A stretch of 64,000 bases of DNA from Candidatus Marinacidobacterium sp. GTDB lineage: Bacteria > Acidobacteriota > Vicinamibacteria > Marinacidobacterales > Marinacidobacteraceae. The translations under genes and the position numbers were made by a program. The notes below the pieces were generated by a model, which saw only the letters and a program-made list of their open reading frames with translations, was not told the DNA's origin and searched no databases. Position 1 is the first letter of the stretch, and every line of letters begins with the position of its first letter. Below, piece by piece: positions 1 to 64,000 of this stretch. The DNA lies in the NCBI GenBank assembly GCA_965204755.1, contig OZ242011.1:1248001-1312000 (forward strand), in the 5' to 3' direction.

Positions 1-550
1 TCCGGTCCGCGTGAGCGCGGGGCAAACCGCCGGCCCCGTCGCCTTCGCGATGCGCATCGGCCGCACCGGCCGGAGGCCGCCGGACCACGCTCGCGCGGCC
101 GCGAGTCCGGGTTCCTCCATCGCCGGCGGGGCCTCACCCTGCACCGGGGTTCGCGTGAGCGCCACCGCGCCCTACCCGGCCGACGGCCCGCACGCCGCCA
201 GCCAACCGGGCCAACTCCTCGGCGGCGACGCCTGGTTCACCAGCGAGTTGACGATGGAGTGGACGCCGGCGTCGGCCGGCGTCGCCGTCGACTGGACCGG
301 CCTCTATCGCAACTGGCAGTACGAGTTCTTCCTGCAGCGCATCGTGTACATCACGCCCCCCCGCTCGGGTTCGCCCTTCATGGATCTCTCCCTCCCCCGC
401 TGGGACGCGGAACGCGCGGGCGGCGGAGTGCGCCACACCGTGGAGGTCGTCTGGCCCGAGTCCGCGGAAGCCGGGCTCCGCTTCCGCGGCGGCAGTTGCC
501 GCGGCGAGCGCACCGTGGTCTGCACCCGGAACGGCTGCGGCCTCAGGTAG
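1..550 (+). CDS. 3' part of a secreted protein; Cys-rich C-terminal domain paralogous to the C-termini of 1798..2433 and 2430..4037 (5' end lies outside the window)
   Basis: Translation aligns with the C-terminus of 2430..4037: PCTGVRVSA/PCPGIRVRA, PYPADGPH, DWTGLYRNW/DWAGLYRDW, RHTVEVVWPESAEAGLRFR, VCxxxGCGLR-stop. Confidence 0.8.
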   Translation, partial: PVRVSAGQTAGPVAFAMRIGRTGRRPPDHARAAASPGSSIAGGASPCTGVRVSATAPYPADGPHAASQPGQLLGGDAWFTSELTMEWTPASAGVAVDWTGLYRNWQYEFFLQRIVYITPPRSGSPFMDLSLPRWDAERAGGGVRHTVEVVWPESAEAGLRFRGGSCRGERTVVCTRNGCGLR

Positions 551-665
551 CCGGAACCCCGGAGTTCGGTCGGCTTCATGGCGCGCCGACGGGTCGCCGA
601 CCACCATCGGTCGGACGCCGCCGCGCCGGCCGGGGTTCGCCTTGGCGTCGGTAGAGTCCCGCCCA

Positions 666-1801
666 TGCGAGCGGAGGCGTCATCGCCGGGCGGGCGGAGG
701 CGGATCCGCTTCCCCGGCTCGCTTTCATCCCCGCGCCCCGCCACGCGGGCGGCGGCCGCCCTGCTGGCGGCGGCGGTCGGCGCAGGCGCCTTCGGCCCCG
801 CCGAGGCCTACCGCCTCTACGACCATGGCGCGGCGGACTCGGTGGTGACTTCCGCCGAGGCGATCGCCTGGGCGCCGGAAGTCTGGGGCCCCGGCGCGGA
901 ACTCGAGTGGCGGAGGGAAGACCAGCCGGAGTGGGAAGCGGCGTTCGGCTCCGCCGACCGGGCCGGGGCGGTCATCGCAAGGGCCCTGGGCGCCTGGTCC
1001 GCCATTCCCGGCGCCGACATCCGGTGGTCGGAGGCGGCAACGGCGGCGCCGTTCATGGGGCGGTGGAACCGAGACGCCTCGAACCGGGTGTTCTTCTCCG
1101 CCGCCGGGTACGTAGGCGCCGGCGTCTGGTTCTCCCGCAGCCGGACCCGGCAGGTCTGGGAGATCAGCGAATGCGATGTGGCCCTGCCGTCGTCCTTGAC
1201 CCAGGACGGCCGGGATCCCGAGACTCTGGAGTCGCTCGCGATCGAAGCGCTCGCAGAGGCTTTCGGCGCTTGCCTGGGCCTCGGGTCTTCGGCCGAACCG
1301 CCGACCTCGGCGTCGGTCCGCGCGGCGGAACCGGAGACCGACGACCCGACCTCCCGCCTCACCGGTTTCCTGAGCGGCCCCCAAGTCGAGCGTCCGCTCT
1401 GGAGATCCCGATACGACCATGCCGTCGGCGCTTCGCTCCTGCGCCCCCGCGCCGGATGGCTGGAGACCGTCGGCAGCATCTCCGGCGCCCTGGAAGCCGA
1501 GGGGGCGCCGCTGGCCTACGCCCATGTCTGGGCCTTCCCGATCGGGGAAGGCGGTTTGACCGATCCGGTGGGCGCGTTCAGCAATCGCGCCGGCGAGTTC
1601 ATGATCGAGGGCCTGCGGCCCGGCCGCTACCTCCTCTGGGCTCATCCGATCAACGCGGACCTGCACCGGCTGCTCGGCGCCGGCGGCCGGACGGAGGTGA
1701 ACGACACTCTCCGGATGCTCCCGGTCCCGGTGGCTGCCGGGGAAGCGACCGGCGGCATCGTCCTCACGCTCGAACCGAACCGCGCGGCCCCATGGCGATG
1801 A
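666..1801 (+). CDS. Secreted matrixin-like (metzincin-fold) protein with degenerate zinc motif plus carboxypeptidase-regulatory-like domain
   Basis: Signal peptide ending AEA|YRLY. Paralog of the N-terminal two-thirds of 2430..4037 (WGPGA, ECD, AVGASLLRP, GSIxGxL, F.IEGL.PG.YLLWAHP). EAFGACLGLGS replaces HELGHCIGLAH. Start uncertain (578 or 666). Confidence 0.7.
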
Positions 1802-2433
1802 CTGTTCCGATGACCGCCCCGAAACCGCGCCGGGCTTGGCCCGGGCGCCCCGGCGAGGCCTGCTCCCGACGCGGAACCCCCGACGCCGCCGCGCTGCTCG
1901 CCGCGTTCACGATCGCCGCCGGCTCGGCGGGGGCCCTCTCCTGCGGCGGCGAGTCGGGAACCGCCCCGGTCCCGGCCGCCGCCGGCGTCGCCCCGACGAC
2001 CCCGGCGCCGCCGTCGCCGGAACCACCGGCGCCGGAACCCGAACCGCCGCCGCCCGAACCGCCGGCGCTCCTGGGGAGCCCCTGCTACGGCGTCTCGGCG
2101 AGCGCGAACGCGCCCCGGCAGGTGGACGACTGGAATCGCGTGACGGTGGTCCTCGACTGGGACGACGCCGCATTCGCCGAGGGCTTCGAATGGGTCTCTC
2201 CGTACTTCGACTTCTCCCCCGGCAACTACGACGCGCGCGCAGCGCCGCCGGCCCTGGAGATGAGCCTCATGGGATGGGAAACGGCGCCGGTCGCGCCGAC
2301 GGTGACCCGCCACACGCTCGATCTCCTGTGGCCGCCGTTCCGCGAAGTCGGCATGCGGCTTCGTTCCGCCCGGGACGCCTGTCCCCTCCCGCTCCTGGTC
2401 TGCAGCGCCGAGGGCTGCGAACTCCGACCATGA
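1798..2433 (+). CDS. Putative lipoprotein with Pro-rich linker and the Cys-rich C-terminal domain of this family
   Basis: ATGA overlaps at both ends. Hydrophobic stretch followed by ALSC lipobox-like motif, then a PEPP-rich linker. RHTLDLLWP...C...VCSAEGCELRP matches the paralogous C-termini. Confidence 0.7.
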   Translation: MTVPMTAPKPRRAWPGRPGEACSRRGTPDAAALLAAFTIAAGSAGALSCGGESGTAPVPAAAGVAPTTPAPPSPEPPAPEPEPPPPEPPALLGSPCYGVSASANAPRQVDDWNRVTVVLDWDDAAFAEGFEWVSPYFDFSPGNYDARAAPPALEMSLMGWETAPVAPTVTRHTLDLLWPPFREVGMRLRSARDACPLPLLVCSAEGCELRP

Positions 2434-4037
2434 CCCGGGCATTCGCGCACCCTCGCCGGTCGGCGGCGCTCGGTTGGGCGGCGGCGGCGGTCCTGGCCGC
2501 CGGGTCCGCGGAGGCGTACCGGTTCTTCGACTCCCGGGGCGAAGACGCGCCGCTCCGGAGTTGGCGGCTCGTCGGCGCCGACGAGGCGCTCCGCTGGTCG
2601 GCGGCCGCCTGGGGGCCGGGGGCCGCGCTGGTTTGGGAGGTGGCGCCGGATCCGGACTTCGAGGGCCTCTTCGGCGGGGCGTCCGGTGTCCTTCCGCACC
2701 TGCAGCGGGCTCTCGCCTCCTGGTCGGGTCTCCCCTCGACGGACATCACCTGGACCGCCTCCCTCCCCGACGAAGCGAACCACGAGTTCGCGGAGGCGGA
2801 CGGCCGCAACACCTTCTTCCTCGACGCCGAGTCCGGCGCCGGCGGCTACGCCGCGCTTTGGAGCCGGAGGAACGAGGAGGACCTCTGGGAACTCGTCGAA
2901 TGCGACTTCACGCTCGGGAGTTGGGCCGCGCGGCCCCGGCAGGACGCCCGCGACGAGACGCGCCGTCTCGCTTCGGCTGTCGCGACGATCGTCCACGAAC
3001 TCGGCCACTGCATCGGGCTCGCCCACGCCGGCACGCTGTCCCTGCTGGGGCGGCGCGGACAGCCGGTGCTGGGCCACCGGATCCAACCGGTGGAACTCAT
3101 CCATCCCCGGGATCCGGCGATGTCCTACGGCCGCTCCCAGCGGGACCCCGCGGCCGTGCCCGACGACGACGCGGTCGGCGCTTCCCTGCTCCGCCCCGCG
3201 GCCGGCTGGTGGCCGCGAACCGGGTCGATCTACGGGAGGCTCCACACCGACGGCGACCCGGCGCCCTGGGTCCAGGTATGGGCCGCGCCGACCGGAAGCG
3301 ACCATCCGCTCCGTGACCGCGTCGGCGTGTTCACCGACGAACGGGGGCAGTTCCGCCTCGAAGGGCTCCCCCCGGGGGACTACCTGCTCTGGGCGCACCC
3401 GCTGGTGTCAAAGGATGCCCACTTCCTGCTGGGCGCGAACGGCGCGCCGCTCGACCTCGACGACACCGTGCTGGGGCGCCCGGTGCGGGTGCGCGCCGGG
3501 CAGTACGCGACCGGGGTCGAGATCCCGCTGCGCATCGGCCGCGAGAGCCGGCCGCTCCCGGACGCTCCGCCTCCGGCCGGGCCGGCGCCGCTCCTGCCCG
3601 CCGACGGTTGGAGCGTTCCCTGCCCCGGGATCCGCGTCCGCGCCGGGCGCCCCTACCCGGCGGACGGCCCCCACGGCGCGTCCGAGCCGGACCCCGGCAT
3701 CGGCGGCGATGTCTGGTTGACGACCGAGTTGGTCGTCGAGTGGGCGGCGGACGCCGAGGGCGTCGTCTTCGACTGGGCCGGGCTCTATCGGGACTGGCGG
3801 GTGCCCTACTGGCGCCGGAGGCCCATCCGGGAAGCGCCGCCGCGCGCCGGGGCGCCCTACTTCGACCTCGCCATCCCCGAATGGGAGGTGGCGGAAGCCG
3901 GGGAGACCGTCCGCCACACGCTGGTGGTGGACTGGCCGGAATCCGCCGAGGCGGGCCTCCGCTTCCGGTCGGCGTCCGGCGCATGCGGCGACCGCCCGAC
4001 CTTCGTCTGCCGCGCCGACGGCTGCGGCCTCCGGTAA
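2430..4037 (+). CDS. Secreted matrixin-family zinc metalloprotease with carboxypeptidase-regulatory-like and Cys-rich C-terminal domains
   Basis: Signal peptide AEA|YRFF. Metzincin motif HELGHCIGLAH (HExxHxxGxxH) and Met-turn-like PAMSYG. GQFRLEGLPPGDY motif. Confidence 0.8.
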   Translation: MTRAFAHPRRSAALGWAAAAVLAAGSAEAYRFFDSRGEDAPLRSWRLVGADEALRWSAAAWGPGAALVWEVAPDPDFEGLFGGASGVLPHLQRALASWSGLPSTDITWTASLPDEANHEFAEADGRNTFFLDAESGAGGYAALWSRRNEEDLWELVECDFTLGSWAARPRQDARDETRRLASAVATIVHELGHCIGLAHAGTLSLLGRRGQPVLGHRIQPVELIHPRDPAMSYGRSQRDPAAVPDDDAVGASLLRPAAGWWPRTGSIYGRLHTDGDPAPWVQVWAAPTGSDHPLRDRVGVFTDERGQFRLEGLPPGDYLLWAHPLVSKDAHFLLGANGAPLDLDDTVLGRPVRVRAGQYATGVEIPLRIGRESRPLPDAPPPAGPAPLLPADGWSVPCPGIRVRAGRPYPADGPHGASEPDPGIGGDVWLTTELVVEWAADAEGVVFDWAGLYRDWRVPYWRRRPIREAPPRAGAPYFDLAIPEWEVAEAGETVRHTLVVDWPESAEAGLRFRSASGACGDRPTFVCRADGCGLR

Positions 4038-4528
4038 CCGCGAAGACCACGCGCGCGGCCCGCCGGACGGCGAGCCTTCGATCTCGGCGATCCCTCCGGG
4101 GGTCCGCGCCGAATGGCCCGACGCGGCCGGGCGACGGGCGAGTGGTTACGATGCCGGCATGTCGGCGGTACGCCTGCGCAGAGTGGCCGCGGAGGTCGCC
4201 GAGGCGCTGAGGCGCCTCGCCGCCCGGCGCCACCGGTCGTCGCCGGGACGGGCGCTCCGGCTCATCACCGTTCGGACCGGCCGCTCTTCGTCCTGGAGTC
4301 GCGAGGAGATCTACGGCCCCGACGCGCGGTGAAGTCCGGTTCCCGGACGCAGTTGACCGCGACCGACGAATCCCGCGGGTTCGGCGCCGCCCGGCCCCTC
4401 CGGGCGTTCGACGCGCTGCGGCCCTTCGCCGGGCGGGCAGCCCCGCCCCGGCAACTCCCGCGCGGGGCGGAGAGGCGGGGGCGCGGTATTCTCACCGGCC
4501 GCCCCGCGAACGAATCAGGAGACCGGAG

Positions 4529-4978
4529 ATGGCCGCCGCCGAGAAGCCGAAGACCCTCAAGGACATCTGGTCCGAGCACAAACCCGACTTCTACCGGGAT
4601 GTGTATGCGAACCAGATGGAACTCCTGCTCGCGCACCTGAACAGCGAGCGGGCGCGGCAGTTGGCGGCCCGGCGAAAGGCGCGGCTCGGCGGCGGCGAGA
4701 ACGCGCGCCCGCCGGCGGTGTGCATCACCATGACGGCGGAACAGGTGCTCGACCTGCTGGGTCTCAAGGAGGAACAGTGGGAAGTCGTCGCCGACATGCT
4801 CCACGGCCTGAGCGAGTGTTCTCCGGCGGAGGTGCCGGAGGAAGTGAGCCGCGCCCGCTGCTTCCACCCGCTCTCGCTGGTCTCCGCCCCGAAGGATTTC
4901 GGCTCCGGCTCGGACCCGGTCCAGTTCATGGGCGCCGCCCTCGACCCGACCGCCGGCGAGGAGTCCCCGCCGGACTGA
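4529..4978 (+). CDS. Hypothetical protein (149 aa)
   Basis: ATG preceded by AGGAG/GGAG. Protein-like composition and GC3-rich codons. No family recognised. Confidence 0.6.
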   Translation: MAAAEKPKTLKDIWSEHKPDFYRDVYANQMELLLAHLNSERARQLAARRKARLGGGENARPPAVCITMTAEQVLDLLGLKEEQWEVVADMLHGLSECSPAEVPEEVSRARCFHPLSLVSAPKDFGSGSDPVQFMGAALDPTAGEESPPD

Positions 4979-5041
4979 AGCCCCGGATTCGGGCGGGAGC
5001 GCCGGCCCTTCTCCGGGCGGCGCCGGGTCAGGCCCCGGGGG

Positions 5042-5707
5042 TTACCGGGGCCGCTGCGCAGCCAGCCGGCGGACGGCGGTGGCCAAGCCCTCCAGGTCGC
5101 TGATCTGACTGGCCGCGCCGCCGGCCCCCTCCGAGAGCGCGAACCCGGGCAGGATCAACTCCTGCCCGTCGTCCCCCTCGCGGAGGTGGCGCTTTCCGGC
5201 TTCGCCGGCCACGACTCGTGGGAGCCGGCCGCTCTCGCCGGCGAGGAACACCAGCGCCCGCTCCCCCACCGAGAACCGCGGCGAGTGCGTGACCATCAGC
5301 CGCGTGTCACCGACGGTGCCGCCCGGAATCCGGAACCGCACCAGCGACTCGCCGCGGCCCTTGAACCGCCGATCGGTCCGCAGGGTGACCGTCGTGAAGA
5401 TCTGGCGGCGGTCCGGCGTCCAATCGGACCGCATGTCCAGGACTTCCCCGGCGACCACGGTCTGCGCGCGATCGAGGAGTTCCGGCAGGGACGGCGGCGC
5501 GTAGAGGCTCCGCACGCCCTCTCCGGCCACCGGCGCGCCGCCGTGGCGGTGCGGCCCCTGCTGCGCGGGCGGTTCGGCGCCCGACGCCGCGGGGAGCAGG
5601 AGCGCTCCGAAGGCCAGCCCCGCCCCCGCGGCGACCGGCAGAACACCCAAGCGACGGGCCGTGTTCCACGGCGCGGCGAAACGCCGCTCACCAGCGATTC
5701 CAGTCAT
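5042..5707 (-). CDS. Hypothetical secreted protein
   Basis: N-terminal signal peptide. Beta-rich core (VVAGEV...IFTTVTL...IPGGTVG...PRFSVGERALVFL). Confidence 0.65.
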   Translation of the reverse strand: MTGIAGERRFAAPWNTARRLGVLPVAAGAGLAFGALLLPAASGAEPPAQQGPHRHGGAPVAGEGVRSLYAPPSLPELLDRAQTVVAGEVLDMRSDWTPDRRQIFTTVTLRTDRRFKGRGESLVRFRIPGGTVGDTRLMVTHSPRFSVGERALVFLAGESGRLPRVVAGEAGKRHLREGDDGQELILPGFALSEGAGGAASQISDLEGLATAVRRLAAQRPR

Positions 5708-6180
5708 ACCGGCAAGGATACATCGGCGGCCCGCTCCGCGGGCGGCTCTGGGTCCGCCGCCGGCTCTCGGTCCGCCGCGAGGCCCCGCCCGTCGGGAAAG
5801 GTCGAGGGCGGACCGCCGGTCGCGCCGCCGCGCCGCGCGCCGGGCGGCCTTCCTTTCATCGCCGGCGCTCCGCGCGCCCGGGACGCGCCGATGACGCCGG
5901 CGTCCGCCCCGGCAGCCCGTGGAGAATGTCCGGAGAGCCCCTGGTCGGCGCGAAGCGCCGACCAGGGAGGGGTGCCGGGAGGAGGCGGCCCCCCGTGAAA
6001 GATCGCGGGGGAATCGCGCAGCGATTCGCGCCGCCGGCCCGGGGGAAGAGCGCCCCGCCGCGAAACCGAACGCGGACTCGGCGCCCTCGCGTCATGGAGT
6101 GGACGGCGGGGCGAGTGGACGGCGGGGCGCTCTTTCCACGCGCCGCCAAGGCGGGCGCCCCCCTATACTCCGCCCCCACC

Positions 6181-6900
6181 ATGGCCAAGCGATCCAAGAC
6201 CCAGGTCCTCCTGTTCGTCGTTTCCCTCCTTTCGGCGGGTTCGGCGTATGTCCTGTTCCGGCAGTTCGCCGAGAACGAAACGCGGCTCGCGGCCGTCCAC
6301 GCCGCCCGCCTGGAAACCCTCCGCGTCGCGGACGGGCTCCGGCAGACCTCGGACGACCTGACCCGTATGGCGCGGCTGTATTCCGTCACCGGCGACCCGC
6401 GCTACCGCGACTACTTCGAGGAGATCCTCGACATCCGGAGCGGCGACGCCCGCCGTCCGGTGGACTACTTCGGCGTCTATTGGGACTTCGTCCTCGACCG
6501 GGGGGAGCGCCCGCGCCCCTACGGGGAGCGGAAATCGCTGGACGCGCTGGCGCAGGAAGCCGGATTCGCCGACCTGGAGTTCGCGTTGCTGCGCGAGTCG
6601 GAGAGCAACTCCGATGTGCTGGCCGAACTCGAAGCCAGCGCCCTCGAATCGGAGACCCCGGAAGCGCTGGAGGAGGCCCGCGCCCTGCTCCACGGCCCCC
6701 GCTACCACCAGGAGAAGGCCCGCATCATGCGGCCGCTGAACGAGGTGATGGCCGCCGCGGAGAACCGCGCCGCGGAAGAGATCGCCGGCCTCGAAGCGCG
6801 CCGCGAGACGCTCGCCCTGCTCATCACCGTCGCGATCGCCCTCGGCGGTTTCTGCTCCCTCCTCGGCTTCGCCCGGAAGAATGTCTTCGTCGCGGCCTGA
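6181..6900 (+). CDS. Two-TM membrane protein consisting of a stand-alone periplasmic sensor-like domain
   Basis: TM at each end. LRQTSDDLTRMARLYSVTGDPRY...ILDIR.G and SDVLAELE..A...YHQEKARIM.P resemble the periplasmic domain of some MCP/GGDEF/PP2C receptors. TATACT lies upstream of the ATG. Confidence 0.65.
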   Translation: MAKRSKTQVLLFVVSLLSAGSAYVLFRQFAENETRLAAVHAARLETLRVADGLRQTSDDLTRMARLYSVTGDPRYRDYFEEILDIRSGDARRPVDYFGVYWDFVLDRGERPRPYGERKSLDALAQEAGFADLEFALLRESESNSDVLAELEASALESETPEALEEARALLHGPRYHQEKARIMRPLNEVMAAAENRAAEEIAGLEARRETLALLITVAIALGGFCSLLGFARKNVFVAA

Positions 6901-6919
6901 CCGGAAAGAAGGGGAAGTG

Positions 6920-7411
6920 ATGACGAACCGGCCCGGCGCCGCCCTCGCGCTCGCGGCGCTCCTCCCGCTCGGCGCCCTCCCGCTGGGCACCCTGTCGTCG
7001 GCGGGCGCCGCCGCTGTCGACGCCGACGACGACCCCTCCCGCGAAGCCGTGGTCGAAGGCCGCGCCGTCTGCCTTCGGGGCGAGGTCCCCGCGCCGCCCG
7101 CCGAGTGCTCCTACGGCGACCCCTTCGCCATCGAGTCCCCCGACGGGACGCTCCACCGCCTGAACCCCGACGACCCGCGCGTCGAGATCCTCACCGACGA
7201 CCGCGTGACCCGCCACCCCCTCCGCGTCACGCTCTGGAACGAAGACGGCCTCGGCAACATCCTCCACCTCCACACGATCCAGGACGGCGAGGAGATCGAG
7301 CCCTTCTACTTCTGTTTCACCTGCAACATCACCGCCCACATGCCCGGCCCCTGCTGGTGCTGCCAGCAGGAATTCGAGTTCCACGAACGCCCCGCCGAAC
7401 CCCGGCAGTAA
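6920..7411 (+). CDS. Secreted protein with a C-terminal Cys-cluster (heavy-metal-binding-like) motif
   Basis: Signal peptide. C-terminal YFCFTC...HMPGPCWCC. Confidence 0.65.
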   Translation: MTNRPGAALALAALLPLGALPLGTLSSAGAAAVDADDDPSREAVVEGRAVCLRGEVPAPPAECSYGDPFAIESPDGTLHRLNPDDPRVEILTDDRVTRHPLRVTLWNEDGLGNILHLHTIQDGEEIEPFYFCFTCNITAHMPGPCWCCQQEFEFHERPAEPRQ

Positions 7412-7484
7412 ACCCCCACCCGGCGGGGTAGAGCCCTGCTTCGGGGAGTCGCCGCGGCCAGAGCGCGGCCGAGGGAAAGCGGCT

Positions 7485-8495
7485 TTGCGACCACGCGGTT
7501 GCTCTACTCCCGCGGCTCCGCATGCCGCGGCCCGCGTCGAGAGCGCGTCGGACGCACGGGAACCGGCGGACGACATCGGAAGCGCGCGGCCGCCGCATCC
7601 GTTTCCCTACCAAGGGAGCAAGCGCGCCATCGCCGACCACATCCTCCTCTACCTGCCTGCCGGCGCCGGGCGATTGGTCGAGCCCTTCGCCGGGTCTGCG
7701 GCCGTGTCGCTCGCGGCGGCTGTCCGCCGGCGCGCGGGGCGATTCTGGCTGAACGACAGCAACGGGCCGCTCATGGCGCTGTGGGCCGAGATTCTGGAGC
7801 GCCCCGAGGCGCTGGCCCTGAACTACGCCCGGTTGTGGCGGGAGCAAAGTGCGGACCGGAAGGCGTTCTTCTTTCGTACCCGGGGGCAGTTCAACCGCAC
7901 CCGCGAGCCCCACCTCCTTCTCTACCTGCTGGCAAGAATCGTCAAGGGCGCCGTGCGCTACAACGCGGAAGGTCGCCTCAACCAGAGTCCGGACAATCGG
8001 CGCTTCGGGATGCACCCGGACACCATGCGCCGACAGTTGCTGCGGGTCTCCGAACTGATGGCGAATCGCACCGAGATCACGGCGATCGACTTCCGAGAGG
8101 TCGTGACGGATGCAACCGACGACGATGTGCTCTACTTGGATCCTCCCTATCAGGGCACTTCGCTCACCCGCGACCACCGGTACTCGGGCGGGCTGTCCTG
8201 CGCCGATCTCGTGGAGGCGCTGGAACTGATGAACGACGCCGGGCAGTCCTACATCGTCAGTTATGACGGGCGCACCGGTACGAAGTCACATGGTCGGCCA
8301 CTGCCCGATCGGTTGCGCTTGCGGCGGCTGTTCCTCCATGCGGGCAGATCGAGCCAGGCCACGCTGCTCGGCAGAATTCGCGAGACCGTCGAGTCCCTGT
8401 ACCTGTCGGAGTCCTTGATCGAGCGTCTGCGCGACTCGAAGCCTGCCGCCGATGGCGCGAGCGCGAAACCGATGAAGTTGCCTTTCGCCGGATGA
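7485..8495 (+). CDS. DNA adenine methyltransferase (Dam/D12 class, alpha group)
   Basis: PFPYQGSKR, SAM-binding motif I VEPFAGSA, catalytic motif IV YLDPPY, VSYD. Start codon uncertain. Confidence 0.9.
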   Translation: MRPRGCSTPAAPHAAARVESASDAREPADDIGSARPPHPFPYQGSKRAIADHILLYLPAGAGRLVEPFAGSAAVSLAAAVRRRAGRFWLNDSNGPLMALWAEILERPEALALNYARLWREQSADRKAFFFRTRGQFNRTREPHLLLYLLARIVKGAVRYNAEGRLNQSPDNRRFGMHPDTMRRQLLRVSELMANRTEITAIDFREVVTDATDDDVLYLDPPYQGTSLTRDHRYSGGLSCADLVEALELMNDAGQSYIVSYDGRTGTKSHGRPLPDRLRLRRLFLHAGRSSQATLLGRIRETVESLYLSESLIERLRDSKPAADGASAKPMKLPFAG

Positions 8496-8535
8496 GATCG
8501 CCGATGACCCGGTCCCACGCCCGACCGGCGCCGCG

Positions 8536-8961
8536 TCAGCGATCCGCCTCCCCCAAGAACGCCGCAACCCGGCGGGCCGTCCCCTCGGGATCGGCCAACT
8601 CACATTCCCACAGCGTGAGTACCCGCCACCCGTCCCCTCCGAGGCGCACGAGGTGCTCCCGGTCTCGCTCCCGAGTGCGGCGGAGTTTCGGGAGCCAGTA
8701 GGCCCGATTGGACTTCGGCAGTCCGGCGATCCGGCAGTTCGGGTCGGCGTGCCAGTGCCAGAAACACCCGTTCACGAAGATCACCGATCGAAGACGGGGG
8801 AGGACCAAATCCGGCTTCCCCGGAAGACTCTTCCGGTGAAGTCGAAAGCGGTACCCCATCCGGTGGACCAGCGACCGGACGACCATCTCCGGCGCCATCC
8901 CTTCCGACCGAATCCGCGACATGCACCGCGACCGATCCTCGCGGCTCAGGTTGTCGGTCAC
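8536..8961 (-). CDS. vsr: Very short patch repair endonuclease
   Basis: D...RSRCMSRIRS, PE..VRS, RFRLH...LPGKPDLVL, IFVNGCFWH.H, YW.PK, GWRVLTLWECE. Confidence 0.93.
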   Translation of the reverse strand: MTDNLSREDRSRCMSRIRSEGMAPEMVVRSLVHRMGYRFRLHRKSLPGKPDLVLPRLRSVIFVNGCFWHWHADPNCRIAGLPKSNRAYWLPKLRRTRERDREHLVRLGGDGWRVLTLWECELADPEGTARRVAAFLGEADR

Positions 8962-9071
8962 CTCCCCTTTCGCGCCACCCCTTCCAGCGCCGCCTCCGCT
9001 TCCTCCTCCAGCAGCCGGCGGAGGCGCGGTTCGGAGAGAGCATCGAGCAGGACGACGCCGCCCCGGCGATT
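8787..9071. repeat. 285-bp direct repeat, left copy (target-site duplication of the IS)
   Basis: Appears identical by eye to 10984..11268. Directly abuts the left terminal inverted repeat. Confidence 0.92.
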
Positions 9072-10983
9072 CTCGACTTCGACGGTTTAGCCCGGTCTGA
9101 GACCGGGAAGTCCTTGGTGCCCTTGGGGCGGCAGCTTGGATCCGGTTTGTAGTGTGCCGTGGTATTTGGTGATGAGTAACTTACTGCTATCATTCCCGCG
9201 TGTTCGTCCGCAAGTTCCGCCGGAAGAACCGGCCCGGCGTCGGCGTCCAGATCGTCCGGTCCTTCCGCGACGCCCGCGGCCGGCCCCGGCAGGAACTGAT
9301 GGTCTCCATCGGCTCCGCCCCGGAAGGCCCGGCCCTCGACGCCCTGGTCGAAGTGGCCGAGAGGAAGGTGGCCGAACTCCGGCTGGCCCGTCGGCCCACC
9401 CTGTTCCCCACCGACCTGCTGCTGCGCCAGGCGCTGGAGGCCCGCCAGGACCGGCGGACGCGCCGGGCGCGGTTGTCGGAGGTGAGCCAACTGCAGGAGG
9501 AGGCCCGCCTGACCCTGGGGGTGCACGAGGTGTTCGGCGCGCTCTGGAGCGAGGCCGGACTGGACGGGGTGTGGGGTGCGGGGCACCCGGTGTCCGGTCG
9601 GGTGTTCCGGCATGCGGTGATGCTGCGGCTGGCGGAGCCGGGCCGGAGCAAGCGGGGCCACGCGCAGGACCCGCAGCGGAACTACGGGCTGGAGATCCCG
9701 GTGGAGAAGTTCTACCGGATGATGGACCGGCTGGACGGGGAGCGGATCGCGCGGCTCACCGCCCGGGTGGGGACGCAGGTTCGGCGGCTGCTGGGGGGCG
9801 AGGTGGAGGTGGTGTTCATGGATGTGACCACCCTTTCGTTCGCCTCGGAGCAGGAGGACGGGTTGCGGGCGAAGGGGTACAGCAAGGACCAGAAGCCGCA
9901 CCGGGTGCAGGTGGTGCTGGCGCTGTTGCAGACGCGGGAGGGTTTGCCGCTGGGGTATCGGGTGTTCCCGGGGAACACGGCGGAGGTGAAGACGCTGCTT
10001 CCGTTGGTGGGGGAGTTGCGGGAGCGGTACCGGATCGGCCGGGTGGTGGTGGTGGCGGACGCGGCGATGCTGGGGACGAAGAACCTGGAGGCGTTGACGG
10101 CGGCCGGTTTCGAGTGGGTGGTGGCGGCGAAGCTCCGCCAGTTGCGGGGGAAGGACCTGGCGGCGCTGGCGGAGCCGGAGTCTTGGGCGGCTTCGGGGGA
10201 GGCGGGGCAGCGGCTGCGGGAGCACCGGGCGGAGGAGGGGGCGCTGCGGGGGCTTCGGCTGGTGGTGCGTTACTGCCCGAAGAAGGCGGAGCGGGACGCG
10301 GGGCTCCGGGCGAAGGCGGTGAAGCAGGCGAAGAAGCGGGAGGCGTCGGGGGTGAAGGGGAAGGGGCGGGCCGCGCGCTACCTGCGGGTGCGGCGGGACG
10401 CGGTGCGGTTCGACCCGGATCTGGTGGAACGGGACGCGCGGTTCGACGGGCTCCACGGGGTGTTCACCAGCCTGGCGGACCCGCCGGCGGAGATCCGGGC
10501 GCACTACGGGGGGTTGTGGCGGATCGAGCAGGGGTTCCGGGTGCTGAAGGGCACGCTGGAAGTGCGCCCGGTGTTCCACTGGACGGAGCGGCGGGTGCGG
10601 GCGCACCTGGCGATCTGCTACGCCGCCTTCGCGCTGCTCCGGTTGCTGCGCTGGCGTTACGCCCGGGCCTACCCGGAGGCGCCGCTGAGCGAGGAGCGGC
10701 TACTGCGGGAACTGCTCCGGGTGGAGGTCTCCCACGGCTGCGACCGGGGCACGAACGAGTGGTTCTTCCTGCCCTCGAAGGCCACCCCGGAGGCGGAGCG
10801 GATCTACCGGCTGGTGGGCCTGCGACTGCCCCGGCGGGCCACGCCGGTTCCACCCCCGAGGCGACTCCGCGAAGTCGCCTGACCTCCGACACCCCACCGC
10901 CGGACTCCCCCCGGTTGTAGTGTGCCTACGAAACCAAATCCCCAACTGTCAACCACTTACAAAGCCAAACCGTCGAAGTCAAG
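9072..10983 (+). mobile_element. IS1634-family insertion sequence (1912 bp)
   Basis: Terminal inverted repeats CTCGACTTCGACGGTTTAGC (9072-9091) and CTTGACTTCGACGGTTTGGC (reverse complement of 10964-10983), 18/20 identical. Single transposase. Flanked by a long direct repeat. Confidence 0.9.
9200..10882 (+). CDS. IS1634-family DDE transposase
   Basis: FMDVTT, GYSKDQKP..VQVVLALL...GLPL.Y.VFPGN..E, VADAAM, Y..LWRIEQGFRVLK..L.VRPVFHW...RVRAH..ICY. Confidence 0.93.
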   Translation: MFVRKFRRKNRPGVGVQIVRSFRDARGRPRQELMVSIGSAPEGPALDALVEVAERKVAELRLARRPTLFPTDLLLRQALEARQDRRTRRARLSEVSQLQEEARLTLGVHEVFGALWSEAGLDGVWGAGHPVSGRVFRHAVMLRLAEPGRSKRGHAQDPQRNYGLEIPVEKFYRMMDRLDGERIARLTARVGTQVRRLLGGEVEVVFMDVTTLSFASEQEDGLRAKGYSKDQKPHRVQVVLALLQTREGLPLGYRVFPGNTAEVKTLLPLVGELRERYRIGRVVVVADAAMLGTKNLEALTAAGFEWVVAAKLRQLRGKDLAALAEPESWAASGEAGQRLREHRAEEGALRGLRLVVRYCPKKAERDAGLRAKAVKQAKKREASGVKGKGRAARYLRVRRDAVRFDPDLVERDARFDGLHGVFTSLADPPAEIRAHYGGLWRIEQGFRVLKGTLEVRPVFHWTERRVRAHLAICYAAFALLRLLRWRYARAYPEAPLSEERLLRELLRVEVSHGCDRGTNEWFFLPSKATPEAERIYRLVGLRLPRRATPVPPPRRLREVA

Positions 10984-11158
10984 ATCGAAGACGGGGGAGG
11001 ACCAAATCCGGCTTCCCCGGAAGACTCTTCCGGTGAAGTCGAAAGCGGTACCCCATCCGGTGGACCAGCGACCGGACGACCATCTCCGGCGCCATCCCTT
11101 CCGACCGAATCCGCGACATGCACCGCGACCGATCCTCGCGGCTCAGGTTGTCGGTCAC
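10979..11158 (-). pseudogene. vsr: Truncated 5' copy of vsr created by the duplication
   Basis: Identical to the vsr N-terminus up to DLVLPRLRS, then stops at a TGA inside the IS end. Confidence 0.85.
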
Positions 11159-11268
11159 CTCCCCTTTCGCGCCACCCCTTCCAGCGCCGCCTCCGCTTCC
11201 TCCTCCAGCAGCCGGCGGAGGCGCGGTTCGGAGAGAGCATCGAGCAGGACGACGCCGCCCCGGCGATT
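10984..11268. repeat. 285-bp direct repeat, right copy
   Basis: Matches 8787..9071. Starts immediately after the right terminal inverted repeat. Confidence 0.92.
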
Positions 11269-11928
11269 GACGCCGCGCATCCACGCCCGGAACACCTCAC
11301 GGTCGAACAAGGCCCGGTCGCCCTCGTCCTTCCAGTGCTCCTTCATCACTGCATAGATCCTCCGCAGGACCTTCACATTACGGGACACGAAGGGGCGCTC
11401 CAACAGCGACGACCGCACATCCTGACGATAGAGCACGATCTCCAGAAACTCCTCCGGCCGCTCGGGATCCACCTCCCGCGCGATCTTCCCGAGCCACCAG
11501 AGGCGGGAGATCCCGTTGTCCCGAATCAGCGCCCGCGCGCCGCGGGCGAAGAAGTGGTTCCTTACCTCCCGGACCGCCGCCTCCTTCTTCTTCGGCCGGC
11601 GCAGAAGCCACCTCGCCCGAACATAGTCCGCGCACTCCACATGGCACAGGTACGCCCAGAGCCGCTCTTCGGACGCCTCATGACGGCTCAGTTCTCAAAG
11701 GTGGTCATGCACGCGCAGCGCGTTGACCGGATCGTCTTGTCCCGGCTTCTCGGTCGCCGTAAGCCGAAGATCTGCGGTACGTCTCTCGACTCTCGCTCGT
11801 CGCGACTCCGGCCATGACAGGCCGCGCTTTCTTCCGTGGGAACCCGAGTAGTACCAGTCCAGCCGGTCCGGCACGCTCTCCCGCAACTCTACGAGGGATG
11901 CCTCCGTGAAGTAGCGGATCTCGTCCAT
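11155..11928 (-). pseudogene. DUF6339-like protein interrupted by one in-frame TGA (11695-11697)
   Basis: TAATG overlap with the upstream gene. Reads ...VHDHL*ELSRHEASEERLWAYLCHVECADYVRARW...RDNGISRLWW... in a single frame. DUF6339 assignment is from remembered motifs only. Confidence 0.7.
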
Positions 11929-12821
11929 TACGCCGATCGTCCGTCCTTCAGGAGGGGCAGCCCTCTGAACGGACCTTCCAAGACACGCTGCGCATCCATC
12001 AGACGGTCCGCGTTCTCGCAACCGATGGGTCGGCACACCGGCGACCGGGATTCCCCCAGTGCCTCGCTCGTGGGCCGTACTTTCTCCAACCGCGTGTTCA
12101 GTACGGAATACCACCGACAGGACCTGTACTCGTCGGGAGCGCTGTCGGCGATCGTCAACAGATGCACGAGTGCCGGGAGATACACGCCGTTCATGAGGTA
12201 CGAAGCCTCGGCCTTCGTGCGAACCCGCTCCCGAGCCTGCCGAAAGTCCTTGTAGTCGACGGGGTGCATCTGCACTTCCACACGGTCCCCGGTCGGCGCG
12301 CAGGACCAAAGACCACGCGTTTGTTCGGGGTGCGGAATGAGAATAAAGATCGAACCCATATGACTCTCGTCTGCCGTGTCGATCCAGTAGGCCTCCGGCG
12401 TGTCCATCGCGAGAACGGCTCCTTCTTCGATGTCGAAAGTGCGGCCATCGAAGTCCGAGTGCCAACGCCTGGCGCGAAACGCCCGAAGGGGTCTTCCGGC
12501 CACACAGAACGCCGTAACTTCGAGATCGCGCGCGATCGTTCCGTCGGGGAACTCCTCGACGATTCTCGGCTCGAACGAATACGCCAAGGTGCGCAGACTG
12601 GTGAGCGGGCAGTGGATCAGGAGGGCGTAGCGCGCGCTCCGCTTCTCTACGAGCGCTACCAGGTCGGGGTCGCTCAACCGGTAGTCGGCGGTAACTCGGA
12701 GCGCCACCGTGCCCTCGATCCGCTCGACCTCGACATCCACCTCGAATTCGACTTTCTCGTAGTCCGAACTACGCGGACGGAGCACCGGATGCGGGAACGC
12801 CTTGGCTTCGTCGAACTTCAC
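11928..12821 (-). CDS. Uncharacterised protein (297 aa) in the methyltransferase operon
   Basis: Coupled to both neighbours (GTGA and TAATG overlaps). N-terminal FPHPVL motif. Protein-like composition. Confidence 0.8.
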   Translation of the reverse strand: MKFDEAKAFPHPVLRPRSSDYEKVEFEVDVEVERIEGTVALRVTADYRLSDPDLVALVEKRSARYALLIHCPLTSLRTLAYSFEPRIVEEFPDGTIARDLEVTAFCVAGRPLRAFRARRWHSDFDGRTFDIEEGAVLAMDTPEAYWIDTADESHMGSIFILIPHPEQTRGLWSCAPTGDRVEVQMHPVDYKDFRQARERVRTKAEASYLMNGVYLPALVHLLTIADSAPDEYRSCRWYSVLNTRLEKVRPTSEALGESRSPVCRPIGCENADRLMDAQRVLEGPFRGLPLLKDGRSA

Positions 12822-14791
12822 GACTTACTCCCGGAACTCGCAATCAGGCGAAGCGCGGCGCCGGTGAGAGCCTCCGGACTTCTCACATGCAAAGAGCGCC
12901 GGCGATTCTCCTTCAGTGACAAGCCCGTCGTGACCTCTCGCCCGTTGTCGGCGATGAACCGAACTCCGGGAATCGCCCGCGCCGCCGTGTCCCCGGCCTC
13001 TTCGAGTGCGAGGCGTGCGCGGCCGCTCGCTCCGGGCGTGAACCAGACCCGGAACTGCCGGCCGCTCGCGTCCTCGGCAAGGATCCGAACATCGTAGAGT
13101 CTGACGGCTGCGCCGCCGAGCGGGCCGTCCCTCGGCCCCGTGCCTCCGCGCCCCGGCCCGTCACCCGGCCCACCCCCGGGGCCCTGACCTCCTCCGCCCT
13201 CGCCGACGGGTGCGCCGCCACCGTGTCCGGCTTCGTCACCGTCGCCGGCCTCGTTGTCCTCGTCTGCGTCGCTTTCGAGCCCACTCGGCTGAACGCGGCG
13301 CTTCGGAGCCTTGCGCAGCACCACTCCCGTAACACCGAACTGTTTCTCGAGGTGTTCGCCTCCTTGTCCACCATCCAGCGGCCCAGGGCCGTCGAGCGGC
13401 AGGAACCGAGCCAGTTCGTCCAACTCCTCGGAAACACTCGACGGCGCCGGCGCGGCCACCTCGTCGAGCCGCTTCCGGATCCAGCCGGTCAGGCCACGGA
13501 GCGTGTCGCGGCCCTGTTTCCGGCGGTCCGGCGGGAGACGGTCCGGCTCGAATCGATCATGCGCCGGGTTCTCCATCTGCCGCAGGAGTTCGTTGGCTTC
13601 GGGAGTCTCGAAGACACAGACTGCAGCGAAATCGCGCAACGACGGAAAACGCATCAGGCCGGGCTGGTTGTCGGTCACCAGCATCCCCGTCCCTCGAATC
13701 AGGGCCACTTTGCCGGGTAGTTCTTCTCCGGGGCGCTCGTCCTCAGTCTCCACCCACAACTTCACCTTCCCCAGTCCCGGCAGGTCCTCTTCGAAGCGCG
13801 GCTTCGCGCCATCTCGAGTCATCCTCCAGTAGGTGTAAGCGTCCCGGGAGCCGTCCGCGGCGCCGTCGTCCTCTTCGAACAGACCGGCGAAGACCGTCTC
13901 CAGGGTCTCGTTACGGAGATCGGCATATTCGCCGCCCGCTTCACGGGACTCATCCGGCTCCAGCACGACATCCAGTCGGCGGCGCTCGATCGCGTAGAAG
14001 TAGTTCCGGAGGACACTTCGCGCGACTCCTCGCTGCCAAGCCTCCTCCGTCCTGAACCCGGCGATCCACACCGCTGTCCCGCCGATCGGCGTTCCCTCGT
14101 TCCCACGCATGCGGAACACTCGGGGAATCCTCCGGTTCCGCAACTCGCGGCAGCGGTCCGTGAGACCGAAGAAGCCCGAGCCGTGCGTCTCTTCAGCGCC
14201 TCCGTTCTCCTGCCAGTCGTGAGACATCAGGATCGCCTTCGCCTGGAACTTTTCGACGAGTTCACCGTCCTCGTCGAGACAGGTCCAGTAGCCGACGGTG
14301 CGAAGCGGCGACACCGCGAACGGCGCGTTCTTGCCGATTCCGTACGACCCGCCGGAAGTCGTGTCCTTCTTGGCGCTGTCCCCCTGCCTCTTCACGAGCG
14401 CCTTCCACTCCGCGTCCGGCAATCCCGTAGTGTTGCGATCCGAAATGCAGAGGAACGGAACGACTCGGCGCTCGAGCAACTTCGCAGCCTCCGCAAAGAA
14501 ATCGGCCGCCTTTGTCCGATCATCAGAGACACAGACGCGGTGACAGGCCTCGATGTGCCGGCGCAGTTGATCGCCGTCGAGATGTTTGCGGATGTCGATA
14601 TCGCGCAGTTCGAAGGTCATCTCCACGGTTTTTCCGTCGAGACCGGCGTCCAACGAATTCTGGATCACCTCCCGCGCCAGACTCCCGAGCAAATCGCCCT
14701 GGAAGTGGGCCATCCCGGCGTGTTCGAACCCCTGCCCCTCGCCTCCATCGAGAAGCGGGAACTTCCAGCCGATGCCGCCTCCGAGATTCAT
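12818..14791 (-). CDS. GHKL (HATPase_c/MORC-like) ATPase-domain protein, 657 aa
   Basis: ATGA overlap with the C5-MTase. N-box LAREVIQNSLDA, G1-like ISDRNTTGL, G2 GGSYGIGK, GGTAVWI. Acidic/Gly-rich linker before a small C-terminal beta domain. Confidence 0.78.
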   Translation of the reverse strand: MNLGGGIGWKFPLLDGGEGQGFEHAGMAHFQGDLLGSLAREVIQNSLDAGLDGKTVEMTFELRDIDIRKHLDGDQLRRHIEACHRVCVSDDRTKAADFFAEAAKLLERRVVPFLCISDRNTTGLPDAEWKALVKRQGDSAKKDTTSGGSYGIGKNAPFAVSPLRTVGYWTCLDEDGELVEKFQAKAILMSHDWQENGGAEETHGSGFFGLTDRCRELRNRRIPRVFRMRGNEGTPIGGTAVWIAGFRTEEAWQRGVARSVLRNYFYAIERRRLDVVLEPDESREAGGEYADLRNETLETVFAGLFEEDDGAADGSRDAYTYWRMTRDGAKPRFEEDLPGLGKVKLWVETEDERPGEELPGKVALIRGTGMLVTDNQPGLMRFPSLRDFAAVCVFETPEANELLRQMENPAHDRFEPDRLPPDRRKQGRDTLRGLTGWIRKRLDEVAAPAPSSVSEELDELARFLPLDGPGPLDGGQGGEHLEKQFGVTGVVLRKAPKRRVQPSGLESDADEDNEAGDGDEAGHGGGAPVGEGGGGQGPGGGPGDGPGRGGTGPRDGPLGGAAVRLYDVRILAEDASGRQFRVWFTPGASGRARLALEEAGDTAARAIPGVRFIADNGREVTTGLSLKENRRRSLHVRSPEALTGAALRLIASSGSKS

Positions 14792-15804
14792 GCGGCGGCT
14801 CTCAACTCTTCGCGCAGGATGCGAGCGCACTCGACGCCGATCAAGCGGGACAGGTGAACGCAGACCGCGTTGCCGAGCAGACGGTAGCGCTCGGCAGTCG
14901 GGACGGACTCCGGAAAAACCGAGGAATCCACGCCGAAGCCCTGGAGTCGGGCTACCTCTTGGACGCTCAACTTGCGAATCCCCCACCGGTCGCGGAGGAA
15001 GGGAACATTGTGGCCGCCGATACCCATGTTCGCCGTCAGCGTCGGGCACTGGCCGTTCGGCTTCTCGCGGACATAGGAACGCCGAAGTTGATACAGGTTG
15101 CGGTCGGATTTCCCCTTCTCCATGGCCGCGCTGATCATTCGGTAGTACTGGTTCTCCGGAGCGAGGTAGAGATCGTCGGGAGCCTTTCGCCTGCGGTCGA
15201 TCAAGGCGCCGATCTCCGATTTGACTCCGCTGGCGATGGCCGGCGCGGAGAACGGGTTGTAGGGGAAGTGGGCGCGTGAAGCGGCCACCAGGAAGAGCCG
15301 CTCCCGATCCTGCGGCGACTCGCTGACTTCCCGGACATTCACTTTCCAGCAGGTCTCTTCACGAAACCAGTATCCGACCTGGCGCAGTTCTCGGCGCACG
15401 CGATCGAACCAGGCGCCTCGGGCGCCGTACAGCAGGTGAGGAACATTCTCGAGAACGACGAGCGCCGGGCGCTCCTCCTCCGCGTACTCACGCAGAAGTC
15501 TCGGGATCTCGAAGAACAGGCGCCCTCTCGGATCGTCGAACCCGCGGCGGTCGCCGGCCTGGGAAAAACTCTGGCACGGGAACCCGGCCGCCAGCACCTC
15601 GACCGGGCTCAGCTGAGCGGCGGCTACGAACAATTCGCAGACATCCTTTTCCACGACCGGAGCGCCGGGGAACCGGTGGCGGAAGGTCTCGCAGGCGGAG
15701 CGGTCGCAGTCCGACGCCCAAGCGATCTCGAAGCCGGCCTCGGCCAGACCGGAGGCGAACCCGCCCATTCCGGAGAACAGGCAGCCTGCTCGAAGGCGGC
15801 GCAT
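14788..15804 (-). CDS. dcm: DNA (cytosine-5)-methyltransferase
   Basis: Motif I LFSGMGG, catalytic GFPCQSFS, ENV, QDRERLFLVA, RKLSVQEVARLQGF, motif X LLGNAV. Confidence 0.95.
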   Translation of the reverse strand: MRRLRAGCLFSGMGGFASGLAEAGFEIAWASDCDRSACETFRHRFPGAPVVEKDVCELFVAAAQLSPVEVLAAGFPCQSFSQAGDRRGFDDPRGRLFFEIPRLLREYAEEERPALVVLENVPHLLYGARGAWFDRVRRELRQVGYWFREETCWKVNVREVSESPQDRERLFLVAASRAHFPYNPFSAPAIASGVKSEIGALIDRRRKAPDDLYLAPENQYYRMISAAMEKGKSDRNLYQLRRSYVREKPNGQCPTLTANMGIGGHNVPFLRDRWGIRKLSVQEVARLQGFGVDSSVFPESVPTAERYRLLGNAVCVHLSRLIGVECARILREELRAAA

Positions 15805-15901
15805 ACGCTGCTCAGTGCTCGGCCGCACCGTAGCGGCGACGCCGGGCGAAGACCCCCGGCCGCGCCTGCGACCGGGCGGCTGCTATCCGCCGACTGCGCT
15901 C

Positions 15902-15918
15902 AGAGAGAGAGAGAGAGA
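15902..15918. repeat. (AG)8 dinucleotide simple sequence repeat
   Basis: agagagagagagagaga, about 100 bp upstream of the dcm start. Confidence 0.85.
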
Positions 15919-16122
15919 AGTCTGAGGACACCTCCGGGCGCTCGTCGTCATCTCGTGGCTCGTGGGTTCCGGGGGCAGGCTGCGGCGCCGAAGGGCGCGG
16001 CGGCCCGTCCCGCTCGAATTGTAGAAGACGCCCGCCGTCCCCGCACAACCGAACACCCATGCGCTCGGAACCTGCTCAGGGCCCCCCGCGTTAGGTTCCC
16101 GTCGCACCCCGTCCGTCCCCGC

Positions 16123-17586
16123 ATGATCCTCCGGAAGACCCGCCGCCGCCTCGCCGCCATCCTCCTCGTCCTCGCGGCGGCGGCCGGCGCGAGCGCCCAG
16201 GGCGAGCGGCCCACGGACACCGAACTGGGATGGCTGGAGTCGTTCCTCATGACGCCCGAGGAGCGGCGCGCCTCCATCCGGGCGTTGTCCGCCGGGGATC
16301 GGGGGGCGTTCCGGCGGCTGTTCTGGATGCGGCGGGACCCGACGCCCGACACGCCCCGGAACGAGACGCTGGAGCGCTACCTGGCCCGGGTGCGGCTGGC
16401 CGAGAGCAACTTCCGGAAGGACGGCTACGGCGGAGGCGGCGACCGGGCGCGGGTCTTCGTCCTGCTCGGCCTGCCGGTGCAGACCATCCCGCAGCCGGCG
16501 ACGGAGGACGCCCCGGACGGGCTCCTCTGGGTCTATCCGCCCGACCGGGACGCCGGGGTCCCGGACGGGTTGACCGCGCACTACCTGGCCGACCCCGACG
16601 GGCGGCTCTGGCTGGAGAACCGAGGCGAGGTGGACGACCGGCTCGAACCCCTGCGCGCGGAACTCATCGTCCGGCCCGGGATCCGGTTCGAGCGCGGCCC
16701 GGACGGGCGGCTCCTCATCCCGAACCTGCCCGCCGGGGGCTCCGAGCGCGCCCGGAAGGTGCTGGCGACGATGGCTTCGGACGAGGCGGCCGACGACCCC
16801 GGCCCCCGCGCCGCCGGCTTCCCGTTCCGGGTCACGCCCGCGTACTTCCGGAGCGGCGAGGACGCGACCACCGTGGCGCTCCTGTTCGAGACCCCCGCCG
16901 GCGTACTGGCCGCCGCCGACGACGGACAGTCGGCGGCTTCCGTCTTCGCCCGGGACGCCGCCGCGCCCCGCGCCGCCGCCGGCGGCCCCGGCGAGGGTCG
17001 GTTTCGGTTCGAGACCGCCAACACCCGCATCCAGCCCGGAGGGGGGCCGGCGCGGTTCGAGGCCTCCCTGGTGCTGCCGCCCGGCGACCGCCGACTCCTG
17101 CTGGGCGTGGTGGACGAACAGTCGGACGCCTTCGGGACCGCCGCCATCGAGATCGAGGCCCCGGCTTTCCCCGAGGCCGAGCCGAGTTTCTCCTCGGTGG
17201 TGCTCTACGGGGAGACCACCCCGGTCACCGCCGCCGAAGGTTCGTCCGACCGGGCGTTCCAGTTCGGGCGCACCCACTTCCGGGCGCGGTCGAACGGCAT
17301 CTTCCGCCGCAGCGAGACGCTGGGCGCTTTCTACTTCTTCTATCCCGGCGCCCGGGAGGACGACGGCGCGCTGCCGGAGATCGTCGCCGAGTACACGGTC
17401 CTGAGGGACGGGCGGGAGACCGGGTTCGTTCGTCCCGAAGCGCTGCCGACCAGCACCCGGCAGGCCGCCGCCAACGCGGAGATCCCGCTCGCGCAGTTCG
17501 CTCCCGGGCGTTACCGGCTGCGCATTCGCATCCGGTACCGCGACGACACCTACGAGACCGGCGCCGCCTTCACGGTAACCGGCTGA
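16123..17586 (+). CDS. GWxTD domain-containing secreted protein
   Basis: Signal peptide. FW..RDPTPDTPRNE...Y..RV..A...F...G...DRARVFVLLG.P. C-terminal beta domain (PGRYRLRIRI). Confidence 0.8.
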   Translation: MILRKTRRRLAAILLVLAAAAGASAQGERPTDTELGWLESFLMTPEERRASIRALSAGDRGAFRRLFWMRRDPTPDTPRNETLERYLARVRLAESNFRKDGYGGGGDRARVFVLLGLPVQTIPQPATEDAPDGLLWVYPPDRDAGVPDGLTAHYLADPDGRLWLENRGEVDDRLEPLRAELIVRPGIRFERGPDGRLLIPNLPAGGSERARKVLATMASDEAADDPGPRAAGFPFRVTPAYFRSGEDATTVALLFETPAGVLAAADDGQSAASVFARDAAAPRAAAGGPGEGRFRFETANTRIQPGGGPARFEASLVLPPGDRRLLLGVVDEQSDAFGTAAIEIEAPAFPEAEPSFSSVVLYGETTPVTAAEGSSDRAFQFGRTHFRARSNGIFRRSETLGAFYFFYPGAREDDGALPEIVAEYTVLRDGRETGFVRPEALPTSTRQAAANAEIPLAQFAPGRYRLRIRIRYRDDTYETGAAFTVTG

Positions 17587-17638
17587 TCGTCCGCCCGCGC
17601 AGGCGGCGAGGGCCGGACGACGGCGAGGCGCCGCCCGC

Positions 17639-18559
17639 TCAGGACCCCAGGTGGCGGCGGAAGAACCGCACGGTCAGGGGCCAGGCCTGCGCGGCGGCGT
17701 TCCGGTTCCGGCCTTCCCGCGCCTCCTGCGCCCGCAGGAACCCGTGCCCGGCGCCGGCGAAGGTGTGCGTTTCGAAGGCCTTGCCGAGTTCGGCCATCCG
17801 CTCCTCCGCCGGCGGCACCGTCGCGTTCACGCGGGCGTCGTCCTCCCCGTAGAGGCCGAGCACCGGCGCTTCCACCGCCGGGAGTTCGTCGGCTTCGGGC
17901 GAAGTCCCGTAATAGACCACCGCCGCGCCGAGGTCGGCGGAGCGGGCGGCGTGGGCGAAACTCGTCCGCCCGCCCCAGCAGAACCCCACGACCCCGTAGG
18001 TCTCCCGCGCCGCCGGAAGCGCCATCGCCCACTCCGCCACCGCCGAGAGCCGGCGATGCGCTTCGTCGGCGTCGAGCGCCCGGATGAGCGCCACCGCGCC
18101 GTCGCGGTCCACCGAGTCGGTGCGGCCCCCGCCCGGCCCCTTGCCGCTGAGCAGGTCCGGCGCGACGGCGATGAACCCGCTGTCGGCGAGTTGGTCGGCC
18201 ACCGCGCGGATCCAGTCGGTGAGGCCGTAGATCTCGTGGATCACGACGACCACCGGCGCGGCGTCGGCGCGTTCGGGATAGACGACCCAGGACTCCACCG
18301 AGTCGCCCCCGGGCGCCGGAACCGACACCCACTCCCCATGCCGCGGCGAGCCGTTCAGCCGGTCGCGGGCGGTCTCGGCGGACGCCGGAATCAGGGCCTG
18401 CGCGGCAGCGGCGCCGGGCGCGAGGAGAGCGGCGAGCAGGACGGCCCGACCCGCCGCGGAACCGGCGCCGGCGCGGGCCGCGAAACGGGGGGAAACCGAT
18501 CGAAAAAGCCGACCGCGCAAAGCCCCGAATGGGCGGAAGGAGCGAGAGAAACCGGGCAT
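17639..18559 (-). CDS. Dienelactone hydrolase family protein
   Basis: VIHEIYGL, nucleophile GFCWGG, YGEDD, AGHGF. Confidence 0.9.
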   Translation of the reverse strand: MPGFSRSFRPFGALRGRLFRSVSPRFAARAGAGSAAGRAVLLAALLAPGAAAAQALIPASAETARDRLNGSPRHGEWVSVPAPGGDSVESWVVYPERADAAPVVVVIHEIYGLTDWIRAVADQLADSGFIAVAPDLLSGKGPGGGRTDSVDRDGAVALIRALDADEAHRRLSAVAEWAMALPAARETYGVVGFCWGGRTSFAHAARSADLGAAVVYYGTSPEADELPAVEAPVLGLYGEDDARVNATVPPAEERMAELGKAFETHTFAGAGHGFLRAQEAREGRNRNAAAQAWPLTVRFFRRHLGS

Positions 18560-18715
18560 CCAGCGAGTATAGTCAGCGCGCCGCGTCCGGCGTCCCGCGT
18601 CCTCTTCTTCCGGTGAGTCCCGAGTGAATCCGCGCGCCGCGGGCCCTTCGGCGGGCGCGGAAACCGGCCCCTCCGCCCGGGAGCCGGAGGCGGCGAAACG
18701 GCAGGTCGGGGGCCG

Positions 18716-19417
18716 GTGAGCGCCGACCGCGAGCCCCGGTCCCGGTCCCGGCTGCTCCCGGCGGCGGCCATCGCCGCCTTGGCCATCGCGCTCGCGGCAG
18801 TGTTCTTCTACGCGCCCACGGAGCGGACGATGGGCGACCTCCAGCGCATCTTCTACTTCCATGTGGCCGCTTGGTGGCTCGCCTTCGGCGCGTTCTTCGT
18901 CGTCGCGGGCTCGGCGGTCGGCTGGTTCCGCACCCGCCTCCCGAAGTACGACGCCGCCGCGGTCGCCGCCGCCGAGATCGGCGTCCTGTTCACCACGATC
19001 GGCCTGGCGATGGGGATCATCTGGGCGAAACCGGCTTGGGGCATCTGGTGGACCTGGGACGCGCGCCTGACCACCGCTTTCGTGCTCTGGCTGATCTACG
19101 CCGGATACCTGATGCTGCGCGCCGCGGTGGACGACCCGGTGCGCCGGGCGAACCTCTCCGCCGCGCTCGGCCTGCTCGGCGCCGCCGACATCCCGCTGGT
19201 CTATTTCTCTATCCGCTGGTGGCGGACCCAGCACCCTTCTCCGGTCATCATGGGCGGCCCGGACTCGGGACTCCACCCGGACATGTGGATCGCGCTGCTG
19301 ATCTCGCTCGCGGCGCTGACGCTGCTCTTCCTCTGGCTGTTCCGTTGGCGGGTCCGGCTCGAACACGCCGAACGCCGCCTGCTCGCCGACCGCGCGGCGC
19401 TCCTCTCCGAGTCCTGA
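18716..19417 (+). CDS. ccmC: Cytochrome c biogenesis heme exporter CcmC
   Basis: IFYFHV, tryptophan-rich WGIWWTWDARLT, WWRTQHP, about six TMs. Confidence 0.92.
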   Translation: MSADREPRSRSRLLPAAAIAALAIALAAVFFYAPTERTMGDLQRIFYFHVAAWWLAFGAFFVVAGSAVGWFRTRLPKYDAAAVAAAEIGVLFTTIGLAMGIIWAKPAWGIWWTWDARLTTAFVLWLIYAGYLMLRAAVDDPVRRANLSAALGLLGAADIPLVYFSIRWWRTQHPSPVIMGGPDSGLHPDMWIALLISLAALTLLFLWLFRWRVRLEHAERRLLADRAALLSES

Positions 19418-19422
19418 CCGCG

Positions 19423-19602
19423 ATGTCCTGGCTCTTCGCCGGCTACGCCGCCTTCTTCGTACTGCTCGGCGGCTACTTCGCGCGCCTGCTCCTCATGGAG
19501 CGCCGCCTCGCCCGTGAACGGCGCGTTCTCGCCGCCGCCCACGACGAGGCCGGAAACCGCGGCGACGGTTACACTCGCCCCGATCCCCGGTCGAAGAGTT
19601 AG
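19423..19602 (+). CDS. ccmD: CcmD-like small membrane protein
   Basis: Immediately follows ccmC. Single TM (WLFAGYAAFF..L.GY) then a basic tail. Confidence 0.7.
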   Translation: MSWLFAGYAAFFVLLGGYFARLLLMERRLARERRVLAAAHDEAGNRGDGYTRPDPRSKS

Positions 19603-19607
19603 TCGCC

Positions 19608-20138
19608 ATGCCTTGGTGGAAGCGCCACAGTCTCGAGGGACTCGTCGCCCACTCCCCCATCGCCGTCGGCCGTTACATCCTCACGAAGGCCGGCGAGCAG
19701 GGGTTCACGGTCACGCCCATGAAGTTGCTCAAGATCGTGTACCTGGCCCACGGTTGGATGCTCGGCATCCACGGCCTCCCGTTGGTGCGCGGCCGGGTGG
19801 AGGCGTGGCAATACGGCCCGGTGTTCCCGGAGTTGTACCACGCGATCAAACACCGCGGCGCGGAGCCGGTGACGGCGGCCGACCTCCCGGACAAACCGCA
19901 TGAAGTCTTCGAACCGGAAGCGAAACGAGTGATGTCGGACGCCGTCGAACAGTACGGCCCGCTCACGGCCGCCGCGCTCTCGTCGCTGACTCATGCGCCG
20001 AACACTCCGTGGGAATTGACTTACCGGAAAGGAGTTCGCGGCCGAGCCATACCGAACGAACTGATCGAGTTCTACTATCGGGAGATGTTGCGGCTGTACC
20101 ACGAGGGTCACGGACAAGAGGAAGAGAGTCCGTCGTGA
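19608..20138 (+). CDS. Panacea-domain (DUF4065/SocA-like) antitoxin
   Basis: TPMKLLKIVYLAHG, VEAWQYGPV.PELY, YG...A..LSSLTH...PW, IPNELI..YY. Confidence 0.9.
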   Translation: MPWWKRHSLEGLVAHSPIAVGRYILTKAGEQGFTVTPMKLLKIVYLAHGWMLGIHGLPLVRGRVEAWQYGPVFPELYHAIKHRGAEPVTAADLPDKPHEVFEPEAKRVMSDAVEQYGPLTAAALSSLTHAPNTPWELTYRKGVRGRAIPNELIEFYYREMLRLYHEGHGQEEESPS

Positions 20139-20536
20139 ACGCCGAATATCCCTATTCCGACTGGTTGGGCCTCGGTTCCAAAGGACAACCGGCGGCTCCG
20201 GCGCAACAGTCGTTGAAGGGTGCCCGAACACTGCAGAGGCGTGTCGCCGAGAAGGACTACGAACTCAGCGAGAAGAAGCACAAGAATCGATTCCGCGTGG
20301 TCATGCTGTTCGGTCTTCCGATACTCACCGCGGCCTGGCTGTTTCTGATCGCGTGGGCAATCGTGACCGACCGAATCGAAGGCATCCAAGTAGGAATCGC
20401 CTTGGGTGCGACCGGAGCGGGTTTGCTGACAGTGCTCGGACTGCAGATCTCGTGGGCATACTCCCAGAAGACGAGTACGGATACGGATCCTTCCGGCCGC
20501 GTGCTCAAGTCCGTTACCAAGAAGTACGTCCGATGA
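20135..20536 (+). CDS. Two-TM membrane protein, putative toxin partner of the Panacea protein
   Basis: GTGA overlap with the Panacea gene. Two hydrophobic helices. Lower GC than the flanks. Confidence 0.6.
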   Translation: MNAEYPYSDWLGLGSKGQPAAPAQQSLKGARTLQRRVAEKDYELSEKKHKNRFRVVMLFGLPILTAAWLFLIAWAIVTDRIEGIQVGIALGATGAGLLTVLGLQISWAYSQKTSTDTDPSGRVLKSVTKKYVR

Positions 20537-20788
20537 TTTGGCAACTGCCAAAGAGCGCTGCGATGATCAAGTCCTTGACGCCGCGGCCGCGCATTCCGCC
20601 GGCAGGTCTCCGTCCTGCCGAAGAGGAGGGCGGAACCTCGCGGCGGTCCGCTGTGGTGCGAGTGCGCTCGTTTCAGTCGTCTGACGAGTGCGACGCCGGC
20701 CGGTCTTCGAGGCCGCTCGCGAACGGACGGGGACGGCGGGCACCGGAGGGCGAAGGCCGCGGCGACAACCCGCCCTTCTGACCGAGTC

Positions 20789-22105
20789 ATGACCACCGTT
20801 ACGCCCGGAGGGGGTGAGCGTTTCGCCACGGCCTTCGGGACGGCGATGGCGCTCATCGGCGTTTCGGTGGGGCTCGCCAATGTCTGGCGATTCCCCTACA
20901 TGGCCGGCCAGTTCGGGGGCGGCGCTTTCGTCCTGATCTACCTGGTCCTCGTGTTGCTGCTCGGCGCGCCGGCGCTGATCGCGGAATGGAGCCTCGGGCG
21001 GCTCACCCGCGGCGGCCCCGGCACCGCCTTTCGCGCGATCGGTATGCCCGGCGGCCGCGCGATCGGCGGACTGCTGTTCCTCACCGTCTTCATGGCGGGT
21101 TCGTATTACGCCGTCGTCGTCGCGCAGGTCTTCTTCTACGCGATCCCCGGCCGCGCCATCACCGATCCCGAAGCCTTCTACGCGGCGAACTTCCAGGGCA
21201 TCACGCCCTTGAATGTCGGCTGTTCGGTGCTCGTCTTCGGCGCGATGGGCGTGGTCACCGCGCTGGGAGTCCGCCGGGGGATCGAGCGGGTGTCCCGGAT
21301 CGCCATGCCGCTCGCCGGCCTCGCCCTGCTGGTCGTGGTGGCGCGGTCGGTCACGCTGCCCGGCGCCGCCGAAGGCATCCGCTACTTCCTCTGGCCGGAC
21401 TTCGCCCAGGTGACCCCGGCCACTTTCCTCGCCGCGCTCGGGCAGGCGTTTTTCAGCCTGTCGCTCGGCGGCACCTTCTTCCTCGCCTACGGCAGTTACC
21501 TCCCGTCGTCGGCCAGCCTGCGCCGCCTCGCCGGGACGACCGTGCTCGGCGACACCGGCGCCGCCCTGCTCGGGGGTCTCGCCGTCCTCCCGGCCGCTGT
21601 CGCCCTCGGCATCCCGCCCGCTTCCGGGCCGCCGCTGCTCTTCTTCACCCTGCCGAAGGTCTTCGCGGCCATGCCCGCCGGGCAGGTGTTCGGCCCGCTG
21701 TTCTTCGCCGGGCTGTTCCTCGCGGCGTTCTTCTCGGCGGTAGCCGCCCTCGAAGTCGTCGTCGGCGCGGGGATCGCCTGGACCGGATGGAGCCGCGCCC
21801 GCGTCGTGCTCCTCATGCTCGCCGTGCAGGTCCCCGTCGCCCTTCCGGCGATGGCGAGCACCGCCTACCTCGGCTGGAGCGACCTGGTCTGGGGCTCCAC
21901 CATGCAACCCATCGGCTCCGTGTTCACCTTGGTCGGCCTGGGCTTTTTCGTCTCGCGGGGTCGGGCGCTCGCGGAGGCCGGACGCGGCGCCAAGCACCCG
22001 CCGGGGACGCTCTGGCTCTTCTGGATCCGCTGGGTGATCCCGATCGGCGTCGTGGTCGTGCTGGTCTGGGGCTGGGCCGGCGCCCTCGGGGACCTCCTCG
22101 GATGA
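20789..22105 (+). CDS. Sodium-dependent transporter (NSS/SNF family)
   Basis: GVSVGLANVWRFPY...GGGAF, ALGQAFFSLSLG, GP.LLF.TLP..F..MP.G. Confidence 0.93.
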   Translation: MTTVTPGGGERFATAFGTAMALIGVSVGLANVWRFPYMAGQFGGGAFVLIYLVLVLLLGAPALIAEWSLGRLTRGGPGTAFRAIGMPGGRAIGGLLFLTVFMAGSYYAVVVAQVFFYAIPGRAITDPEAFYAANFQGITPLNVGCSVLVFGAMGVVTALGVRRGIERVSRIAMPLAGLALLVVVARSVTLPGAAEGIRYFLWPDFAQVTPATFLAALGQAFFSLSLGGTFFLAYGSYLPSSASLRRLAGTTVLGDTGAALLGGLAVLPAAVALGIPPASGPPLLFFTLPKVFAAMPAGQVFGPLFFAGLFLAAFFSAVAALEVVVGAGIAWTGWSRARVVLLMLAVQVPVALPAMASTAYLGWSDLVWGSTMQPIGSVFTLVGLGFFVSRGRALAEAGRGAKHPPGTLWLFWIRWVIPIGVVVVLVWGWAGALGDLLG

Positions 22106-23262
22106 GCGCGGAGGAACCCGACCGGAAGCCGGGCGGGAAGGCCCCGGCGCGGGCCGGGGGGCCGCCGGCCGGAGGCGGTCCCTCCGCGGCCTCGGGGGAC
22201 CCCTCGCCCGGGGACTCGAGTGCGCCCCCCGAAGCGCTTCCGCCTGCGGAAGGGGAGCCCCGCCGAAACCGCCGGCCGCGGCGCGAGTCCGCCTCCGGCC
22301 CCCGGCCGCTGCGGGTGCGGCACGGACGGCTCCACGCCTTCGTCCGGCAGGCGCTGACCCGCTCGCGCCTCGCGCCGGAGTTGGCGTCGCAGACCGCCGA
22401 CGCCCTGGTCGGGGCGAACCTCTCCGGCTGGGACGAGGACGGCGCCGCCCGCCTGCCGGAGATCGTGGACGGCCTCTCGACCCGCCACCTGAACGCCTCG
22501 CCGAGTTTCCGGCTGGCGGCGTCCTCCGGCGGCGCCGCCGTGCTCGACGGCGGCGGCGGCCCCGGCCCGGCGGTCGCCCACCGCGGGATGACCGAAGCCA
22601 TCGGCGCCGCCAACCGCCACGGGGTGGGCGCGGTCGCGGTGCGCGGCGGCAACCGGTTCGGCGCCCCCGGCCACTTCGCGCGGCTGGCGCTCCCGCACCA
22701 GATGATCGGCGTGGCGGTCAGTTCGGGTCCGGCGCCCCCGCCGGGGCCGAGCGACCCGGCTGTCGGCGGCGACTCCGCGCCCGTCGGTTACCCCGCCGCG
22801 TTCGGCATCGCCATCCCCGCCGCCGAGACCGCGCCGCCCCTGGTGCTGAACACCTGGCTCGGGGACCCGGCGGGCCCGCGCGCCGACCGCGCCGGCGGGG
22901 AGGGGGCCGACCTCGAACTCGCCCTCGCGTTGGAAGCGTTGACCGCGCTCGCCGGCGCCGCCCTTCCCGGCCAGTTGGTCGCCGCCGACCGTCCGGAGCC
23001 GCTCCACGGCGGCACCGGCCAACTGTTCCTCGCCTTCCGCATCCGCGCCTTCGCTCCCTGGGCCGGTTTCCGCAACCGCATGGTGGAGCGCCTCACCGAC
23101 CTCCGCCGCCGCCGCATCCCCTACCCCGGGCAGGCGGAAGGCGCCGTCGAAGAAGAACGCCGCGCGCGCGGCATCCCGCTCGATCCGGATACCGCCGAGG
23201 CCCTCGAGCGCCTCTCCTACCGGCTGGAACTCAACCCCGCCTGGAAGAAAGCCACCGCCTGA
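22102..23262 (+). CDS. Ldh_2 (malate/L-lactate dehydrogenase type 2) family protein, degenerate
   Basis: ADALV.ANL.G, VLDGGGG.G.......M..AI..A..HGVG.VAVR, YPG..E......R..GIPL. Low-complexity N-terminal extension. Confidence 0.75.
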   Translation: MSAEEPDRKPGGKAPARAGGPPAGGGPSAASGDPSPGDSSAPPEALPPAEGEPRRNRRPRRESASGPRPLRVRHGRLHAFVRQALTRSRLAPELASQTADALVGANLSGWDEDGAARLPEIVDGLSTRHLNASPSFRLAASSGGAAVLDGGGGPGPAVAHRGMTEAIGAANRHGVGAVAVRGGNRFGAPGHFARLALPHQMIGVAVSSGPAPPPGPSDPAVGGDSAPVGYPAAFGIAIPAAETAPPLVLNTWLGDPAGPRADRAGGEGADLELALALEALTALAGAALPGQLVAADRPEPLHGGTGQLFLAFRIRAFAPWAGFRNRMVERLTDLRRRRIPYPGQAEGAVEEERRARGIPLDPDTAEALERLSYRLELNPAWKKATA

Positions 23263-23289
23263 GTCCCCGCCGTCGTTCCGGCCGACCGA

Positions 23290-23754
23290 TCACGAGGACG
23301 GCGCCCGCGTCGGGCGTCTTCGGTCCCGTTCCCCGGCTCGGTCGGAGCGGGCGAACTGGTTGAGCCACCGCGTCGCCGTGAACGGCGCGATCCGGGCGTT
23401 GCCCATCGCCCGCGCCAACTCGTAGAGCGGAAGCCCGGTGTCGAACACCAGTTCGCGGTATTCCGGAAAGCGCATGCTCCCGAACAGGTTGTAGAGAGCG
23501 CCGCGCGACTCCCGGCCGACTTCGGGGGCGCGAAGCGCCCTCCACAGCGACTGCGGACTCGGCGCATCCGCGTAGCCCGCGAAGTGCCGGGCCAGCAGAC
23601 TCCGCATCACCGGAATCGGCGCGCGCCCCCGGCGCGTCGTTCCCTCCGCGGGTAGCGGCCGCCGGAGCGCCTCCCGGTCGAACCGCTCCAAGGGCAGCAG
23701 CGCCACCCGGCTACCCGGCCGGCTGAGCGACCGGCTGACCGAGCGACTCGTCAC
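23290..23754 (-). CDS. Hypothetical protein, putative antitoxin partner of the AbiEii-like gene
   Basis: GTGA overlap with the upstream nucleotidyltransferase gene. Start uncertain. Confidence 0.5.
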   Translation of the reverse strand: MTSRSVSRSLSRPGSRVALLPLERFDREALRRPLPAEGTTRRGRAPIPVMRSLLARHFAGYADAPSPQSLWRALRAPEVGRESRGALYNLFGSMRFPEYRELVFDTGLPLYELARAMGNARIAPFTATRWLNQFARSDRAGERDRRRPTRAPSS

Positions 23755-24446
23755 GCGCGGAGCGCCGCAGCCGCATCGCGGCAGATCGCAACCACTCGGT
23801 CGCGGATCTCCCGATGCGACCAGTCCTCCACCGGCCTGATCAATGTTCCCTCGAAGTCGTCCAAGGCGGTGAGTTCGTCCGCGATCTGCCGAAGCCGCCG
23901 CGGCCCTTCCCCGGCGAGCGCGCGTCCGAGCGCCTCCGGACTGCGGCGAGCGGCGCACGCGACATCGTAGAGGTCGCGAACCAAGTACGACCCGGCGCCC
24001 AGCATTCGCAGGCGGATCTTCTTCGCCAGGATCTCGTCGACTTCCTCCACCGGTACTTCGGTCCCTTCCACGACGACCGCCCGCCGCTCACGCGGGACGA
24101 GACGCACGGCCGGAATCAGGGTGACTTCCCCTTCGCCGAAGTCCAGGCAGATGTGCTCCGGCTCCACCCAACTCCGCGCGGAAACGACTCCGCCGACCTC
24201 GTCGAGCAGCGCGCGCTCGAGTTCCCGCCCGGCGCGCCCGACGACCTCCTGGAAATGCGAAGGCTCGGCGAAGAGGCCCACATCGGTCGAGTGGCGGTGC
24301 GCCCAGAGGGCGGCCGGCGCGGTTCCGCCGCCGAGACGGTAGCCCGAAGCCCCGAAGTGCCGACCGAGCGCGGGCTCCACCCCCGCGAACAACTCCCGCG
24401 GGCCTTCCGGCAGGACGATCCTCCCGGCCGCGGCCCGGGCGCGCAC
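23751..24446 (-). CDS. AbiEii/AbiGii-family nucleotidyltransferase (type IV TA toxin-like), probably inactive
   Basis: LGGGTA....W.HRHSTD..LF, EILAKK, RDLYDV. Confidence 0.8.
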   Translation of the reverse strand: MRARAAAGRIVLPEGPRELFAGVEPALGRHFGASGYRLGGGTAPAALWAHRHSTDVGLFAEPSHFQEVVGRAGRELERALLDEVGGVVSARSWVEPEHICLDFGEGEVTLIPAVRLVPRERRAVVVEGTEVPVEEVDEILAKKIRLRMLGAGSYLVRDLYDVACAARRSPEALGRALAGEGPRRLRQIADELTALDDFEGTLIRPVEDWSHREIRDRVVAICRDAAAALRA

Positions 24447-24531
24447 CGGTCGAGTCAGGTCCCGCGCGCCCGCGCCTCGGCGGACGGCCCGCCCCGGGCC
24501 CTTCTCCTCACGGAGTCTTCGATTGCGCCGG

Positions 24532-26622
24532 TCACCGGTGGACGAAGGGGGCGGGGCCGCCGCGGGGGCCGTTCTCCAGGAAATGGCGGACGCCGAGGCG
24601 CATGTCCTCCAGCGCGCAGCCCTCGCCGAAGAGGCGCGCCTCGCGCCGGAGGCCGTCGGCGAGGGGGCCGCGGGCGCCTTCGAGGACGGCCCGCTGCAGG
24701 AGTTCGTCCACGGCGCGGGAGCGGTGGCCGAGGTCCACTTCCGGCAGCGGTTCCGGAATCGGGATCGGGCCGGCCTCGACGGGCGGCGGCCCGGCGCCTC
24801 CGGCCGCGAGTTCGACGGCCAGCGCCGCCGCCCGGTCCACCAGGCGGTCGCCGGGGACGAGTTCGCTGACCAGCCCGAGCGCGAGCGCCTCCTTCGCCGA
24901 GATCGGGCCGCCCGTCCGGAGCAGCGCCCAGGAGGCCTCCAGCCCGATGAGCCGGGGCAGCCGCTGGGTCGCGCCGGCGCCCGGGATGATTCCCAGGTTC
25001 ACTTCCGGCTGCATCGCCGCCGTCGGCAGCCCCTCGCGGGCGATGCGGACCCGGCAGGCCATCGCCAATTCGTTGCCGCCGCCGACCGCCATGCCGTTCA
25101 GCGCGCAGACGACCGGTTTCGGGAACGCCTCGATCCGGTTCAGCACCCGGTGCGACGCCAGGGAAAGCCGCTCGCCGTCCGCCGGCGACTCGATCCGGGC
25201 CAGCATCCGCACATCCGCGCCGGAGACGAAGGCCTTGACGCCGAACCCGGTGAGCACGACGCCCCGGACCCGGTCGTCCGCCTCGGACTCCTCGAACCGC
25301 TCCTCCAGTTCGGCGAAGAGTTCCTCGTCGAGGGCGCCGAGCGCCTCGGGGCGGCGGATGACCAGCACCCGCGCGACTCCGCCGCCGGCGGAGACCTCGC
25401 GGACGACGATCCGCGGGATCGGACGCCGGGCCCACGCCGGGCCCGGCCCCCGCAGCATCTCGGGCGCGAAGAAGGTCGGCTCCCGCTCCCGGTATTCCGA
25501 CAGGAGCCGCGCGGCCTCGGCGGGCCCCAGCGACCTCAGCAGCGCGTAGGGCCGCCGCACCGCGAGGGCGAGGTGGCACGAAAGATCCAAATCCGGCGCC
25601 GAGATCGCCCGTTCCTCGACGGTCCAGGCGCAAAGACCCAGGAAAGCGGCGGTGACCCTTTCGGCGATGGCGCGCCGCCTATCCTCCGGCACTTCCACCG
25701 CTTCCCCCCGCGCCGGGACTTCCCAGACCCGCCCGGTCGGCCCGCCCGCCGCCATCGCCTCTTCGAGCAGCCGGGGGATCCGGAACCACGGGTGCAGCCG
25801 GGTGTGCATCTCCCCGAACCCCTCGTAGGTGATCGGGTTGCCGCCGGTCAGGTTCATGGCGGTGAACGGCCCGATCCCGAGGCCGAGCGCCTCCTTGGCC
25901 GCGTAATCCACTTCCTTCGTGGTCCCGACGCCCTCTTCGACCAGGAGCGCCGCCGCGAGGAACAGCCCCTCGAAGATGGGGTTCAGCGCATGACCGAACC
26001 GGCAGCGCACCGGAACCGGAACCTTCCCGATCTCCTCGTAGAACGCGAGGAGCCAGGGGACGAGGCCCGACGCCGCCGGCGCCGCGGCGATCTCCACGAC
26101 CGGGTTCCGCTCGGCGGGGAAGAAGTAGTGGGCGACCGCCGCCCGTCCGGGCCGGGCCAGTTCCGAGAAGATGCGGTCCGGTTCGAGGTGGGAGGAGTTG
26201 GAGAGGAGGACCGCCTCCGGCCCGACCCGCTCCTCCAGCGCGGAGAAGATCCGGCGCTTCACCGCCAGGTCCTCCGAAGCCGCCTCCACGACCAGGTCGG
26301 CGCCTTCGACCCGCCCGTAGTCGCCGGTGAACTCGACCGAATCCCGCATCCGGTCGGCGCGCCGGTCGGAGAACGCCCCGGTCTGCCGTCCCTTCTCGAT
26401 CTTCCCGAGCAATTTCTCCTCGCCCCCGGCCAGGGCCGCCTCGGAGATGTCCACCACGATGGTGGGCGCGCCCCGCGGCGCCAGCGTCTTCACCAGGTGG
26501 AGGGCGATGTCCGGGCCGATCTGGCCGGAGCCGATCACCGCCGCCCGGCGGATCTCCCGGCCTCGCCAGCGGAACGGAGCGCCGGCGGCCCCGGACGGCG
26601 CTTCCTTCGAGGCCGCGGGCAA
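24532..26622 (-). CDS. 3-hydroxyacyl-CoA dehydrogenase / enoyl-CoA hydratase fusion
   Basis: GSGQIG Rossmann motif, VVEAASED, SNSS, HYFFPA. C-terminal crotonase AFVSGAD, GGGNELA, PEVNLGIIPG. TTG start with GGAGG RBS. Confidence 0.9.
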   Translation of the reverse strand: MPAASKEAPSGAAGAPFRWRGREIRRAAVIGSGQIGPDIALHLVKTLAPRGAPTIVVDISEAALAGGEEKLLGKIEKGRQTGAFSDRRADRMRDSVEFTGDYGRVEGADLVVEAASEDLAVKRRIFSALEERVGPEAVLLSNSSHLEPDRIFSELARPGRAAVAHYFFPAERNPVVEIAAAPAASGLVPWLLAFYEEIGKVPVPVRCRFGHALNPIFEGLFLAAALLVEEGVGTTKEVDYAAKEALGLGIGPFTAMNLTGGNPITYEGFGEMHTRLHPWFRIPRLLEEAMAAGGPTGRVWEVPARGEAVEVPEDRRRAIAERVTAAFLGLCAWTVEERAISAPDLDLSCHLALAVRRPYALLRSLGPAEAARLLSEYREREPTFFAPEMLRGPGPAWARRPIPRIVVREVSAGGGVARVLVIRRPEALGALDEELFAELEERFEESEADDRVRGVVLTGFGVKAFVSGADVRMLARIESPADGERLSLASHRVLNRIEAFPKPVVCALNGMAVGGGNELAMACRVRIAREGLPTAAMQPEVNLGIIPGAGATQRLPRLIGLEASWALLRTGGPISAKEALALGLVSELVPGDRLVDRAAALAVELAAGGAGPPPVEAGPIPIPEPLPEVDLGHRSRAVDELLQRAVLEGARGPLADGLRREARLFGEGCALEDMRLGVRHFLENGPRGGPAPFVHR

Positions 26623-26626
26623 CGCG

Positions 26627-28246
26627 CTAGTCCTCCGCCGGGGCCGGCTCGACCGCCCCCGCCGACGCCTCCGGCCCGGAAGGGGACGGCGGCTTCTCGC
26701 CGGAGCGCGCCGACGCCGAAGCGTCGTCGTCCAGTTGCGCCCGCCACCTCTCGATCTGGCGGGCGGCGGCGTCCCGGCCCCCGAGGCCGAAGGCCACCGC
26801 GAAAGCGACCGCCACCGCGCCCAGCACGATCCCGAAGGCCAACTCGATGATCTCGTTGGCGATTCCCATCTGCTCCAGGCCGATGGCCGTCGTGAACAGC
26901 AGGATGCCGATCCGGGCCAGGAGGGCGAACAGGCGCGCCTGGGGGATGGAACTCGCGGCGATCGCCCGCGCCGAGAACGAGGCGAGGGCCACGCCGATCC
27001 CGAGGAAGACCAGCCCCAGGAAGACATGGCCGGCGAACTCCAGCAGCCGGGTGAGCAGCCCGGAGGCGTTGTCGAAGCCGATCAGGCTCGCGGCCTCGAT
27101 GGCGGCCACCACCATGATGAGCGCGAGCAGCAGCACCCGGACGATGTTGGAGGCGGAGAGTTCCTCGGGAGGCGCCGCGCCGGTGAGGCCGATCCGCGTC
27201 AGCAGGTGGTCGAAGCCGCCCTCGTGGAGCAGGTCGCGCACCAGGTTGGAGACGATCCTCCCGACGATGTAGGCGGTGAGCAGCAGGCCGGCGGCCACCA
27301 ACACCAGCGGCACCGCGCCGAGGACCCGTCCCAGCACATCGGTCGCCGGGCCGGTGATCACTTCGAGGCCCAGGCGGTCGAGACCGGTAAGGATCACCGG
27401 GAACAGCACCAGCAGGTAGGCGAGGCCGCCGACGACGCCCGACGGATTGCGGGAGCCCAGCACCCGGCGCGCGCCGAGCCGCTCGGCGGCCCGGTCGAAG
27501 CCCAGCACGGCGAGCAGGTTCACCACCATCGCCCGGACGATGCGCGCGAGCAGCCAGCCGGCGAGCAGGATGATGACCGCCCCCAGCACATTCGGCAGGA
27601 ACCGGATCACCTCGTCCACGACGGTCTCCACCGGCAGCAGGACGCCTTCGAGATCGAGCGCCCGGAGCACCGCCGGGAGGAACAGCAGCAGGACGATCCA
27701 GTACACCGCCTCGGGGACGGTGTGGGACAGCCGCGAGGGCCGGGCCTCCCCGCCGCCGGACTCGTCCAGCCGGTCGTCCACCCCGGCCAGGTCGAGCGCC
27801 GCCCGCACCGCGCGGCGGAGGACCGCGGCCAGCACCCAGGCGGCCACGAGCAGGATCAGCGCCCGCCCCAACTGGGCGGTGAGCCCCATCACCCGGTCCA
27901 GCAACTCCCCGGAGGCGCCGCCCACGCTGCCGACCGGCGCCACCGAAGCGATGCCGGCGCCGACGAGGATCAGGAGACCCCAGAAGAGGATGCGGCCGGC
28001 CAGCCGGTCCACATCGAGTTGCGCGGCGCGCTCCGGGCCGAGCACCAGCCGGATGCCGCCGCGCAGCCGGACCGCCACGCTCTCGCGGAGGCCGAGCCGG
28101 GACAGCAGGCGGCGGAGGACCGCCGCGGCGACCAGCGCGAGGCCGAAGGCGGCGGCGAGGACGCCGAGCGCGATCACCAGGTCCCCGACCGTGGTGTCGA
28201 AGATCGGAGGGATCCTCCGGAGCCAGTCGCCGAACTGTTGGGGCAT
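26627..28246 (-). CDS. Membrane protein with repeated conserved TM-helix units (CmpX/mechanosensitive-channel-associated)
   Basis: Repeated P.VLGA.IILL.GW.LAR.VR...L...G.D units. C-terminal AVAFGLGGRD.A. Confidence 0.8.
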   Translation of the reverse strand: MPQQFGDWLRRIPPIFDTTVGDLVIALGVLAAAFGLALVAAAVLRRLLSRLGLRESVAVRLRGGIRLVLGPERAAQLDVDRLAGRILFWGLLILVGAGIASVAPVGSVGGASGELLDRVMGLTAQLGRALILLVAAWVLAAVLRRAVRAALDLAGVDDRLDESGGGEARPSRLSHTVPEAVYWIVLLLFLPAVLRALDLEGVLLPVETVVDEVIRFLPNVLGAVIILLAGWLLARIVRAMVVNLLAVLGFDRAAERLGARRVLGSRNPSGVVGGLAYLLVLFPVILTGLDRLGLEVITGPATDVLGRVLGAVPLVLVAAGLLLTAYIVGRIVSNLVRDLLHEGGFDHLLTRIGLTGAAPPEELSASNIVRVLLLALIMVVAAIEAASLIGFDNASGLLTRLLEFAGHVFLGLVFLGIGVALASFSARAIAASSIPQARLFALLARIGILLFTTAIGLEQMGIANEIIELAFGIVLGAVAVAFAVAFGLGGRDAAARQIERWRAQLDDDASASARSGEKPPSPSGPEASAGAVEPAPAED

Positions 28247-28653
28247 GGCGGGATGTTAGTAGTTGCCCGGGGCGGGGAGCGGCGACTCGGCGGGGGCGCG
28301 CCGCCGACCGGAAACCGGCGTCCGGCGGGCGCGCGATCACCGGGTTTCGGGGGGGAGAGAGGCGGTGGAGCGGGGCCCGCGCGGCGCCGACGCGGCCTCC
28401 GGTCGCGCTGCCGCTCCACGGCTTCCCCGGGCCGACCGGGCGGCGCTCCGCGGCCTCCCGCCCGGCCGTCGGCGGCGCCGAACCCGGTCCCGGGAGCCGT
28501 TCCGAAGCGGTCCGACCCCGCCGCCTCGTGATAGATTCGCGGGCCGCCCGGCGGAGCGAACGCCCTCGGCCGACGCTCCGGGACACCCCGGCGCGGAGGC
28601 CGGCGGCAGCTGCTCCGCGCCGGGAGGAGTCGACGAGAAGGAGTCATCACCAC

Positions 28654-29961
28654 ATGCTGCGCCGCCGTTTCCTGAACTCGCTGGGCGAGGCCGGCGGCGC
28701 CGCCTTGGTCACCACCCTGTTCGGCCCGGAAGCGGTCGCCCGCATCGAGGCCGCGAACCGCCGGGCGCCGGCCGCCGAAACTCCCGAGGAGCGGGCGAGG
28801 GACGAGAGTTACTGGGCGGATGTCCAGCAGGCGTTCAGCGTTTCGAGATCGATCATCAACCTGAACAACGGCGGCGTCTGTCCGTCGCCGCGAATGGTCA
28901 CCGAGGCCTTCGTCCGCTACACCTGGGCGCAGGAAGAAGCCCCGGTGTACACCATGTGGCAGGTTCTCGAGCCGCGGAAGGAATTGGTCCGGCAGCGGCT
29001 TGCCGGAATCTTCGGTTGCGACCCGGAAGAGATCGCGCTCGTGCGGAACACCTCGGAGGCCATGGAGATCCTGCTTCTGGGCATGGACTTGAAGGCCGGG
29101 GACCAAGTCCTCACGACGACCCAGGACTACGGCCGGATGATCACGACGCTCGACCAGCGAGTGCGCCGCGAAGGGATCGAGATCGAGTACATCCAGGTGC
29201 CGACGCCGGCGGAGACCGACGAGGAAGTCATCGAGGGCTTCCGGAACGCGATCACCGACCGAACGCGCCTGATCCTGATGTGCCACCAGATCAACTTGAC
29301 CGGCCAGATCCTGCCGGTGAAGGCCATCTGCGACCTCGCCCGGGAGCGGGGCGTCGAGGTCATGGTGGACGGCGCCCATTCCTTCGCCCAGTTCGATTTC
29401 CGTCGCGACGACATCGGCTGCGACTACTTCGGCACCAGCCTCCACAAGTGGCTGCTCGCGCCGAAGGGCACCGGGATGCTCTATGTGAAGAAGGACCGCA
29501 TCCCCTCCATCTGGCCGCTCATGCCCGCCCCGGAGCGCCTGTCCGACGACATCCGCAAATTCGAGGAGATCGGCACGCATCCGGCGGCGAATTTCATAGC
29601 CGTAGGCGAAGCGATCACCTTCCACGAGACGGTCGGCGCGGAGAACAAGGAAGCGCGCCTCCGCTATCTCAAGGATGTCTGGGCCGAGCGGCTCTCGGCG
29701 CTGCCCGGGACCGAACTCCACACCTCCCTCGACCCCCGGATGAGTTGCGCCATCGGCAACATCGACCTGAAGTCCGTGGAGCCTCCGCGGCTGAGGGACT
29801 ACTTCTGGGACCGACACCACATCATCGTCACCCCGATCATGCACGAGGAGTTCCGGGGGCTCCGCATCACGCCGAACCTCTACACCACCATGGCGGAACT
29901 CGACTACTTCTGCGAAGTCTATGAACACATCGCCCGAAACGGCCTCCCCAAATCGGCCTGA
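28654..29961 (+). CDS. Class V PLP-dependent aminotransferase (isopenicillin N epimerase-like) with Tat signal
   Basis: RRRFL twin-arginine motif, NLNNGG, RNTSEA, VDGAH, SLHKWL (PLP lysine). Confidence 0.9.
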   Translation: MLRRRFLNSLGEAGGAALVTTLFGPEAVARIEAANRRAPAAETPEERARDESYWADVQQAFSVSRSIINLNNGGVCPSPRMVTEAFVRYTWAQEEAPVYTMWQVLEPRKELVRQRLAGIFGCDPEEIALVRNTSEAMEILLLGMDLKAGDQVLTTTQDYGRMITTLDQRVRREGIEIEYIQVPTPAETDEEVIEGFRNAITDRTRLILMCHQINLTGQILPVKAICDLARERGVEVMVDGAHSFAQFDFRRDDIGCDYFGTSLHKWLLAPKGTGMLYVKKDRIPSIWPLMPAPERLSDDIRKFEEIGTHPAANFIAVGEAITFHETVGAENKEARLRYLKDVWAERLSALPGTELHTSLDPRMSCAIGNIDLKSVEPPRLRDYFWDRHHIIVTPIMHEEFRGLRITPNLYTTMAELDYFCEVYEHIARNGLPKSA

Positions 29962-30081
29962 TCCGAGGCGGCGCGTCGAAGCGCGCCCCGGCAGGGTCTC
30001 CCGCCTCCCGCGCCGCCGGCGGTCCGGCCCGACCTCCGACCGGACGGCCTCGCCCGTCCGCGGCCCGGTCCCTTCCGCCCC

Positions 30082-31626
30082 GTGCTCCAGCCGGCCGCGC
30101 GCCTGAGTCCCGCCGTGCCCGCCAACGAGCCCAGCCCCGCGATCTCGCCGGAAGCGAGCGCCCTTCCGGCGTTCCGGCAGTACGACTTCAACTCCGTCTT
30201 CTACGACGAGATGTTCGACGAGAAGGGGGCGACGCGCGAACACTGTCTCCCGTTCTTCGACCTCCTGCGCGCCACGGCCCCCGACGAAATGGCGCAGATC
30301 CAGGACCGGGTGCGGCGGTCCTTCCTCCACGAGGGAATCACCTTCACGGTGTACGGCGACGAGCAGACCCTGGAGCGCGTGTTCCCCATCGATTGCCTGC
30401 CGAGGATGATCCAGGGCGACGAATGGGATCGGGTCGCGGTCGGTCTCGAACAACGCATCAAGGCGCTGAACCTGTTCCTCCACGATGTGTACCATCAAGG
30501 CCGCATCATCCGGGACGGCATCGTGCCGGCGGAGATGATCTACGGCAGCAAGCACTACCGGCAGGAGATGCGCGGGGTGCATGTGCCCCACGGCGCCTAT
30601 GTCTCCGTGTGCGGGAGCGATCTGGTGCGCACCCACGACGGCTTCGCGGTGCTGGAAGACAATCTCCGGGTCCCTTCCGGCGTCAGTTACATGCTCGCCT
30701 GCCGGGATGCGGTCAAGCGCAGCCTTCCCCGGCTCTTCCGGCAGTCCCGGGTGCGGGATGTCGAGGACTACAGCCAACGGCTGCTCGAGATCCTCCGCTC
30801 GCTCGCGTCGTCGCGCGCCGCCGATCCGAACATCGTGCTGCTGACGCCGGGCGTGTACAACTCCGCCTACTACGAGCACGCGTTCCTGGCGCGGCAGATG
30901 GGCATCGAATTGGTGGCCGGACGCGACCTGCTGGTGCACAACGAGCGCGTCTTCATGCGCACGACCAGCGGACTCAAGGCCGTGGATGTCATCTATCGGC
31001 GGATAGACGACGACTTCATAGATCCGGTCACTTTCCGGGCCGACTCGCTGCTCGGCGTGCCCGGCCTGTTCCACGCCTACCGCGCCGGACGCGTCGTGAT
31101 CGCGAACGCGCCCGGCACCGGGATCGCCGACGACAAGGGCGTGTACGCGTATGTGCCGCGCATCATCGAGTACTACCTGGGCGAGAAACCGCTTCTCGAC
31201 AACATCCCGACCACCCTCTGCCGGGAGCCGGAAGGACTCAAGTACACGCTGGACAACCTGGACAAACTCGTCGTGAAACTGGTCGGCGAATCGGGCGGGT
31301 ACGGAATGCTCGTCGGCCCGCACGCCACGAAGGCGGAACGGGCGGAGTTCGCCGGGTTCCTGCGCGAACACCCGGAGGACTACATCTCGCAGCCCACGCT
31401 CGCGCTGTCCCGGTCGCCTTGCCTGGTCGGCGCCCACATCGAACCCCGGCATGTGGATCTTCGCCCGTTCGTCCTCCACGCCGACCGCACCGAAATCGTC
31501 CCGGGCGGTCTTTGCCGAGTGGCCCTGAAACGGGGCAGTCTGGTCGTGAACTCCAGCCAGGGCGGCGGTTCCAAGGACGCCTGGATCGTGGACCGCCCCG
31601 GCGCGGCCGCGGAAAACGGAGCCTGA
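30082..31626 (+). CDS. Circularly permuted type 2 ATP-grasp protein
   Basis: GITFTVY, VLEDNLRVPSGVSY, LTPG.YNSAYYEH, VIYRRIDDDF.DP, SGGYGM, VVNSSQGGGSKD.W. Confidence 0.93.
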   Translation: MLQPAARLSPAVPANEPSPAISPEASALPAFRQYDFNSVFYDEMFDEKGATREHCLPFFDLLRATAPDEMAQIQDRVRRSFLHEGITFTVYGDEQTLERVFPIDCLPRMIQGDEWDRVAVGLEQRIKALNLFLHDVYHQGRIIRDGIVPAEMIYGSKHYRQEMRGVHVPHGAYVSVCGSDLVRTHDGFAVLEDNLRVPSGVSYMLACRDAVKRSLPRLFRQSRVRDVEDYSQRLLEILRSLASSRAADPNIVLLTPGVYNSAYYEHAFLARQMGIELVAGRDLLVHNERVFMRTTSGLKAVDVIYRRIDDDFIDPVTFRADSLLGVPGLFHAYRAGRVVIANAPGTGIADDKGVYAYVPRIIEYYLGEKPLLDNIPTTLCREPEGLKYTLDNLDKLVVKLVGESGGYGMLVGPHATKAERAEFAGFLREHPEDYISQPTLALSRSPCLVGAHIEPRHVDLRPFVLHADRTEIVPGGLCRVALKRGSLVVNSSQGGGSKDAWIVDRPGAAAENGA

Positions 31627-31630
31627 TCCC

Positions 31631-32605
31631 ATGCTGGCCCGAGTCGCGGACAACCTCTTCTGGATGAGCCGCTACCTGGAGCGCGCCGACCAGACCGCCC
31701 GACTGCTCCGGGTCCAGGTCGGCGCGCTCGCCGACCGCCCGACGACCGAGATCGCCTCCGGCTGGAAGCGGCTCTTCCAGAGCCTGTCCACCCTTCCGCC
31801 CGGCGGTCCGGCCTTCTACCAGGAGGATGTGGACGAGAACTTCCTGCTCGCCGACGCCTACTCCCTGACCGACTACATGACCTTCGAGGCGGACAACGCG
31901 AACTCGGTGCTCGCCCTCTGGGCCCGGTCCCGGGAGAATGCGCGGCAGGCCCGGCAGGAGATCACTTCGGAGATGTGGGGGCACCTGAACCGGTACTACC
32001 TCACGCTGAAAGAGACCCAGTTGCAGTCGTTTTGGAAGAAGGAGCCGGAGCAGTTCTTCCGGGACACCTCGGCGCGCATCTACCTGTTCCGGGGAGTCAC
32101 CGACAACAGCCTGCGGCACGGACTCGCCTGGGACTTCATCCGGCTCGGCAGGTTCATGGAGCGGATCCAGATCACCGCGGAGATCCTGGAGGTGCACCTT
32201 CCCGGCCTCTCGGAACAGGGCGACCACATCGACTGGGCGTTGCTCCTGCGCAACTGCGCCAGTTTCGAGCCCTTCTGCAAGCACCATACGGCCGTGCTCC
32301 GGCCGGACCGGGTCATGGAATTCCTGATGTACGAACCGGAGTCGCCGCACACCCTCCGGTTCGCCGCCGAAGAGATCCGGAACGGGTTGAACCGCATCGA
32401 CCCGGCCGGCGGCGCCCGGCACCCGCTCCACTCGGCGCACCGGCTGGCCGGGCAACTGCGCGCCCTCCTCGCGTACAGCCCGACCCGGAGCGACGCCCTC
32501 GCCGCTACGCTGGGTGAAGTGCGCGGCCTCAGCCGCGACCTCCACAACGAGATCTACTCGCGGTACATCAACTACACCGCCGATCAAGTGCTCCAGTTCT
32601 CCTGA
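31631..32605 (+). CDS. Alpha-E domain-containing protein
   Basis: MLARVADNLFWMSRYLERAD..AR, RENAR..R, LGRFMER. Confidence 0.92.
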   Translation: MLARVADNLFWMSRYLERADQTARLLRVQVGALADRPTTEIASGWKRLFQSLSTLPPGGPAFYQEDVDENFLLADAYSLTDYMTFEADNANSVLALWARSRENARQARQEITSEMWGHLNRYYLTLKETQLQSFWKKEPEQFFRDTSARIYLFRGVTDNSLRHGLAWDFIRLGRFMERIQITAEILEVHLPGLSEQGDHIDWALLLRNCASFEPFCKHHTAVLRPDRVMEFLMYEPESPHTLRFAAEEIRNGLNRIDPAGGARHPLHSAHRLAGQLRALLAYSPTRSDALAATLGEVRGLSRDLHNEIYSRYINYTADQVLQFS

Positions 32606-32616
32606 CCGATCCCCCG

Positions 32617-33558
32617 ATGCCAAAGACCCGAGAAGCCGCCCTCTACCAGATCGAGCACTTCACGGCCTTCGAATACGAAGAGCCGGTGCGCGAGACCTTC
32701 ATGACGGTGTTCTTGAAGCCCAAGAGCAGCCCTACGCAACAACTGGAGGCGTTCTCGATCACCACGAACCCCGGCGCCGAACTCTCCTCCTACGAGGATT
32801 CGTTCGGAAACACCGCGCACTTCTTCGATGTCCCGGGAAAGCACGACCGGTTGACCGTGAAGGCGGAGTCCGTGGTCGCCGTCCATCCCTCCGGGTCGGA
32901 ACCGGTGACGGAAGAGGCCTCACCCGAACCGGACGAGCAGCCGGACTGGGACGCGCTCAAGGAACTCCACACGCCGCGGCTGTGGCACTACCTGAACGGC
33001 ACCGACCTCACCCGGCCGACACCCACGCTGGCCAACTTCCTGCGGCAGGAAGAGATCGAGCGCGGCGCGACGCCGCTCGACTCCATCCGGGAGTTGACCC
33101 GGCGCATCCCGGAGGCGCTCTCGTTCCGCGCCGGAAGCACCCGGGTGGACTCCCCGATCGACGACGCGCTCACCGCGAAGAGCGGCGTCTGCCAGGACTT
33201 CGCGCACCTGATGCTGGCGGTCGTGCGGGGCTGGGGCATCCCGGCGCGGTACATTTCCGGGTATGTGTTCCCGTACCCCGGCGAGACCGCGGCGAGCCAT
33301 GCGTGGGTGGAATGCCTGCTCCCCGGTTTCGGCTGGGTCGAGGCCGACCCGGCGAACGGCGTCCGCCCCGGGGCGCAGCACATCCGGCTGGCCGCGGGCC
33401 GGGACTACCGGGATGTGCCGCCCACCCGAGGCCACTTCCTCGCCGCGACGCGCGAGGAGTTGACCGTGAATGTCCGGATCAGCGCGCTCGACGGCGCCTA
33501 TCGCCCGGAGGGGGAACGCCCGGCGTCCGCCGCCGGCAACGGAATTTCCGGGGCGTAA
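32617..33558 (+). CDS. Transglutaminase family protein
   Basis: D.FGN, catalytic GVCQDFAH, ARYISGY, SHAWVE, DP.N, GRDY.DVPP. Confidence 0.93.
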   Translation: MPKTREAALYQIEHFTAFEYEEPVRETFMTVFLKPKSSPTQQLEAFSITTNPGAELSSYEDSFGNTAHFFDVPGKHDRLTVKAESVVAVHPSGSEPVTEEASPEPDEQPDWDALKELHTPRLWHYLNGTDLTRPTPTLANFLRQEEIERGATPLDSIRELTRRIPEALSFRAGSTRVDSPIDDALTAKSGVCQDFAHLMLAVVRGWGIPARYISGYVFPYPGETAASHAWVECLLPGFGWVEADPANGVRPGAQHIRLAAGRDYRDVPPTRGHFLAATREELTVNVRISALDGAYRPEGERPASAAGNGISGA

Positions 33559-33624
33559 CGGGCCCCGACGACCGAATGGGATGGACGAGATCGGCCCGAC
33601 CGCCCATCCCCACGCGAACGCCGA

Positions 33625-34104
33625 ATGACCGACTCCGCGCCGAGCGGCGCCGACGCGGCGGCGCCCGTGTCCTTCTCGCGCGAGATCGCCGCTGATCTCC
33701 AGGAACTCAGCCGGCTCACGGAGGAACTCGAGGAGTTTTCCGAGACGCATGGAGTCCAACCGGCGCAGGCCCAGCGCGTCACCCTCTCGGTGGACGAGTT
33801 GGTCACGAACATCATCAACTACGGCTCGCCGGACGGCTCGAGCGGGGCGATTCATGTCCGGGTCGAAGTCGCCGCCGGCGCGGTCCGAATCGAAATCGAA
33901 CACAAGGGCTTCCCGTTCAATCCATTCGAGGAAGTCGCCGCCCCGGACACCAGTCTGCCGCTCGAAGAGAGACCGATCGGCGGGCTGGGCGTATTCCTGG
34001 TCAAGTCCCTCATGACCAGTGTTCACTACGAACACCAAAACGGCAGGAACCTGGTCGTTCTCACCCGGTCGTTGGACGACGCCGGGAAGGAGGAAACCTC
34101 ATGA
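33625..34104 (+). CDS. Anti-sigma factor Ser/Thr kinase (RsbW-like)
   Basis: DELVTNIINYG, G.PFNP, ERPIGGLG.FLV, G.N. Confidence 0.88.
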   Translation: MTDSAPSGADAAAPVSFSREIAADLQELSRLTEELEEFSETHGVQPAQAQRVTLSVDELVTNIINYGSPDGSSGAIHVRVEVAAGAVRIEIEHKGFPFNPFEEVAAPDTSLPLEERPIGGLGVFLVKSLMTSVHYEHQNGRNLVVLTRSLDDAGKEETS

Positions 34105-34439
34105 ACCTCACCGACGAGACCAAGAACGGAGTCATCGTCTTCTCCCCGGAAGGCCGGATCGACACCCGGTCGAGCAGCGCCTTCGAACAGGGCGTGATGG
34201 CGCGAGTGGACGGCGCCGAAGGCCCCGTCAACATCGTGATGAACTTCACGAAACTCGACTACATCAACAGCACCGGGATGCGCGTGCTGTTGATCCTGGC
34301 GAAGCGCCTCTCCGGTCTCAACGGGAAACTGGTCCTGTGCGAGATGAAGGAGCACATCCTGGAGGTGTTCAAGATCAGCGGGTTCAACCAGATCCTGAAG
34401 ATCGTCGGCACCGAAGACGAAGCGCTGGCGGAGTTCTGA
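34101..34439 (+). CDS. STAS-domain anti-sigma factor antagonist
   Basis: GRID, LDYINSTGMRVL, VFKISGF. ATGA-coupled to the RsbW-like gene. Confidence 0.92.
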   Translation: MNLTDETKNGVIVFSPEGRIDTRSSSAFEQGVMARVDGAEGPVNIVMNFTKLDYINSTGMRVLLILAKRLSGLNGKLVLCEMKEHILEVFKISGFNQILKIVGTEDEALAEF

Positions 34440-35428
34440 TCCGGCCGGCTCTTCGGGGGGCGGGCCCGACGGCCGCCCTCCTTGCCGGCGTCGGCCTCGC
34501 GGCCGGCGGAGGGCTCCCCGCGTGCGGCGGCGGGGGCACCGCGCCCCCGCCGCCCACCGCTCCCGAGCCGGCGCCGGTCGGAGGGGGCGTGGTGGCCCCG
34601 TTCGGCGGAGACCGGTTGGTGGAACACCGGATCGGCGGCGCCCGTCCGGCCCGCCTCCTGGTTCCCGCCGGAACCGGCCCTTCGACCCCCCTGCCGCTGG
34701 TGGTCAACCTCCACGGCTTCGGCAGCGACGGCCGGCAGCAGGATCTCTACTTCGGGATGTCACCGCGCGCGGCGGAGGCCGGTTTCGCCCTGGTGAGCCC
34801 GGACGGGACGCAGAACGGCGAGGGGCTGCGTTTCTGGAACGCGACCGACTACTGCTGCGACCTCGAGGGCGCCGGGGTGGACGATGTGGGCTACCTCGCC
34901 GACCTCGTCGAGGATGCCGAGCAGTTCTTCGCCGTTCGCGGCGTCTTCCTCACCGGGATGTCCAACGGCGGCTTCATGGCGTATCGGGCGGCGTGCGACG
35001 GCGCCGTGCCCGGCTTGACCGGCGTCATGGTGGTCGCCGGATCCTCGTGGTACGACGCCTCCCGCTGCGCTTCGCCTTCCGAGGTCTCCGTCCTCCATCT
35101 CCACGGCACGAAGGACGGGACGATCGGGTTCGACGGCTGGACGCCGCGGCCCGGCCCCAAGGGGGACGCCGGCCACCCCGGGGCCGAGGAGGTCGTCCGC
35201 CGCTGGGCCGAACGCGCCGGCTGCGACCCGACCCCGGCCGAATCCCCGGACGCCCTCGACCTGGACTTCGAAACGCCCGGCGCCGAGACCCGCATCCGCC
35301 GCTACCGCGGCTGCCGCGGCGGCCGCGCCGTCGAACTCTGGGTCATGAACGGCTCCGGCCATGTCCCGGACTTCGGCGGCGGTCTCGGCCGCCGCCTCGC
35401 CGACTGGATCACCCTCCGCCGGCGGTAG
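34436..35428 (+). CDS. PHB depolymerase / LpqC-like esterase lipoprotein
   Basis: LPAC lipobox-like motif, PLVVNLHG, VDDVG, nucleophile GMSNGG, HGTKD, GH. Start uncertain (in-frame CTG overlapping the STAS stop). Confidence 0.82.
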   Translation: MIRPALRGAGPTAALLAGVGLAAGGGLPACGGGGTAPPPPTAPEPAPVGGGVVAPFGGDRLVEHRIGGARPARLLVPAGTGPSTPLPLVVNLHGFGSDGRQQDLYFGMSPRAAEAGFALVSPDGTQNGEGLRFWNATDYCCDLEGAGVDDVGYLADLVEDAEQFFAVRGVFLTGMSNGGFMAYRAACDGAVPGLTGVMVVAGSSWYDASRCASPSEVSVLHLHGTKDGTIGFDGWTPRPGPKGDAGHPGAEEVVRRWAERAGCDPTPAESPDALDLDFETPGAETRIRRYRGCRGGRAVELWVMNGSGHVPDFGGGLGRRLADWITLRRR

Positions 35429-35459
35429 GCGGCGCGCCCGGGGCGCCGGGCCGACCGGC

Positions 35460-36107
35460 CTACGCGGGCGGTTCGCCGGTCGGGCGTTCCGCTTCGGCCG
35501 GCCCGGGGTCCGCGCCGCCCGGGTCCCGCCCGTAGATCGGTTCGTCCTCGATGGGCTCCAGGTACTTCTCCACCCCCGGAGGCCCCAGCCGCCGCAGCGC
35601 GACGGTGCGCCCCTTGGAGAGCCACGCGGAGGCCCCCACCCGGACGAACATCTCCACTTCCACATCCTCCCAGAGTTCGCTGGAGAACATCCGGGCGGGA
35701 GAGTCCTTGGACAGGTAGTTGGAATCGGCGCGCAGGGTGTGCTCGACGCTGGCCTCGCCGGGCCGGAGCGGCCCCTCGGAAACGGAGTGGAGGTAACCGG
35801 TGCCCCAAGCCTCCTCCGGCGCGGACTCCCGGCGGAACACCGACATCACCTGGACATACTGGATGGGCTCCTCGTTCCGGTTCCGCAACCGGAAACGCAC
35901 CGCCGGCCGAATGTAGTTGTTGCCCTCGGTGTCCTGGCCGCGCACGGCCCAGTAAGCCACGAGGTCGGCCACCTCCATCCCGGCCGCATTCTCGTCCGCG
36001 CCCGCGTCGGTGCAGGCCGCGAGAACGAACAGGGCCAGCGGCGCCGAGAGCGCGAATGCCGCCGCTGCCGCAGCGGGCGAAGCAGCCGAAAAGCGCCGAA
36101 AACGCAT
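35460..36107 (-). CDS. Hypothetical lipoprotein
   Basis: Basic N-terminus, hydrophobic stretch, LAAC lipobox. Confidence 0.65.
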   Translation of the reverse strand: MRFRRFSAASPAAAAAAFALSAPLALFVLAACTDAGADENAAGMEVADLVAYWAVRGQDTEGNNYIRPAVRFRLRNRNEEPIQYVQVMSVFRRESAPEEAWGTGYLHSVSEGPLRPGEASVEHTLRADSNYLSKDSPARMFSSELWEDVEVEMFVRVGASAWLSKGRTVALRRLGPPGVEKYLEPIEDEPIYGRDPGGADPGPAEAERPTGEPPA

Positions 36108-36257
36108 GGAACGAGCCTCCGGGAACACGGTTTTCGGCCAGTATAATGACCGGCTGACGCGGCTGCCGTCCGGTCGCCGAGCCCGTCCCGCGAGACGGGT
36201 TCGACGGGCCGGTCGTCGAGTGGCGGCCGTAGTTTCGCGAGCGTCGGATCGGCCGTT

Positions 36258-37298
36258 TTGGAACCCGTTGTCCTGGTCGACCGGGTCTCCAAGAGATACG
36301 GCGCGGCGCTCGCCGTCCGTGACCTGAGTTTCTCGGTCGAAAAGGGCGAAGTGCTGGGCCTGCTGGGGCCGAACGGCGCCGGAAAGACGACCACCATGCG
36401 GGTCATCGCCGGCTTCATGCCGCCGAGCGAGGGGCGGGTGCTCGTCTCGGGGGCCGATCCGTCCGTCGAGCCGCTCGCGGCGCGGCGCAAGATCGGGTAC
36501 CTGCCGGAGTCGCCTCCGCTCTACCCGGAGATGGAAGTGGCGGGCTACCTGGAGTTCGCCGCGCGGCTGCGGGGCGTCGCGCCGAAGCGGGCCGCCGCCG
36601 CGGTGGATCGGGTCGTCGAGCAGTGCGCGCTCGGCGAGGCCCGCGGCCGGCTGATCGGGAAACTGAGCCGGGGTTACCGCCAACGCGTGGGTTTGGCGCA
36701 GGCCCTGGTGCATGACCCCGACGCGCTCATCCTCGACGAACCCACTTCCGGGCTCGATCCGAAACAGATCCACGAAACCCGGGAACTGGTGCGCGGCCTG
36801 GCCGGCGACCGCACCATCGTCCTCTCGACGCACATCCTTCCGGAAGTCGCCGCCACTTGTGACCGGGTGGTGATCATCAGCCGGGGCCGGCTGCGGGCGG
36901 AGGACACGCCGGAGCGGCTGGCTGCGGACTTGAGGCGGCGGCGCGAGGCGGACGAACCGGCGGCCAGGATCGAGATCGAGACCGCCGCGCCCGCGGACGC
37001 CGCGGTCGAGAAACTGCGGGAAACCGCCGGCGTCACTCTCGTCGCCGCCGGCCCGAAGACGCCCGAAGGCGCCGTCGTCCTGCAGATCGAGACCCGCGGC
37101 AGCGAGGACCGCCGCTCGGAACTCGCCCGAACGGTTCTCGACTCGGGCCGTCCGCTCCTGGGGCTGCGGAAGACGACCGCGAGTCTGGAGGAGGTCTTTC
37201 TCGAACTGACCACCGACGAACCGGCGGTGGAACCCGTGGGCGACGAGGACGCCGACGGCGCCGAACCGACGGAAGGCGCGTCGGCCCGGTCCGGATGA
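36258..37298 (+). CDS. ABC transporter ATP-binding protein (GldA-like)
   Basis: GPNGAGKT, LSRGYRQRVGLA, ILDEPTSGLDP, STH. Confidence 0.93.
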   Translation: MEPVVLVDRVSKRYGAALAVRDLSFSVEKGEVLGLLGPNGAGKTTTMRVIAGFMPPSEGRVLVSGADPSVEPLAARRKIGYLPESPPLYPEMEVAGYLEFAARLRGVAPKRAAAAVDRVVEQCALGEARGRLIGKLSRGYRQRVGLAQALVHDPDALILDEPTSGLDPKQIHETRELVRGLAGDRTIVLSTHILPEVAATCDRVVIISRGRLRAEDTPERLAADLRRRREADEPAARIEIETAAPADAAVEKLRETAGVTLVAAGPKTPEGAVVLQIETRGSEDRRSELARTVLDSGRPLLGLRKTTASLEEVFLELTTDEPAVEPVGDEDADGAEPTEGASARSG

Positions 37299-37813
37299 GC
37301 GGGCAGACGATCCGGGCGCCGACGCTTCGGGTAGGCGGGAAGTTCCGCGCCCGGGTGTTCGGCGCCGGCAGCGAAGCCGCGCGGGCGAGCGTGCGGTCCG
37401 CCCTGATCCGGCAACTGGCCGGTTCCTCGAGCGGGGGCGAGCCGGTGACCGTCCGGTTCGAGCGGTTCGTCCTCGAACTGACCACCGCGGCGGGGAGTCG
37501 GAAGATCTCGCGGGAGGACCTGACGGTCCGGCTGGACCTGGGCGACGCCGGCGGCGTCGCCGGCGCCGCGCCGCAGCCCGTCGCGACCGAAGGCGGCAAC
37601 GGGAGCGCGGTCCCGCGGGCGGCGCCCGAGTCCTACCGAGGCGACGACTTCCTGCGGATCCTGGTGAAGATGATGGTGCTGGTGTGGGCGATGGGGGACG
37701 AGGAAGTCGAAGACGACGAGGGGAACCCGGACGCGGATTCCGGGGACGACGGAGCAGACGGGGACGCCGAACCGGAGGAAGGCGGCGGCGAAGGCATGTT
37801 CGGGCTGTTCTGA
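37295..37813 (+). CDS. Hypothetical protein with acidic C-terminal tail
   Basis: ATGA and TGATG overlaps with both ABC neighbours. Confidence 0.55.
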   Translation: MSGQTIRAPTLRVGGKFRARVFGAGSEAARASVRSALIRQLAGSSSGGEPVTVRFERFVLELTTAAGSRKISREDLTVRLDLGDAGGVAGAAPQPVATEGGNGSAVPRAAPESYRGDDFLRILVKMMVLVWAMGDEEVEDDEGNPDADSGDDGADGDAEPEEGGGEGMFGLF

Positions 37814-38586
37814 TGCGCGCCGCCCTCACCATCGCCCGGCGGGAGATCGGCAGCGCCCTCGCTTCGCCGGTCGCGTACGCGCTCTTCGGCGCGTTCGCCT
37901 TCCTCTACGGCTACTTCTTCTCGGACTACCTCGCCAGTTTCGTGGAAGCGGGAATGCGCATGACGCAGACCGGCGGTCTCGGGGGCGGCGTGTTGAATGT
38001 GAACGCCGACCTGATCCGCTGGCTCACGGCGAGCGCCGCCGTTCTGGTGCTGTTCCTGTTGCCGCTCCTCACCATGCGCACGATCGCCGAAGAGGTCCGC
38101 TCCGGAACGCTCGAACTCCTCCTGACGGCGCCGGTGACCGACGGCCAGATCGTCCTCGGCAAATTCTTCGCGGCGCTCTCGCTCTACGGGGTGATGCTCG
38201 TCCTGTCCGGCCCGCACCTCGGCGTGCTGTTCTTCTATTCCCGGCCGGACTTCCTGCCGGTGCTCTCCGGCTACCTCGGCCTCCTGCTGCTCGGCGCGGC
38301 GGTCGTCGCGCTCGGACTGTTCTTCTCCAGCCTGACCCGGAACCAAGTCGTCGCCGGACTGCTCACTTTCGGCGCCGTGCTCATGCTCTGGCTGCTGGAG
38401 TTCGCCGGACAGCGGGCCGGAGGCGCCGGGCGGTTCTTCGCCTACCTCTCGGTGACCGGCCACCTGGACGCCTTCGCCCGAGGCGTCGTCGCCACGCGCG
38501 ACCTGGTCTATTACCTCTCCTTCATCGCCTTCTTCCTGTTCCTCACCCGGGAGTCGCTGCGCTCCCGGCGCTGGCGGACTTCATGA
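37813..38586 (+). CDS. ABC transporter permease (GldF-like)
   Basis: IARRE....L.SP.AY, TMR.IAEE.RSGT.ELLLT.P, VLGKF. Confidence 0.9.
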   Translation: MRAALTIARREIGSALASPVAYALFGAFAFLYGYFFSDYLASFVEAGMRMTQTGGLGGGVLNVNADLIRWLTASAAVLVLFLLPLLTMRTIAEEVRSGTLELLLTAPVTDGQIVLGKFFAALSLYGVMLVLSGPHLGVLFFYSRPDFLPVLSGYLGLLLLGAAVVALGLFFSSLTRNQVVAGLLTFGAVLMLWLLEFAGQRAGGAGRFFAYLSVTGHLDAFARGVVATRDLVYYLSFIAFFLFLTRESLRSRRWRTS

Positions 38587-40199
38587 GCGCCCGGGAGGCC
38601 GGCCGGCTGCGGGCGGCTCGCCGCGCCCTCGCCCGCCGGAGCGCCCGGGAGGGCGCGAATGTCTCCGCGACAGCGCTCCTGCTCCTCGCGATGGCCGCCG
38701 GAGTCAACTACCTGGCCGACCGCCGGAATGTGTCCTGGGACTGGACGAGCGGCGGCCAGTTCAGTTTGGCGCCGCAGACGCTGCGCATCCTCGAGGAACT
38801 CGACCGGGAAGTGCGCCTGGTCGTCCTCGACGAGCCGCGCGCCGCCGCTCCGGTCATCGAACTGTTCGAGCGGTACGCCGACCGGAGCGATCGAATCACC
38901 TGGGAGGTCATCGACCAGGAAGCGGAGCCGGCCCGCGCCCGGGCCTACCGGGCGAGCGCCGAAGCCGGTATCCCGTTCGGCACGGTGGTCGTAACCGCCG
39001 GAGACCGGCGGGAGCGGGCCGCCGCGCCCCGGGAGCAGGACATCACCGGCGCGATCATCCGACTCCTGAGCGAGGACATCGACCGGATCTACTTCACGAC
39101 CGGACACCGCGAACGGTCGCTGGACGAGAGCGGCGCCGGCGGCCTCTCCGCGATCCGCTCCCGCCTCGTGGAGGCGAACTACGAGGTCTCCGAACTGGCG
39201 CTCCTCGAAACCGCGGCCGAGGGGCGGATCTCGATTCCCGGCGATGCGGCGGCGGTCGTCGTGGCCGGCCCCCGGCTGGACCTGTTTCCGGCGGAGGCCG
39301 AGGCGCTCGCCGCCCACTTGCGAGACGGCGGCAAAGTGATGCTCCTGGTGGATCCGCCGGAGCGGCTCGGGGCGGACGACGAGCGTTCCGAGTTGCGGGA
39401 CCTCGCCGGCGAGTTCGGGATCGTCGCCGCCGGCGATGTGGTGATCGACGCGAGCGGGGTCGGCCAACTGTTCGGGTTCGGGGTGGAGGCGCCCCTCGCC
39501 GCCTCGTACGGATTCCACCCGATCACGCGAGGCTTCGAGACCGCGGCCGCCGTGTTTCCGCTGGCGCAGAGCCTGATCGTCCCGGAACTCTCCGAACGAC
39601 CGGACGGGGTCACGCTCTCCGAACTGGTGATGACCTCCGAAGTGAGTTGGGGCGAGCGGGACGGGGAAGAGATCGCGAGCGGCGAAGTGGCGCCGGACGA
39701 CGAAGATCGCCGGGGGCCGTTGACCTTGGCTTGGGCGGCGCGGATCGCCCCCGAGGAGGACGGCGAACCGGACGGCGAACCGGACGGCGGCGGGGCGGAC
39801 GCGGCGCCGGACGACGCCGGCGGCGCCGCCTCTTCCGGGGAAGCCCCGGAGAACGCGCCGGAAGTTCCTCCCGGGCGGCGGGAGACGGCGGCGGACGAAG
39901 CGGAACCGGCGATGGACGAATCCGCCCCGAGCGACGGCCGGCTGGTCGTCGTCGGCGACACGGACTTCATCGCGAACAACCTGGCGCTCGCGCCGCTGGG
40001 GAACGCGGACCTGTTCCTGAACATGGTGAACTGGCTCACCGAGGACGAAGGGCTCATCGCCATCCGTCCGCGCGACCCGGAGGATCGGCGCATCACCATG
40101 ACCGCCGGACAGTTGCGGAATGTCGTGCTGGCGTCGCTGGTGTTCTGGCCGGGGTTCTTCCTCGTCTGGGGAATCGCCGTCTGGTGGTCGCGCCGCTGA
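38583..40199 (+). CDS. GldG-family ABC auxiliary protein
   Basis: D.T....FSL..QT, IYFTTGH.E, AGP..D, GRLVVVGD.DF, N.DLFLN.VNWL. Confidence 0.88.
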   Translation: MSAREAGRLRAARRALARRSAREGANVSATALLLLAMAAGVNYLADRRNVSWDWTSGGQFSLAPQTLRILEELDREVRLVVLDEPRAAAPVIELFERYADRSDRITWEVIDQEAEPARARAYRASAEAGIPFGTVVVTAGDRRERAAAPREQDITGAIIRLLSEDIDRIYFTTGHRERSLDESGAGGLSAIRSRLVEANYEVSELALLETAAEGRISIPGDAAAVVVAGPRLDLFPAEAEALAAHLRDGGKVMLLVDPPERLGADDERSELRDLAGEFGIVAAGDVVIDASGVGQLFGFGVEAPLAASYGFHPITRGFETAAAVFPLAQSLIVPELSERPDGVTLSELVMTSEVSWGERDGEEIASGEVAPDDEDRRGPLTLAWAARIAPEEDGEPDGEPDGGGADAAPDDAGGAASSGEAPENAPEVPPGRRETAADEAEPAMDESAPSDGRLVVVGDTDFIANNLALAPLGNADLFLNMVNWLTEDEGLIAIRPRDPEDRRITMTAGQLRNVVLASLVFWPGFFLVWGIAVWWSRR

Positions 40200-40298
40200 A
40201 CCGTCCGCCGGCCCCGAGGAAAACGCCGGCGACGCCGTGGAGGGCGCCGGGCCGCGGGAAGCCGGTACCCCGGAACCGAAGGTCCTGAAACGAACGCC

Positions 40299-41945
40299 AT
40301 GAACCGGACGACCGCAGCCGCCCTGCTCGCGGCGCTGTTGCTCGGCGGCTGGTTGTTCCTGTTCGAGCGCGGCGAACCCGGGGCCGGCGCGGACGGCGAG
40401 CCGGTTTTCGGAGTGTCGGCCGAGCAGGTCGCTTCGGTGTCCCTCCTTCGGCCGGAGACTCCCGCGGTCCATCTCGAACGCCGCCGCGGCGCGGCCGGCG
40501 GCGACGAGGAAGGAGGAACCTCCGCGGCATTCGCGATCCGCGAAGGCGGGGGCGCGCCGGAAGACGCGGACCCCACCGAAGTGGACCTCCTGCTGCAGAA
40601 CATCGAGTCGCTCCGGTTCGAGCGGCGGCTGTCCGGGGCCGCCGCCCTCGACCTCGACGCCTTCGGGCTCGCGGAACCGGATCTCACGGTGCGCGTGGAG
40701 CGGCGAAACGCCCGCGGCCCGAACGCGAACGCCGTCGAGGCGGGTTTCGGCGCCGAGACGCCGGCCCCCGGAAACCGCTACCTCAGGCTGGGCGACGGGG
40801 TGGTCATCGTCTCCGACTGGTCGAAGGAGAACTTCGACAAGAGCGCCTGGGACCTCACCGACAAACGGGTCTTCCGCTTCGACACCGCGGGAGTCCGGGC
40901 GGTTCGGATCAGCGCCGGCGGCCGCGAGGCCGCCATCGAGCGGAGGAACGGCGACTGGTGGATCGTCCGCCCCTACCGGTTCGCCGCCGACCCCTACGAC
41001 GCCTCCCAACTCGCGTCGAAGGTGCGCGAGGCGCGCATGATCGGGCGCGCGCGCCGGGACCGGGCCGCCGCCGAACCCGGCGCCGACGCCCCCGATCCCT
41101 TCGGTTTGGCGGCGCCGCGGCTGACCGCCCGTTTCGAGATCGCTCCGGACGAGGACGCCGGGGGCGAGGAACCGGCGGCGGCAGCCGAATCCGCGCGCGG
41201 GGAAACCGGCGGGATGCCGACGCCCCGAACCGGCGTTCTCCACTTCGGGAATCCGAGCGACGACCCCTCGGGAGTGTTCGCCCGCATCGAGACCGACGAC
41301 GGGCGATCCTCCGGGGAGGAGGACGCCGCGGTCTTCGTCGTCGCCGAATCCCTGTTCGACGAGTTGGCGGAGAGCGTGGGCGACGGGCTGACCGGAGTGC
41401 GCTCGGTGCAGCTGTTCCGCTTCTCCGCCTGGAAGGTCGTCGAACTGCGCCTCGCCGGCCCGGAGGGCGAGAGCGTCTTCCGGCGGGAAGAAGGCGAAGA
41501 CGGGGGACGGACCTGGACGCGCGAGCCGATCGGGCGCCGGACCGGCGGCGCGGAGACGACCCGCGCCGCATCCGACACCATGGACGACCTGCTCTACCGG
41601 CTGAACTCCACGAACGCCGCCGCGGTCACCGACTCCGAAGCGCTGCCGGCCGGGACGCCGGCCGGGACGCCGGCCTGGACGATCACGGTCCGGGAGGAAG
41701 AGACCCCGCTGCCCGGCCCGGAGACTCCGCCTCCGGCCCGCACGGAGACCGTCCGCATCGCCGGCGGCGGCGAGGAGGGGCCGCAGGCCCTCCGCGCCGG
41801 CGACGAACGGACCCTCCGGCTCCGCGAGGCGGATTGGGAGGAGATCACCGCGCTCCTCCGCTCACTCGATTCGCCGCTCGAAACGGAAGGCGCCCCGGAG
41901 GGGGAATCGGACCGCGATCCGGAACCCGGCGCTCCCGGGCCGTGA
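40299..41945 (+). CDS. DUF4340 domain-containing protein
   Basis: Follows GldG. Repeated FGL..P motifs, W....P....AD. Confidence 0.78.
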   Translation: MNRTTAAALLAALLLGGWLFLFERGEPGAGADGEPVFGVSAEQVASVSLLRPETPAVHLERRRGAAGGDEEGGTSAAFAIREGGGAPEDADPTEVDLLLQNIESLRFERRLSGAAALDLDAFGLAEPDLTVRVERRNARGPNANAVEAGFGAETPAPGNRYLRLGDGVVIVSDWSKENFDKSAWDLTDKRVFRFDTAGVRAVRISAGGREAAIERRNGDWWIVRPYRFAADPYDASQLASKVREARMIGRARRDRAAAEPGADAPDPFGLAAPRLTARFEIAPDEDAGGEEPAAAAESARGETGGMPTPRTGVLHFGNPSDDPSGVFARIETDDGRSSGEEDAAVFVVAESLFDELAESVGDGLTGVRSVQLFRFSAWKVVELRLAGPEGESVFRREEGEDGGRTWTREPIGRRTGGAETTRAASDTMDDLLYRLNSTNAAAVTDSEALPAGTPAGTPAWTITVREEETPLPGPETPPPARTETVRIAGGGEEGPQALRAGDERTLRLREADWEEITALLRSLDSPLETEGAPEGESDRDPEPGAPGP

Positions 41946-41955
41946 GACCCCTCGC

Positions 41956-42681
41956 GTGACCCCTCGGCCGGCGGCTTCGTGTCCGGCCCACGGCCGGCGC
42001 GCGACGGGCCGCTGGCGCTACGGCGGCCTCGCCGCCGGTCTCGGACTCGGGCTCGCCGCGATCTGGGCGTTTTCTTCGCCGGACTGGGGGGCCTTCGCCG
42101 CGCCGGGGCCGAGCAACACCGGGCACGGAAACCTCGCGTGCCGGGAGTGCCATACGCCGGCGCCCGGCAACGCGATTCGCCAGGCGAGTTCGCAGATCTA
42201 CTACCGGCTCGGCTTGCGCCGGACCGCGCTGGAGTTCGGGGCGCGGCGCGTCGGCGCCGCCGAGTGCCTGGCCTGTCACCAACGCGAGGACGACCACCAT
42301 CCGGTCTCGCGGTTCTTCGAGCCCCGTTTCTCCGAGGCCCGCCGGGCGCTCGCCGCCCACCGGTGCGCCGGCTGCCACGCGGAGCATCGGGGGGAGCGGG
42401 TGACCCTCTCGACGATCGGGTTCTGCGACACCTGCCACCGGAACCTCGAACTCGCTTCGGATCCGATCCGGCCGACGCACGCGGAAATGGTGGAGGCCGA
42501 CTCGTGGAACACCTGCCTCCGCTGCCACGACTTCCACGGCAGCCACCGATGGACCGTTCCCGACCGGCTGGCGGCCGCGCCCGACGAACGCGAGGTCCGG
42601 GCCTACTTCGCCGGAGCGCCCTCACCGTACGGCGAGGTGAGGGAGGACCGGCGCGCCCTCGAGACCCGCTTCTCGCCTTGA
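41956..42681 (+). CDS. Multiheme (five CxxCH) cytochrome c
   Basis: CRECH, CLACH, CAGCH, CDTCH, CLRCH and an N-terminal TM. Confidence 0.88.
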   Translation: MTPRPAASCPAHGRRATGRWRYGGLAAGLGLGLAAIWAFSSPDWGAFAAPGPSNTGHGNLACRECHTPAPGNAIRQASSQIYYRLGLRRTALEFGARRVGAAECLACHQREDDHHPVSRFFEPRFSEARRALAAHRCAGCHAEHRGERVTLSTIGFCDTCHRNLELASDPIRPTHAEMVEADSWNTCLRCHDFHGSHRWTVPDRLAAAPDEREVRAYFAGAPSPYGEVREDRRALETRFSP

Positions 42682-43493
42682 GACTCCGCCACTTGGGCGC
42701 GGCGCTCTTCGCCGCCCTCGTCGTGTTGATCGTGGTGAACGCGCCTCCCGAGGACGAACTCGCCGAACCGGGCGGCGGCGCGATCCCGATCTCCGAAGTA
42801 TTCACGCTGCTCGAAGCGGAGAACGACACGGTTCGGGCGCTGTGGACCGAGGAGATCGTGGGCGCCGGACAGGAACGCGGACTGCGATTCGACGCCGACT
42901 GGCGCGAACCGGAGGTCGAAGCGGGCCCGCTGCCGGCGCTGTTCCTGCGCGAGACCGCGGAGAGTTTGCGCCGAAACCCGGTTCCGCTCTACCTGTTTCT
43001 CGGCTCCGACTTCCCGATCAACGACGCGAATCGGTTCAGCGGAGCGCAGCAGCGCCACTTCGAGGAGATCCGCCGAACCGGCGAGCCGCAGTTCTTCCTC
43101 GACGAAGACCTCGGCCTGCACACCGCGATGTTCTCCGACCTCGCCGTGGCGGAGGCCTGCGTCACCTGCCACAACGGGGAACCGGAGAGCGCGCGCACCG
43201 ACTGGACGCCGGGCGAAGTCATGGGCGCGACCACCTGGTCGTATCCGAAGTCGGAGGTAACGACCGCCGAAGCGCTTACCCTCGTCGCGGCCCTCCGCGC
43301 GGCGTTCCGCGACGCTTACGCGGCGTACCTCTCGGCCGCCGAGAACTTCGGCGCGCCTCCCGCCGTCGGGAGCGAATGGCCGGCCGACGCCTTCGCCCTG
43401 CCGTCCGCCGAAGTGTTCCTCGCGGAAGCCGAGCGGCGGATGTCGGCGGGGACCCTGCGCCGCCTGCTCCGGTCGGGACCGTCCGGGGAATAG
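42678..43493 (+). CDS. DUF3365/Tll0287-like monoheme c-type sensor-domain protein
   Basis: TTGA overlap with the upstream gene. LPALFLRE, SDFPIN..N, D.AV..ACVTCHN, W..G.VMGA. Confidence 0.75.
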   Translation: MRLRHLGAALFAALVVLIVVNAPPEDELAEPGGGAIPISEVFTLLEAENDTVRALWTEEIVGAGQERGLRFDADWREPEVEAGPLPALFLRETAESLRRNPVPLYLFLGSDFPINDANRFSGAQQRHFEEIRRTGEPQFFLDEDLGLHTAMFSDLAVAEACVTCHNGEPESARTDWTPGEVMGATTWSYPKSEVTTAEALTLVAALRAAFRDAYAAYLSAAENFGAPPAVGSEWPADAFALPSAEVFLAEAERRMSAGTLRRLLRSGPSGE

Positions 43494-44012
43494 GTGGCCG
43501 CGACGAAGGCGACCCGCAACGCCTCCGGGCCGTTCTTCACCCGGCTCTCCACCGTCCGCTGGCGCGTCGCCGCGGTCGTTCTCGCCGCGGCGTACGCCGC
43601 ACAGGATCATTTCGGCTGGCGCTGGAACACCCTCGCCGCCTTCCAGGCGGAGGACGCCTACGCCTTCCTCAGCGGAGTCCTGCTCGCCGGCTATGCGGCC
43701 TGGGTCGCCTCCCACTTCGCCGGCCGGCCCCGAGGCGCCGCGCTGCGCCGCCGAACCATCCTCCACCAGAAGGCCGGCGCCGCCGCCCCGGTCCTCCTCT
43801 ACCTGCACAGCGGCGAAATCGGCTACGGCTTCACCGCCCTGCTGAGTTCGGTCTTCCTCGGCGCCGTGCTGGTCGGCGTAGCCAGCCCTTTCGGCCTCCG
43901 CCTGCGCAACCCTCCGTACCACGATATCTGGGTCGCCGCGCACATCTTCCTCACGGCCCTCCTCGCCGTCCTCATCCTCTTCCACGCGTATGTCGCCATC
44001 TACTACGAGTGA
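43494..44012 (+). CDS. Membrane protein with His residues in TM segments (cytochrome b-like)
   Basis: Four to five TMs. LHQ..G, LH, W..AHI, FH. Confidence 0.6.
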   Translation: MAATKATRNASGPFFTRLSTVRWRVAAVVLAAAYAAQDHFGWRWNTLAAFQAEDAYAFLSGVLLAGYAAWVASHFAGRPRGAALRRRTILHQKAGAAAPVLLYLHSGEIGYGFTALLSSVFLGAVLVGVASPFGLRLRNPPYHDIWVAAHIFLTALLAVLILFHAYVAIYYE

Positions 44013-44108
44013 CCGCGCGGCGGAGACCGGCCCGGTTCCGAGCGTCAGCCACCGGGAGGACGCGCCCCGTTCCCCCGTCGGGGACGACGAGCGCGCCGGG
44101 CGCGCGAA

Positions 44109-45278
44109 TCACAGCGAGCGCAGGAGTCCCGCCGTTTCGGCGACGCTTACGGCTTCCTGATTCTCGCCGAGCGGAAAGCGGTCTTCGCCGCCGTACACGA
44201 CGAAGGCGCGTTCCGCATCGAGGTCCCGGGAAGCCGCGGTGAAACTCCGGGTCCGGCGAGGCGCGGAAGTGCGCTTCACCTCGATCGCCCACGGACGCGT
44301 CTTCCCGGGAAGGTCGAGCACCAAGTCGCTCTCCGCTCCGTTCGCCGTCCGGTAGAAACTCGCGAGCGTTCCGTCCGGAGCGGCATCCAGCAGCGTTTCG
44401 ATCACGAAACCTTCCCAACTCGCACCGGCGACCGGGTGGCCGAGCAGGGCATTCAGGTCGGCGATACCGAGAAGTGAGTGGAGCAGGCCGCTGTCCCGCA
44501 CATAGACCCGGGGCGACTTCACCAACCGTTTGCCAACATTCGCATGCCGCGGCGGAATACGCCGGACGACCAGCAGGCCGGCGAGCAGGTCGATGTACGA
44601 AGTGACCGAGGGCGCGCTCCGGGCCAAACTTCCCGCGAGTTTGGCCGTGTTGAGGATTCCCCCTTGGCCGTGCGCCAACATGGTCCACAACCGCTCGAGT
44701 GTCACCGCGGGAATCCGCGGGCGGAACTGCGGCGCGTCACGCTCGAGATACGCGCGGACCAGGTTCCTCCGGTAGGCGAGACTCGCGTCGTCGGAGTCGG
44801 CGAGGAGACTCAGCGGCAAGCCGCCGCGCAGCCAGAGCCGACCCACGGCCTCGAAACCGGCCCCCGCCTCCAGCACGCTCAACGGATTCAAGTCGATGTA
44901 CTCGATGCGGCCGGCCAAACTCTCGGACTGTTTCAGGAAGGGAATCGCCGCCGAGCCCAAGATCAGGAAGCGGCCGAGGCCTCGGCCCCGGCGGCGGCCC
45001 TCATCGATGAGCCCGCGCAGTTCGGGGAAGATCTCCGGCATCCGGTGGATCTCGTCGAGCACCACCAGGCGGGTCTCGTTGGCCCTCACGAATCGAGGGA
45101 GGTCCGCGAGCCGGCTGCGGTCCTCGGACATCTCCAAGTCGAGCACGACTCCTCCGCGCCGCTCGGCGACCCGCCGCGCGAGCGTGGTCTTTCCCACTTG
45201 CCGGGCGCCGATCAGCCCGACCGCCGCTTGCCGGGAGAGAGCCGTCTCGATTCGAGATTCGGCGTGCCGTTCGATCAT
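44109..45278 (-). CDS. AAA_14 ATPase with DUF4143 domain
   Basis: GARQVGKT, VLDEIH, ILGS, SLAGR, KRLVKSP..Y.RDSGL, E.D...AIEVK. Confidence 0.92.
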   Translation of the reverse strand: MIERHAESRIETALSRQAAVGLIGARQVGKTTLARRVAERRGGVVLDLEMSEDRSRLADLPRFVRANETRLVVLDEIHRMPEIFPELRGLIDEGRRRGRGLGRFLILGSAAIPFLKQSESLAGRIEYIDLNPLSVLEAGAGFEAVGRLWLRGGLPLSLLADSDDASLAYRRNLVRAYLERDAPQFRPRIPAVTLERLWTMLAHGQGGILNTAKLAGSLARSAPSVTSYIDLLAGLLVVRRIPPRHANVGKRLVKSPRVYVRDSGLLHSLLGIADLNALLGHPVAGASWEGFVIETLLDAAPDGTLASFYRTANGAESDLVLDLPGKTRPWAIEVKRTSAPRRTRSFTAASRDLDAERAFVVYGGEDRFPLGENQEAVSVAETAGLLRSL

Positions 45279-45343
45279 TCAGGCATATTCTAGATTGACA
45301 TTTCGATTTACCTGTTTCCATGACCGAAGCCACGGTCGAGCGA

Positions 45344-47005
45344 TCACCGGATTCGGGCGAGGAGGCTCTCGAGCGCGTCGCTGTCCGGGGAGTGGGCGAG
45401 CGCCTCCCGGAGCGCGGCGACGGCCTCGGAGCGGCGGCCGACGCGAGCGAGCAGTTCGGCGAGCCCGGCGGCGGCGCCGGCGTGGCCGGGGGCGGCGCCG
45501 AGCGCCTCGCGGTAGCGCGCCTCCGCCTCCCGGTCCCGGGCGAGCATCTCCAGCGCGAGGGCGCCGTCCACCAGCGGCCCCGCCCGCGCCGGGCCGGAAA
45601 CCGAGTCCGCCAGGCGGTCGAAGAGGATGAGCGCCCGCTCCGGGTCGCCGGCGAGGGCGAAGGCGGTGGCCGCGCCGCTCAGGAGACCAAAGGAGATCGG
45701 CTCCGCCGCCGACCCGAGCACCCGGTCGAAGAGCGCGGAGGCGGCCCGGGGATCACCGCCCCGGAGGCGGGCCTCCGCGAGCCAGCGCGCCGCGCTCAGC
45801 GCCGGGCCGGAGAGCGCAGCCGGCGCCTCCGGGACGAGCGGCGCGAGAAGGTCTTCGGCGCGCCGGGACCCGTCGGGCGCGGTCAGCAAGAGCCACCTCG
45901 CCCGGGCGATGGGGAACGCCGGGTCGTCGGGGAAACGGAGGGAACCGGCCTCCAGGACCGACAGCGCCTCGGCCGCTTCTTCCGGAGCGCCGCCTCCCGG
46001 CGCCATCCCGTCGAGCAGCAGCCCGAGCAGTTGCGCCAGCGCATCCCGCAGTTCGAGGCCGGCGAGTTCCCCGCCGGTGACCATCGAGAGGAGCAACTGC
46101 TTTCGACGCTCCCGCAGCCGGTGTTCCTCGTGCCCGCGCAGCAGTCGCCGCCCTTCGGCGGCCCGGCGGGCTTCTTCGTCGTGCGCGAGCAGTTGGCCGA
46201 GCCGGAATCGCGCCGCGCGATCCCCGGGGGACTCCTCGACCGCCCGGCGCAGCCAGCGCTCCGCCTCGTCCTCCCGATCGAGCAGGGCGAAGCACCTCCC
46301 GAGTTCGAGGGCGGCCCCGGGGACCGGCGGTCGGGAGGACAGAACCCGCTGCAACGGGATGATCGCGCCGGCGCAGTCGTCCGCGGCGATGCGCAGCCGC
46401 GCCCGTTCCAGGGTGAGCGCCGGCGGTTCTCCGGCTTCCGGCGGGCCCAGCATCGCCTCCGCCGCCGCCGGGAGGCCGGCGCCCCGGAGCGCCTCGGCCA
46501 AGCCGGCTCTCCACCGCGGGGAGAGGGGCGACCCGGAGGCGGCGAGGGCCCGCGCGGCCTCCTCCGCCTCCCGATCCCGCCCGAGCAGGGCGAGAAGCCG
46601 CACCCGGAGGACGGAGGCGGCCGTGTCCGCCGGCGCGTGTTCCAGCGACTCGATCGCCGAGGCGTAGTCGAGCAGGCCGGTCAGGGCCTCCGCCCGCAGA
46701 CGGTGGAACTCCGGGGCCGCGTCCGGCGTCGCAAGCGCGTCCTCCACCGCGGCGAGCGCCGCCCCGAACTCCCCGGCGTCGAGCAGGCGGCGCGCTTCGA
46801 CCGCCGGGGCCGGCTGGGGGATGGGGGCGGCCGCGGGCGCGGGAGTCGCGGCGAGGGCCGCGAGAGTGAAGACAGCGCGGTATTGCGGCCGGCGCCGAGC
46901 GCCGAGGATCGCCGGGCCCCGACGACGCTCGCCGGCGCGTTCCGCGATCGGGTCCGGACCGGACGCCGACCGCGCCGGAGCGCGCGGGCCGCCGGAACGA
47001 CTCAG
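45344..47005 (-). CDS. Tetratricopeptide repeat protein (secreted)
   Basis: Multiple Ala/Leu TPR-like repeats (EAEARYREAL..AP.H..A..GLA.LL...GR..EA) after a signal-like segment. Start uncertain. Confidence 0.7.
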   Translation of the reverse strand: MSRSGGPRAPARSASGPDPIAERAGERRRGPAILGARRRPQYRAVFTLAALAATPAPAAAPIPQPAPAVEARRLLDAGEFGAALAAVEDALATPDAAPEFHRLRAEALTGLLDYASAIESLEHAPADTAASVLRVRLLALLGRDREAEEAARALAASGSPLSPRWRAGLAEALRGAGLPAAAEAMLGPPEAGEPPALTLERARLRIAADDCAGAIIPLQRVLSSRPPVPGAALELGRCFALLDREDEAERWLRRAVEESPGDRAARFRLGQLLAHDEEARRAAEGRRLLRGHEEHRLRERRKQLLLSMVTGGELAGLELRDALAQLLGLLLDGMAPGGGAPEEAAEALSVLEAGSLRFPDDPAFPIARARWLLLTAPDGSRRAEDLLAPLVPEAPAALSGPALSAARWLAEARLRGGDPRAASALFDRVLGSAAEPISFGLLSGAATAFALAGDPERALILFDRLADSVSGPARAGPLVDGALALEMLARDREAEARYREALGAAPGHAGAAAGLAELLARVGRRSEAVAALREALAHSPDSDALESLLARIR

Positions 47006-47962
47006 AAGGCGGCGGGAACGAAATCCGGCGGATTCCGAATGCTCGCGCTGGAGCCGACGACCCGGATCAGGAAGAAGCCCCGCCGCTCGGCATGCCGAAG
47101 CACGCTCTCGTCCGCCGAGAGGTAGGCGAGCGCCCCGTGGATGTTCATCCCGTTGCGGTCGAAGTCGGGCATCCAGAGCCGGAACTCCTCCATCCGCGTC
47201 CGGAACTGCCGGACATCTTCCGGCCGCAGCGTGGTCTTGACTTCGACGACCACCGACGCCTCCTCGCCCAAGGCGACCAGGTCCCACTCCCGGGTGTAGC
47301 CGCCGCGCGTGGCCGCCATGCGCCGGCGCGGCGGGGTGACCTCGATCCCGAAGTCGCCCAGGATCCCGGGCAGATCCCCTTCGGTGAGCGCCTCCATGAG
47401 GCGGCCCCAGCGGGCGTCGCCGTCCCCGATCACGCGGTGGATCTCCTTTTCGATCTTCCGCCAGCCCCTCTCGCGGTTGGCGTTCCACTCTCGAATGCCC
47501 TCCTGCACCGTGCCGAGGAACTCGTCGCCCGCCTGCCGGAAGAGCGCCACCTGCTCGTCGCCGGCCTTGCGCAGAAGAGCCAGGTGCTCGTCGTTGGCCT
47601 TCCGACGCAGCGCCAAGTCCCGGTCCGTCGCCTGACGCTGAGCCGCCAAGTCCTCGTCGCGGGCCTCCCGGCGGAGCGTCAGGTCCTCCTCGCGCTCCTT
47701 CCGGCGGAGCGATCGGTCCTCCTCGCGAGCCGCTCGATCTTTCTCGCGCTCCTTCCGACGGAGCGCCGAGTCCTCCTCGCGCTCCCGTCGCCGGATCGCC
47801 AGATCCTCCATCGCGAATCGGATATGCCACTCCTGATGGCGCTGCAACGCCTCCGCGAGAACGCGAAGAGCCCGCCACACCTCGGCGCGGTCGGCGTGGT
47901 AGCCCCGTCTCGGTCTCCGCCGCGCCGCTCGTCTCCTCACTGCCCGTCTCCTCACTCGCCAT
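47002..47962 (-). CDS. Coiled-coil protein with C-terminal PD-(D/E)XK nuclease-like domain; possible frameshift near the 5' end
   Basis: 11-residue helical repeats, then WG.LME.L, EWDLVA....VVVEVKTTL, GALAYL.......A...G.F.I. ATG at 47962 is out of frame with the body. Confidence 0.7.
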
Positions 47963-48040
47963 CCCGGGTGGGATCGTAGCGCGCGCCGGCCCGCGGGGCG
48001 ACGCGGCCCGATGGCGCGAGGAAGAGCGGCTCGATTCCCC

Positions 48041-49570
48041 TCAGCCGGCGGACGGAGGGCCGAACTCGATTCCCTGGGCCAGGGGCAGGTCCTCCGACCA
48101 GTTCACGGTGTTGGTCTGCCGGCGCATGTAGGCCTTCCAGGCGTCCGAGCCCGACTCGCGGCCGCCGCCGGTGTCCTTCTCCCCGCCGAACGCCCCGCCG
48201 ATCTCCGCGCCGGAGGTGCCGATGTTCACATTGGCGATGCCGCAGTCGGAGCCGCCGGCGGAGAGGAAGGTCTCCGCCTCGCGCACGCTGTCGGTGAAGA
48301 TCGCCGAAGAGAGCCCCTGCGGCACTTCGTTGTGGAGGCGGATCGCCGTCTCCAGCGAGTCGGTCTCCATCAGATAGAGGATCGGGGCGAAGGTCTCCTC
48401 GGCGACGAGGGGGCTCTGCCGCGGCATCCGCACCAGGGCCGGCTCCACCTGGTGGGGCCCGAGATCGGGCCGGCGGCCGCCTCCGCACACCACCGTACCG
48501 CCCTCGGCGACCGCCCGTTCGAGCGCCGCTTCCATCCCCCGCACCGCGTCCTCGGAGATGAGCGGCCCCATGAGCGTGGCCGGGTCGAGCGGATCGCCGA
48601 GGGCGACCTGGCGGTAGGCGTCCGCGAGCCGCGCCGTGAGCGGCTCCGCCACGGCGCGGTCCGCGAACACCCGCCGGGTGGTGGTGCAGCGCTGCCCGGT
48701 GGTTCCCACCGAGCCGAAGACGATGGCCCGAACCGCCAGGTCCAGGTCCGCCTTCGCGCTCACGATCACCGCGTTGTTGCCGCCGAGTTCCAGCAGGCAC
48801 CGCCCGAGCCGCCCGGCCACTGCCGAGGCCACCCGGCGCCCGACCGCGGTCGAACCGGTGAACGAGACCAGCGGGATCCGCCGGTCGGCGGCCAGCCGGG
48901 CGCCGATCTCGCCGCCCCCGACGACCAGGTTGAAGACGCCGGAGAGGCCGTGGTCCTCCATGACCCGGTTCGCGATCCGCTGCACCGCGAGCGCGCACAG
49001 CGGCGCCTGTTCCGACGGCTTCCAGATCAGCGGGTCCCCGCAGACCGCGGCGACGGCGGCGTTCCACGACCAGACCGCCATCGGGAAATTGAAGGCGGTG
49101 ATGACCGCCACCGGCCCGAGCGGGTGCCACTGCTCGAACATCCGGTGGCCGGGCCGCTCGGAGGCCATGGTGAGCCCGTAGAGTTGGCGCGACAGGCCCA
49201 CCGCGAAGTCGCAGATGTCGATCATCTCCCGGACTTCGCCGTGGCCCTCCGCCCGGATCTTCCCCACTTCGAGGGCGATCAGGTCGCCGAGCGGCTCCTG
49301 GTCCTCCCGGAGCGCCGCGCCGAGGTCCCGAACCAGGTCCCCGCGCTTCGGGGCCGGGAGGCGGCGGAACGACTCGAACGCTTCCGCGGCCGCCGCGGTC
49401 ACCCGTTCGAGCCCTGCCGCATCCGCCGGAACTACTTCTGCGATCGGTTTCCCGGTGTGGGGGTTGAGCGAAGCGAGCGCCGGCGCCTCGCTCAGGATCC
49501 AGGAACCCGGGCCATGACACGCTCCGGGCGCCCCGTCACCGAGTCCGAGCCGATCGAAGAGACTGTCCAT
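48041..49570 (-). CDS. Aldehyde dehydrogenase, ALDH7 (alpha-aminoadipic semialdehyde / P6C dehydrogenase-like)
   Basis: ITAFNFP, FTGST, LELGGNN, GQRCTT, ETFAP, GAEIGGAFGGEK.TGGGRESGSD. Confidence 0.93.
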   Translation of the reverse strand: MDSLFDRLGLGDGAPGACHGPGSWILSEAPALASLNPHTGKPIAEVVPADAAGLERVTAAAAEAFESFRRLPAPKRGDLVRDLGAALREDQEPLGDLIALEVGKIRAEGHGEVREMIDICDFAVGLSRQLYGLTMASERPGHRMFEQWHPLGPVAVITAFNFPMAVWSWNAAVAAVCGDPLIWKPSEQAPLCALAVQRIANRVMEDHGLSGVFNLVVGGGEIGARLAADRRIPLVSFTGSTAVGRRVASAVAGRLGRCLLELGGNNAVIVSAKADLDLAVRAIVFGSVGTTGQRCTTTRRVFADRAVAEPLTARLADAYRQVALGDPLDPATLMGPLISEDAVRGMEAALERAVAEGGTVVCGGGRRPDLGPHQVEPALVRMPRQSPLVAEETFAPILYLMETDSLETAIRLHNEVPQGLSSAIFTDSVREAETFLSAGGSDCGIANVNIGTSGAEIGGAFGGEKDTGGGRESGSDAWKAYMRRQTNTVNWSEDLPLAQGIEFGPPSAG

Positions 49571-49626
49571 AGCCGAAGAATCCTGCTCCCCGGCCCTGGC
49601 CGGCGACTCACCCATCCGAAACGAAA

Positions 49627-49657
49627 CGGGGCGGAGGCCGACCCGGCCCCCGCCCCG
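49627..49657 (-). terminator. Putative intrinsic terminator / mRNA hairpin after the TonB-dependent receptor gene
   Basis: CGGGGCGGAGGCCG-acc-CGGCCCCCGCCCCG stem, followed by TTTCGTTTCG on the minus strand. Confidence 0.55.
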
Positions 49658-49675
49658 AAAGAACTCGGCGCGGAC

Positions 49676-52543
49676 TCAGAACGCGAACTTCACCCCGACG
49701 AAGGCCCTCCGGGGATCGATCCACCGTTCGCCCACGCCGAAGAGCGACGATCCGAACGCCTGTGAACCCAAGTCCTCGGTCGCCGTCGAATTGAAGATGT
49801 TGAGAATGTCCACGAGCGGCTCGATCTTCCCGCGTTCGCCGAAGTAGAACGCCCTGGATATCCGCAGATCGAGAAGGTTCTGCACTTCCAGCCGCCGGGA
49901 GCCGGGCGAATTCAGGTAGATGTTGGTTCCACCCTGCGGAAGGACATCCTTCGGCACTCGATCCCTCACGCCCCATGGTTTGCCGTTGAAGAGCGCGTAG
50001 TTGAATCCGAAGAGGACATCGCCCGGAATCACGATCGCGCCGGTAACGCGGAAAGTATGCGTCCGGTCGTTCAGCAGGTGCCCCGTGGCGTTCGTGAACT
50101 GGTTCGGATCTCTCGCCAGTGAACTGTTATAGACCCTGGTCGTCTGGCTGGACGCGGCACCGAAACCGCTGGACGGCAACAGACCGTAGGCTCGGGACAA
50201 TACATAGGACACCTGCGCCTGCCACCGGTCCGCCATTCGTTTGTTCAGGATGAACACCAGCCCGTTGTAGTCCATGTAGAGGGGTCTGCAGTAGTACGAG
50301 ATGCCCTCGCAGGTCACATTGCTCAACCGGAAGTAGCGGTCGTTCGGGTCGGTGAGGATGGGATAGACATCGTAGGCCTGTCCGTCCTTCGCAGTCCAGG
50401 AAACGCGGCCGTAAGACGCGTTGTCGGTGTTCCAGCCGAGCATGTCGTTCTGGTCCTTGCGCACATAGGAAAAACCGAACGCGAACCCCGCGGAGAGTTC
50501 CCGGTCGAAACCGATCGAGAATTGGTCCGTGCGCGGCGACCGGCCGTTCGGGTCGAAACCGAAATTCGTCGCGGCCTCGTACTTCGGCCCTTCGATGTCG
50601 TACATCCCGGTCTCGGCGTTCCAATACCACTCCTGCGAGTTCCCCTGCCCCGGATGGACACCGGACATCTCGCCCGTGATCGCCGCCCGGTAGAAGCGCC
50701 CGAAATTGCCGCGAAGCACGGTGCGGCCGTCTTCGTCGAGTTTGATGTTGAAGCCGACCCTGGGCCCCCAGTTCGTCCATTCGTAGAGTTCCCCGGCGCC
50801 CGGCGCGGCGCCCTGCGCTTCGAATTGCATGTCCGCGATGTCCGTAGCCACGAGGTTGTCGAGATCCGGGCTGATCCCCCGCACCCGGTCGAATCGCAGC
50901 CCGGCGGAGATCGTGGCGCGGTTCCCGATGTTGAGCACATCCTCGGCGAAGACGCCCAACTCCCGGAATTCGCCGCCGACATTGTAGTTCGAACCGAGCG
51001 AGATGTAGTTGGGACTGCCGTCACCGTTGTCGTAATAGACGACCCCGCCCGGATAGTTCGGCCCGGGTGTATAGCCTCCGTGCGAACTGTGGTTTCCGAT
51101 CACATAGGAGACGCCGAACTTGAAGTCGTGGTCGCCGCCCATCCAGTCGCTGGCGTAGTGGCTCACCTTCGCCTTCACTTCCGTTCGCCCCTGCTTGAAG
51201 ATGTCGAACGAGGGCGCGCCGCCGGAGGCGATTCCGTTGTCGATGTCGTTTCGGCGCGGCACGCCCGGGTTGTTCGGCCGGCTGACATCACGGGGCGAGT
51301 AGAAACCGGAGAGGGCCAACTCGTAGAAGGTGCTGTCCGACAGGATGTGCGTGATGCGGCCGAAAGTCACCGCGGGGTTGTTGCCGCTGAAAGTCCACGC
51401 GGCCTCGAACGGACGGCTGACGGAGGGCGTGGACGGGATCACCCACCAGTCGTTGTGGTAGGTGTGCATGAACTTGACATTGGGCGTGATGTCGGCGGTT
51501 ACCTTCCAAAAGGCCCGGTGCGCCCCGAACTCTCGCGGATGCTCGGGATTCGTGCCCGGCTGGTTGTCCCAGTCCTGGAGATACTGGTATCCGCCATAGA
51601 TCCAAGCGCGGTCGCGAATGATCGGCCCCCCGACATGCGCCGTGGCATCGATGTACTTGTTGCGGGTGAAACCCCAACCGTCGGAGTCCATTTCGCCGTC
51701 CGCGTTGACCCGGACCGGCTTGGAAGTCAGGCGATCGAACATGCCGAAGTAGGCGCCATCGGCGCGATACTCGTTCGTGCCCTGCTTGGTCACGACATTG
51801 AAGACGGCCCCGGCGGCGCTTCCGTACTCGGCGGAGGCGCCGAGGGACACGATCTCCATTTCCTCGATCACATCGGTGTCCGGCCACGGCCAGGCGGCGC
51901 CCGACACCGGGGCGGTGAAGTCCACGCCGTCCATGAGGTACCGGTTCTCGTCCACGCCGGACCCGAACGCCGACACCCGGCTGCTCGTGCCGCTGGTCGG
52001 ATTCGTCGCCGACATCCCCGGGGCGCTCTTGGTGAAGTCGAAGAAACTGAAGCGCCGCAGCGGCGTATTCTCCATGTACTCGTTGGAGAAGTTCGTCGAG
52101 ACCCCGGACCTCCGCGTATCGACGACCGGACTCTCGCCGGTCACCGTCACCGTCTCGGCCACGGCGGCCAGCCCGAGCGAAACGGCCCGTTCCGTCGTCC
52201 CTCCGAGCAGCACGACCATCCCTTCCTCGATGTAGGTCCCGAATCCGGAGAGTTCCACCCGGAGCACATAGTCGCCGGGCGGCAGGTTCGGAAAGCGGAA
52301 ATCCCCGGTTGCGTCCGCGGTCGTCGCGAGTGTCCCCACGGCGAGCGCCTCCGAGGTGACGGTCACCGTCGCGCCCGGAAGGATGCCCCCCTGATCGTCG
52401 GTGACCGTTCCCAGAATCGCCCCGGTCGTCTGTCCCGAGGCCGTACCGACCGAGAACAGGAGTCCGACCAGCGCCGCCGCTCCGCGAAGAATGTGTGTTC
52501 CGGACACCGCGAACCCTCCTGAAGGGATGTTGGAACGCCGCAC
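49676..52543 (-). CDS. TonB-dependent receptor (Oar-like) with N-terminal carboxypeptidase-regulatory-like domain
   Basis: GTVTD..G.ILPGATVT, LPPGDY, plug AEYG.A.GAV.NVVTK.GTN, C-terminal PR....GVKFAF. Start may be GTG 52507. Confidence 0.92.
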   Translation of the reverse strand: MRRSNIPSGGFAVSGTHILRGAAALVGLLFSVGTASGQTTGAILGTVTDDQGGILPGATVTVTSEALAVGTLATTADATGDFRFPNLPPGDYVLRVELSGFGTYIEEGMVVLLGGTTERAVSLGLAAVAETVTVTGESPVVDTRRSGVSTNFSNEYMENTPLRRFSFFDFTKSAPGMSATNPTSGTSSRVSAFGSGVDENRYLMDGVDFTAPVSGAAWPWPDTDVIEEMEIVSLGASAEYGSAAGAVFNVVTKQGTNEYRADGAYFGMFDRLTSKPVRVNADGEMDSDGWGFTRNKYIDATAHVGGPIIRDRAWIYGGYQYLQDWDNQPGTNPEHPREFGAHRAFWKVTADITPNVKFMHTYHNDWWVIPSTPSVSRPFEAAWTFSGNNPAVTFGRITHILSDSTFYELALSGFYSPRDVSRPNNPGVPRRNDIDNGIASGGAPSFDIFKQGRTEVKAKVSHYASDWMGGDHDFKFGVSYVIGNHSSHGGYTPGPNYPGGVVYYDNGDGSPNYISLGSNYNVGGEFRELGVFAEDVLNIGNRATISAGLRFDRVRGISPDLDNLVATDIADMQFEAQGAAPGAGELYEWTNWGPRVGFNIKLDEDGRTVLRGNFGRFYRAAITGEMSGVHPGQGNSQEWYWNAETGMYDIEGPKYEAATNFGFDPNGRSPRTDQFSIGFDRELSAGFAFGFSYVRKDQNDMLGWNTDNASYGRVSWTAKDGQAYDVYPILTDPNDRYFRLSNVTCEGISYYCRPLYMDYNGLVFILNKRMADRWQAQVSYVLSRAYGLLPSSGFGAASSQTTRVYNSSLARDPNQFTNATGHLLNDRTHTFRVTGAIVIPGDVLFGFNYALFNGKPWGVRDRVPKDVLPQGGTNIYLNSPGSRRLEVQNLLDLRISRAFYFGERGKIEPLVDILNIFNSTATEDLGSQAFGSSLFGVGERWIDPRRAFVGVKFAF

Positions 52544-52753
52544 CGGCCACCGGCGAGCCGTCCATAGCCCGGCGCCGATCGGCGTAATTTGGAGGAGCGT
52601 ATTTATCCGATTCTCCGGGATCTGTCAAATCGAATCCGGCGGTTCACGGCGGCGGAGCAAGCCGCGCGGTCGCCGACGCCCGACGCGGACCTCGGGCGCC
52701 CGGGCTTCCGGCAGCCTCCCGCGCCGGCCGGGAACCGGGCGATAATCGGCCTG

Positions 52754-55069
52754 ATGACTCGGGGCCGCGGGCGAGTCGCCGGGGCGGGCATCGCCGCCGG
52801 ACTCGCCGGGATCGCCGCTCTCGGCCTCGGCAGGTGCGGGAGTTTTCCCGGAGGCGCCGACCCGATCCGGCCCCTGAATGTGGTCGTCGTCACCCTCGAC
52901 ACCCTCTCGGCGCGGCACCTCACCCCCTACGGCCAGACCCGGATCGAGACGCCGGCGTTCGAGCGCGTCGCCGCCGAGGGCGTCCTGTTCGAGCAGGCGG
53001 CGGCCACCGTCCCGCTGACCCTGCCCTCGCACTCCTCGATGTTCACCGGGACCTACCCCATGTTCCACGGGGTGCGGGACAACGGCGGCTACTACCTGCC
53101 CGAGGACTCGGAGACCCTCGCGGAGGCGCTCGCCGCCGCCGGGTACCGCACCGGGGCATTCACCGCGGCCTTCGTCGTGGACTCCCGATGGGGCCTCGAC
53201 CAGGGCTTCGAGCGGTACTTCGACGACTTCGATTTCCGGGAGTTCGAGCGGATCAGTCTGGACAGCGTCCAGCGGCCCGGCGACGAAGTCCTCGACGAAG
53301 CGATCCGCTGGATGGAGGGCGTCCGGGGCGAGCGGTTTTTCGCCTGGCTCCACTTCTACGACCCCCACTGGCCCTACGAGCCGCCGGAACCCTGGCGGTC
53401 CGCCGCCGGTGACTACCCGGAAGCCGCCTACGACAGCGAAGTGGCGTTCACCGATTCCCTCGTCGGCCGGCTGCTCGACTGGCTGGACGAGACCGGGCTG
53501 GCGGAAGACACCCTGCTGGCGCTGATCGCCGACCACGGCGAGAGCCTGGGGCGCCACCGGGAGGGCGCCCACGGGTTCTTCATCTACGACGCCACGATGG
53601 CGGTCCCCTTCCTCCTGCGGACGCCCTACCGGCAAGTCGGCGGCGGCCGCCGCGTTTCGGCGCAGGTGCGCGGCATCGACCTGATGCCCACGGTGCTCGA
53701 CCTGGTGGGCGTTCCCGTTCCGGAAGCGGTGCAGGGGGAGAGTCTCGTCCCGCTGGCGGACGGCTCGGTGGACGACCTGGGGCTGTGGGCCTACTCGGAG
53801 AGCCTCTACCCGAGGAACCACTACGGCTGGTCGCCCCTCCGGTCGCTCCGGAACGGCATCCTCCACTTCATCTCCGCCCCCCGCCCGGAACTCTTCGAAG
53901 TGGCCTCCGACACCGGCGAAACGACCGACCTGGCGCGGTCCCGGCCGGGCCAGGTGCGCCAACTGGAACGGCTGCTGGCCCGGATCACCGACGAGTTCTC
54001 GGCGGAGGAGCGGAGCGGCGCAGAGCCGGAAACGCTGGACGAGGACACCCGCGCCCAGTTGGCCGCCCTCGGCTACCTGGGCGGCTCGTCCCGGGTGGCG
54101 GTGGAGGAAGGGGCGGCGCTGGCGGACCCGAAGGACAAGATCGCGCTCTACAACCTCCTGAAGGCCGCCGGGACCGACTCCTCGGAGGATCGGGTGGACG
54201 AGGCGCTCGCCAAGGTGGGGCGGGTGCTGGCGGAGGACGACGCCATCCTCGAGGCGCACCTGGTCCGGGGCAACCTGCTGCGGAAACTCGAGGACTGGGA
54301 CGGGGCGGTCGCCGCCTACCGGCGGACGCTCGAACTCGACCCCGGGTACAAGTCGGGGATCCTCGGCCTGGCGGACGCCTACCGGCTGGCGGAGCGCTAC
54401 GAGGAGGCCGCCGCCGGCTACCGGCGCCTGCTGGAACTCGACCCGAACGACAACAAGGCGCACTTCCACCTGGCGGAGATCCGCGCCGCGCAGGAGGACT
54501 ACGACGCCGCGCTGGAAGTGCTGGCCGGGCTCGAGGCCACCGGGGAGGAGCGCGCCCCGGCGCGGAACCTGAAGGGGCAGGTCCTGCTCAGCCTCGGCCG
54601 GCTCGACGAAGCGGAAGCGGAGTTCCGCCGGGCGCTCGCCATGGACGACGAACTCTCGGACGCCTGGTACAACCTGGCGCTGCTGTTCGAGCAGCGGGGC
54701 AACGCCGACCGGGCGCTCGACGCCTACGAGACGCGGCTCTCGATGGCGCCCCGGGACTTCCGGTCCCACTTCAACGCCGCCAAGTTGTACGGGGCGCTGG
54801 GGGACCGGGAGCGGATGGAGGCGTCCTTCCGCGCCGCGGTGGAGGCGAACCGGGAGTTCGCCGTGGGCCATCTCTACCTGGCGAAGGCGCTGCTCGACCG
54901 GGGGGAACTGGCGGAGGCGGAAGAAACCGCGCTCCGCGGACTGGCCCTCGACCCGGAGCGGGAGATGGCTCCCCTCGGCCACTTCGTCCTCGCCGATGTG
55001 TACAACCGCCTGGGCCGCCCGCGGGACGCGGAGCGCGAAGTCGCCCGGGCGCGCGCCCTCTCCCGCTGA
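52754..55069 (+). CDS. Sulfatase-like hydrolase fused to TPR repeats
   Basis: NVVVVTLDTL, TLPSHSSMFTG..P..HGVRDN, HFYDPH, ADHGE, LAALGY, then TPRs. Confidence 0.9.
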   Translation: MTRGRGRVAGAGIAAGLAGIAALGLGRCGSFPGGADPIRPLNVVVVTLDTLSARHLTPYGQTRIETPAFERVAAEGVLFEQAAATVPLTLPSHSSMFTGTYPMFHGVRDNGGYYLPEDSETLAEALAAAGYRTGAFTAAFVVDSRWGLDQGFERYFDDFDFREFERISLDSVQRPGDEVLDEAIRWMEGVRGERFFAWLHFYDPHWPYEPPEPWRSAAGDYPEAAYDSEVAFTDSLVGRLLDWLDETGLAEDTLLALIADHGESLGRHREGAHGFFIYDATMAVPFLLRTPYRQVGGGRRVSAQVRGIDLMPTVLDLVGVPVPEAVQGESLVPLADGSVDDLGLWAYSESLYPRNHYGWSPLRSLRNGILHFISAPRPELFEVASDTGETTDLARSRPGQVRQLERLLARITDEFSAEERSGAEPETLDEDTRAQLAALGYLGGSSRVAVEEGAALADPKDKIALYNLLKAAGTDSSEDRVDEALAKVGRVLAEDDAILEAHLVRGNLLRKLEDWDGAVAAYRRTLELDPGYKSGILGLADAYRLAERYEEAAAGYRRLLELDPNDNKAHFHLAEIRAAQEDYDAALEVLAGLEATGEERAPARNLKGQVLLSLGRLDEAEAEFRRALAMDDELSDAWYNLALLFEQRGNADRALDAYETRLSMAPRDFRSHFNAAKLYGALGDRERMEASFRAAVEANREFAVGHLYLAKALLDRGELAEAEETALRGLALDPEREMAPLGHFVLADVYNRLGRPRDAEREVARARALSR

Positions 55070-55150
55070 GTGCCCCTTCCGGGCCGGAACCCGGCCACCG
55101 GGAGCGAAGGCCGGCGACGATGCCCCCGGGGCGGCCGGACGAAGACGAGG

Positions 55151-55500
55151 AGGGGACACGCAACAGGGAAATCCCGAGGGGACATCCAAAGGGACGACCG
55201 GCGCCCCAAAACCGGGAGGGTCTTGGAGTAATGTCATATTTTTCAACCAGTTATCGAGAGGAATACGGCGCGTCCCAAGGGACATCGGAGGGGACGCCGC
55301 AGAGGACATTTCCGGCGCCGGAACAGGGCTCGGAAGAACACCCGGAAAAGGACAAGATAGTGGACATATGGTTTGACAAAATGGAGGACATTTTCGAGAA
55401 GTATCGTGTATAAATATAAGTAAATATTGATATTTTCCATGATTCGATCCGGGACATCGGTCGTGACATAGCAAGGGACATTCCTGCGCTACACTTGCCC
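55151..55500 (+). promoter_or_regulatory. AT-rich promoter region of the Fic gene with a 12-bp-phased GACA motif array
   Basis: GACA at 55351/55363/55375/55387 and 55453/55465/55477; GACA/GACG at 55281/55293/55305 and 55181/55193. TACACT (-10-like) at 55490, 6 nt before the GTG. Confidence 0.65.
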
Positions 55501-55501
55501 C

Positions 55502-56749
55502 GTGAGCGAGTCGGGGCGGCCCTACCGCCAGTCCCATCCATGGCTGACTTTCCGCATGGACCTCTCTCGCGCCCCGCCTTCGCTGTGGGCGCTGCTGGGA
55601 CAGGCGCTGGCGATGTGCCGGCAAGTCGCCACCGCGATCCTCCCGGCGCCGGCGCGGGCGCAACTTCGGCATCTCTACCTGACCAAGGGCGCGCAGGCCA
55701 CGACGGCCATCGAGGGCAACACGCTCTCCGACGAGGAGGTCGAGGCCGTGATCGAGGGGACGGCGAACATTCCTCCCTCGCGGGCCTACCAAGAGACGGA
55801 ACTCCGGAATGTGGTGCAGGCCTTCGACGAAACCCTGCAGGCGCTCGACCGGGACCCCGATACGCGGTTGACGCCCGATCGGATCACCGCCTACAACCGC
55901 GGAGTTCTCAACGGCCTCGAGGAGCGCCTCGAAGAGGGAGTGGTCCCGGGAGAGATCCCCGAACACTCGGTCGGCGTCCGGGGAGCCGGGTACCGAGGCG
56001 CTCCGCGAAGCGACTGCGACTACCTGCTCGCGGAGTTGTGCCGGATGGTGGAACCTTCGGCGCAACTCGCGGCCGCCTTCCCGCCGGACGCCGAAAATCG
56101 GATGGCGACCGCCCTCGCGCACGCGATCCAGGCGCACCTCTATATCGCCTGGATTCATCCCTACGGCGACGGGAACGGGCGCACGGCCCGCCTCGTCGAG
56201 TTCTTCCTGCTGGTCCGCGCCGGCGTCGCGCCCGAGTGCGCCCACCTGCTGAGCAACCACTACAACCGAACGCGCCCCTCCTACTACTACGAACTCCAGA
56301 GGGCGAGCGCGGCGAATCGAGGAGCCGGCGACCCGCTGGGGTTCGTCGTCTACGCCCTGCGAGGGTTCGTGGATGGCCTGAGGGAACAGATCCGGGATGT
56401 GGAGCGCTTCCAGGAACGAATCGCCTGGGACAGTTTCGTCCAGGAGGTCGCGCGAGCCGAAGGGGGTTCGGCCGCGATGGCGGAGCGCCGCCACCGGGTC
56501 GCCGTCGCCCTGGCGGACACCGGCCCCACTCGAATGCGGGCCATTCCCGGCCTGACACCCGACTTGGCGCGACGCTACGCCGGCAAGGCGCTCAGGACGC
56601 TGAGCCGCGACCTGCGCTGGCTCGTAGAGCATGGTCTTCTCAAGGAGACAGACGGCGCGTTCGCCGCGCGCACCGACCTCCTAAGAGCCATCGGACTCTC
56701 CACGCGGCGGGCCGCTCGCGACGACGCCGCCGGGCGCGGTCAGAATTAG
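55502..56749 (+). CDS. Fic family protein with C-terminal winged-helix domain
   Basis: Inhibitory-motif-like TTAIEGN, Fic motif HPYGDGNGRTAR, C-terminal RTLSRDLRWLVEHGLL. Confidence 0.92.
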   Translation: MSESGRPYRQSHPWLTFRMDLSRAPPSLWALLGQALAMCRQVATAILPAPARAQLRHLYLTKGAQATTAIEGNTLSDEEVEAVIEGTANIPPSRAYQETELRNVVQAFDETLQALDRDPDTRLTPDRITAYNRGVLNGLEERLEEGVVPGEIPEHSVGVRGAGYRGAPRSDCDYLLAELCRMVEPSAQLAAAFPPDAENRMATALAHAIQAHLYIAWIHPYGDGNGRTARLVEFFLLVRAGVAPECAHLLSNHYNRTRPSYYYELQRASAANRGAGDPLGFVVYALRGFVDGLREQIRDVERFQERIAWDSFVQEVARAEGGSAAMAERRHRVAVALADTGPTRMRAIPGLTPDLARRYAGKALRTLSRDLRWLVEHGLLKETDGAFAARTDLLRAIGLSTRRAARDDAAGRGQN

Positions 56750-56816
56750 GAACCCGGCGGCCGGAAGGGCGGGGCGAATCGCCCTCCCGGAGCGCGCCGC
56801 CAACGGAGCACCCCCC

Positions 56817-58946
56817 ATGACCAGAATCACCCCCCGGCTGGCCGCCGGCGCGGCGGTGGCGTTCGCCATCGGCTGCGGCGGCGGGAACGAGAGCGAGATG
56901 ACCGACAACCCCTTCCTCTCCGAAAGCACCCTCCCCTACCACCTGCCGCCGTTCGACCGGATCGAGGACGCGCACTTCCGCCCCGCCTTCGAAGCCGGGA
57001 TGGAGGCGCACCTCGCCGAAGTCGAAGCCATCGCCGCCTCCGGGGAAGCGCCGACTTTCGAGAACACGCTGGTGGCGCTGGAGCGGTCCGGGCGGCTGCT
57101 CGACCGGGTGGCCCGGACCTTCTTCAGTTTGGCCTCGGCGGACACGAACGAGGAGATCAACGCCATCCGCGCGGAGATGGCGCCTCGACTGGCGGCGCAC
57201 GCCGACGCCGTCCTGCTGGACGCCGACCTGTTCCGTCGGGTGGAGACCCTCTACGGGCAGCGCGCCGACCTGGGCCTCGGTCCGGAAGAGGTGCGTCTGG
57301 TCGAGCGCCACCACCGTGACTTCACCCGCGCCGGCGCGCGGCTCGCCGACCCGGAGAAGGAGCGGATGCGGGAGATCAACGCGGAGTTGGCCTCGCTCTC
57401 CGCCGAGTTCTCGGACAACACCCTGGACGAAGTGAACGCCTCGGCGATCGAGGTGGAGACCGCCGCCGAACTCGCCGGACTCTCCGAGGGCGAGATCGCA
57501 GCGGCCGCCGAAGCGGCGAAGGAACGAGGCGCCGAGGGCCGGTATGTCCTCGCGCTCCTGAACACCAGCGGCCAGCCGGCGCTCGCTTCATTGGAGGATC
57601 GCGCGCTCCGGGAGCGGATCATGAAGGCGTCCCTCGCCCGGGGCAGCAGCGGGGGCGAGCGCGACAACCGGGAAGTCATCGTCCGCATCGCCGCGCTCCG
57701 CGCCGAACGGGCGGCCCTGCTCGGCTACCCGAACCACGCCGCCTTCGTCCTCGAGGAACAGACCGCGCAGACCCTGGAAGCCGTCGACGAACGGCTGGCC
57801 GGCCTCACGCCGGCGGCCGTGGCGAACGCCCGGCGGGAGCGGGACGCGCTGGAGGCGCTCGCTCGCGCCGAGGGGGACGACCTCGACATCGCCGCCTGGG
57901 ATTGGTCGTACTACACGGAGAAACTGCGCGCGGAGCGCTTCGACTTCGACGAATCGCAACTGAAGCCCTACTTCGAAGTGGACGGCGTTCTGGAGAACGG
58001 CGTCTTCCACGCCGCCGCCCGCCTCTACGGCCTCCGGTTCGAGGAGCGCCCCGATCTTCCCGCCTACCACCCCGATGTCCGCATCTGGGAGGTCTTCGAG
58101 GAGGACGGGACGCCGCTCGGCCTGTTCCTCGGCGACTTCTACGCCCGGCCCTCGAAACGGGGCGGCGCCTGGATGAACGCCTATGTCCCGCAGTCGGGCC
58201 TCTTCGGGACGAAACCGGTCGTGGCGAACCACCTGAACATCCCCAAACCGCCGGAAGGCGAGCCGACGCTGCTGACCTTCGACGAAGTCATCACCCTGTT
58301 CCACGAGTTCGGCCACGCCCTCCACGGACTGTTCTCCTCGGTCCGCTATCCCACCTTCGCCGGCACTTCGGTGCCGCGCGACTTCGTGGAGTACCCCTCG
58401 CAGGTGAACGAGATGTGGGCCACCTGGCCGGAGGTGCTGCAAAACTACGCCGTCCACCACGAGACCGGCGAACCCATCCCGGCCGACCTCCTGGAACGCG
58501 TGCTCTCGGCCCGGACCTTCAACCAGGGCTTCGCCACCACGGAATACCTGGCGGCGACGCTGCTCGACCTCGCCTGGCACCGGCTGACGCCGGCGGAGGT
58601 CCCCGAGGCGTCCGGGGCGCTCGCCTTCGAGGAGTCCGCGCTCGAAGCCGCCGGGGCGTCGTTCGCCCCGGTCCCGCCACGCTACCGCAGCACCTACTTC
58701 TCCCACATCTGGAGCAGCGGCTACTCCGCCGGTTACTACTCCTACATCTGGAGCGAGGTGCTCGACGCCGACTCGGTGGAATGGTTCCGGGAGAACGGCG
58801 GCCTCACCCGCGAGAACGGCGACCACTTCCGCCGGACGCTCCTGTCGAAGGGCGGCAGCGTGGAGGCGATGGACCTCTACCGCGCCTTCCGGGGACGGGA
58901 CGCCGAAGTCGAACCGCTGCTGGAGCGCCGCGGCCTCGGCGGCTGA
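56817..58946 (+). CDS. dcp: M3-family metallopeptidase (peptidyl-dipeptidase Dcp-like), lipoprotein
   Basis: KRGGAWM, TLFHEFGHALH, DFVEYPSQ..E, YSAGYYSY.WSEVLDAD. Confidence 0.92.
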   Translation: MTRITPRLAAGAAVAFAIGCGGGNESEMTDNPFLSESTLPYHLPPFDRIEDAHFRPAFEAGMEAHLAEVEAIAASGEAPTFENTLVALERSGRLLDRVARTFFSLASADTNEEINAIRAEMAPRLAAHADAVLLDADLFRRVETLYGQRADLGLGPEEVRLVERHHRDFTRAGARLADPEKERMREINAELASLSAEFSDNTLDEVNASAIEVETAAELAGLSEGEIAAAAEAAKERGAEGRYVLALLNTSGQPALASLEDRALRERIMKASLARGSSGGERDNREVIVRIAALRAERAALLGYPNHAAFVLEEQTAQTLEAVDERLAGLTPAAVANARRERDALEALARAEGDDLDIAAWDWSYYTEKLRAERFDFDESQLKPYFEVDGVLENGVFHAAARLYGLRFEERPDLPAYHPDVRIWEVFEEDGTPLGLFLGDFYARPSKRGGAWMNAYVPQSGLFGTKPVVANHLNIPKPPEGEPTLLTFDEVITLFHEFGHALHGLFSSVRYPTFAGTSVPRDFVEYPSQVNEMWATWPEVLQNYAVHHETGEPIPADLLERVLSARTFNQGFATTEYLAATLLDLAWHRLTPAEVPEASGALAFEESALEAAGASFAPVPPRYRSTYFSHIWSSGYSAGYYSYIWSEVLDADSVEWFRENGGLTRENGDHFRRTLLSKGGSVEAMDLYRAFRGRDAEVEPLLERRGLGG

Positions 58947-59017
58947 CGCCCGGGGCCCGCGCCGGCCGGGAGAGCGCCGGGCGCGGGCCGCCCCGCAGCG
59001 CCTTGCCGGCCGGCGCC

Positions 59018-60211
59018 TTACTGCTCGCGGAGGGCGCCGACGACGCTCCGGCGGGCGGCGCTGATCGCCGGGAACAGGCCGCCGACCGCGCCGATGAACA
59101 GCGCCAGCGTGATGCCCTGGGCGAGGAGCGCGGCGTTGACCTCGAAGGCGAACGCCACCTGGCTGAACGAGGCGAAGTTGATCGTCGCCGCCCGGAACCC
59201 GTCGAACAGCAGGTAGGAGGCGCCGCCGCCCACCAGGGCGCCGAGGAGGGCGAACACCAGCGACTCGACGATCACCGAGAACACCACCGGCAGCCGCGCG
59301 AAACCGAGCGCCCGCAGCGTGGCGATCTCCCGCGACCGCGTGGAGACGGCGGCGTACATGGTGTTCAGCGCGGCGAACACCGCGCCGGCCGACATCATGG
59401 AGACGATGATCCAGCCGAGCGCCGAGATGAAGATCTCCATCGGCCGGGACTGCGCCGCCAGGTACTCGGTCTCCCGCTCGGCGCCCACATTGAGCCGGGG
59501 ATCGTCGTCGAGCGCCGCCGAGAAGCCGTCGAACGCCGCGGCGTCGGTCAGCCGGACGAAGGCGGCGTTGTACGAGTTGCCGCGCCGATACGCCTGCTGC
59601 AGCATCCGCGTGTCGGTCCAGATCTCCGACTCGGAGACCCCGCCGCCGGCGAACCGGCCGACCACTTCCCAGGAACTGCGGCCCACGGCGATCCGGTCCC
59701 CCACCAGGAGTCCCTCGAAGGCGGCGGCCGCCCCCTGCCCGACGATCACTTCGTTGCGGCCTTCCTCGAACATCCGACCCTCGACGATCTCGAGGTTGTC
59801 GCGCACGGCGAAGGCCGCCGCTTCGACCCCTCTGAGGGGCACATTGGCGTCCGTGCCGGCGCCGATCTTCTTGCGGTCGATGATGACGAAGAGTTCCGGG
59901 GACACGAGCGCGCCGCTCGGGCCCCGGGCCACGCCGGGCGCCTCTTCGATCGCCTCGATGTCCTGCCGGGAGAGGATGCTGACCGACTCGCCGGTCGAGC
60001 CCGACCGCAGGACGACCGCCACCTCGTCCCGGGCCTGCCCGGTCACCACCGAGCGGAACCCGGCGGCGATGGAGAGCACGGCCACGAGCACCCCGACCAC
60101 CCCGGCGATGCCGAAGACGGCGACGACGGAGACCCCCCGCCGCTCCCAGATCGTCTCCAGGTTGTAGCGGGCGACCGCCCGGCACTGCCTCAGGAAAGAA
60201 CCGAAACGCAT
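59018..60211 (-). CDS. ABC transporter permease (MacB/FtsX family)
   Basis: GRMF..G.NEVIVG, NTMYAAV..R.REIATLRALGF, FPA..AAR. Confidence 0.9.
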   Translation of the reverse strand: MRFGSFLRQCRAVARYNLETIWERRGVSVVAVFGIAGVVGVLVAVLSIAAGFRSVVTGQARDEVAVVLRSGSTGESVSILSRQDIEAIEEAPGVARGPSGALVSPELFVIIDRKKIGAGTDANVPLRGVEAAAFAVRDNLEIVEGRMFEEGRNEVIVGQGAAAAFEGLLVGDRIAVGRSSWEVVGRFAGGGVSESEIWTDTRMLQQAYRRGNSYNAAFVRLTDAAAFDGFSAALDDDPRLNVGAERETEYLAAQSRPMEIFISALGWIIVSMMSAGAVFAALNTMYAAVSTRSREIATLRALGFARLPVVFSVIVESLVFALLGALVGGGASYLLFDGFRAATINFASFSQVAFAFEVNAALLAQGITLALFIGAVGGLFPAISAARRSVVGALREQ

Positions 60212-60261
60212 CGTCGTCCTCTTCGCACCCGGGGTGTTCGGTCGGTGATCGGGCCCGCCGC

Positions 60262-61422
60262 CTACAGTCGGCGGAGCGCGAACGCGGGGCGGAGGCGCAT
60301 CGCCCGCCGAGCCGGGAAGACCCCGGTGACGAGCCCGGTGAGGAACGCCAGCGCGATGCCGAGGAGGATGTCCTGCGGGCGGAGGAAGAGACCCGGGAAG
60401 TAGGTCGCGAGAGTCGGGCGCAGCGCGGCGGCGATCCCCGAGGCGAGGAGCAGCCCGAAGAGTCCCGCCGTGGTGGAGAGCGCCACCGACTCCAGGAGGA
60501 TGAGCCGCATCACCCGGTTCGAGGTGAAACCCACCGCCTTGAGCAACCCGATCTCGCCGACGCGCTCCCGGACCGACTGGGCCATCGTGTTGCCGGCCAC
60601 CAGCAGGACGGTGAAGAACACCGCGCCGAGGATCGAGGTCACGATGAGCCCGATGTTGCCGATCTGGTTGGCGAAGCCGGCGGCGAACGCGCCCTCCGGC
60701 TCGCTCTTGGTTTCGGCTTCGGAGTTGCGGAACAGCGTGTCTATGGCCTCCGCGGTCTCGGCCGCGCGGTCCGGATCGGCGATCCGCACCATGTACCAGC
60801 CGACGGTTCCGCGTCCGAAACTCCGGGCCTCGTCGAAGAAGTCGTAGCGGAACAGGAACTGGGTCTGGTCGAAGCCCTCGACCTCGGAGTCGTAGATCCC
60901 CACCAACTCGAACTCCCAAGCCGCGTCTCCCCGTCCCTGCTGCGTCCAGATCGTCGGGCGGATCGGGATCCGGTCGCCGACCTCCCAGCCGTACCGTTCG
61001 GCGTTCGCCCGGCCGGTGACCGCCCCGTTCCGGGTCTCGATCCAGCGCGCCTTCTCCTCCTCGGTGAGTCGGACTTCCGGATACATGTCGAGGTATTCGG
61101 CCGGGCGCACCGGCGACTGCATGAAGAAGTTGGACGGATCCTGATAGACCCCGCCGAACCAGGTCATGTGGACCGCGTCCACCACGCCGTCCAAACTCTC
61201 GATGTCCGCCTCGTAGGACTCGGGCAGCATCTGGAAAAGCGAGACCCGGTGGCGGACCACCAGCCGGTCTTCGTTCGCGATGTCCACGCCGGCGGCGAGC
61301 GCCACCCGCAGCATCGCCAGGACGCCGAAGATCAGGAAGGCGAAGAGGACCGAGGAGAAGGTGAGGAAGGTGCGGGTCTTCTTGCGCCGGAGGGCGGCGC
61401 CGATCAGCGGGAGCGAACTCAC
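60262..61422 (-). CDS. ABC transporter permease (MacB/FtsX family)
   Basis: R.K.RT.LT, NTMAQSVRER..EIG.LKA.GF, FPA.RA.RL. GTGA overlap with the ATPase gene. Confidence 0.9.
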   Translation of the reverse strand: MSSLPLIGAALRRKKTRTFLTFSSVLFAFLIFGVLAMLRVALAAGVDIANEDRLVVRHRVSLFQMLPESYEADIESLDGVVDAVHMTWFGGVYQDPSNFFMQSPVRPAEYLDMYPEVRLTEEEKARWIETRNGAVTGRANAERYGWEVGDRIPIRPTIWTQQGRGDAAWEFELVGIYDSEVEGFDQTQFLFRYDFFDEARSFGRGTVGWYMVRIADPDRAAETAEAIDTLFRNSEAETKSEPEGAFAAGFANQIGNIGLIVTSILGAVFFTVLLVAGNTMAQSVRERVGEIGLLKAVGFTSNRVMRLILLESVALSTTAGLFGLLLASGIAAALRPTLATYFPGLFLRPQDILLGIALAFLTGLVTGVFPARRAMRLRPAFALRRL

Positions 61423-62141
61423 GCCGCCGGGGCCGCGGCCAACCGGCCGTCTTCGAGGTGGAGGGTGCGCGAAGCGCGCGCCGCCGCCAACGGGTCGTGG
61501 GTGACCATCAGGATGGTCTTGTCGTGTTCCCGGTTCAGCGCCGACAGGAGGTCGAGGATCTCCCCGGTGGTCACCCGGTCGAGGTCGCCGGTCGGCTCGT
61601 CGCACACCAGGAGCGCCGGGTCGGCCACGATCGCGCGGGCGATCCCGACCCGCTGCTGTTCTCCGCCCGAGAGTTCGCGGGGGTAGTGCGCGCCCCGGTC
61701 GGAGAGCCCCACGATGTCGAGCGCGATCTCCACCCGGCGGCGCCGCTCCTTCCGGGAGAGCGAAGTGAGCAGCAGCGGCACCGCGACATTCTTCCGGGCG
61801 TTCAGCGCCCCGAGCAGGTTGGCGAACTGGAACACGAACCCGACCTGGCGCGAGCGCCAGGCGGCCAGCCGGCGCTCGGACAGCCGGTGGATCGCCGCGC
61901 CTCCGACGACGACCTCCCCCTCTCCCGGCCGGTCGAGACCGGCGACCAAGTTCAGGAGCGTGGACTTCCCCGATCCGGAAGGCCCCATCAACGCCAAGAA
62001 CTCACCCCGTTCCATGGAGAGGCTCAGGCCGCGGAGCACCGGCACGGTCCTCTTCCCCTGGCGGAAGACGCGGGTCACTTCCCGGACTTCCACCATCGGC
62101 GATCCCGCCTCGGCCGGCGGCGCCGGCGTCTCGTCACTCAT
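61419..62141 (-). CDS. ABC transporter ATP-binding protein (LolD/MacB-like)
   Basis: GPSGSGKS, LSGGEQQRV, CDEPTG.LD, MVTHD. Confidence 0.95.
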   Translation of the reverse strand: MSDETPAPPAEAGSPMVEVREVTRVFRQGKRTVPVLRGLSLSMERGEFLALMGPSGSGKSTLLNLVAGLDRPGEGEVVVGGAAIHRLSERRLAAWRSRQVGFVFQFANLLGALNARKNVAVPLLLTSLSRKERRRRVEIALDIVGLSDRGAHYPRELSGGEQQRVGIARAIVADPALLVCDEPTGDLDRVTTGEILDLLSALNREHDKTILMVTHDPLAAARASRTLHLEDGRLAAAPAA

Positions 62142-62181
62142 TCCGGTGATTCCTTCCCGTTTGCGATCCGGATCCTCCGGC

Positions 62182-63450
62182 TCAGCCGGAGGCGTTCGAC
62201 CCTTCGGCGGTTTCCTCGACCACTTCCGCGCCGTCGGCGAGTTCCGCCGGGCCGGCCACCACGACTCGATCCCCTTCCGCCAGACCGGAAAGGACGAACA
62301 CCTCGTCTTCCCGCGGATCCCCGAGCCGCACGGCGCGCCGCTGCACCCGGCCGGCGCGAACCAGGTACACCAGGTCGCGGCCGGTGTCCGCGAACACCGC
62401 GGCCCGGGGCACGAGCAATCCGCCGGCGGTCTGCCGCGGCGCCGCTTCCGTAGCGCGGAAACTCACCCGGACGCCCATGTCCGGCAGGATTCGCGGCTCG
62501 AGTTCCTCGAACCCGATCCGCACGCGCACGGTGGCCCGATCCCGGTCGGCGGTGGGGATGATGGCGATCACCCGCGCGGGAATCTCCGAGTCCGGGTAGG
62601 AGTCGAGCACCGCCGCCACCGGCTGGCCGGGAGACACCCGGTTGATGTACGCCTCGTTCACATCCACTTCGATTTCCCGCGAGTCCATGTCCACGATGGT
62701 GCCGATTCCGGTGCGGGTGAATCCGGCGCCGCCGGCGATCGGCGACATCATCTCGCCGGGCTGGGCGTTCTTGGCGGTGATCACGCCGTCGAACGGCGCG
62801 CGAACCACCGTGTCCTCGATCTGCTGGCGGATCACATCCACCTGGCGCTCCGCCACGGCGATGTCCTCCCGCTGGCGGTTCCGCCGGGCTTCGAGGGTCG
62901 CCACCTCGCCGTCCACGGCGTCGAGGTCCGCCTGTCCGAGCACCCGCTCCGCCACCAGGCGGCGGGTCCGCTCCTGGCGCAGCCCGGCTTCCGCGATCTG
63001 CGCCTCCACTTCGAGCAGCGACTTCCGGGCCGAGTCCGCCTGCGCTTCGGCCAGGCGAAGGCTCCGTTCCAGGTTCGAGGAGTCCAGCCGCGCCAGCACC
63101 TGCCCGGCGGTGACCGCCATCCCCTCCTCGATGGAGACCTCGGTGATCTGCCCGGCCATCTTCGAGGACACCGTGGCCTGCCGCCGGGCGGTCACATAGC
63201 CGCTCGCGTTCAGCACCGTGGTCCCCGCCGACATCGCCGCGGCCCGCACCCGGGCGGTGCGGACGACGACGGCCTCCGGCTCCCGGCCGAAGAGGAACGC
63301 CGCCGCGACCACGCCGGCGAGCGCGAGCGCGCCGCCGAAGACCGCGGTCCAGAGCGCGATCCGGCCGGAACCGCGCTCCTCTTCCTCGATCTTCAGTTCG
63401 CCGAGCCGGGTGGCGGCCCGGGCCCCGGGCCGGTGTTCGGCGTCGGTCAT
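62182..63450 (-). CDS. Efflux periplasmic adaptor subunit (MFP/MacA-like)
   Basis: ASGYV.ARR, V..GQVLARLD, coiled coil, VRAPFDGVI, SGL..GD.VV. Confidence 0.92.
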   Translation of the reverse strand: MTDAEHRPGARAATRLGELKIEEEERGSGRIALWTAVFGGALALAGVVAAAFLFGREPEAVVVRTARVRAAAMSAGTTVLNASGYVTARRQATVSSKMAGQITEVSIEEGMAVTAGQVLARLDSSNLERSLRLAEAQADSARKSLLEVEAQIAEAGLRQERTRRLVAERVLGQADLDAVDGEVATLEARRNRQREDIAVAERQVDVIRQQIEDTVVRAPFDGVITAKNAQPGEMMSPIAGGAGFTRTGIGTIVDMDSREIEVDVNEAYINRVSPGQPVAAVLDSYPDSEIPARVIAIIPTADRDRATVRVRIGFEELEPRILPDMGVRVSFRATEAAPRQTAGGLLVPRAAVFADTGRDLVYLVRAGRVQRRAVRLGDPREDEVFVLSGLAEGDRVVVAGPAELADGAEVVEETAEGSNASG

Positions 63451-63510
63451 TCGTCGAAGCGGAAGTCGTCCGGGAAGGTCGGCGAGAGAGGGGGAGGGGG
63501 TCGCCCGCCC

Positions 63511-63555
63511 GCGTCCGGGAGGCGTCCGGAAGGCGTCCGGAAGGCGTCCGGGAAG
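63511..63555. repeat. Tandem repeat, four copies of 11-12 bp GCGTCCGG(G)A(A)G
   Basis: gcgtccgggag gcgtccggaag gcgtccggaag gcgtccgggaag. Related copies near 63468 and 63600. Confidence 0.8.
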
Positions 63556-63693
63556 GCCACTACGCCGCCCGCGCGCCGAGGTTCCCGACCGGAGGGCCGG
63601 TCCGGGAAGCCGTCCGCCCGCCGTTTCGCCGGTTGGCTCCGCCGGAAGTCTCGGGCGTCCCCGCCCCCGTCCTACTCCCCGGCGGGAGGAACC

Positions 63694-64000
63694 TTACGCG
63701 CCCGCGTCGGCGGCGGGCGCCGACTCCCCGTCGGAGCCGGGCGGGGGACGGCGGGCGACCGGGACTTCCGCCGGAAGAAGCAGGAAGACGCCGTAGCCGC
63801 GGCAGACCGGATCGGAGACATAGTCGGCGAGCAGCGCCCGCGCCCGGAAACCGAGACGGAGTTGGACGCTGACCGTGGGGTCGAAAGTCTCCCCGGCGAC
63901 CACTCGCCGGTAGTACTCCTCGGCCGGGAGGCGGTCGGCCACCGCGCCGTAACCGCTCAGCAGCCCCACGGTGACTTGACCGGAGAGCCCGCGCCGCTGC
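63694..64000 (-). CDS. 3' part of a GNAT-like acetyltransferase
   Basis: L.GY......AEEY...V..GE..DPTVS.QL..GF....L..Y..DP...YG pattern. Runs off the window edge. Confidence 0.6.
   Translation of the reverse strand, partial: QRRGLSGQVTVGLLSGYGAVADRLPAEEYYRRVVAGETFDPTVSVQLRLGFRARALLADYVSDPVCRGYGVFLLLPAEVPVARRPPPGSDGESAPAADAGA

Follow-up and report, generated by a model that had tools for sequence, protein, structure and literature searches.

Vertebrate CpG depletion arises through the deamination of 5-methylcytosine, and very-short-patch repair affects word frequencies in E. coli. The avoidance of type II restriction sites in prokaryotic genomes was reportedly the subject of earlier work by Gelfand and Koonin in 1997 and by Rocha and colleagues in 2001. 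According to the available parts of a later survey, such avoidance goes with orthodox type II systems, increases the longer these have been resident and can outlast their loss, with 0.78 as the cut-off for under-representation (Rusinov et al. 2015, PMC4687349). The word AGCT is described, in the available parts of a preprint, as totally or nearly absent from A-clade pandoraviruses (Poirot et al. 2019, bioRxiv 10.1101/712018), and it is strongly avoided or absent in the chromosome of Haloquadratum walsbyi (PMC3119063) and in halovirus HRTV-7 (PMC7230728), which the accessible sections of both papers attribute to restriction-modification targets.

The sponge-associated bacterium Candidatus Marinacidobacterium sp. 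(its genome is called G000 here) is depleted of both AGCT and ACGT. As in type II site avoidance, short palindromes are scarce beyond what composition and codon usage predict, the trait is lineage-specific and foreign-looking DNA retains more sites. The extent differs from what the available text of the survey describes, as two four-letter words stand at 0.03-0.045 of the Markov expectation and at about 0.015 of the codon-aware one, far from the cut-off of 0.78 (PMC4687349). Also unlike type II site avoidance, no cognate orthodox system was recognised among the methylase neighbourhoods of G000 that were scanned, and the loss of ACGT turns up in as many as three genera within a single sponge-associated family. 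The pandoraviruses, as far as the accessible part of the preprint describes them, share with G000 the word AGCT, GC-rich megabase DNA, depletion in genes and intergenic DNA alike, varied and non-directed replacements, and the fact that no responsible restriction-modification system could be named (10.1101/712018). They are, however, eukaryotic viruses in which one word has gone to zero, whereas G000 is a bacterium purged of two words, still has several hundred sites, which cluster in stable RNA genes and in DNA of foreign appearance, and is full of restriction-modification genes. The haloarchaeal cases belong to a different domain of life and the available sections report no co-depletion of ACGT (PMC3119063, PMC7230728). 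Like vertebrate CpG, the purged words hold a cytosine that is a potential target of a C5 methylase, and G000 encodes both C5 methylases and Vsr, but the T-containing products are not in excess wherever the code leaves a choice. Vsr action would raise rather than lower the frequency of a methylated word.

Near-absence of AGCT and ACGT

The window is the whole stretch of DNA that was analysed, 64,000 bases with a G+C content of 70.7%. A direct count finds five AGCT (at 9133, 10131, 15611, 28608 and 41410) and three ACGT (at 1110, 11779 and 20526), which agrees to the base with the positions listed in an earlier note on this DNA. Base composition predicts 171 of each, so that both the near-absence claimed by that note and its size are borne out. 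A first-order Markov model expects 144 AGCT and 179 ACGT in the window, and a maximal-order model 115 and 103. In a codon-aware null of 200 synonymous shuffles of 43 crude ORFs (47,847 nt), 107.6 +/- 6.8 AGCT (minimum 90) and 90.8 +/- 5.5 ACGT (minimum 77) are expected where four and one are observed. The whole genome of 3,975,858 bp contains 332 AGCT and 265 ACGT against 10,247 of each expected from composition and 7,446 and 7,147, respectively, from the Markov model, which places them as the bottom two among all 256 tetranucleotides; their one-letter relatives AGCC, GGCT, ACGC and GCGT occur at normal frequency. Across 2,258 crude ORFs (2.89 Mb, 20 synonymous shuffles) there are 79 AGCT versus 6,556 +/- 46 expected and 84 ACGT versus 5,180 +/- 46. 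The ratio of observed to expected for both words is 0.02-0.04 with composition or Markov nulls and 0.01-0.04 with codon-aware nulls, in window and genome alike (0.012-0.045 overall, and not near 1). AGCT and ACGT lie about 30 to 80 times below expectation genome-wide. This depletion is independent of codon usage: single-codon usage, which the note had named as a possible explanation, fails since synonymous shuffles still expect 91-108 sites in the ORFs of the window.

A depletion of this kind might be created by the assembly itself if base-calling errors at methylated motifs in long reads had rewritten AGCT and ACGT. G000 and its relatives G001 and G005 are each assembled into a single contig, a sign of long reads, and miscalls at 5-methylcytosine could mimic C>T changes. 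About 150 T>C plus A>G differences over 20 kb would be needed to bring back normal site numbers. Over window positions 24001-44000, contigs from an independent or source run are free of differences. In those of three further runs, one of them with an Illumina adapter end, T>C and A>G differences together number only 20-40 per run. All four thus reproduce this part of the window, and none of the 40 variants listed, from 275 in the contigs of other runs, creates a site. The low difference counts imply that the depletion is not an assembly artefact. In addition the base changes keep to synonymy, the sites in tRNA and rRNA genes are intact, and the loss of ACGT is equally present in the fragmented assembly of G007 (410 contigs). 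Tested on the contigs of other runs, the artefact was rejected, and its probability is next to nil.

Escape routes and surviving sites

The codon pairs that the earlier note had described as skewed are indeed skewed. Glu is written GAA before CTN in 3,239 of 3,250 cases (99.7%, against 31.7% elsewhere), Asp is GAT before GTN in 1,710 of 1,729 (98.9% against 10.5%) and Leu is TTG after NAG in 1,964 of 2,010 (97.7% against 4.8%). The commonest coding replacements are formally C>T or G>A, as the note had stated, with AGTT and AACT at 1.7-2.0 times and ATGT at 2.25 times the synonymous-shuffle expectation. However, for frame 1 sites (xAG|CTx and xAC|GTx) and for AGC|T no synonymous escape other than C>T or G>A can be reached in one step, and the code therefore forces this pattern, which is no evidence for the deamination of 5-methylcytosine. 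The signature of deamination that the note had proposed disappears where other escapes exist. Thr ACG before T is replaced by ACC (70.3%), ACT (23.0%) and ACA (6.3%), so that ACA, the product of deamination, is the rarest choice. Frame 2 sites (xxA|GCT and xxA|CGT) are depleted 15-fold although C>T would alter the amino acid; GCT makes up 0.3% after A versus 3-11% otherwise, and CGT 0.3% versus 3-9%. Per frame, with frame 2 last, observed and shuffle-expected numbers are 28/1780, 34/4506 and 17/270 for AGCT and 22/1818, 45/3109 and 17/253 for ACGT. Short inter-ORF gaps hold 16 AGCT and 8 ACGT against 351 expected of each, and divergent gaps 5 and 2 against 100.6, although part of this 'inter-ORF' DNA may be coding, given crude gene calls and an unusually high GC content of the gaps (74.6%). 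In the short gaps AGTT/AACT (230/244) are about as frequent as the control words AAGT/ACTT (244/233), and ATGT/ACAT (126/136) are less frequent. Depletion in all three frames and in the gaps implies that the target is the DNA word, reached by any allowed change: sites are lost through whatever change is permitted and not specifically through C>T.

These results bear on the possibility that the words eroded by mutation, in the manner of CpG, because a C5-methylated inner cytosine of AGCT and ACGT deaminates faster than sites are regained. The genome does encode six C5 methylases, the formally C>T replacements prevail in coding DNA, and where the relative G001 keeps a site G000 mostly has AACT/AGTT or ATGT/ACAT. 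Yet these replacements are the only synonymous options in their frames, and the rarity of ACA, the loss of frame 2 sites and the gaps all point the other way. Vsr, which counteracts exactly this mutation, is encoded near five of the six C5 methylases; a search of the ACGT-poor G007 found no C5 methylase (86% complete assembly), whereas G012 has about seven and is undepleted. To hold a 30-80-fold deficit at equilibrium in the face of strong GC pressure, the rate would have to be implausibly high, and mutational decay is accordingly very unlikely.

The sites that remain are unevenly distributed. In the window, one AGCT (9133..9136) lies just upstream of the ORF of an IS transposase, a second (10131..10134) within the transposase gene and a third (15611..15614) within the C5 methylase gene of a defence module, in which an ACGT (11779..11782) also lies between the DUF6339 (M33C) and M33B genes. 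A further ACGT (20526..20529) is found in an unknown ORF adjoining a SocA/Panacea antitoxin gene. These are the five of eight survivors (9133, 10131, 11779, 15611 and 20526) that the note had assigned to acquired-looking DNA, and they can now be located to the IS element, the defence island or the neighbourhood of a toxin-antitoxin gene. The other three are an AGCT at the start of an aminotransferase class-V ORF (28608..28611) and one in a DUF4340 ORF (41410..41413), both core-looking genes, and an ACGT in an ORF without family match (1110..1113). Genome-wide, tRNA and rRNA genes hold 49 of the 332 AGCT (4.9 per kb) and 11 of the 265 ACGT, and the tenth of the genome with the lowest GC content, presumably its youngest DNA, holds 119 and 155, respectively. 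This tenth is still depleted about 8-10-fold, and the other 90% of the genome has 0.046 AGCT and 0.028 ACGT per kb. Genes for tRNA and rRNA keep their sites: the 23S rRNA gene has 16 AGCT versus 15-17 in relatives, and 67 tRNAs carry 27. Nor is a loss of AGCT seen in the variable columns of 23S rRNA, where G000 has three of eight and relatives two to four of eight, and at one such column G000 has gained an AGCT.

The normal site density of stable RNA genes could also be explained if an endoribonuclease, for instance a toxin, cut AGCU and ACGU in messengers while structured, modified or covered stable RNA was immune. The many toxin-antitoxin genes in the genome would fit this. As both words are palindromic, strand asymmetry is unable to separate selection on RNA from selection on DNA. 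The gaps, however, are as depleted as the genes, including the divergent gaps (5 and 2 versus 100.6) which likely contain untranscribed DNA, two distinct palindromes are the hallmark of dimeric DNA enzymes, and functional constraint alone accounts for the retention of sites in stable RNA. Selection at the RNA level is highly improbable.

Relatives and candidate defence genes

The best control for the depletion is kin that match G000 in G+C content and codon usage. One of 24 sampled family genomes is depleted of AGCT and three are depleted of ACGT; G001, of the same genus, is the only one poor in both words, and G005 and G007, which represent two further genera, are poor in ACGT only (0.14 in G007). 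No depletion of either word was found in 15 genomes of the same order, 22 further genomes of the phylum or 53 metagenome contigs. The depletion is a lineage trait, and it is strongest in G000 among these four genomes. The sister genomes G000 and G001 are about 76% identical in nucleotide sequence where they align. They use the same escape at 441 of 654 conserved Glu/Gln/Lys-Leu positions and a different one at 134; AGCT is kept in G001 and lost in G000 at 19 of these positions, and the converse is seen at one. The pressure against the sites continued after the split of the two genomes.

The window carries a five-gene module on the reverse strand, the first gene of which (14791..15828) encodes the C5 cytosine DNA methylase that the note had called dcm (PF00145, E 1.2e-51; TIGR00675). 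It is followed by genes for a PDC-M33A-like protein (12821..14791, start set at an internal Met; PADLOC PDLC04582, E 8.2e-93), a PDC-M33B-like protein (11931..12821; PDLC04583, E 2.5e-40) and a PDC-M33C or DUF6339 protein (11158..11640; PF19866, E 2.1e-27; PDLC04586, E 9.9e-23). The adjacent profile matches to M33A, M33B and M33C identify it as PDC-M33, which PADLOC lists as a candidate defence system. A Pfam search with the PDC-M33A-like protein gave no match; its N-terminus shows a GHKL-ATPase-like motif by eye only, with a motif alignment that is not significant. The module is separated from its intact gene for the Vsr very-short-patch mismatch endonuclease (8539..8961, reverse strand; PF03852, E 2.3e-26) by the IS transposase gene (DDE_Tnp_1; 9200..10879, forward strand), an element that is absent from the syntenic locus of G001. 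A duplicated Vsr fragment with one internal TGA (10979..11155, reverse strand; PF03852 positions 1-59) and the intact copy both match a single Vsr of G001, and the fragment was probably left behind by the IS insertion. Next to these genes lies one for a D12-class (Dam-like) N6-adenine DNA methylase (7485..8492, forward strand; PF02086, E 1.4e-29; PADLOC MTase_II PDLC03341, E 1.9e-74), for which no recognisable nuclease partner was found in G000. Among 27 family genomes only three (G001, G005 and G007) have a homologue at 58-65% identity, and G009 has one at 44%. In G005 and G007 the homologue adjoins a PADLOC REase_II gene, which searches of G000 and G001 did not recover; this nuclease family also occurs in seven other genomes with ACGT at 0.62-0.96.

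A paralogous PDC-M33-type module lies at 1.516-1.522 Mb in G000, with a weak M33A match for its first gene and a weak DUF6339 match for its third. Like the module of the window, it is made up of a C5 methylase, Vsr and three more proteins (A, B and a DUF6339 protein). Altogether G000 has six C5 methylases, six Vsr matches (five stop-free and one fragment with the TGA), about 13 full-length N4/N6 methylases, EcoRII-, SmaI- and HgiDII/BbrUII-like nucleases, a type III system and GmrSD. Many toxin-antitoxin genes are present as well. The sequence GTCGAC, presumably the HgiDII site, occurs 416 times in the genome versus 2,076 expected (0.20), the ordinary form of type II site avoidance, and the resident HgiDII/BbrUII-like system does leave a footprint of site avoidance. 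Searches with Pfam, NCBIfam and PADLOC over about 14 methylase neighbourhoods of G000, which is the part of the proteome that the scan for restriction-modification partners covered, recognised no AluI- or MaeII/HpyCH4IV-like pair, and none of the candidate restriction-modification genes of G000 matched a model named for AGCT- or ACGT-cutting enzymes. Comparison of the C5 methylases with solved structures and family libraries likewise pointed to no particular target word.

With two purged words and two PDC-M33-type modules, it is conceivable that the module of the window acted on AGCT and its paralogue on ACGT through long residence, a special case of restriction cleavage. Of 27 other family genomes only G001, the sole other one poor in AGCT, encodes an orthologue of the window methylase (72% identity, syntenic). 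The second methylase has one close family homologue, in the ACGT-poor G005 (79%, with the whole 5.4-kb cassette), and the syntenic site of G001 carries a 44% homologue plus Vsr. Since G000 and G001 are sister genomes, however, their shared genes are not independent evidence, the G001 copy of the second methylase is least similar in the recognition region, a block with 13% identity, and the second module was not found in the ACGT-poor G007. Outside the family, the gene order of the window module with C5 methylase and Vsr recurs in G001 and in five MAGs of other phyla, whose methylases are 62-67% identical to that of the window with a target-recognition core conserved at about 80%. Around these five complete modules and a sixth, partial locus AGCT (0.51-1.38) and ACGT (0.83-1.19) are normal, which speaks against a simple link between the dcm of the window and the two words as its targets. 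Homologues of the second module (50-64% identity) occur on 53 metagenome contigs and in three genomes, none of which is ACGT-poor. The accessible parts of the survey offer an argument for each side, namely that a system without avoidance may be a recent arrival and that multi-part interacting systems usually cause no avoidance (Rusinov et al. 2015, PMC4687349). That the two modules are the agents is, on balance, unlikely.

The depletion might instead be the slowly decaying trace of lost AGCT- and ACGT-cutting systems, with no enzyme acting today. Avoidance without a system is read as a trace of loss in the available text of the survey (Rusinov et al. 2015, PMC4687349), and this would agree with the lack of a recognisable orthodox pair for either word in the neighbourhoods scanned, with a D12 methylase that stands alone in G000 and G001 and has a nuclease neighbour in G005 and G007, and with an island rearranged by an IS element and a duplicated Vsr fragment. 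A decaying trace fits poorly with a depletion that is strongest in G000, with the independent, continued loss of sites in G000 and G001 after their split and with the 8-10-fold depletion of the lowest-GC tenth, which fits a barrier that is active now or was until recently. That the depletion is no more than a trace is unlikely.

Proposed selection by cleavage and its implications

Somewhat favoured over all else is a long and still-acting selection against AGCT and ACGT by restriction-type cleavage, in which nucleases appear to be the selective agent of a depletion that is itself directly observed. Of the methylation or restriction that the earlier note supposed the lineage to have long carried, restriction thus remains the best explanation, and decay through 5-methylcytosine is unsupported. 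The lineage would have lived for long with endonucleases cutting AGCT (AluI-like) and ACGT (MaeII/HpyCH4IV-like). The chromosome would then be slightly at risk of being cut at every unmethylated site, and site-rich DNA arriving from outside would be filtered out. Mutations that destroy a site would be favoured and only synonymous ones would survive in coding DNA, leading to GAA-CTG, GAG-TTG, GAT-GTC and AGT-T. In tRNA and rRNA genes, sites would persist where function outweighs a small cost; their persistence implies that surviving sites must be tolerated, presumably by methylation. The distribution of the survivors agrees with this model: they gather in stable RNA genes, where function does not permit change, and in the low-GC tenth, where the DNA is presumably young. 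The residual depletion of the low-GC tenth is expected if an entry barrier filters incoming DNA.

Several findings weigh against avoidance of cleavage. No gene pair of recognisable AGCT or ACGT specificity was found in the methylase neighbourhoods of G000 that were scanned; ratios of 0.03 lie far below the cut-off of 0.78 used in the survey; the window module tracks the loss of AGCT in the family, yet both words are normal around the five MAG modules; the second module tracks the loss of ACGT only in part (79% in G005, 44% in G001, none in G007); the D12 methylase is common to all four ACGT-poor genomes but its nuclease partner occurs only in G005 and G007; and 23S rRNA lacks AGCT loss even at variable positions. 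A purge by PDC-M33-type cassettes, one per word, or by a nuclease that senses the density of sites rather than their methylation is a less probable variant, to be given little weight. If such a nuclease were at work, the chromosome would be protected from itself largely through its near-lack of sites, and if the PDC-M33 cassettes were responsible, the depletion would be the work of a class of defence module so far uncharacterised. In either case, with genomes depleted of neither word, of ACGT only and of both, the family would offer a natural series for finding the agent by comparison.

Extent of the AGCT and ACGT depletion

The window (64,000 bases, 70.7% G+C) contains AGCT five times (9133, 10131, 15611, 28608 and 41410) and ACGT three times (1110, 11779 and 20526), in exact agreement with the eight survivors listed in an earlier note on this DNA. 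Base composition predicts 171 of each word and a maximal-order Markov model 115 AGCT and 103 ACGT. The genome in which the window occupies 1,248,001-1,312,000, G000, is a single contig of 3,975,858 bp with 332 AGCT and 265 ACGT, where composition predicts 10,247 of each and the Markov model 7,446 and 7,147, respectively; the two words have the lowest ratios among the 256 tetranucleotides, with CTAG third. A codon-aware null was obtained by shuffling synonymous codons within each of 2,258 long ORFs rich in G+C at the third codon position, which were called crudely and make up 73% of the genome. This null yields 6,556 +/- 46 AGCT and 5,180 +/- 46 ACGT against 79 and 84 observed, and for the 43 ORFs of the window 107.6 +/- 6.8 and 90.8 +/- 5.5 against 4 and 1. 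These shuffles rule out codon usage as an explanation, and the strong depletion that the earlier note had claimed holds under composition, Markov and codon-aware nulls in both window and genome.

The rewriting of codon pairs, also noticed earlier, turns out to be nearly absolute. Glu before CTN is encoded by GAA in 99.7% of cases (31.7% elsewhere), Leu after NAG by TTG in 97.7% (4.8% elsewhere), and for Gln, Lys, Asp, Asn, His and Tyr the rare codon makes up 98.4-99.0% in the critical context and 6-15% elsewhere. The share of GAA outside the AGCT context is itself unusual for a genome of 72% G+C, as A-ending codons account for only about 10% of Gln or Lys.

An assembly artefact was considered by comparing contigs from four public runs with window 24001-44000, the runs containing the window being sponge and marine metagenomes. 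One run shows no differences to this stretch and the three others 107-181 each; in one of them a loose end carries an Illumina adapter. Each of these three has only 20-40 T>C plus A>G changes, whereas normal site numbers would need about 150, and none of the 40 variants listed among 275 creates a site. The identical run and the paucity of such changes rule out an artefact.

Distribution among relatives

The best control for the depletion is provided by kin of the same composition, of which at least 20 kb each was sampled from 24 of the 27 other genomes of the family. Both words are depleted only in G001, a sister of the same genus (AGCT 119 and ACGT 98 against 1,224 expected of each in 479 kb). 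Two genomes of other genera, G005 and G007, have lost ACGT alone (26 against 407 and 52 against 385, respectively) and retain AGCT at normal levels (403 and 440), and the remaining 21 family genomes are normal for both words. No depletion is seen in 15 genomes of the same order, in 22 further genomes of the phylum or in 53 metagenome contigs of at least 4 kb, 27 shorter loci having been dropped. An unrelated Armatimonadaceae MAG contig (L091, 20.9 kb) has 10 AGCT and 2 CTAG, with 76 of each expected.

A RecA tree does not resolve the branching of the family, and a quick six-protein tree pairs G005 with G007 and G001 with a non-depleted relative, with supports of 86-93; the loss of ACGT is therefore compatible with one or two origins. 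CTAG is strongly depleted in all 24 sampled family genomes (pooled observed/expected about 0.02-0.08; mostly 0.15 or below in single 20-kb loci, with one at 0.20) and stands at about 0.15-0.4 in genomes of the same order with about 60% G+C. TTAA is nearly absent from G000 and the sampled family genomes.

Escape routes, surviving sites and the nature of the pressure

The earlier note had taken the replacement of the two words by their C-to-T products as a sign of 5-methylcytosine deamination. The pattern is present in the counts, but it is no evidence of deamination since in the commonest frames it is dictated by the genetic code: with the codon boundary marked by a hyphen, the only synonymous escapes from xAG-CTx are NAG>NAA and CTR>TTR, the only one from xAC-GTx is NAC>NAT, and AGC-T has AGC>AGT as its only single-step synonymous escape. 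Where several escapes are open, the C-to-T signature vanishes. Thr codons before T (n=5,022) are ACC in 70.3%, ACT in 23.0%, ACA in 6.3% and ACG in 0.4% of cases, whereas deamination predicts ACA. Frame-2 sites, at which C>T would alter Ala or Arg, are still 15-fold depleted (17 against 270 and 17 against 253), and GCT or CGT makes up 0.3% after an A-ending codon compared to 3-11% in other contexts. Outside genes, a sample of 1,074 short inter-ORF gaps (159 kb, 74.6% G+C, which may include some coding DNA) contains 16 AGCT and 8 ACGT where 351 of each are expected, and the putative products are not in excess: AGTT (230) and AACT (244) are as common as the control words AAGT (244) and ACTT (233), and ATGT (126) and ACAT (136) fall below them. 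In addition, no C5 methylase is present in the 86%-complete assembly of G007, which is ACGT-poor. Deamination is thus a very improbable cause of the loss, and the case is a warning for readings made from sequence alone, in that an apparent deamination signature can be a product of the genetic code and not of mutation. A footprint of very-short-patch repair in word frequencies, sought as a means of inferring methylase targets, gave no clear signal.

A cause acting on RNA is more improbable still, as gaps between divergent genes are depleted alike (5 and 2 against 100.6), which argues for a target at the level of DNA, although these gaps are GC-rich and may include coding sequence.

The surviving sites are clustered (variance 17.2 against a mean of 3.0 in 20-kb bins) and their counts fall with rising G+C. 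AGCT persists in tRNA and rRNA genes at a normal density of 4.9 per kb (49 of the 332 sites), and the tenth of the genome with the lowest G+C accounts for 119; for ACGT the corresponding figures are 11 and 155 of 265. The other nine-tenths of the genome have 0.046 AGCT and 0.028 ACGT per kb. The 23S gene retains 16 AGCT compared to 15-17 in four relatives and has gained one, while the 67 tRNAs contain 27, mostly within the canonical TAGCTCA of the D arm. The words are thus tolerated where function demands them, and an active nuclease, if there is any, must be accompanied by an existing protecting methylase. The gain of the purged word is seen at column 1222 of the 23S gene (G000:2268575-2271581), where G000 alone reads AGCT and the four relatives GGCT.

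G000 and G001 share about 76% identity over aligned stretches, and among 654 conserved Glu/Gln/Lys-Leu positions 441 have taken the same escape and 134 a different one; AGCT is kept in G001 and lost from G000 at 19 of these positions, the reverse occurring at one. On these counts, roughly half of the losses look independent, and some switching between escapes through AATT is possible. This fits an old pressure which continued after the two genomes had speciated.

On balance it is probable, though by no means firmly so, that selection on the DNA words themselves by restriction-type cleavage drives the depletion; long-resident restriction systems would select against AGCT and ACGT sites. This reading fits the loss of exact palindromes from all frames as well as from non-coding sequence by whichever escapes are permitted, the retention of sites in stable RNA genes and foreign-looking DNA, and the lineage-specific nature of the trait, with losses after speciation, in a genome saturated with restriction-modification genes. 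Rusinov et al. (2015, PMC4687349) report that orthodox type II sites are avoided the more strongly the longer a system has been resident, and that the avoidance may persist once the system is gone; this is the known framework in which the losses in G000 may be placed. The same property would allow for a pure fossil footprint of lost systems, which is unlikely given that losses in G000 and G001 continued after their separation. Restriction-site avoidance itself is well known, and the depletion in G000 is an extreme case of it. Loss of AGCT has been described in Haloquadratum walsbyi (PMC3119063), in a halovirus (PMC7230728) and in pandoraviruses, where it was left unexplained (Poirot et al. 2019, bioRxiv 10.1101/712018). 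A non-exhaustive literature search, with survey supplements outside its scope, found no bacterial chromosome with two tetranucleotides each at about 3% and no description of this lineage or of PDC-M33.

Candidate enzymes and what the purge means

G000 encodes six C5 methylases, about 13 full-length N4/N6 methylases, EcoRII-like, SmaI-like and HgiDII/BbrUII-like nucleases, a type III system and GmrSD, along with six Vsr hits of which five are without stops and one is a fragment with a TGA. The C5 methylase at G000:2393071-2396048 (L043 7933-11048) adjoins the gene of a 653-aa protein whose match to the BbrUII/HgiDII family of restriction enzymes (E 1.1e-104) stays below the curated cut-off. Across the genome GTCGAC, the site of HgiDII, occurs 416 times where 2,076 are expected. 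This 5-fold depletion indicates that resident systems leave footprints in G000, though an order of magnitude weaker than the loss of AGCT and ACGT, and shows avoidance in its ordinary form. The window also holds conflict-type genes, namely a SocA/Panacea antitoxin with a neighbour of no known function (19608-20880), an AbiEii toxin domain (23751-24446), an AAA_14-DUF4143 ATPase (44109-45278) and a Fic protein (55502-56749).

The five-gene module of the window (8539-15828) consists of a C5 methylase (14791-15828, minus strand), PDC-M33A, PDC-M33B, DUF6339/M33C and Vsr, and is split ahead of the Vsr gene by an IS element; a Dam-like D12 adenine methylase (7485-8492, plus strand) adjoins it. Next to the IS (DDE transposase, 9200-10879) lies a duplicated piece of Vsr interrupted by a TGA (10979-11155). 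The IS is absent from the syntenic locus of G001, the only other family member in which the module is found. Complete copies occur in five MAGs of other phyla (Entotheonella, Binatia, Dehalococcoidia) and a sixth locus is partial. The order of the genes is conserved across MAGs from at least four phyla (L079-L084; methylase 62-72% and Vsr 66-78% identical), which suggests that the module may have spread horizontally among co-resident symbionts. By eye, the M33A protein has a motif resembling that of GHKL ATPases; its pairwise BLASTP matches to the HgiDII-family nuclease (E 1.1) and to the A protein of a second module (E 0.049) are not significant.

This second module (G000:1516107-1521778; L045 5107-10778) has the same architecture in divergent form, with 627-, 345- and 260-aa proteins, a DNMT1-like C5 methylase and Vsr. 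Its first protein weakly matches M33A and its third DUF6339. The module looks like a relative of PDC-M33 that has yet to be named. Searches against solved structures returned only general C5-methylase folds for both methylases (HhaI, HaeIII, DNMT1) and no specificity, and a homologue search with the second gave generic names such as 'DNA cytosine methyltransferase'. That the two modules are the agents of the purge is doubtful. The window module is restricted within the family to the two AGCT-poor genomes, and the whole second cassette is common to G000 and ACGT-poor G005 (methylase 79% identical), G001 having only a 44% homologue of its methylase with a divergent recognition block. However, the homologues of the window module in other phyla, with methylases 62-67% identical and a recognition-region core about 80% conserved, are flanked by DNA with normal AGCT and ACGT. 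Likewise, the second module is common in metagenomes (L122-L192; partner genes in 25-28 of 31 loci of at least 8 kb) and present in three other genomes of the phylum, none of these carriers having lost ACGT, and G007 is ACGT-poor in spite of having no C5 methylase.

Homologues of the D12 methylase at 58-65% identity occur in G001, G005 and G007, which together with G000 are exactly the four ACGT-poor genomes; non-depleted G009 has one at 44%. At a syntenic site in G005 (L275 9340-10991) and G007 (L276 8993-10873) the methylase has as its partner a 242-aa nuclease (PADLOC REase_II, E 9.7e-52) with an N-terminal winged helix, of which one homologue is named 'HNH endonuclease' by one source. In G007 the match to the nuclease is split in two and the gene may be broken, and homologues of the G005 nuclease have generic or uninformative names ('HNH endonuclease', 'hypothetical protein'). 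The pair is no more than a weak candidate for an ACGT system, as searches of G000 and G001, which both keep the methylase, did not find the nuclease, as its family is very large and conserved (6,425 proteins at E <= 1e-10, the top matches 62-73% identical) and as seven other genomes carry it with ACGT at 0.62-0.96. An orphan N4/N6 methylase at 1.034 Mb, which has no nuclease neighbour, has homologues only in G001 (80%) and G007 (59%) and, as a 107-residue fragment, in G005; the phyletic pattern of both methylases may merely reflect the kinship of G001, G005 and G007. A 995-aa methylase system at 2.90 Mb, common to G000, G001 and G005, was rejected because it also occurs at 65-69% in non-depleted G011, G014, G018 and G023. 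No gene among the candidates examined is assigned to the purge.

The loss of 97-99% of two different four-letter words stands at the far end of described cellular cases. Enzymes of the AluI and MaeII type would cut G000 DNA only about every 12-15 kb, and the rewriting of thousands of codon pairs against the genome's own codon preference shows the reach of weak per-site selection in reshaping a genome. The graded series of kin in this sponge-associated family of Acidobacteriota, from no depletion through loss of ACGT only to loss of both words, offers a practical route to the enzymes responsible and may be used for testing whether methylase modules of the PDC-M33 type are 4-base restriction systems.
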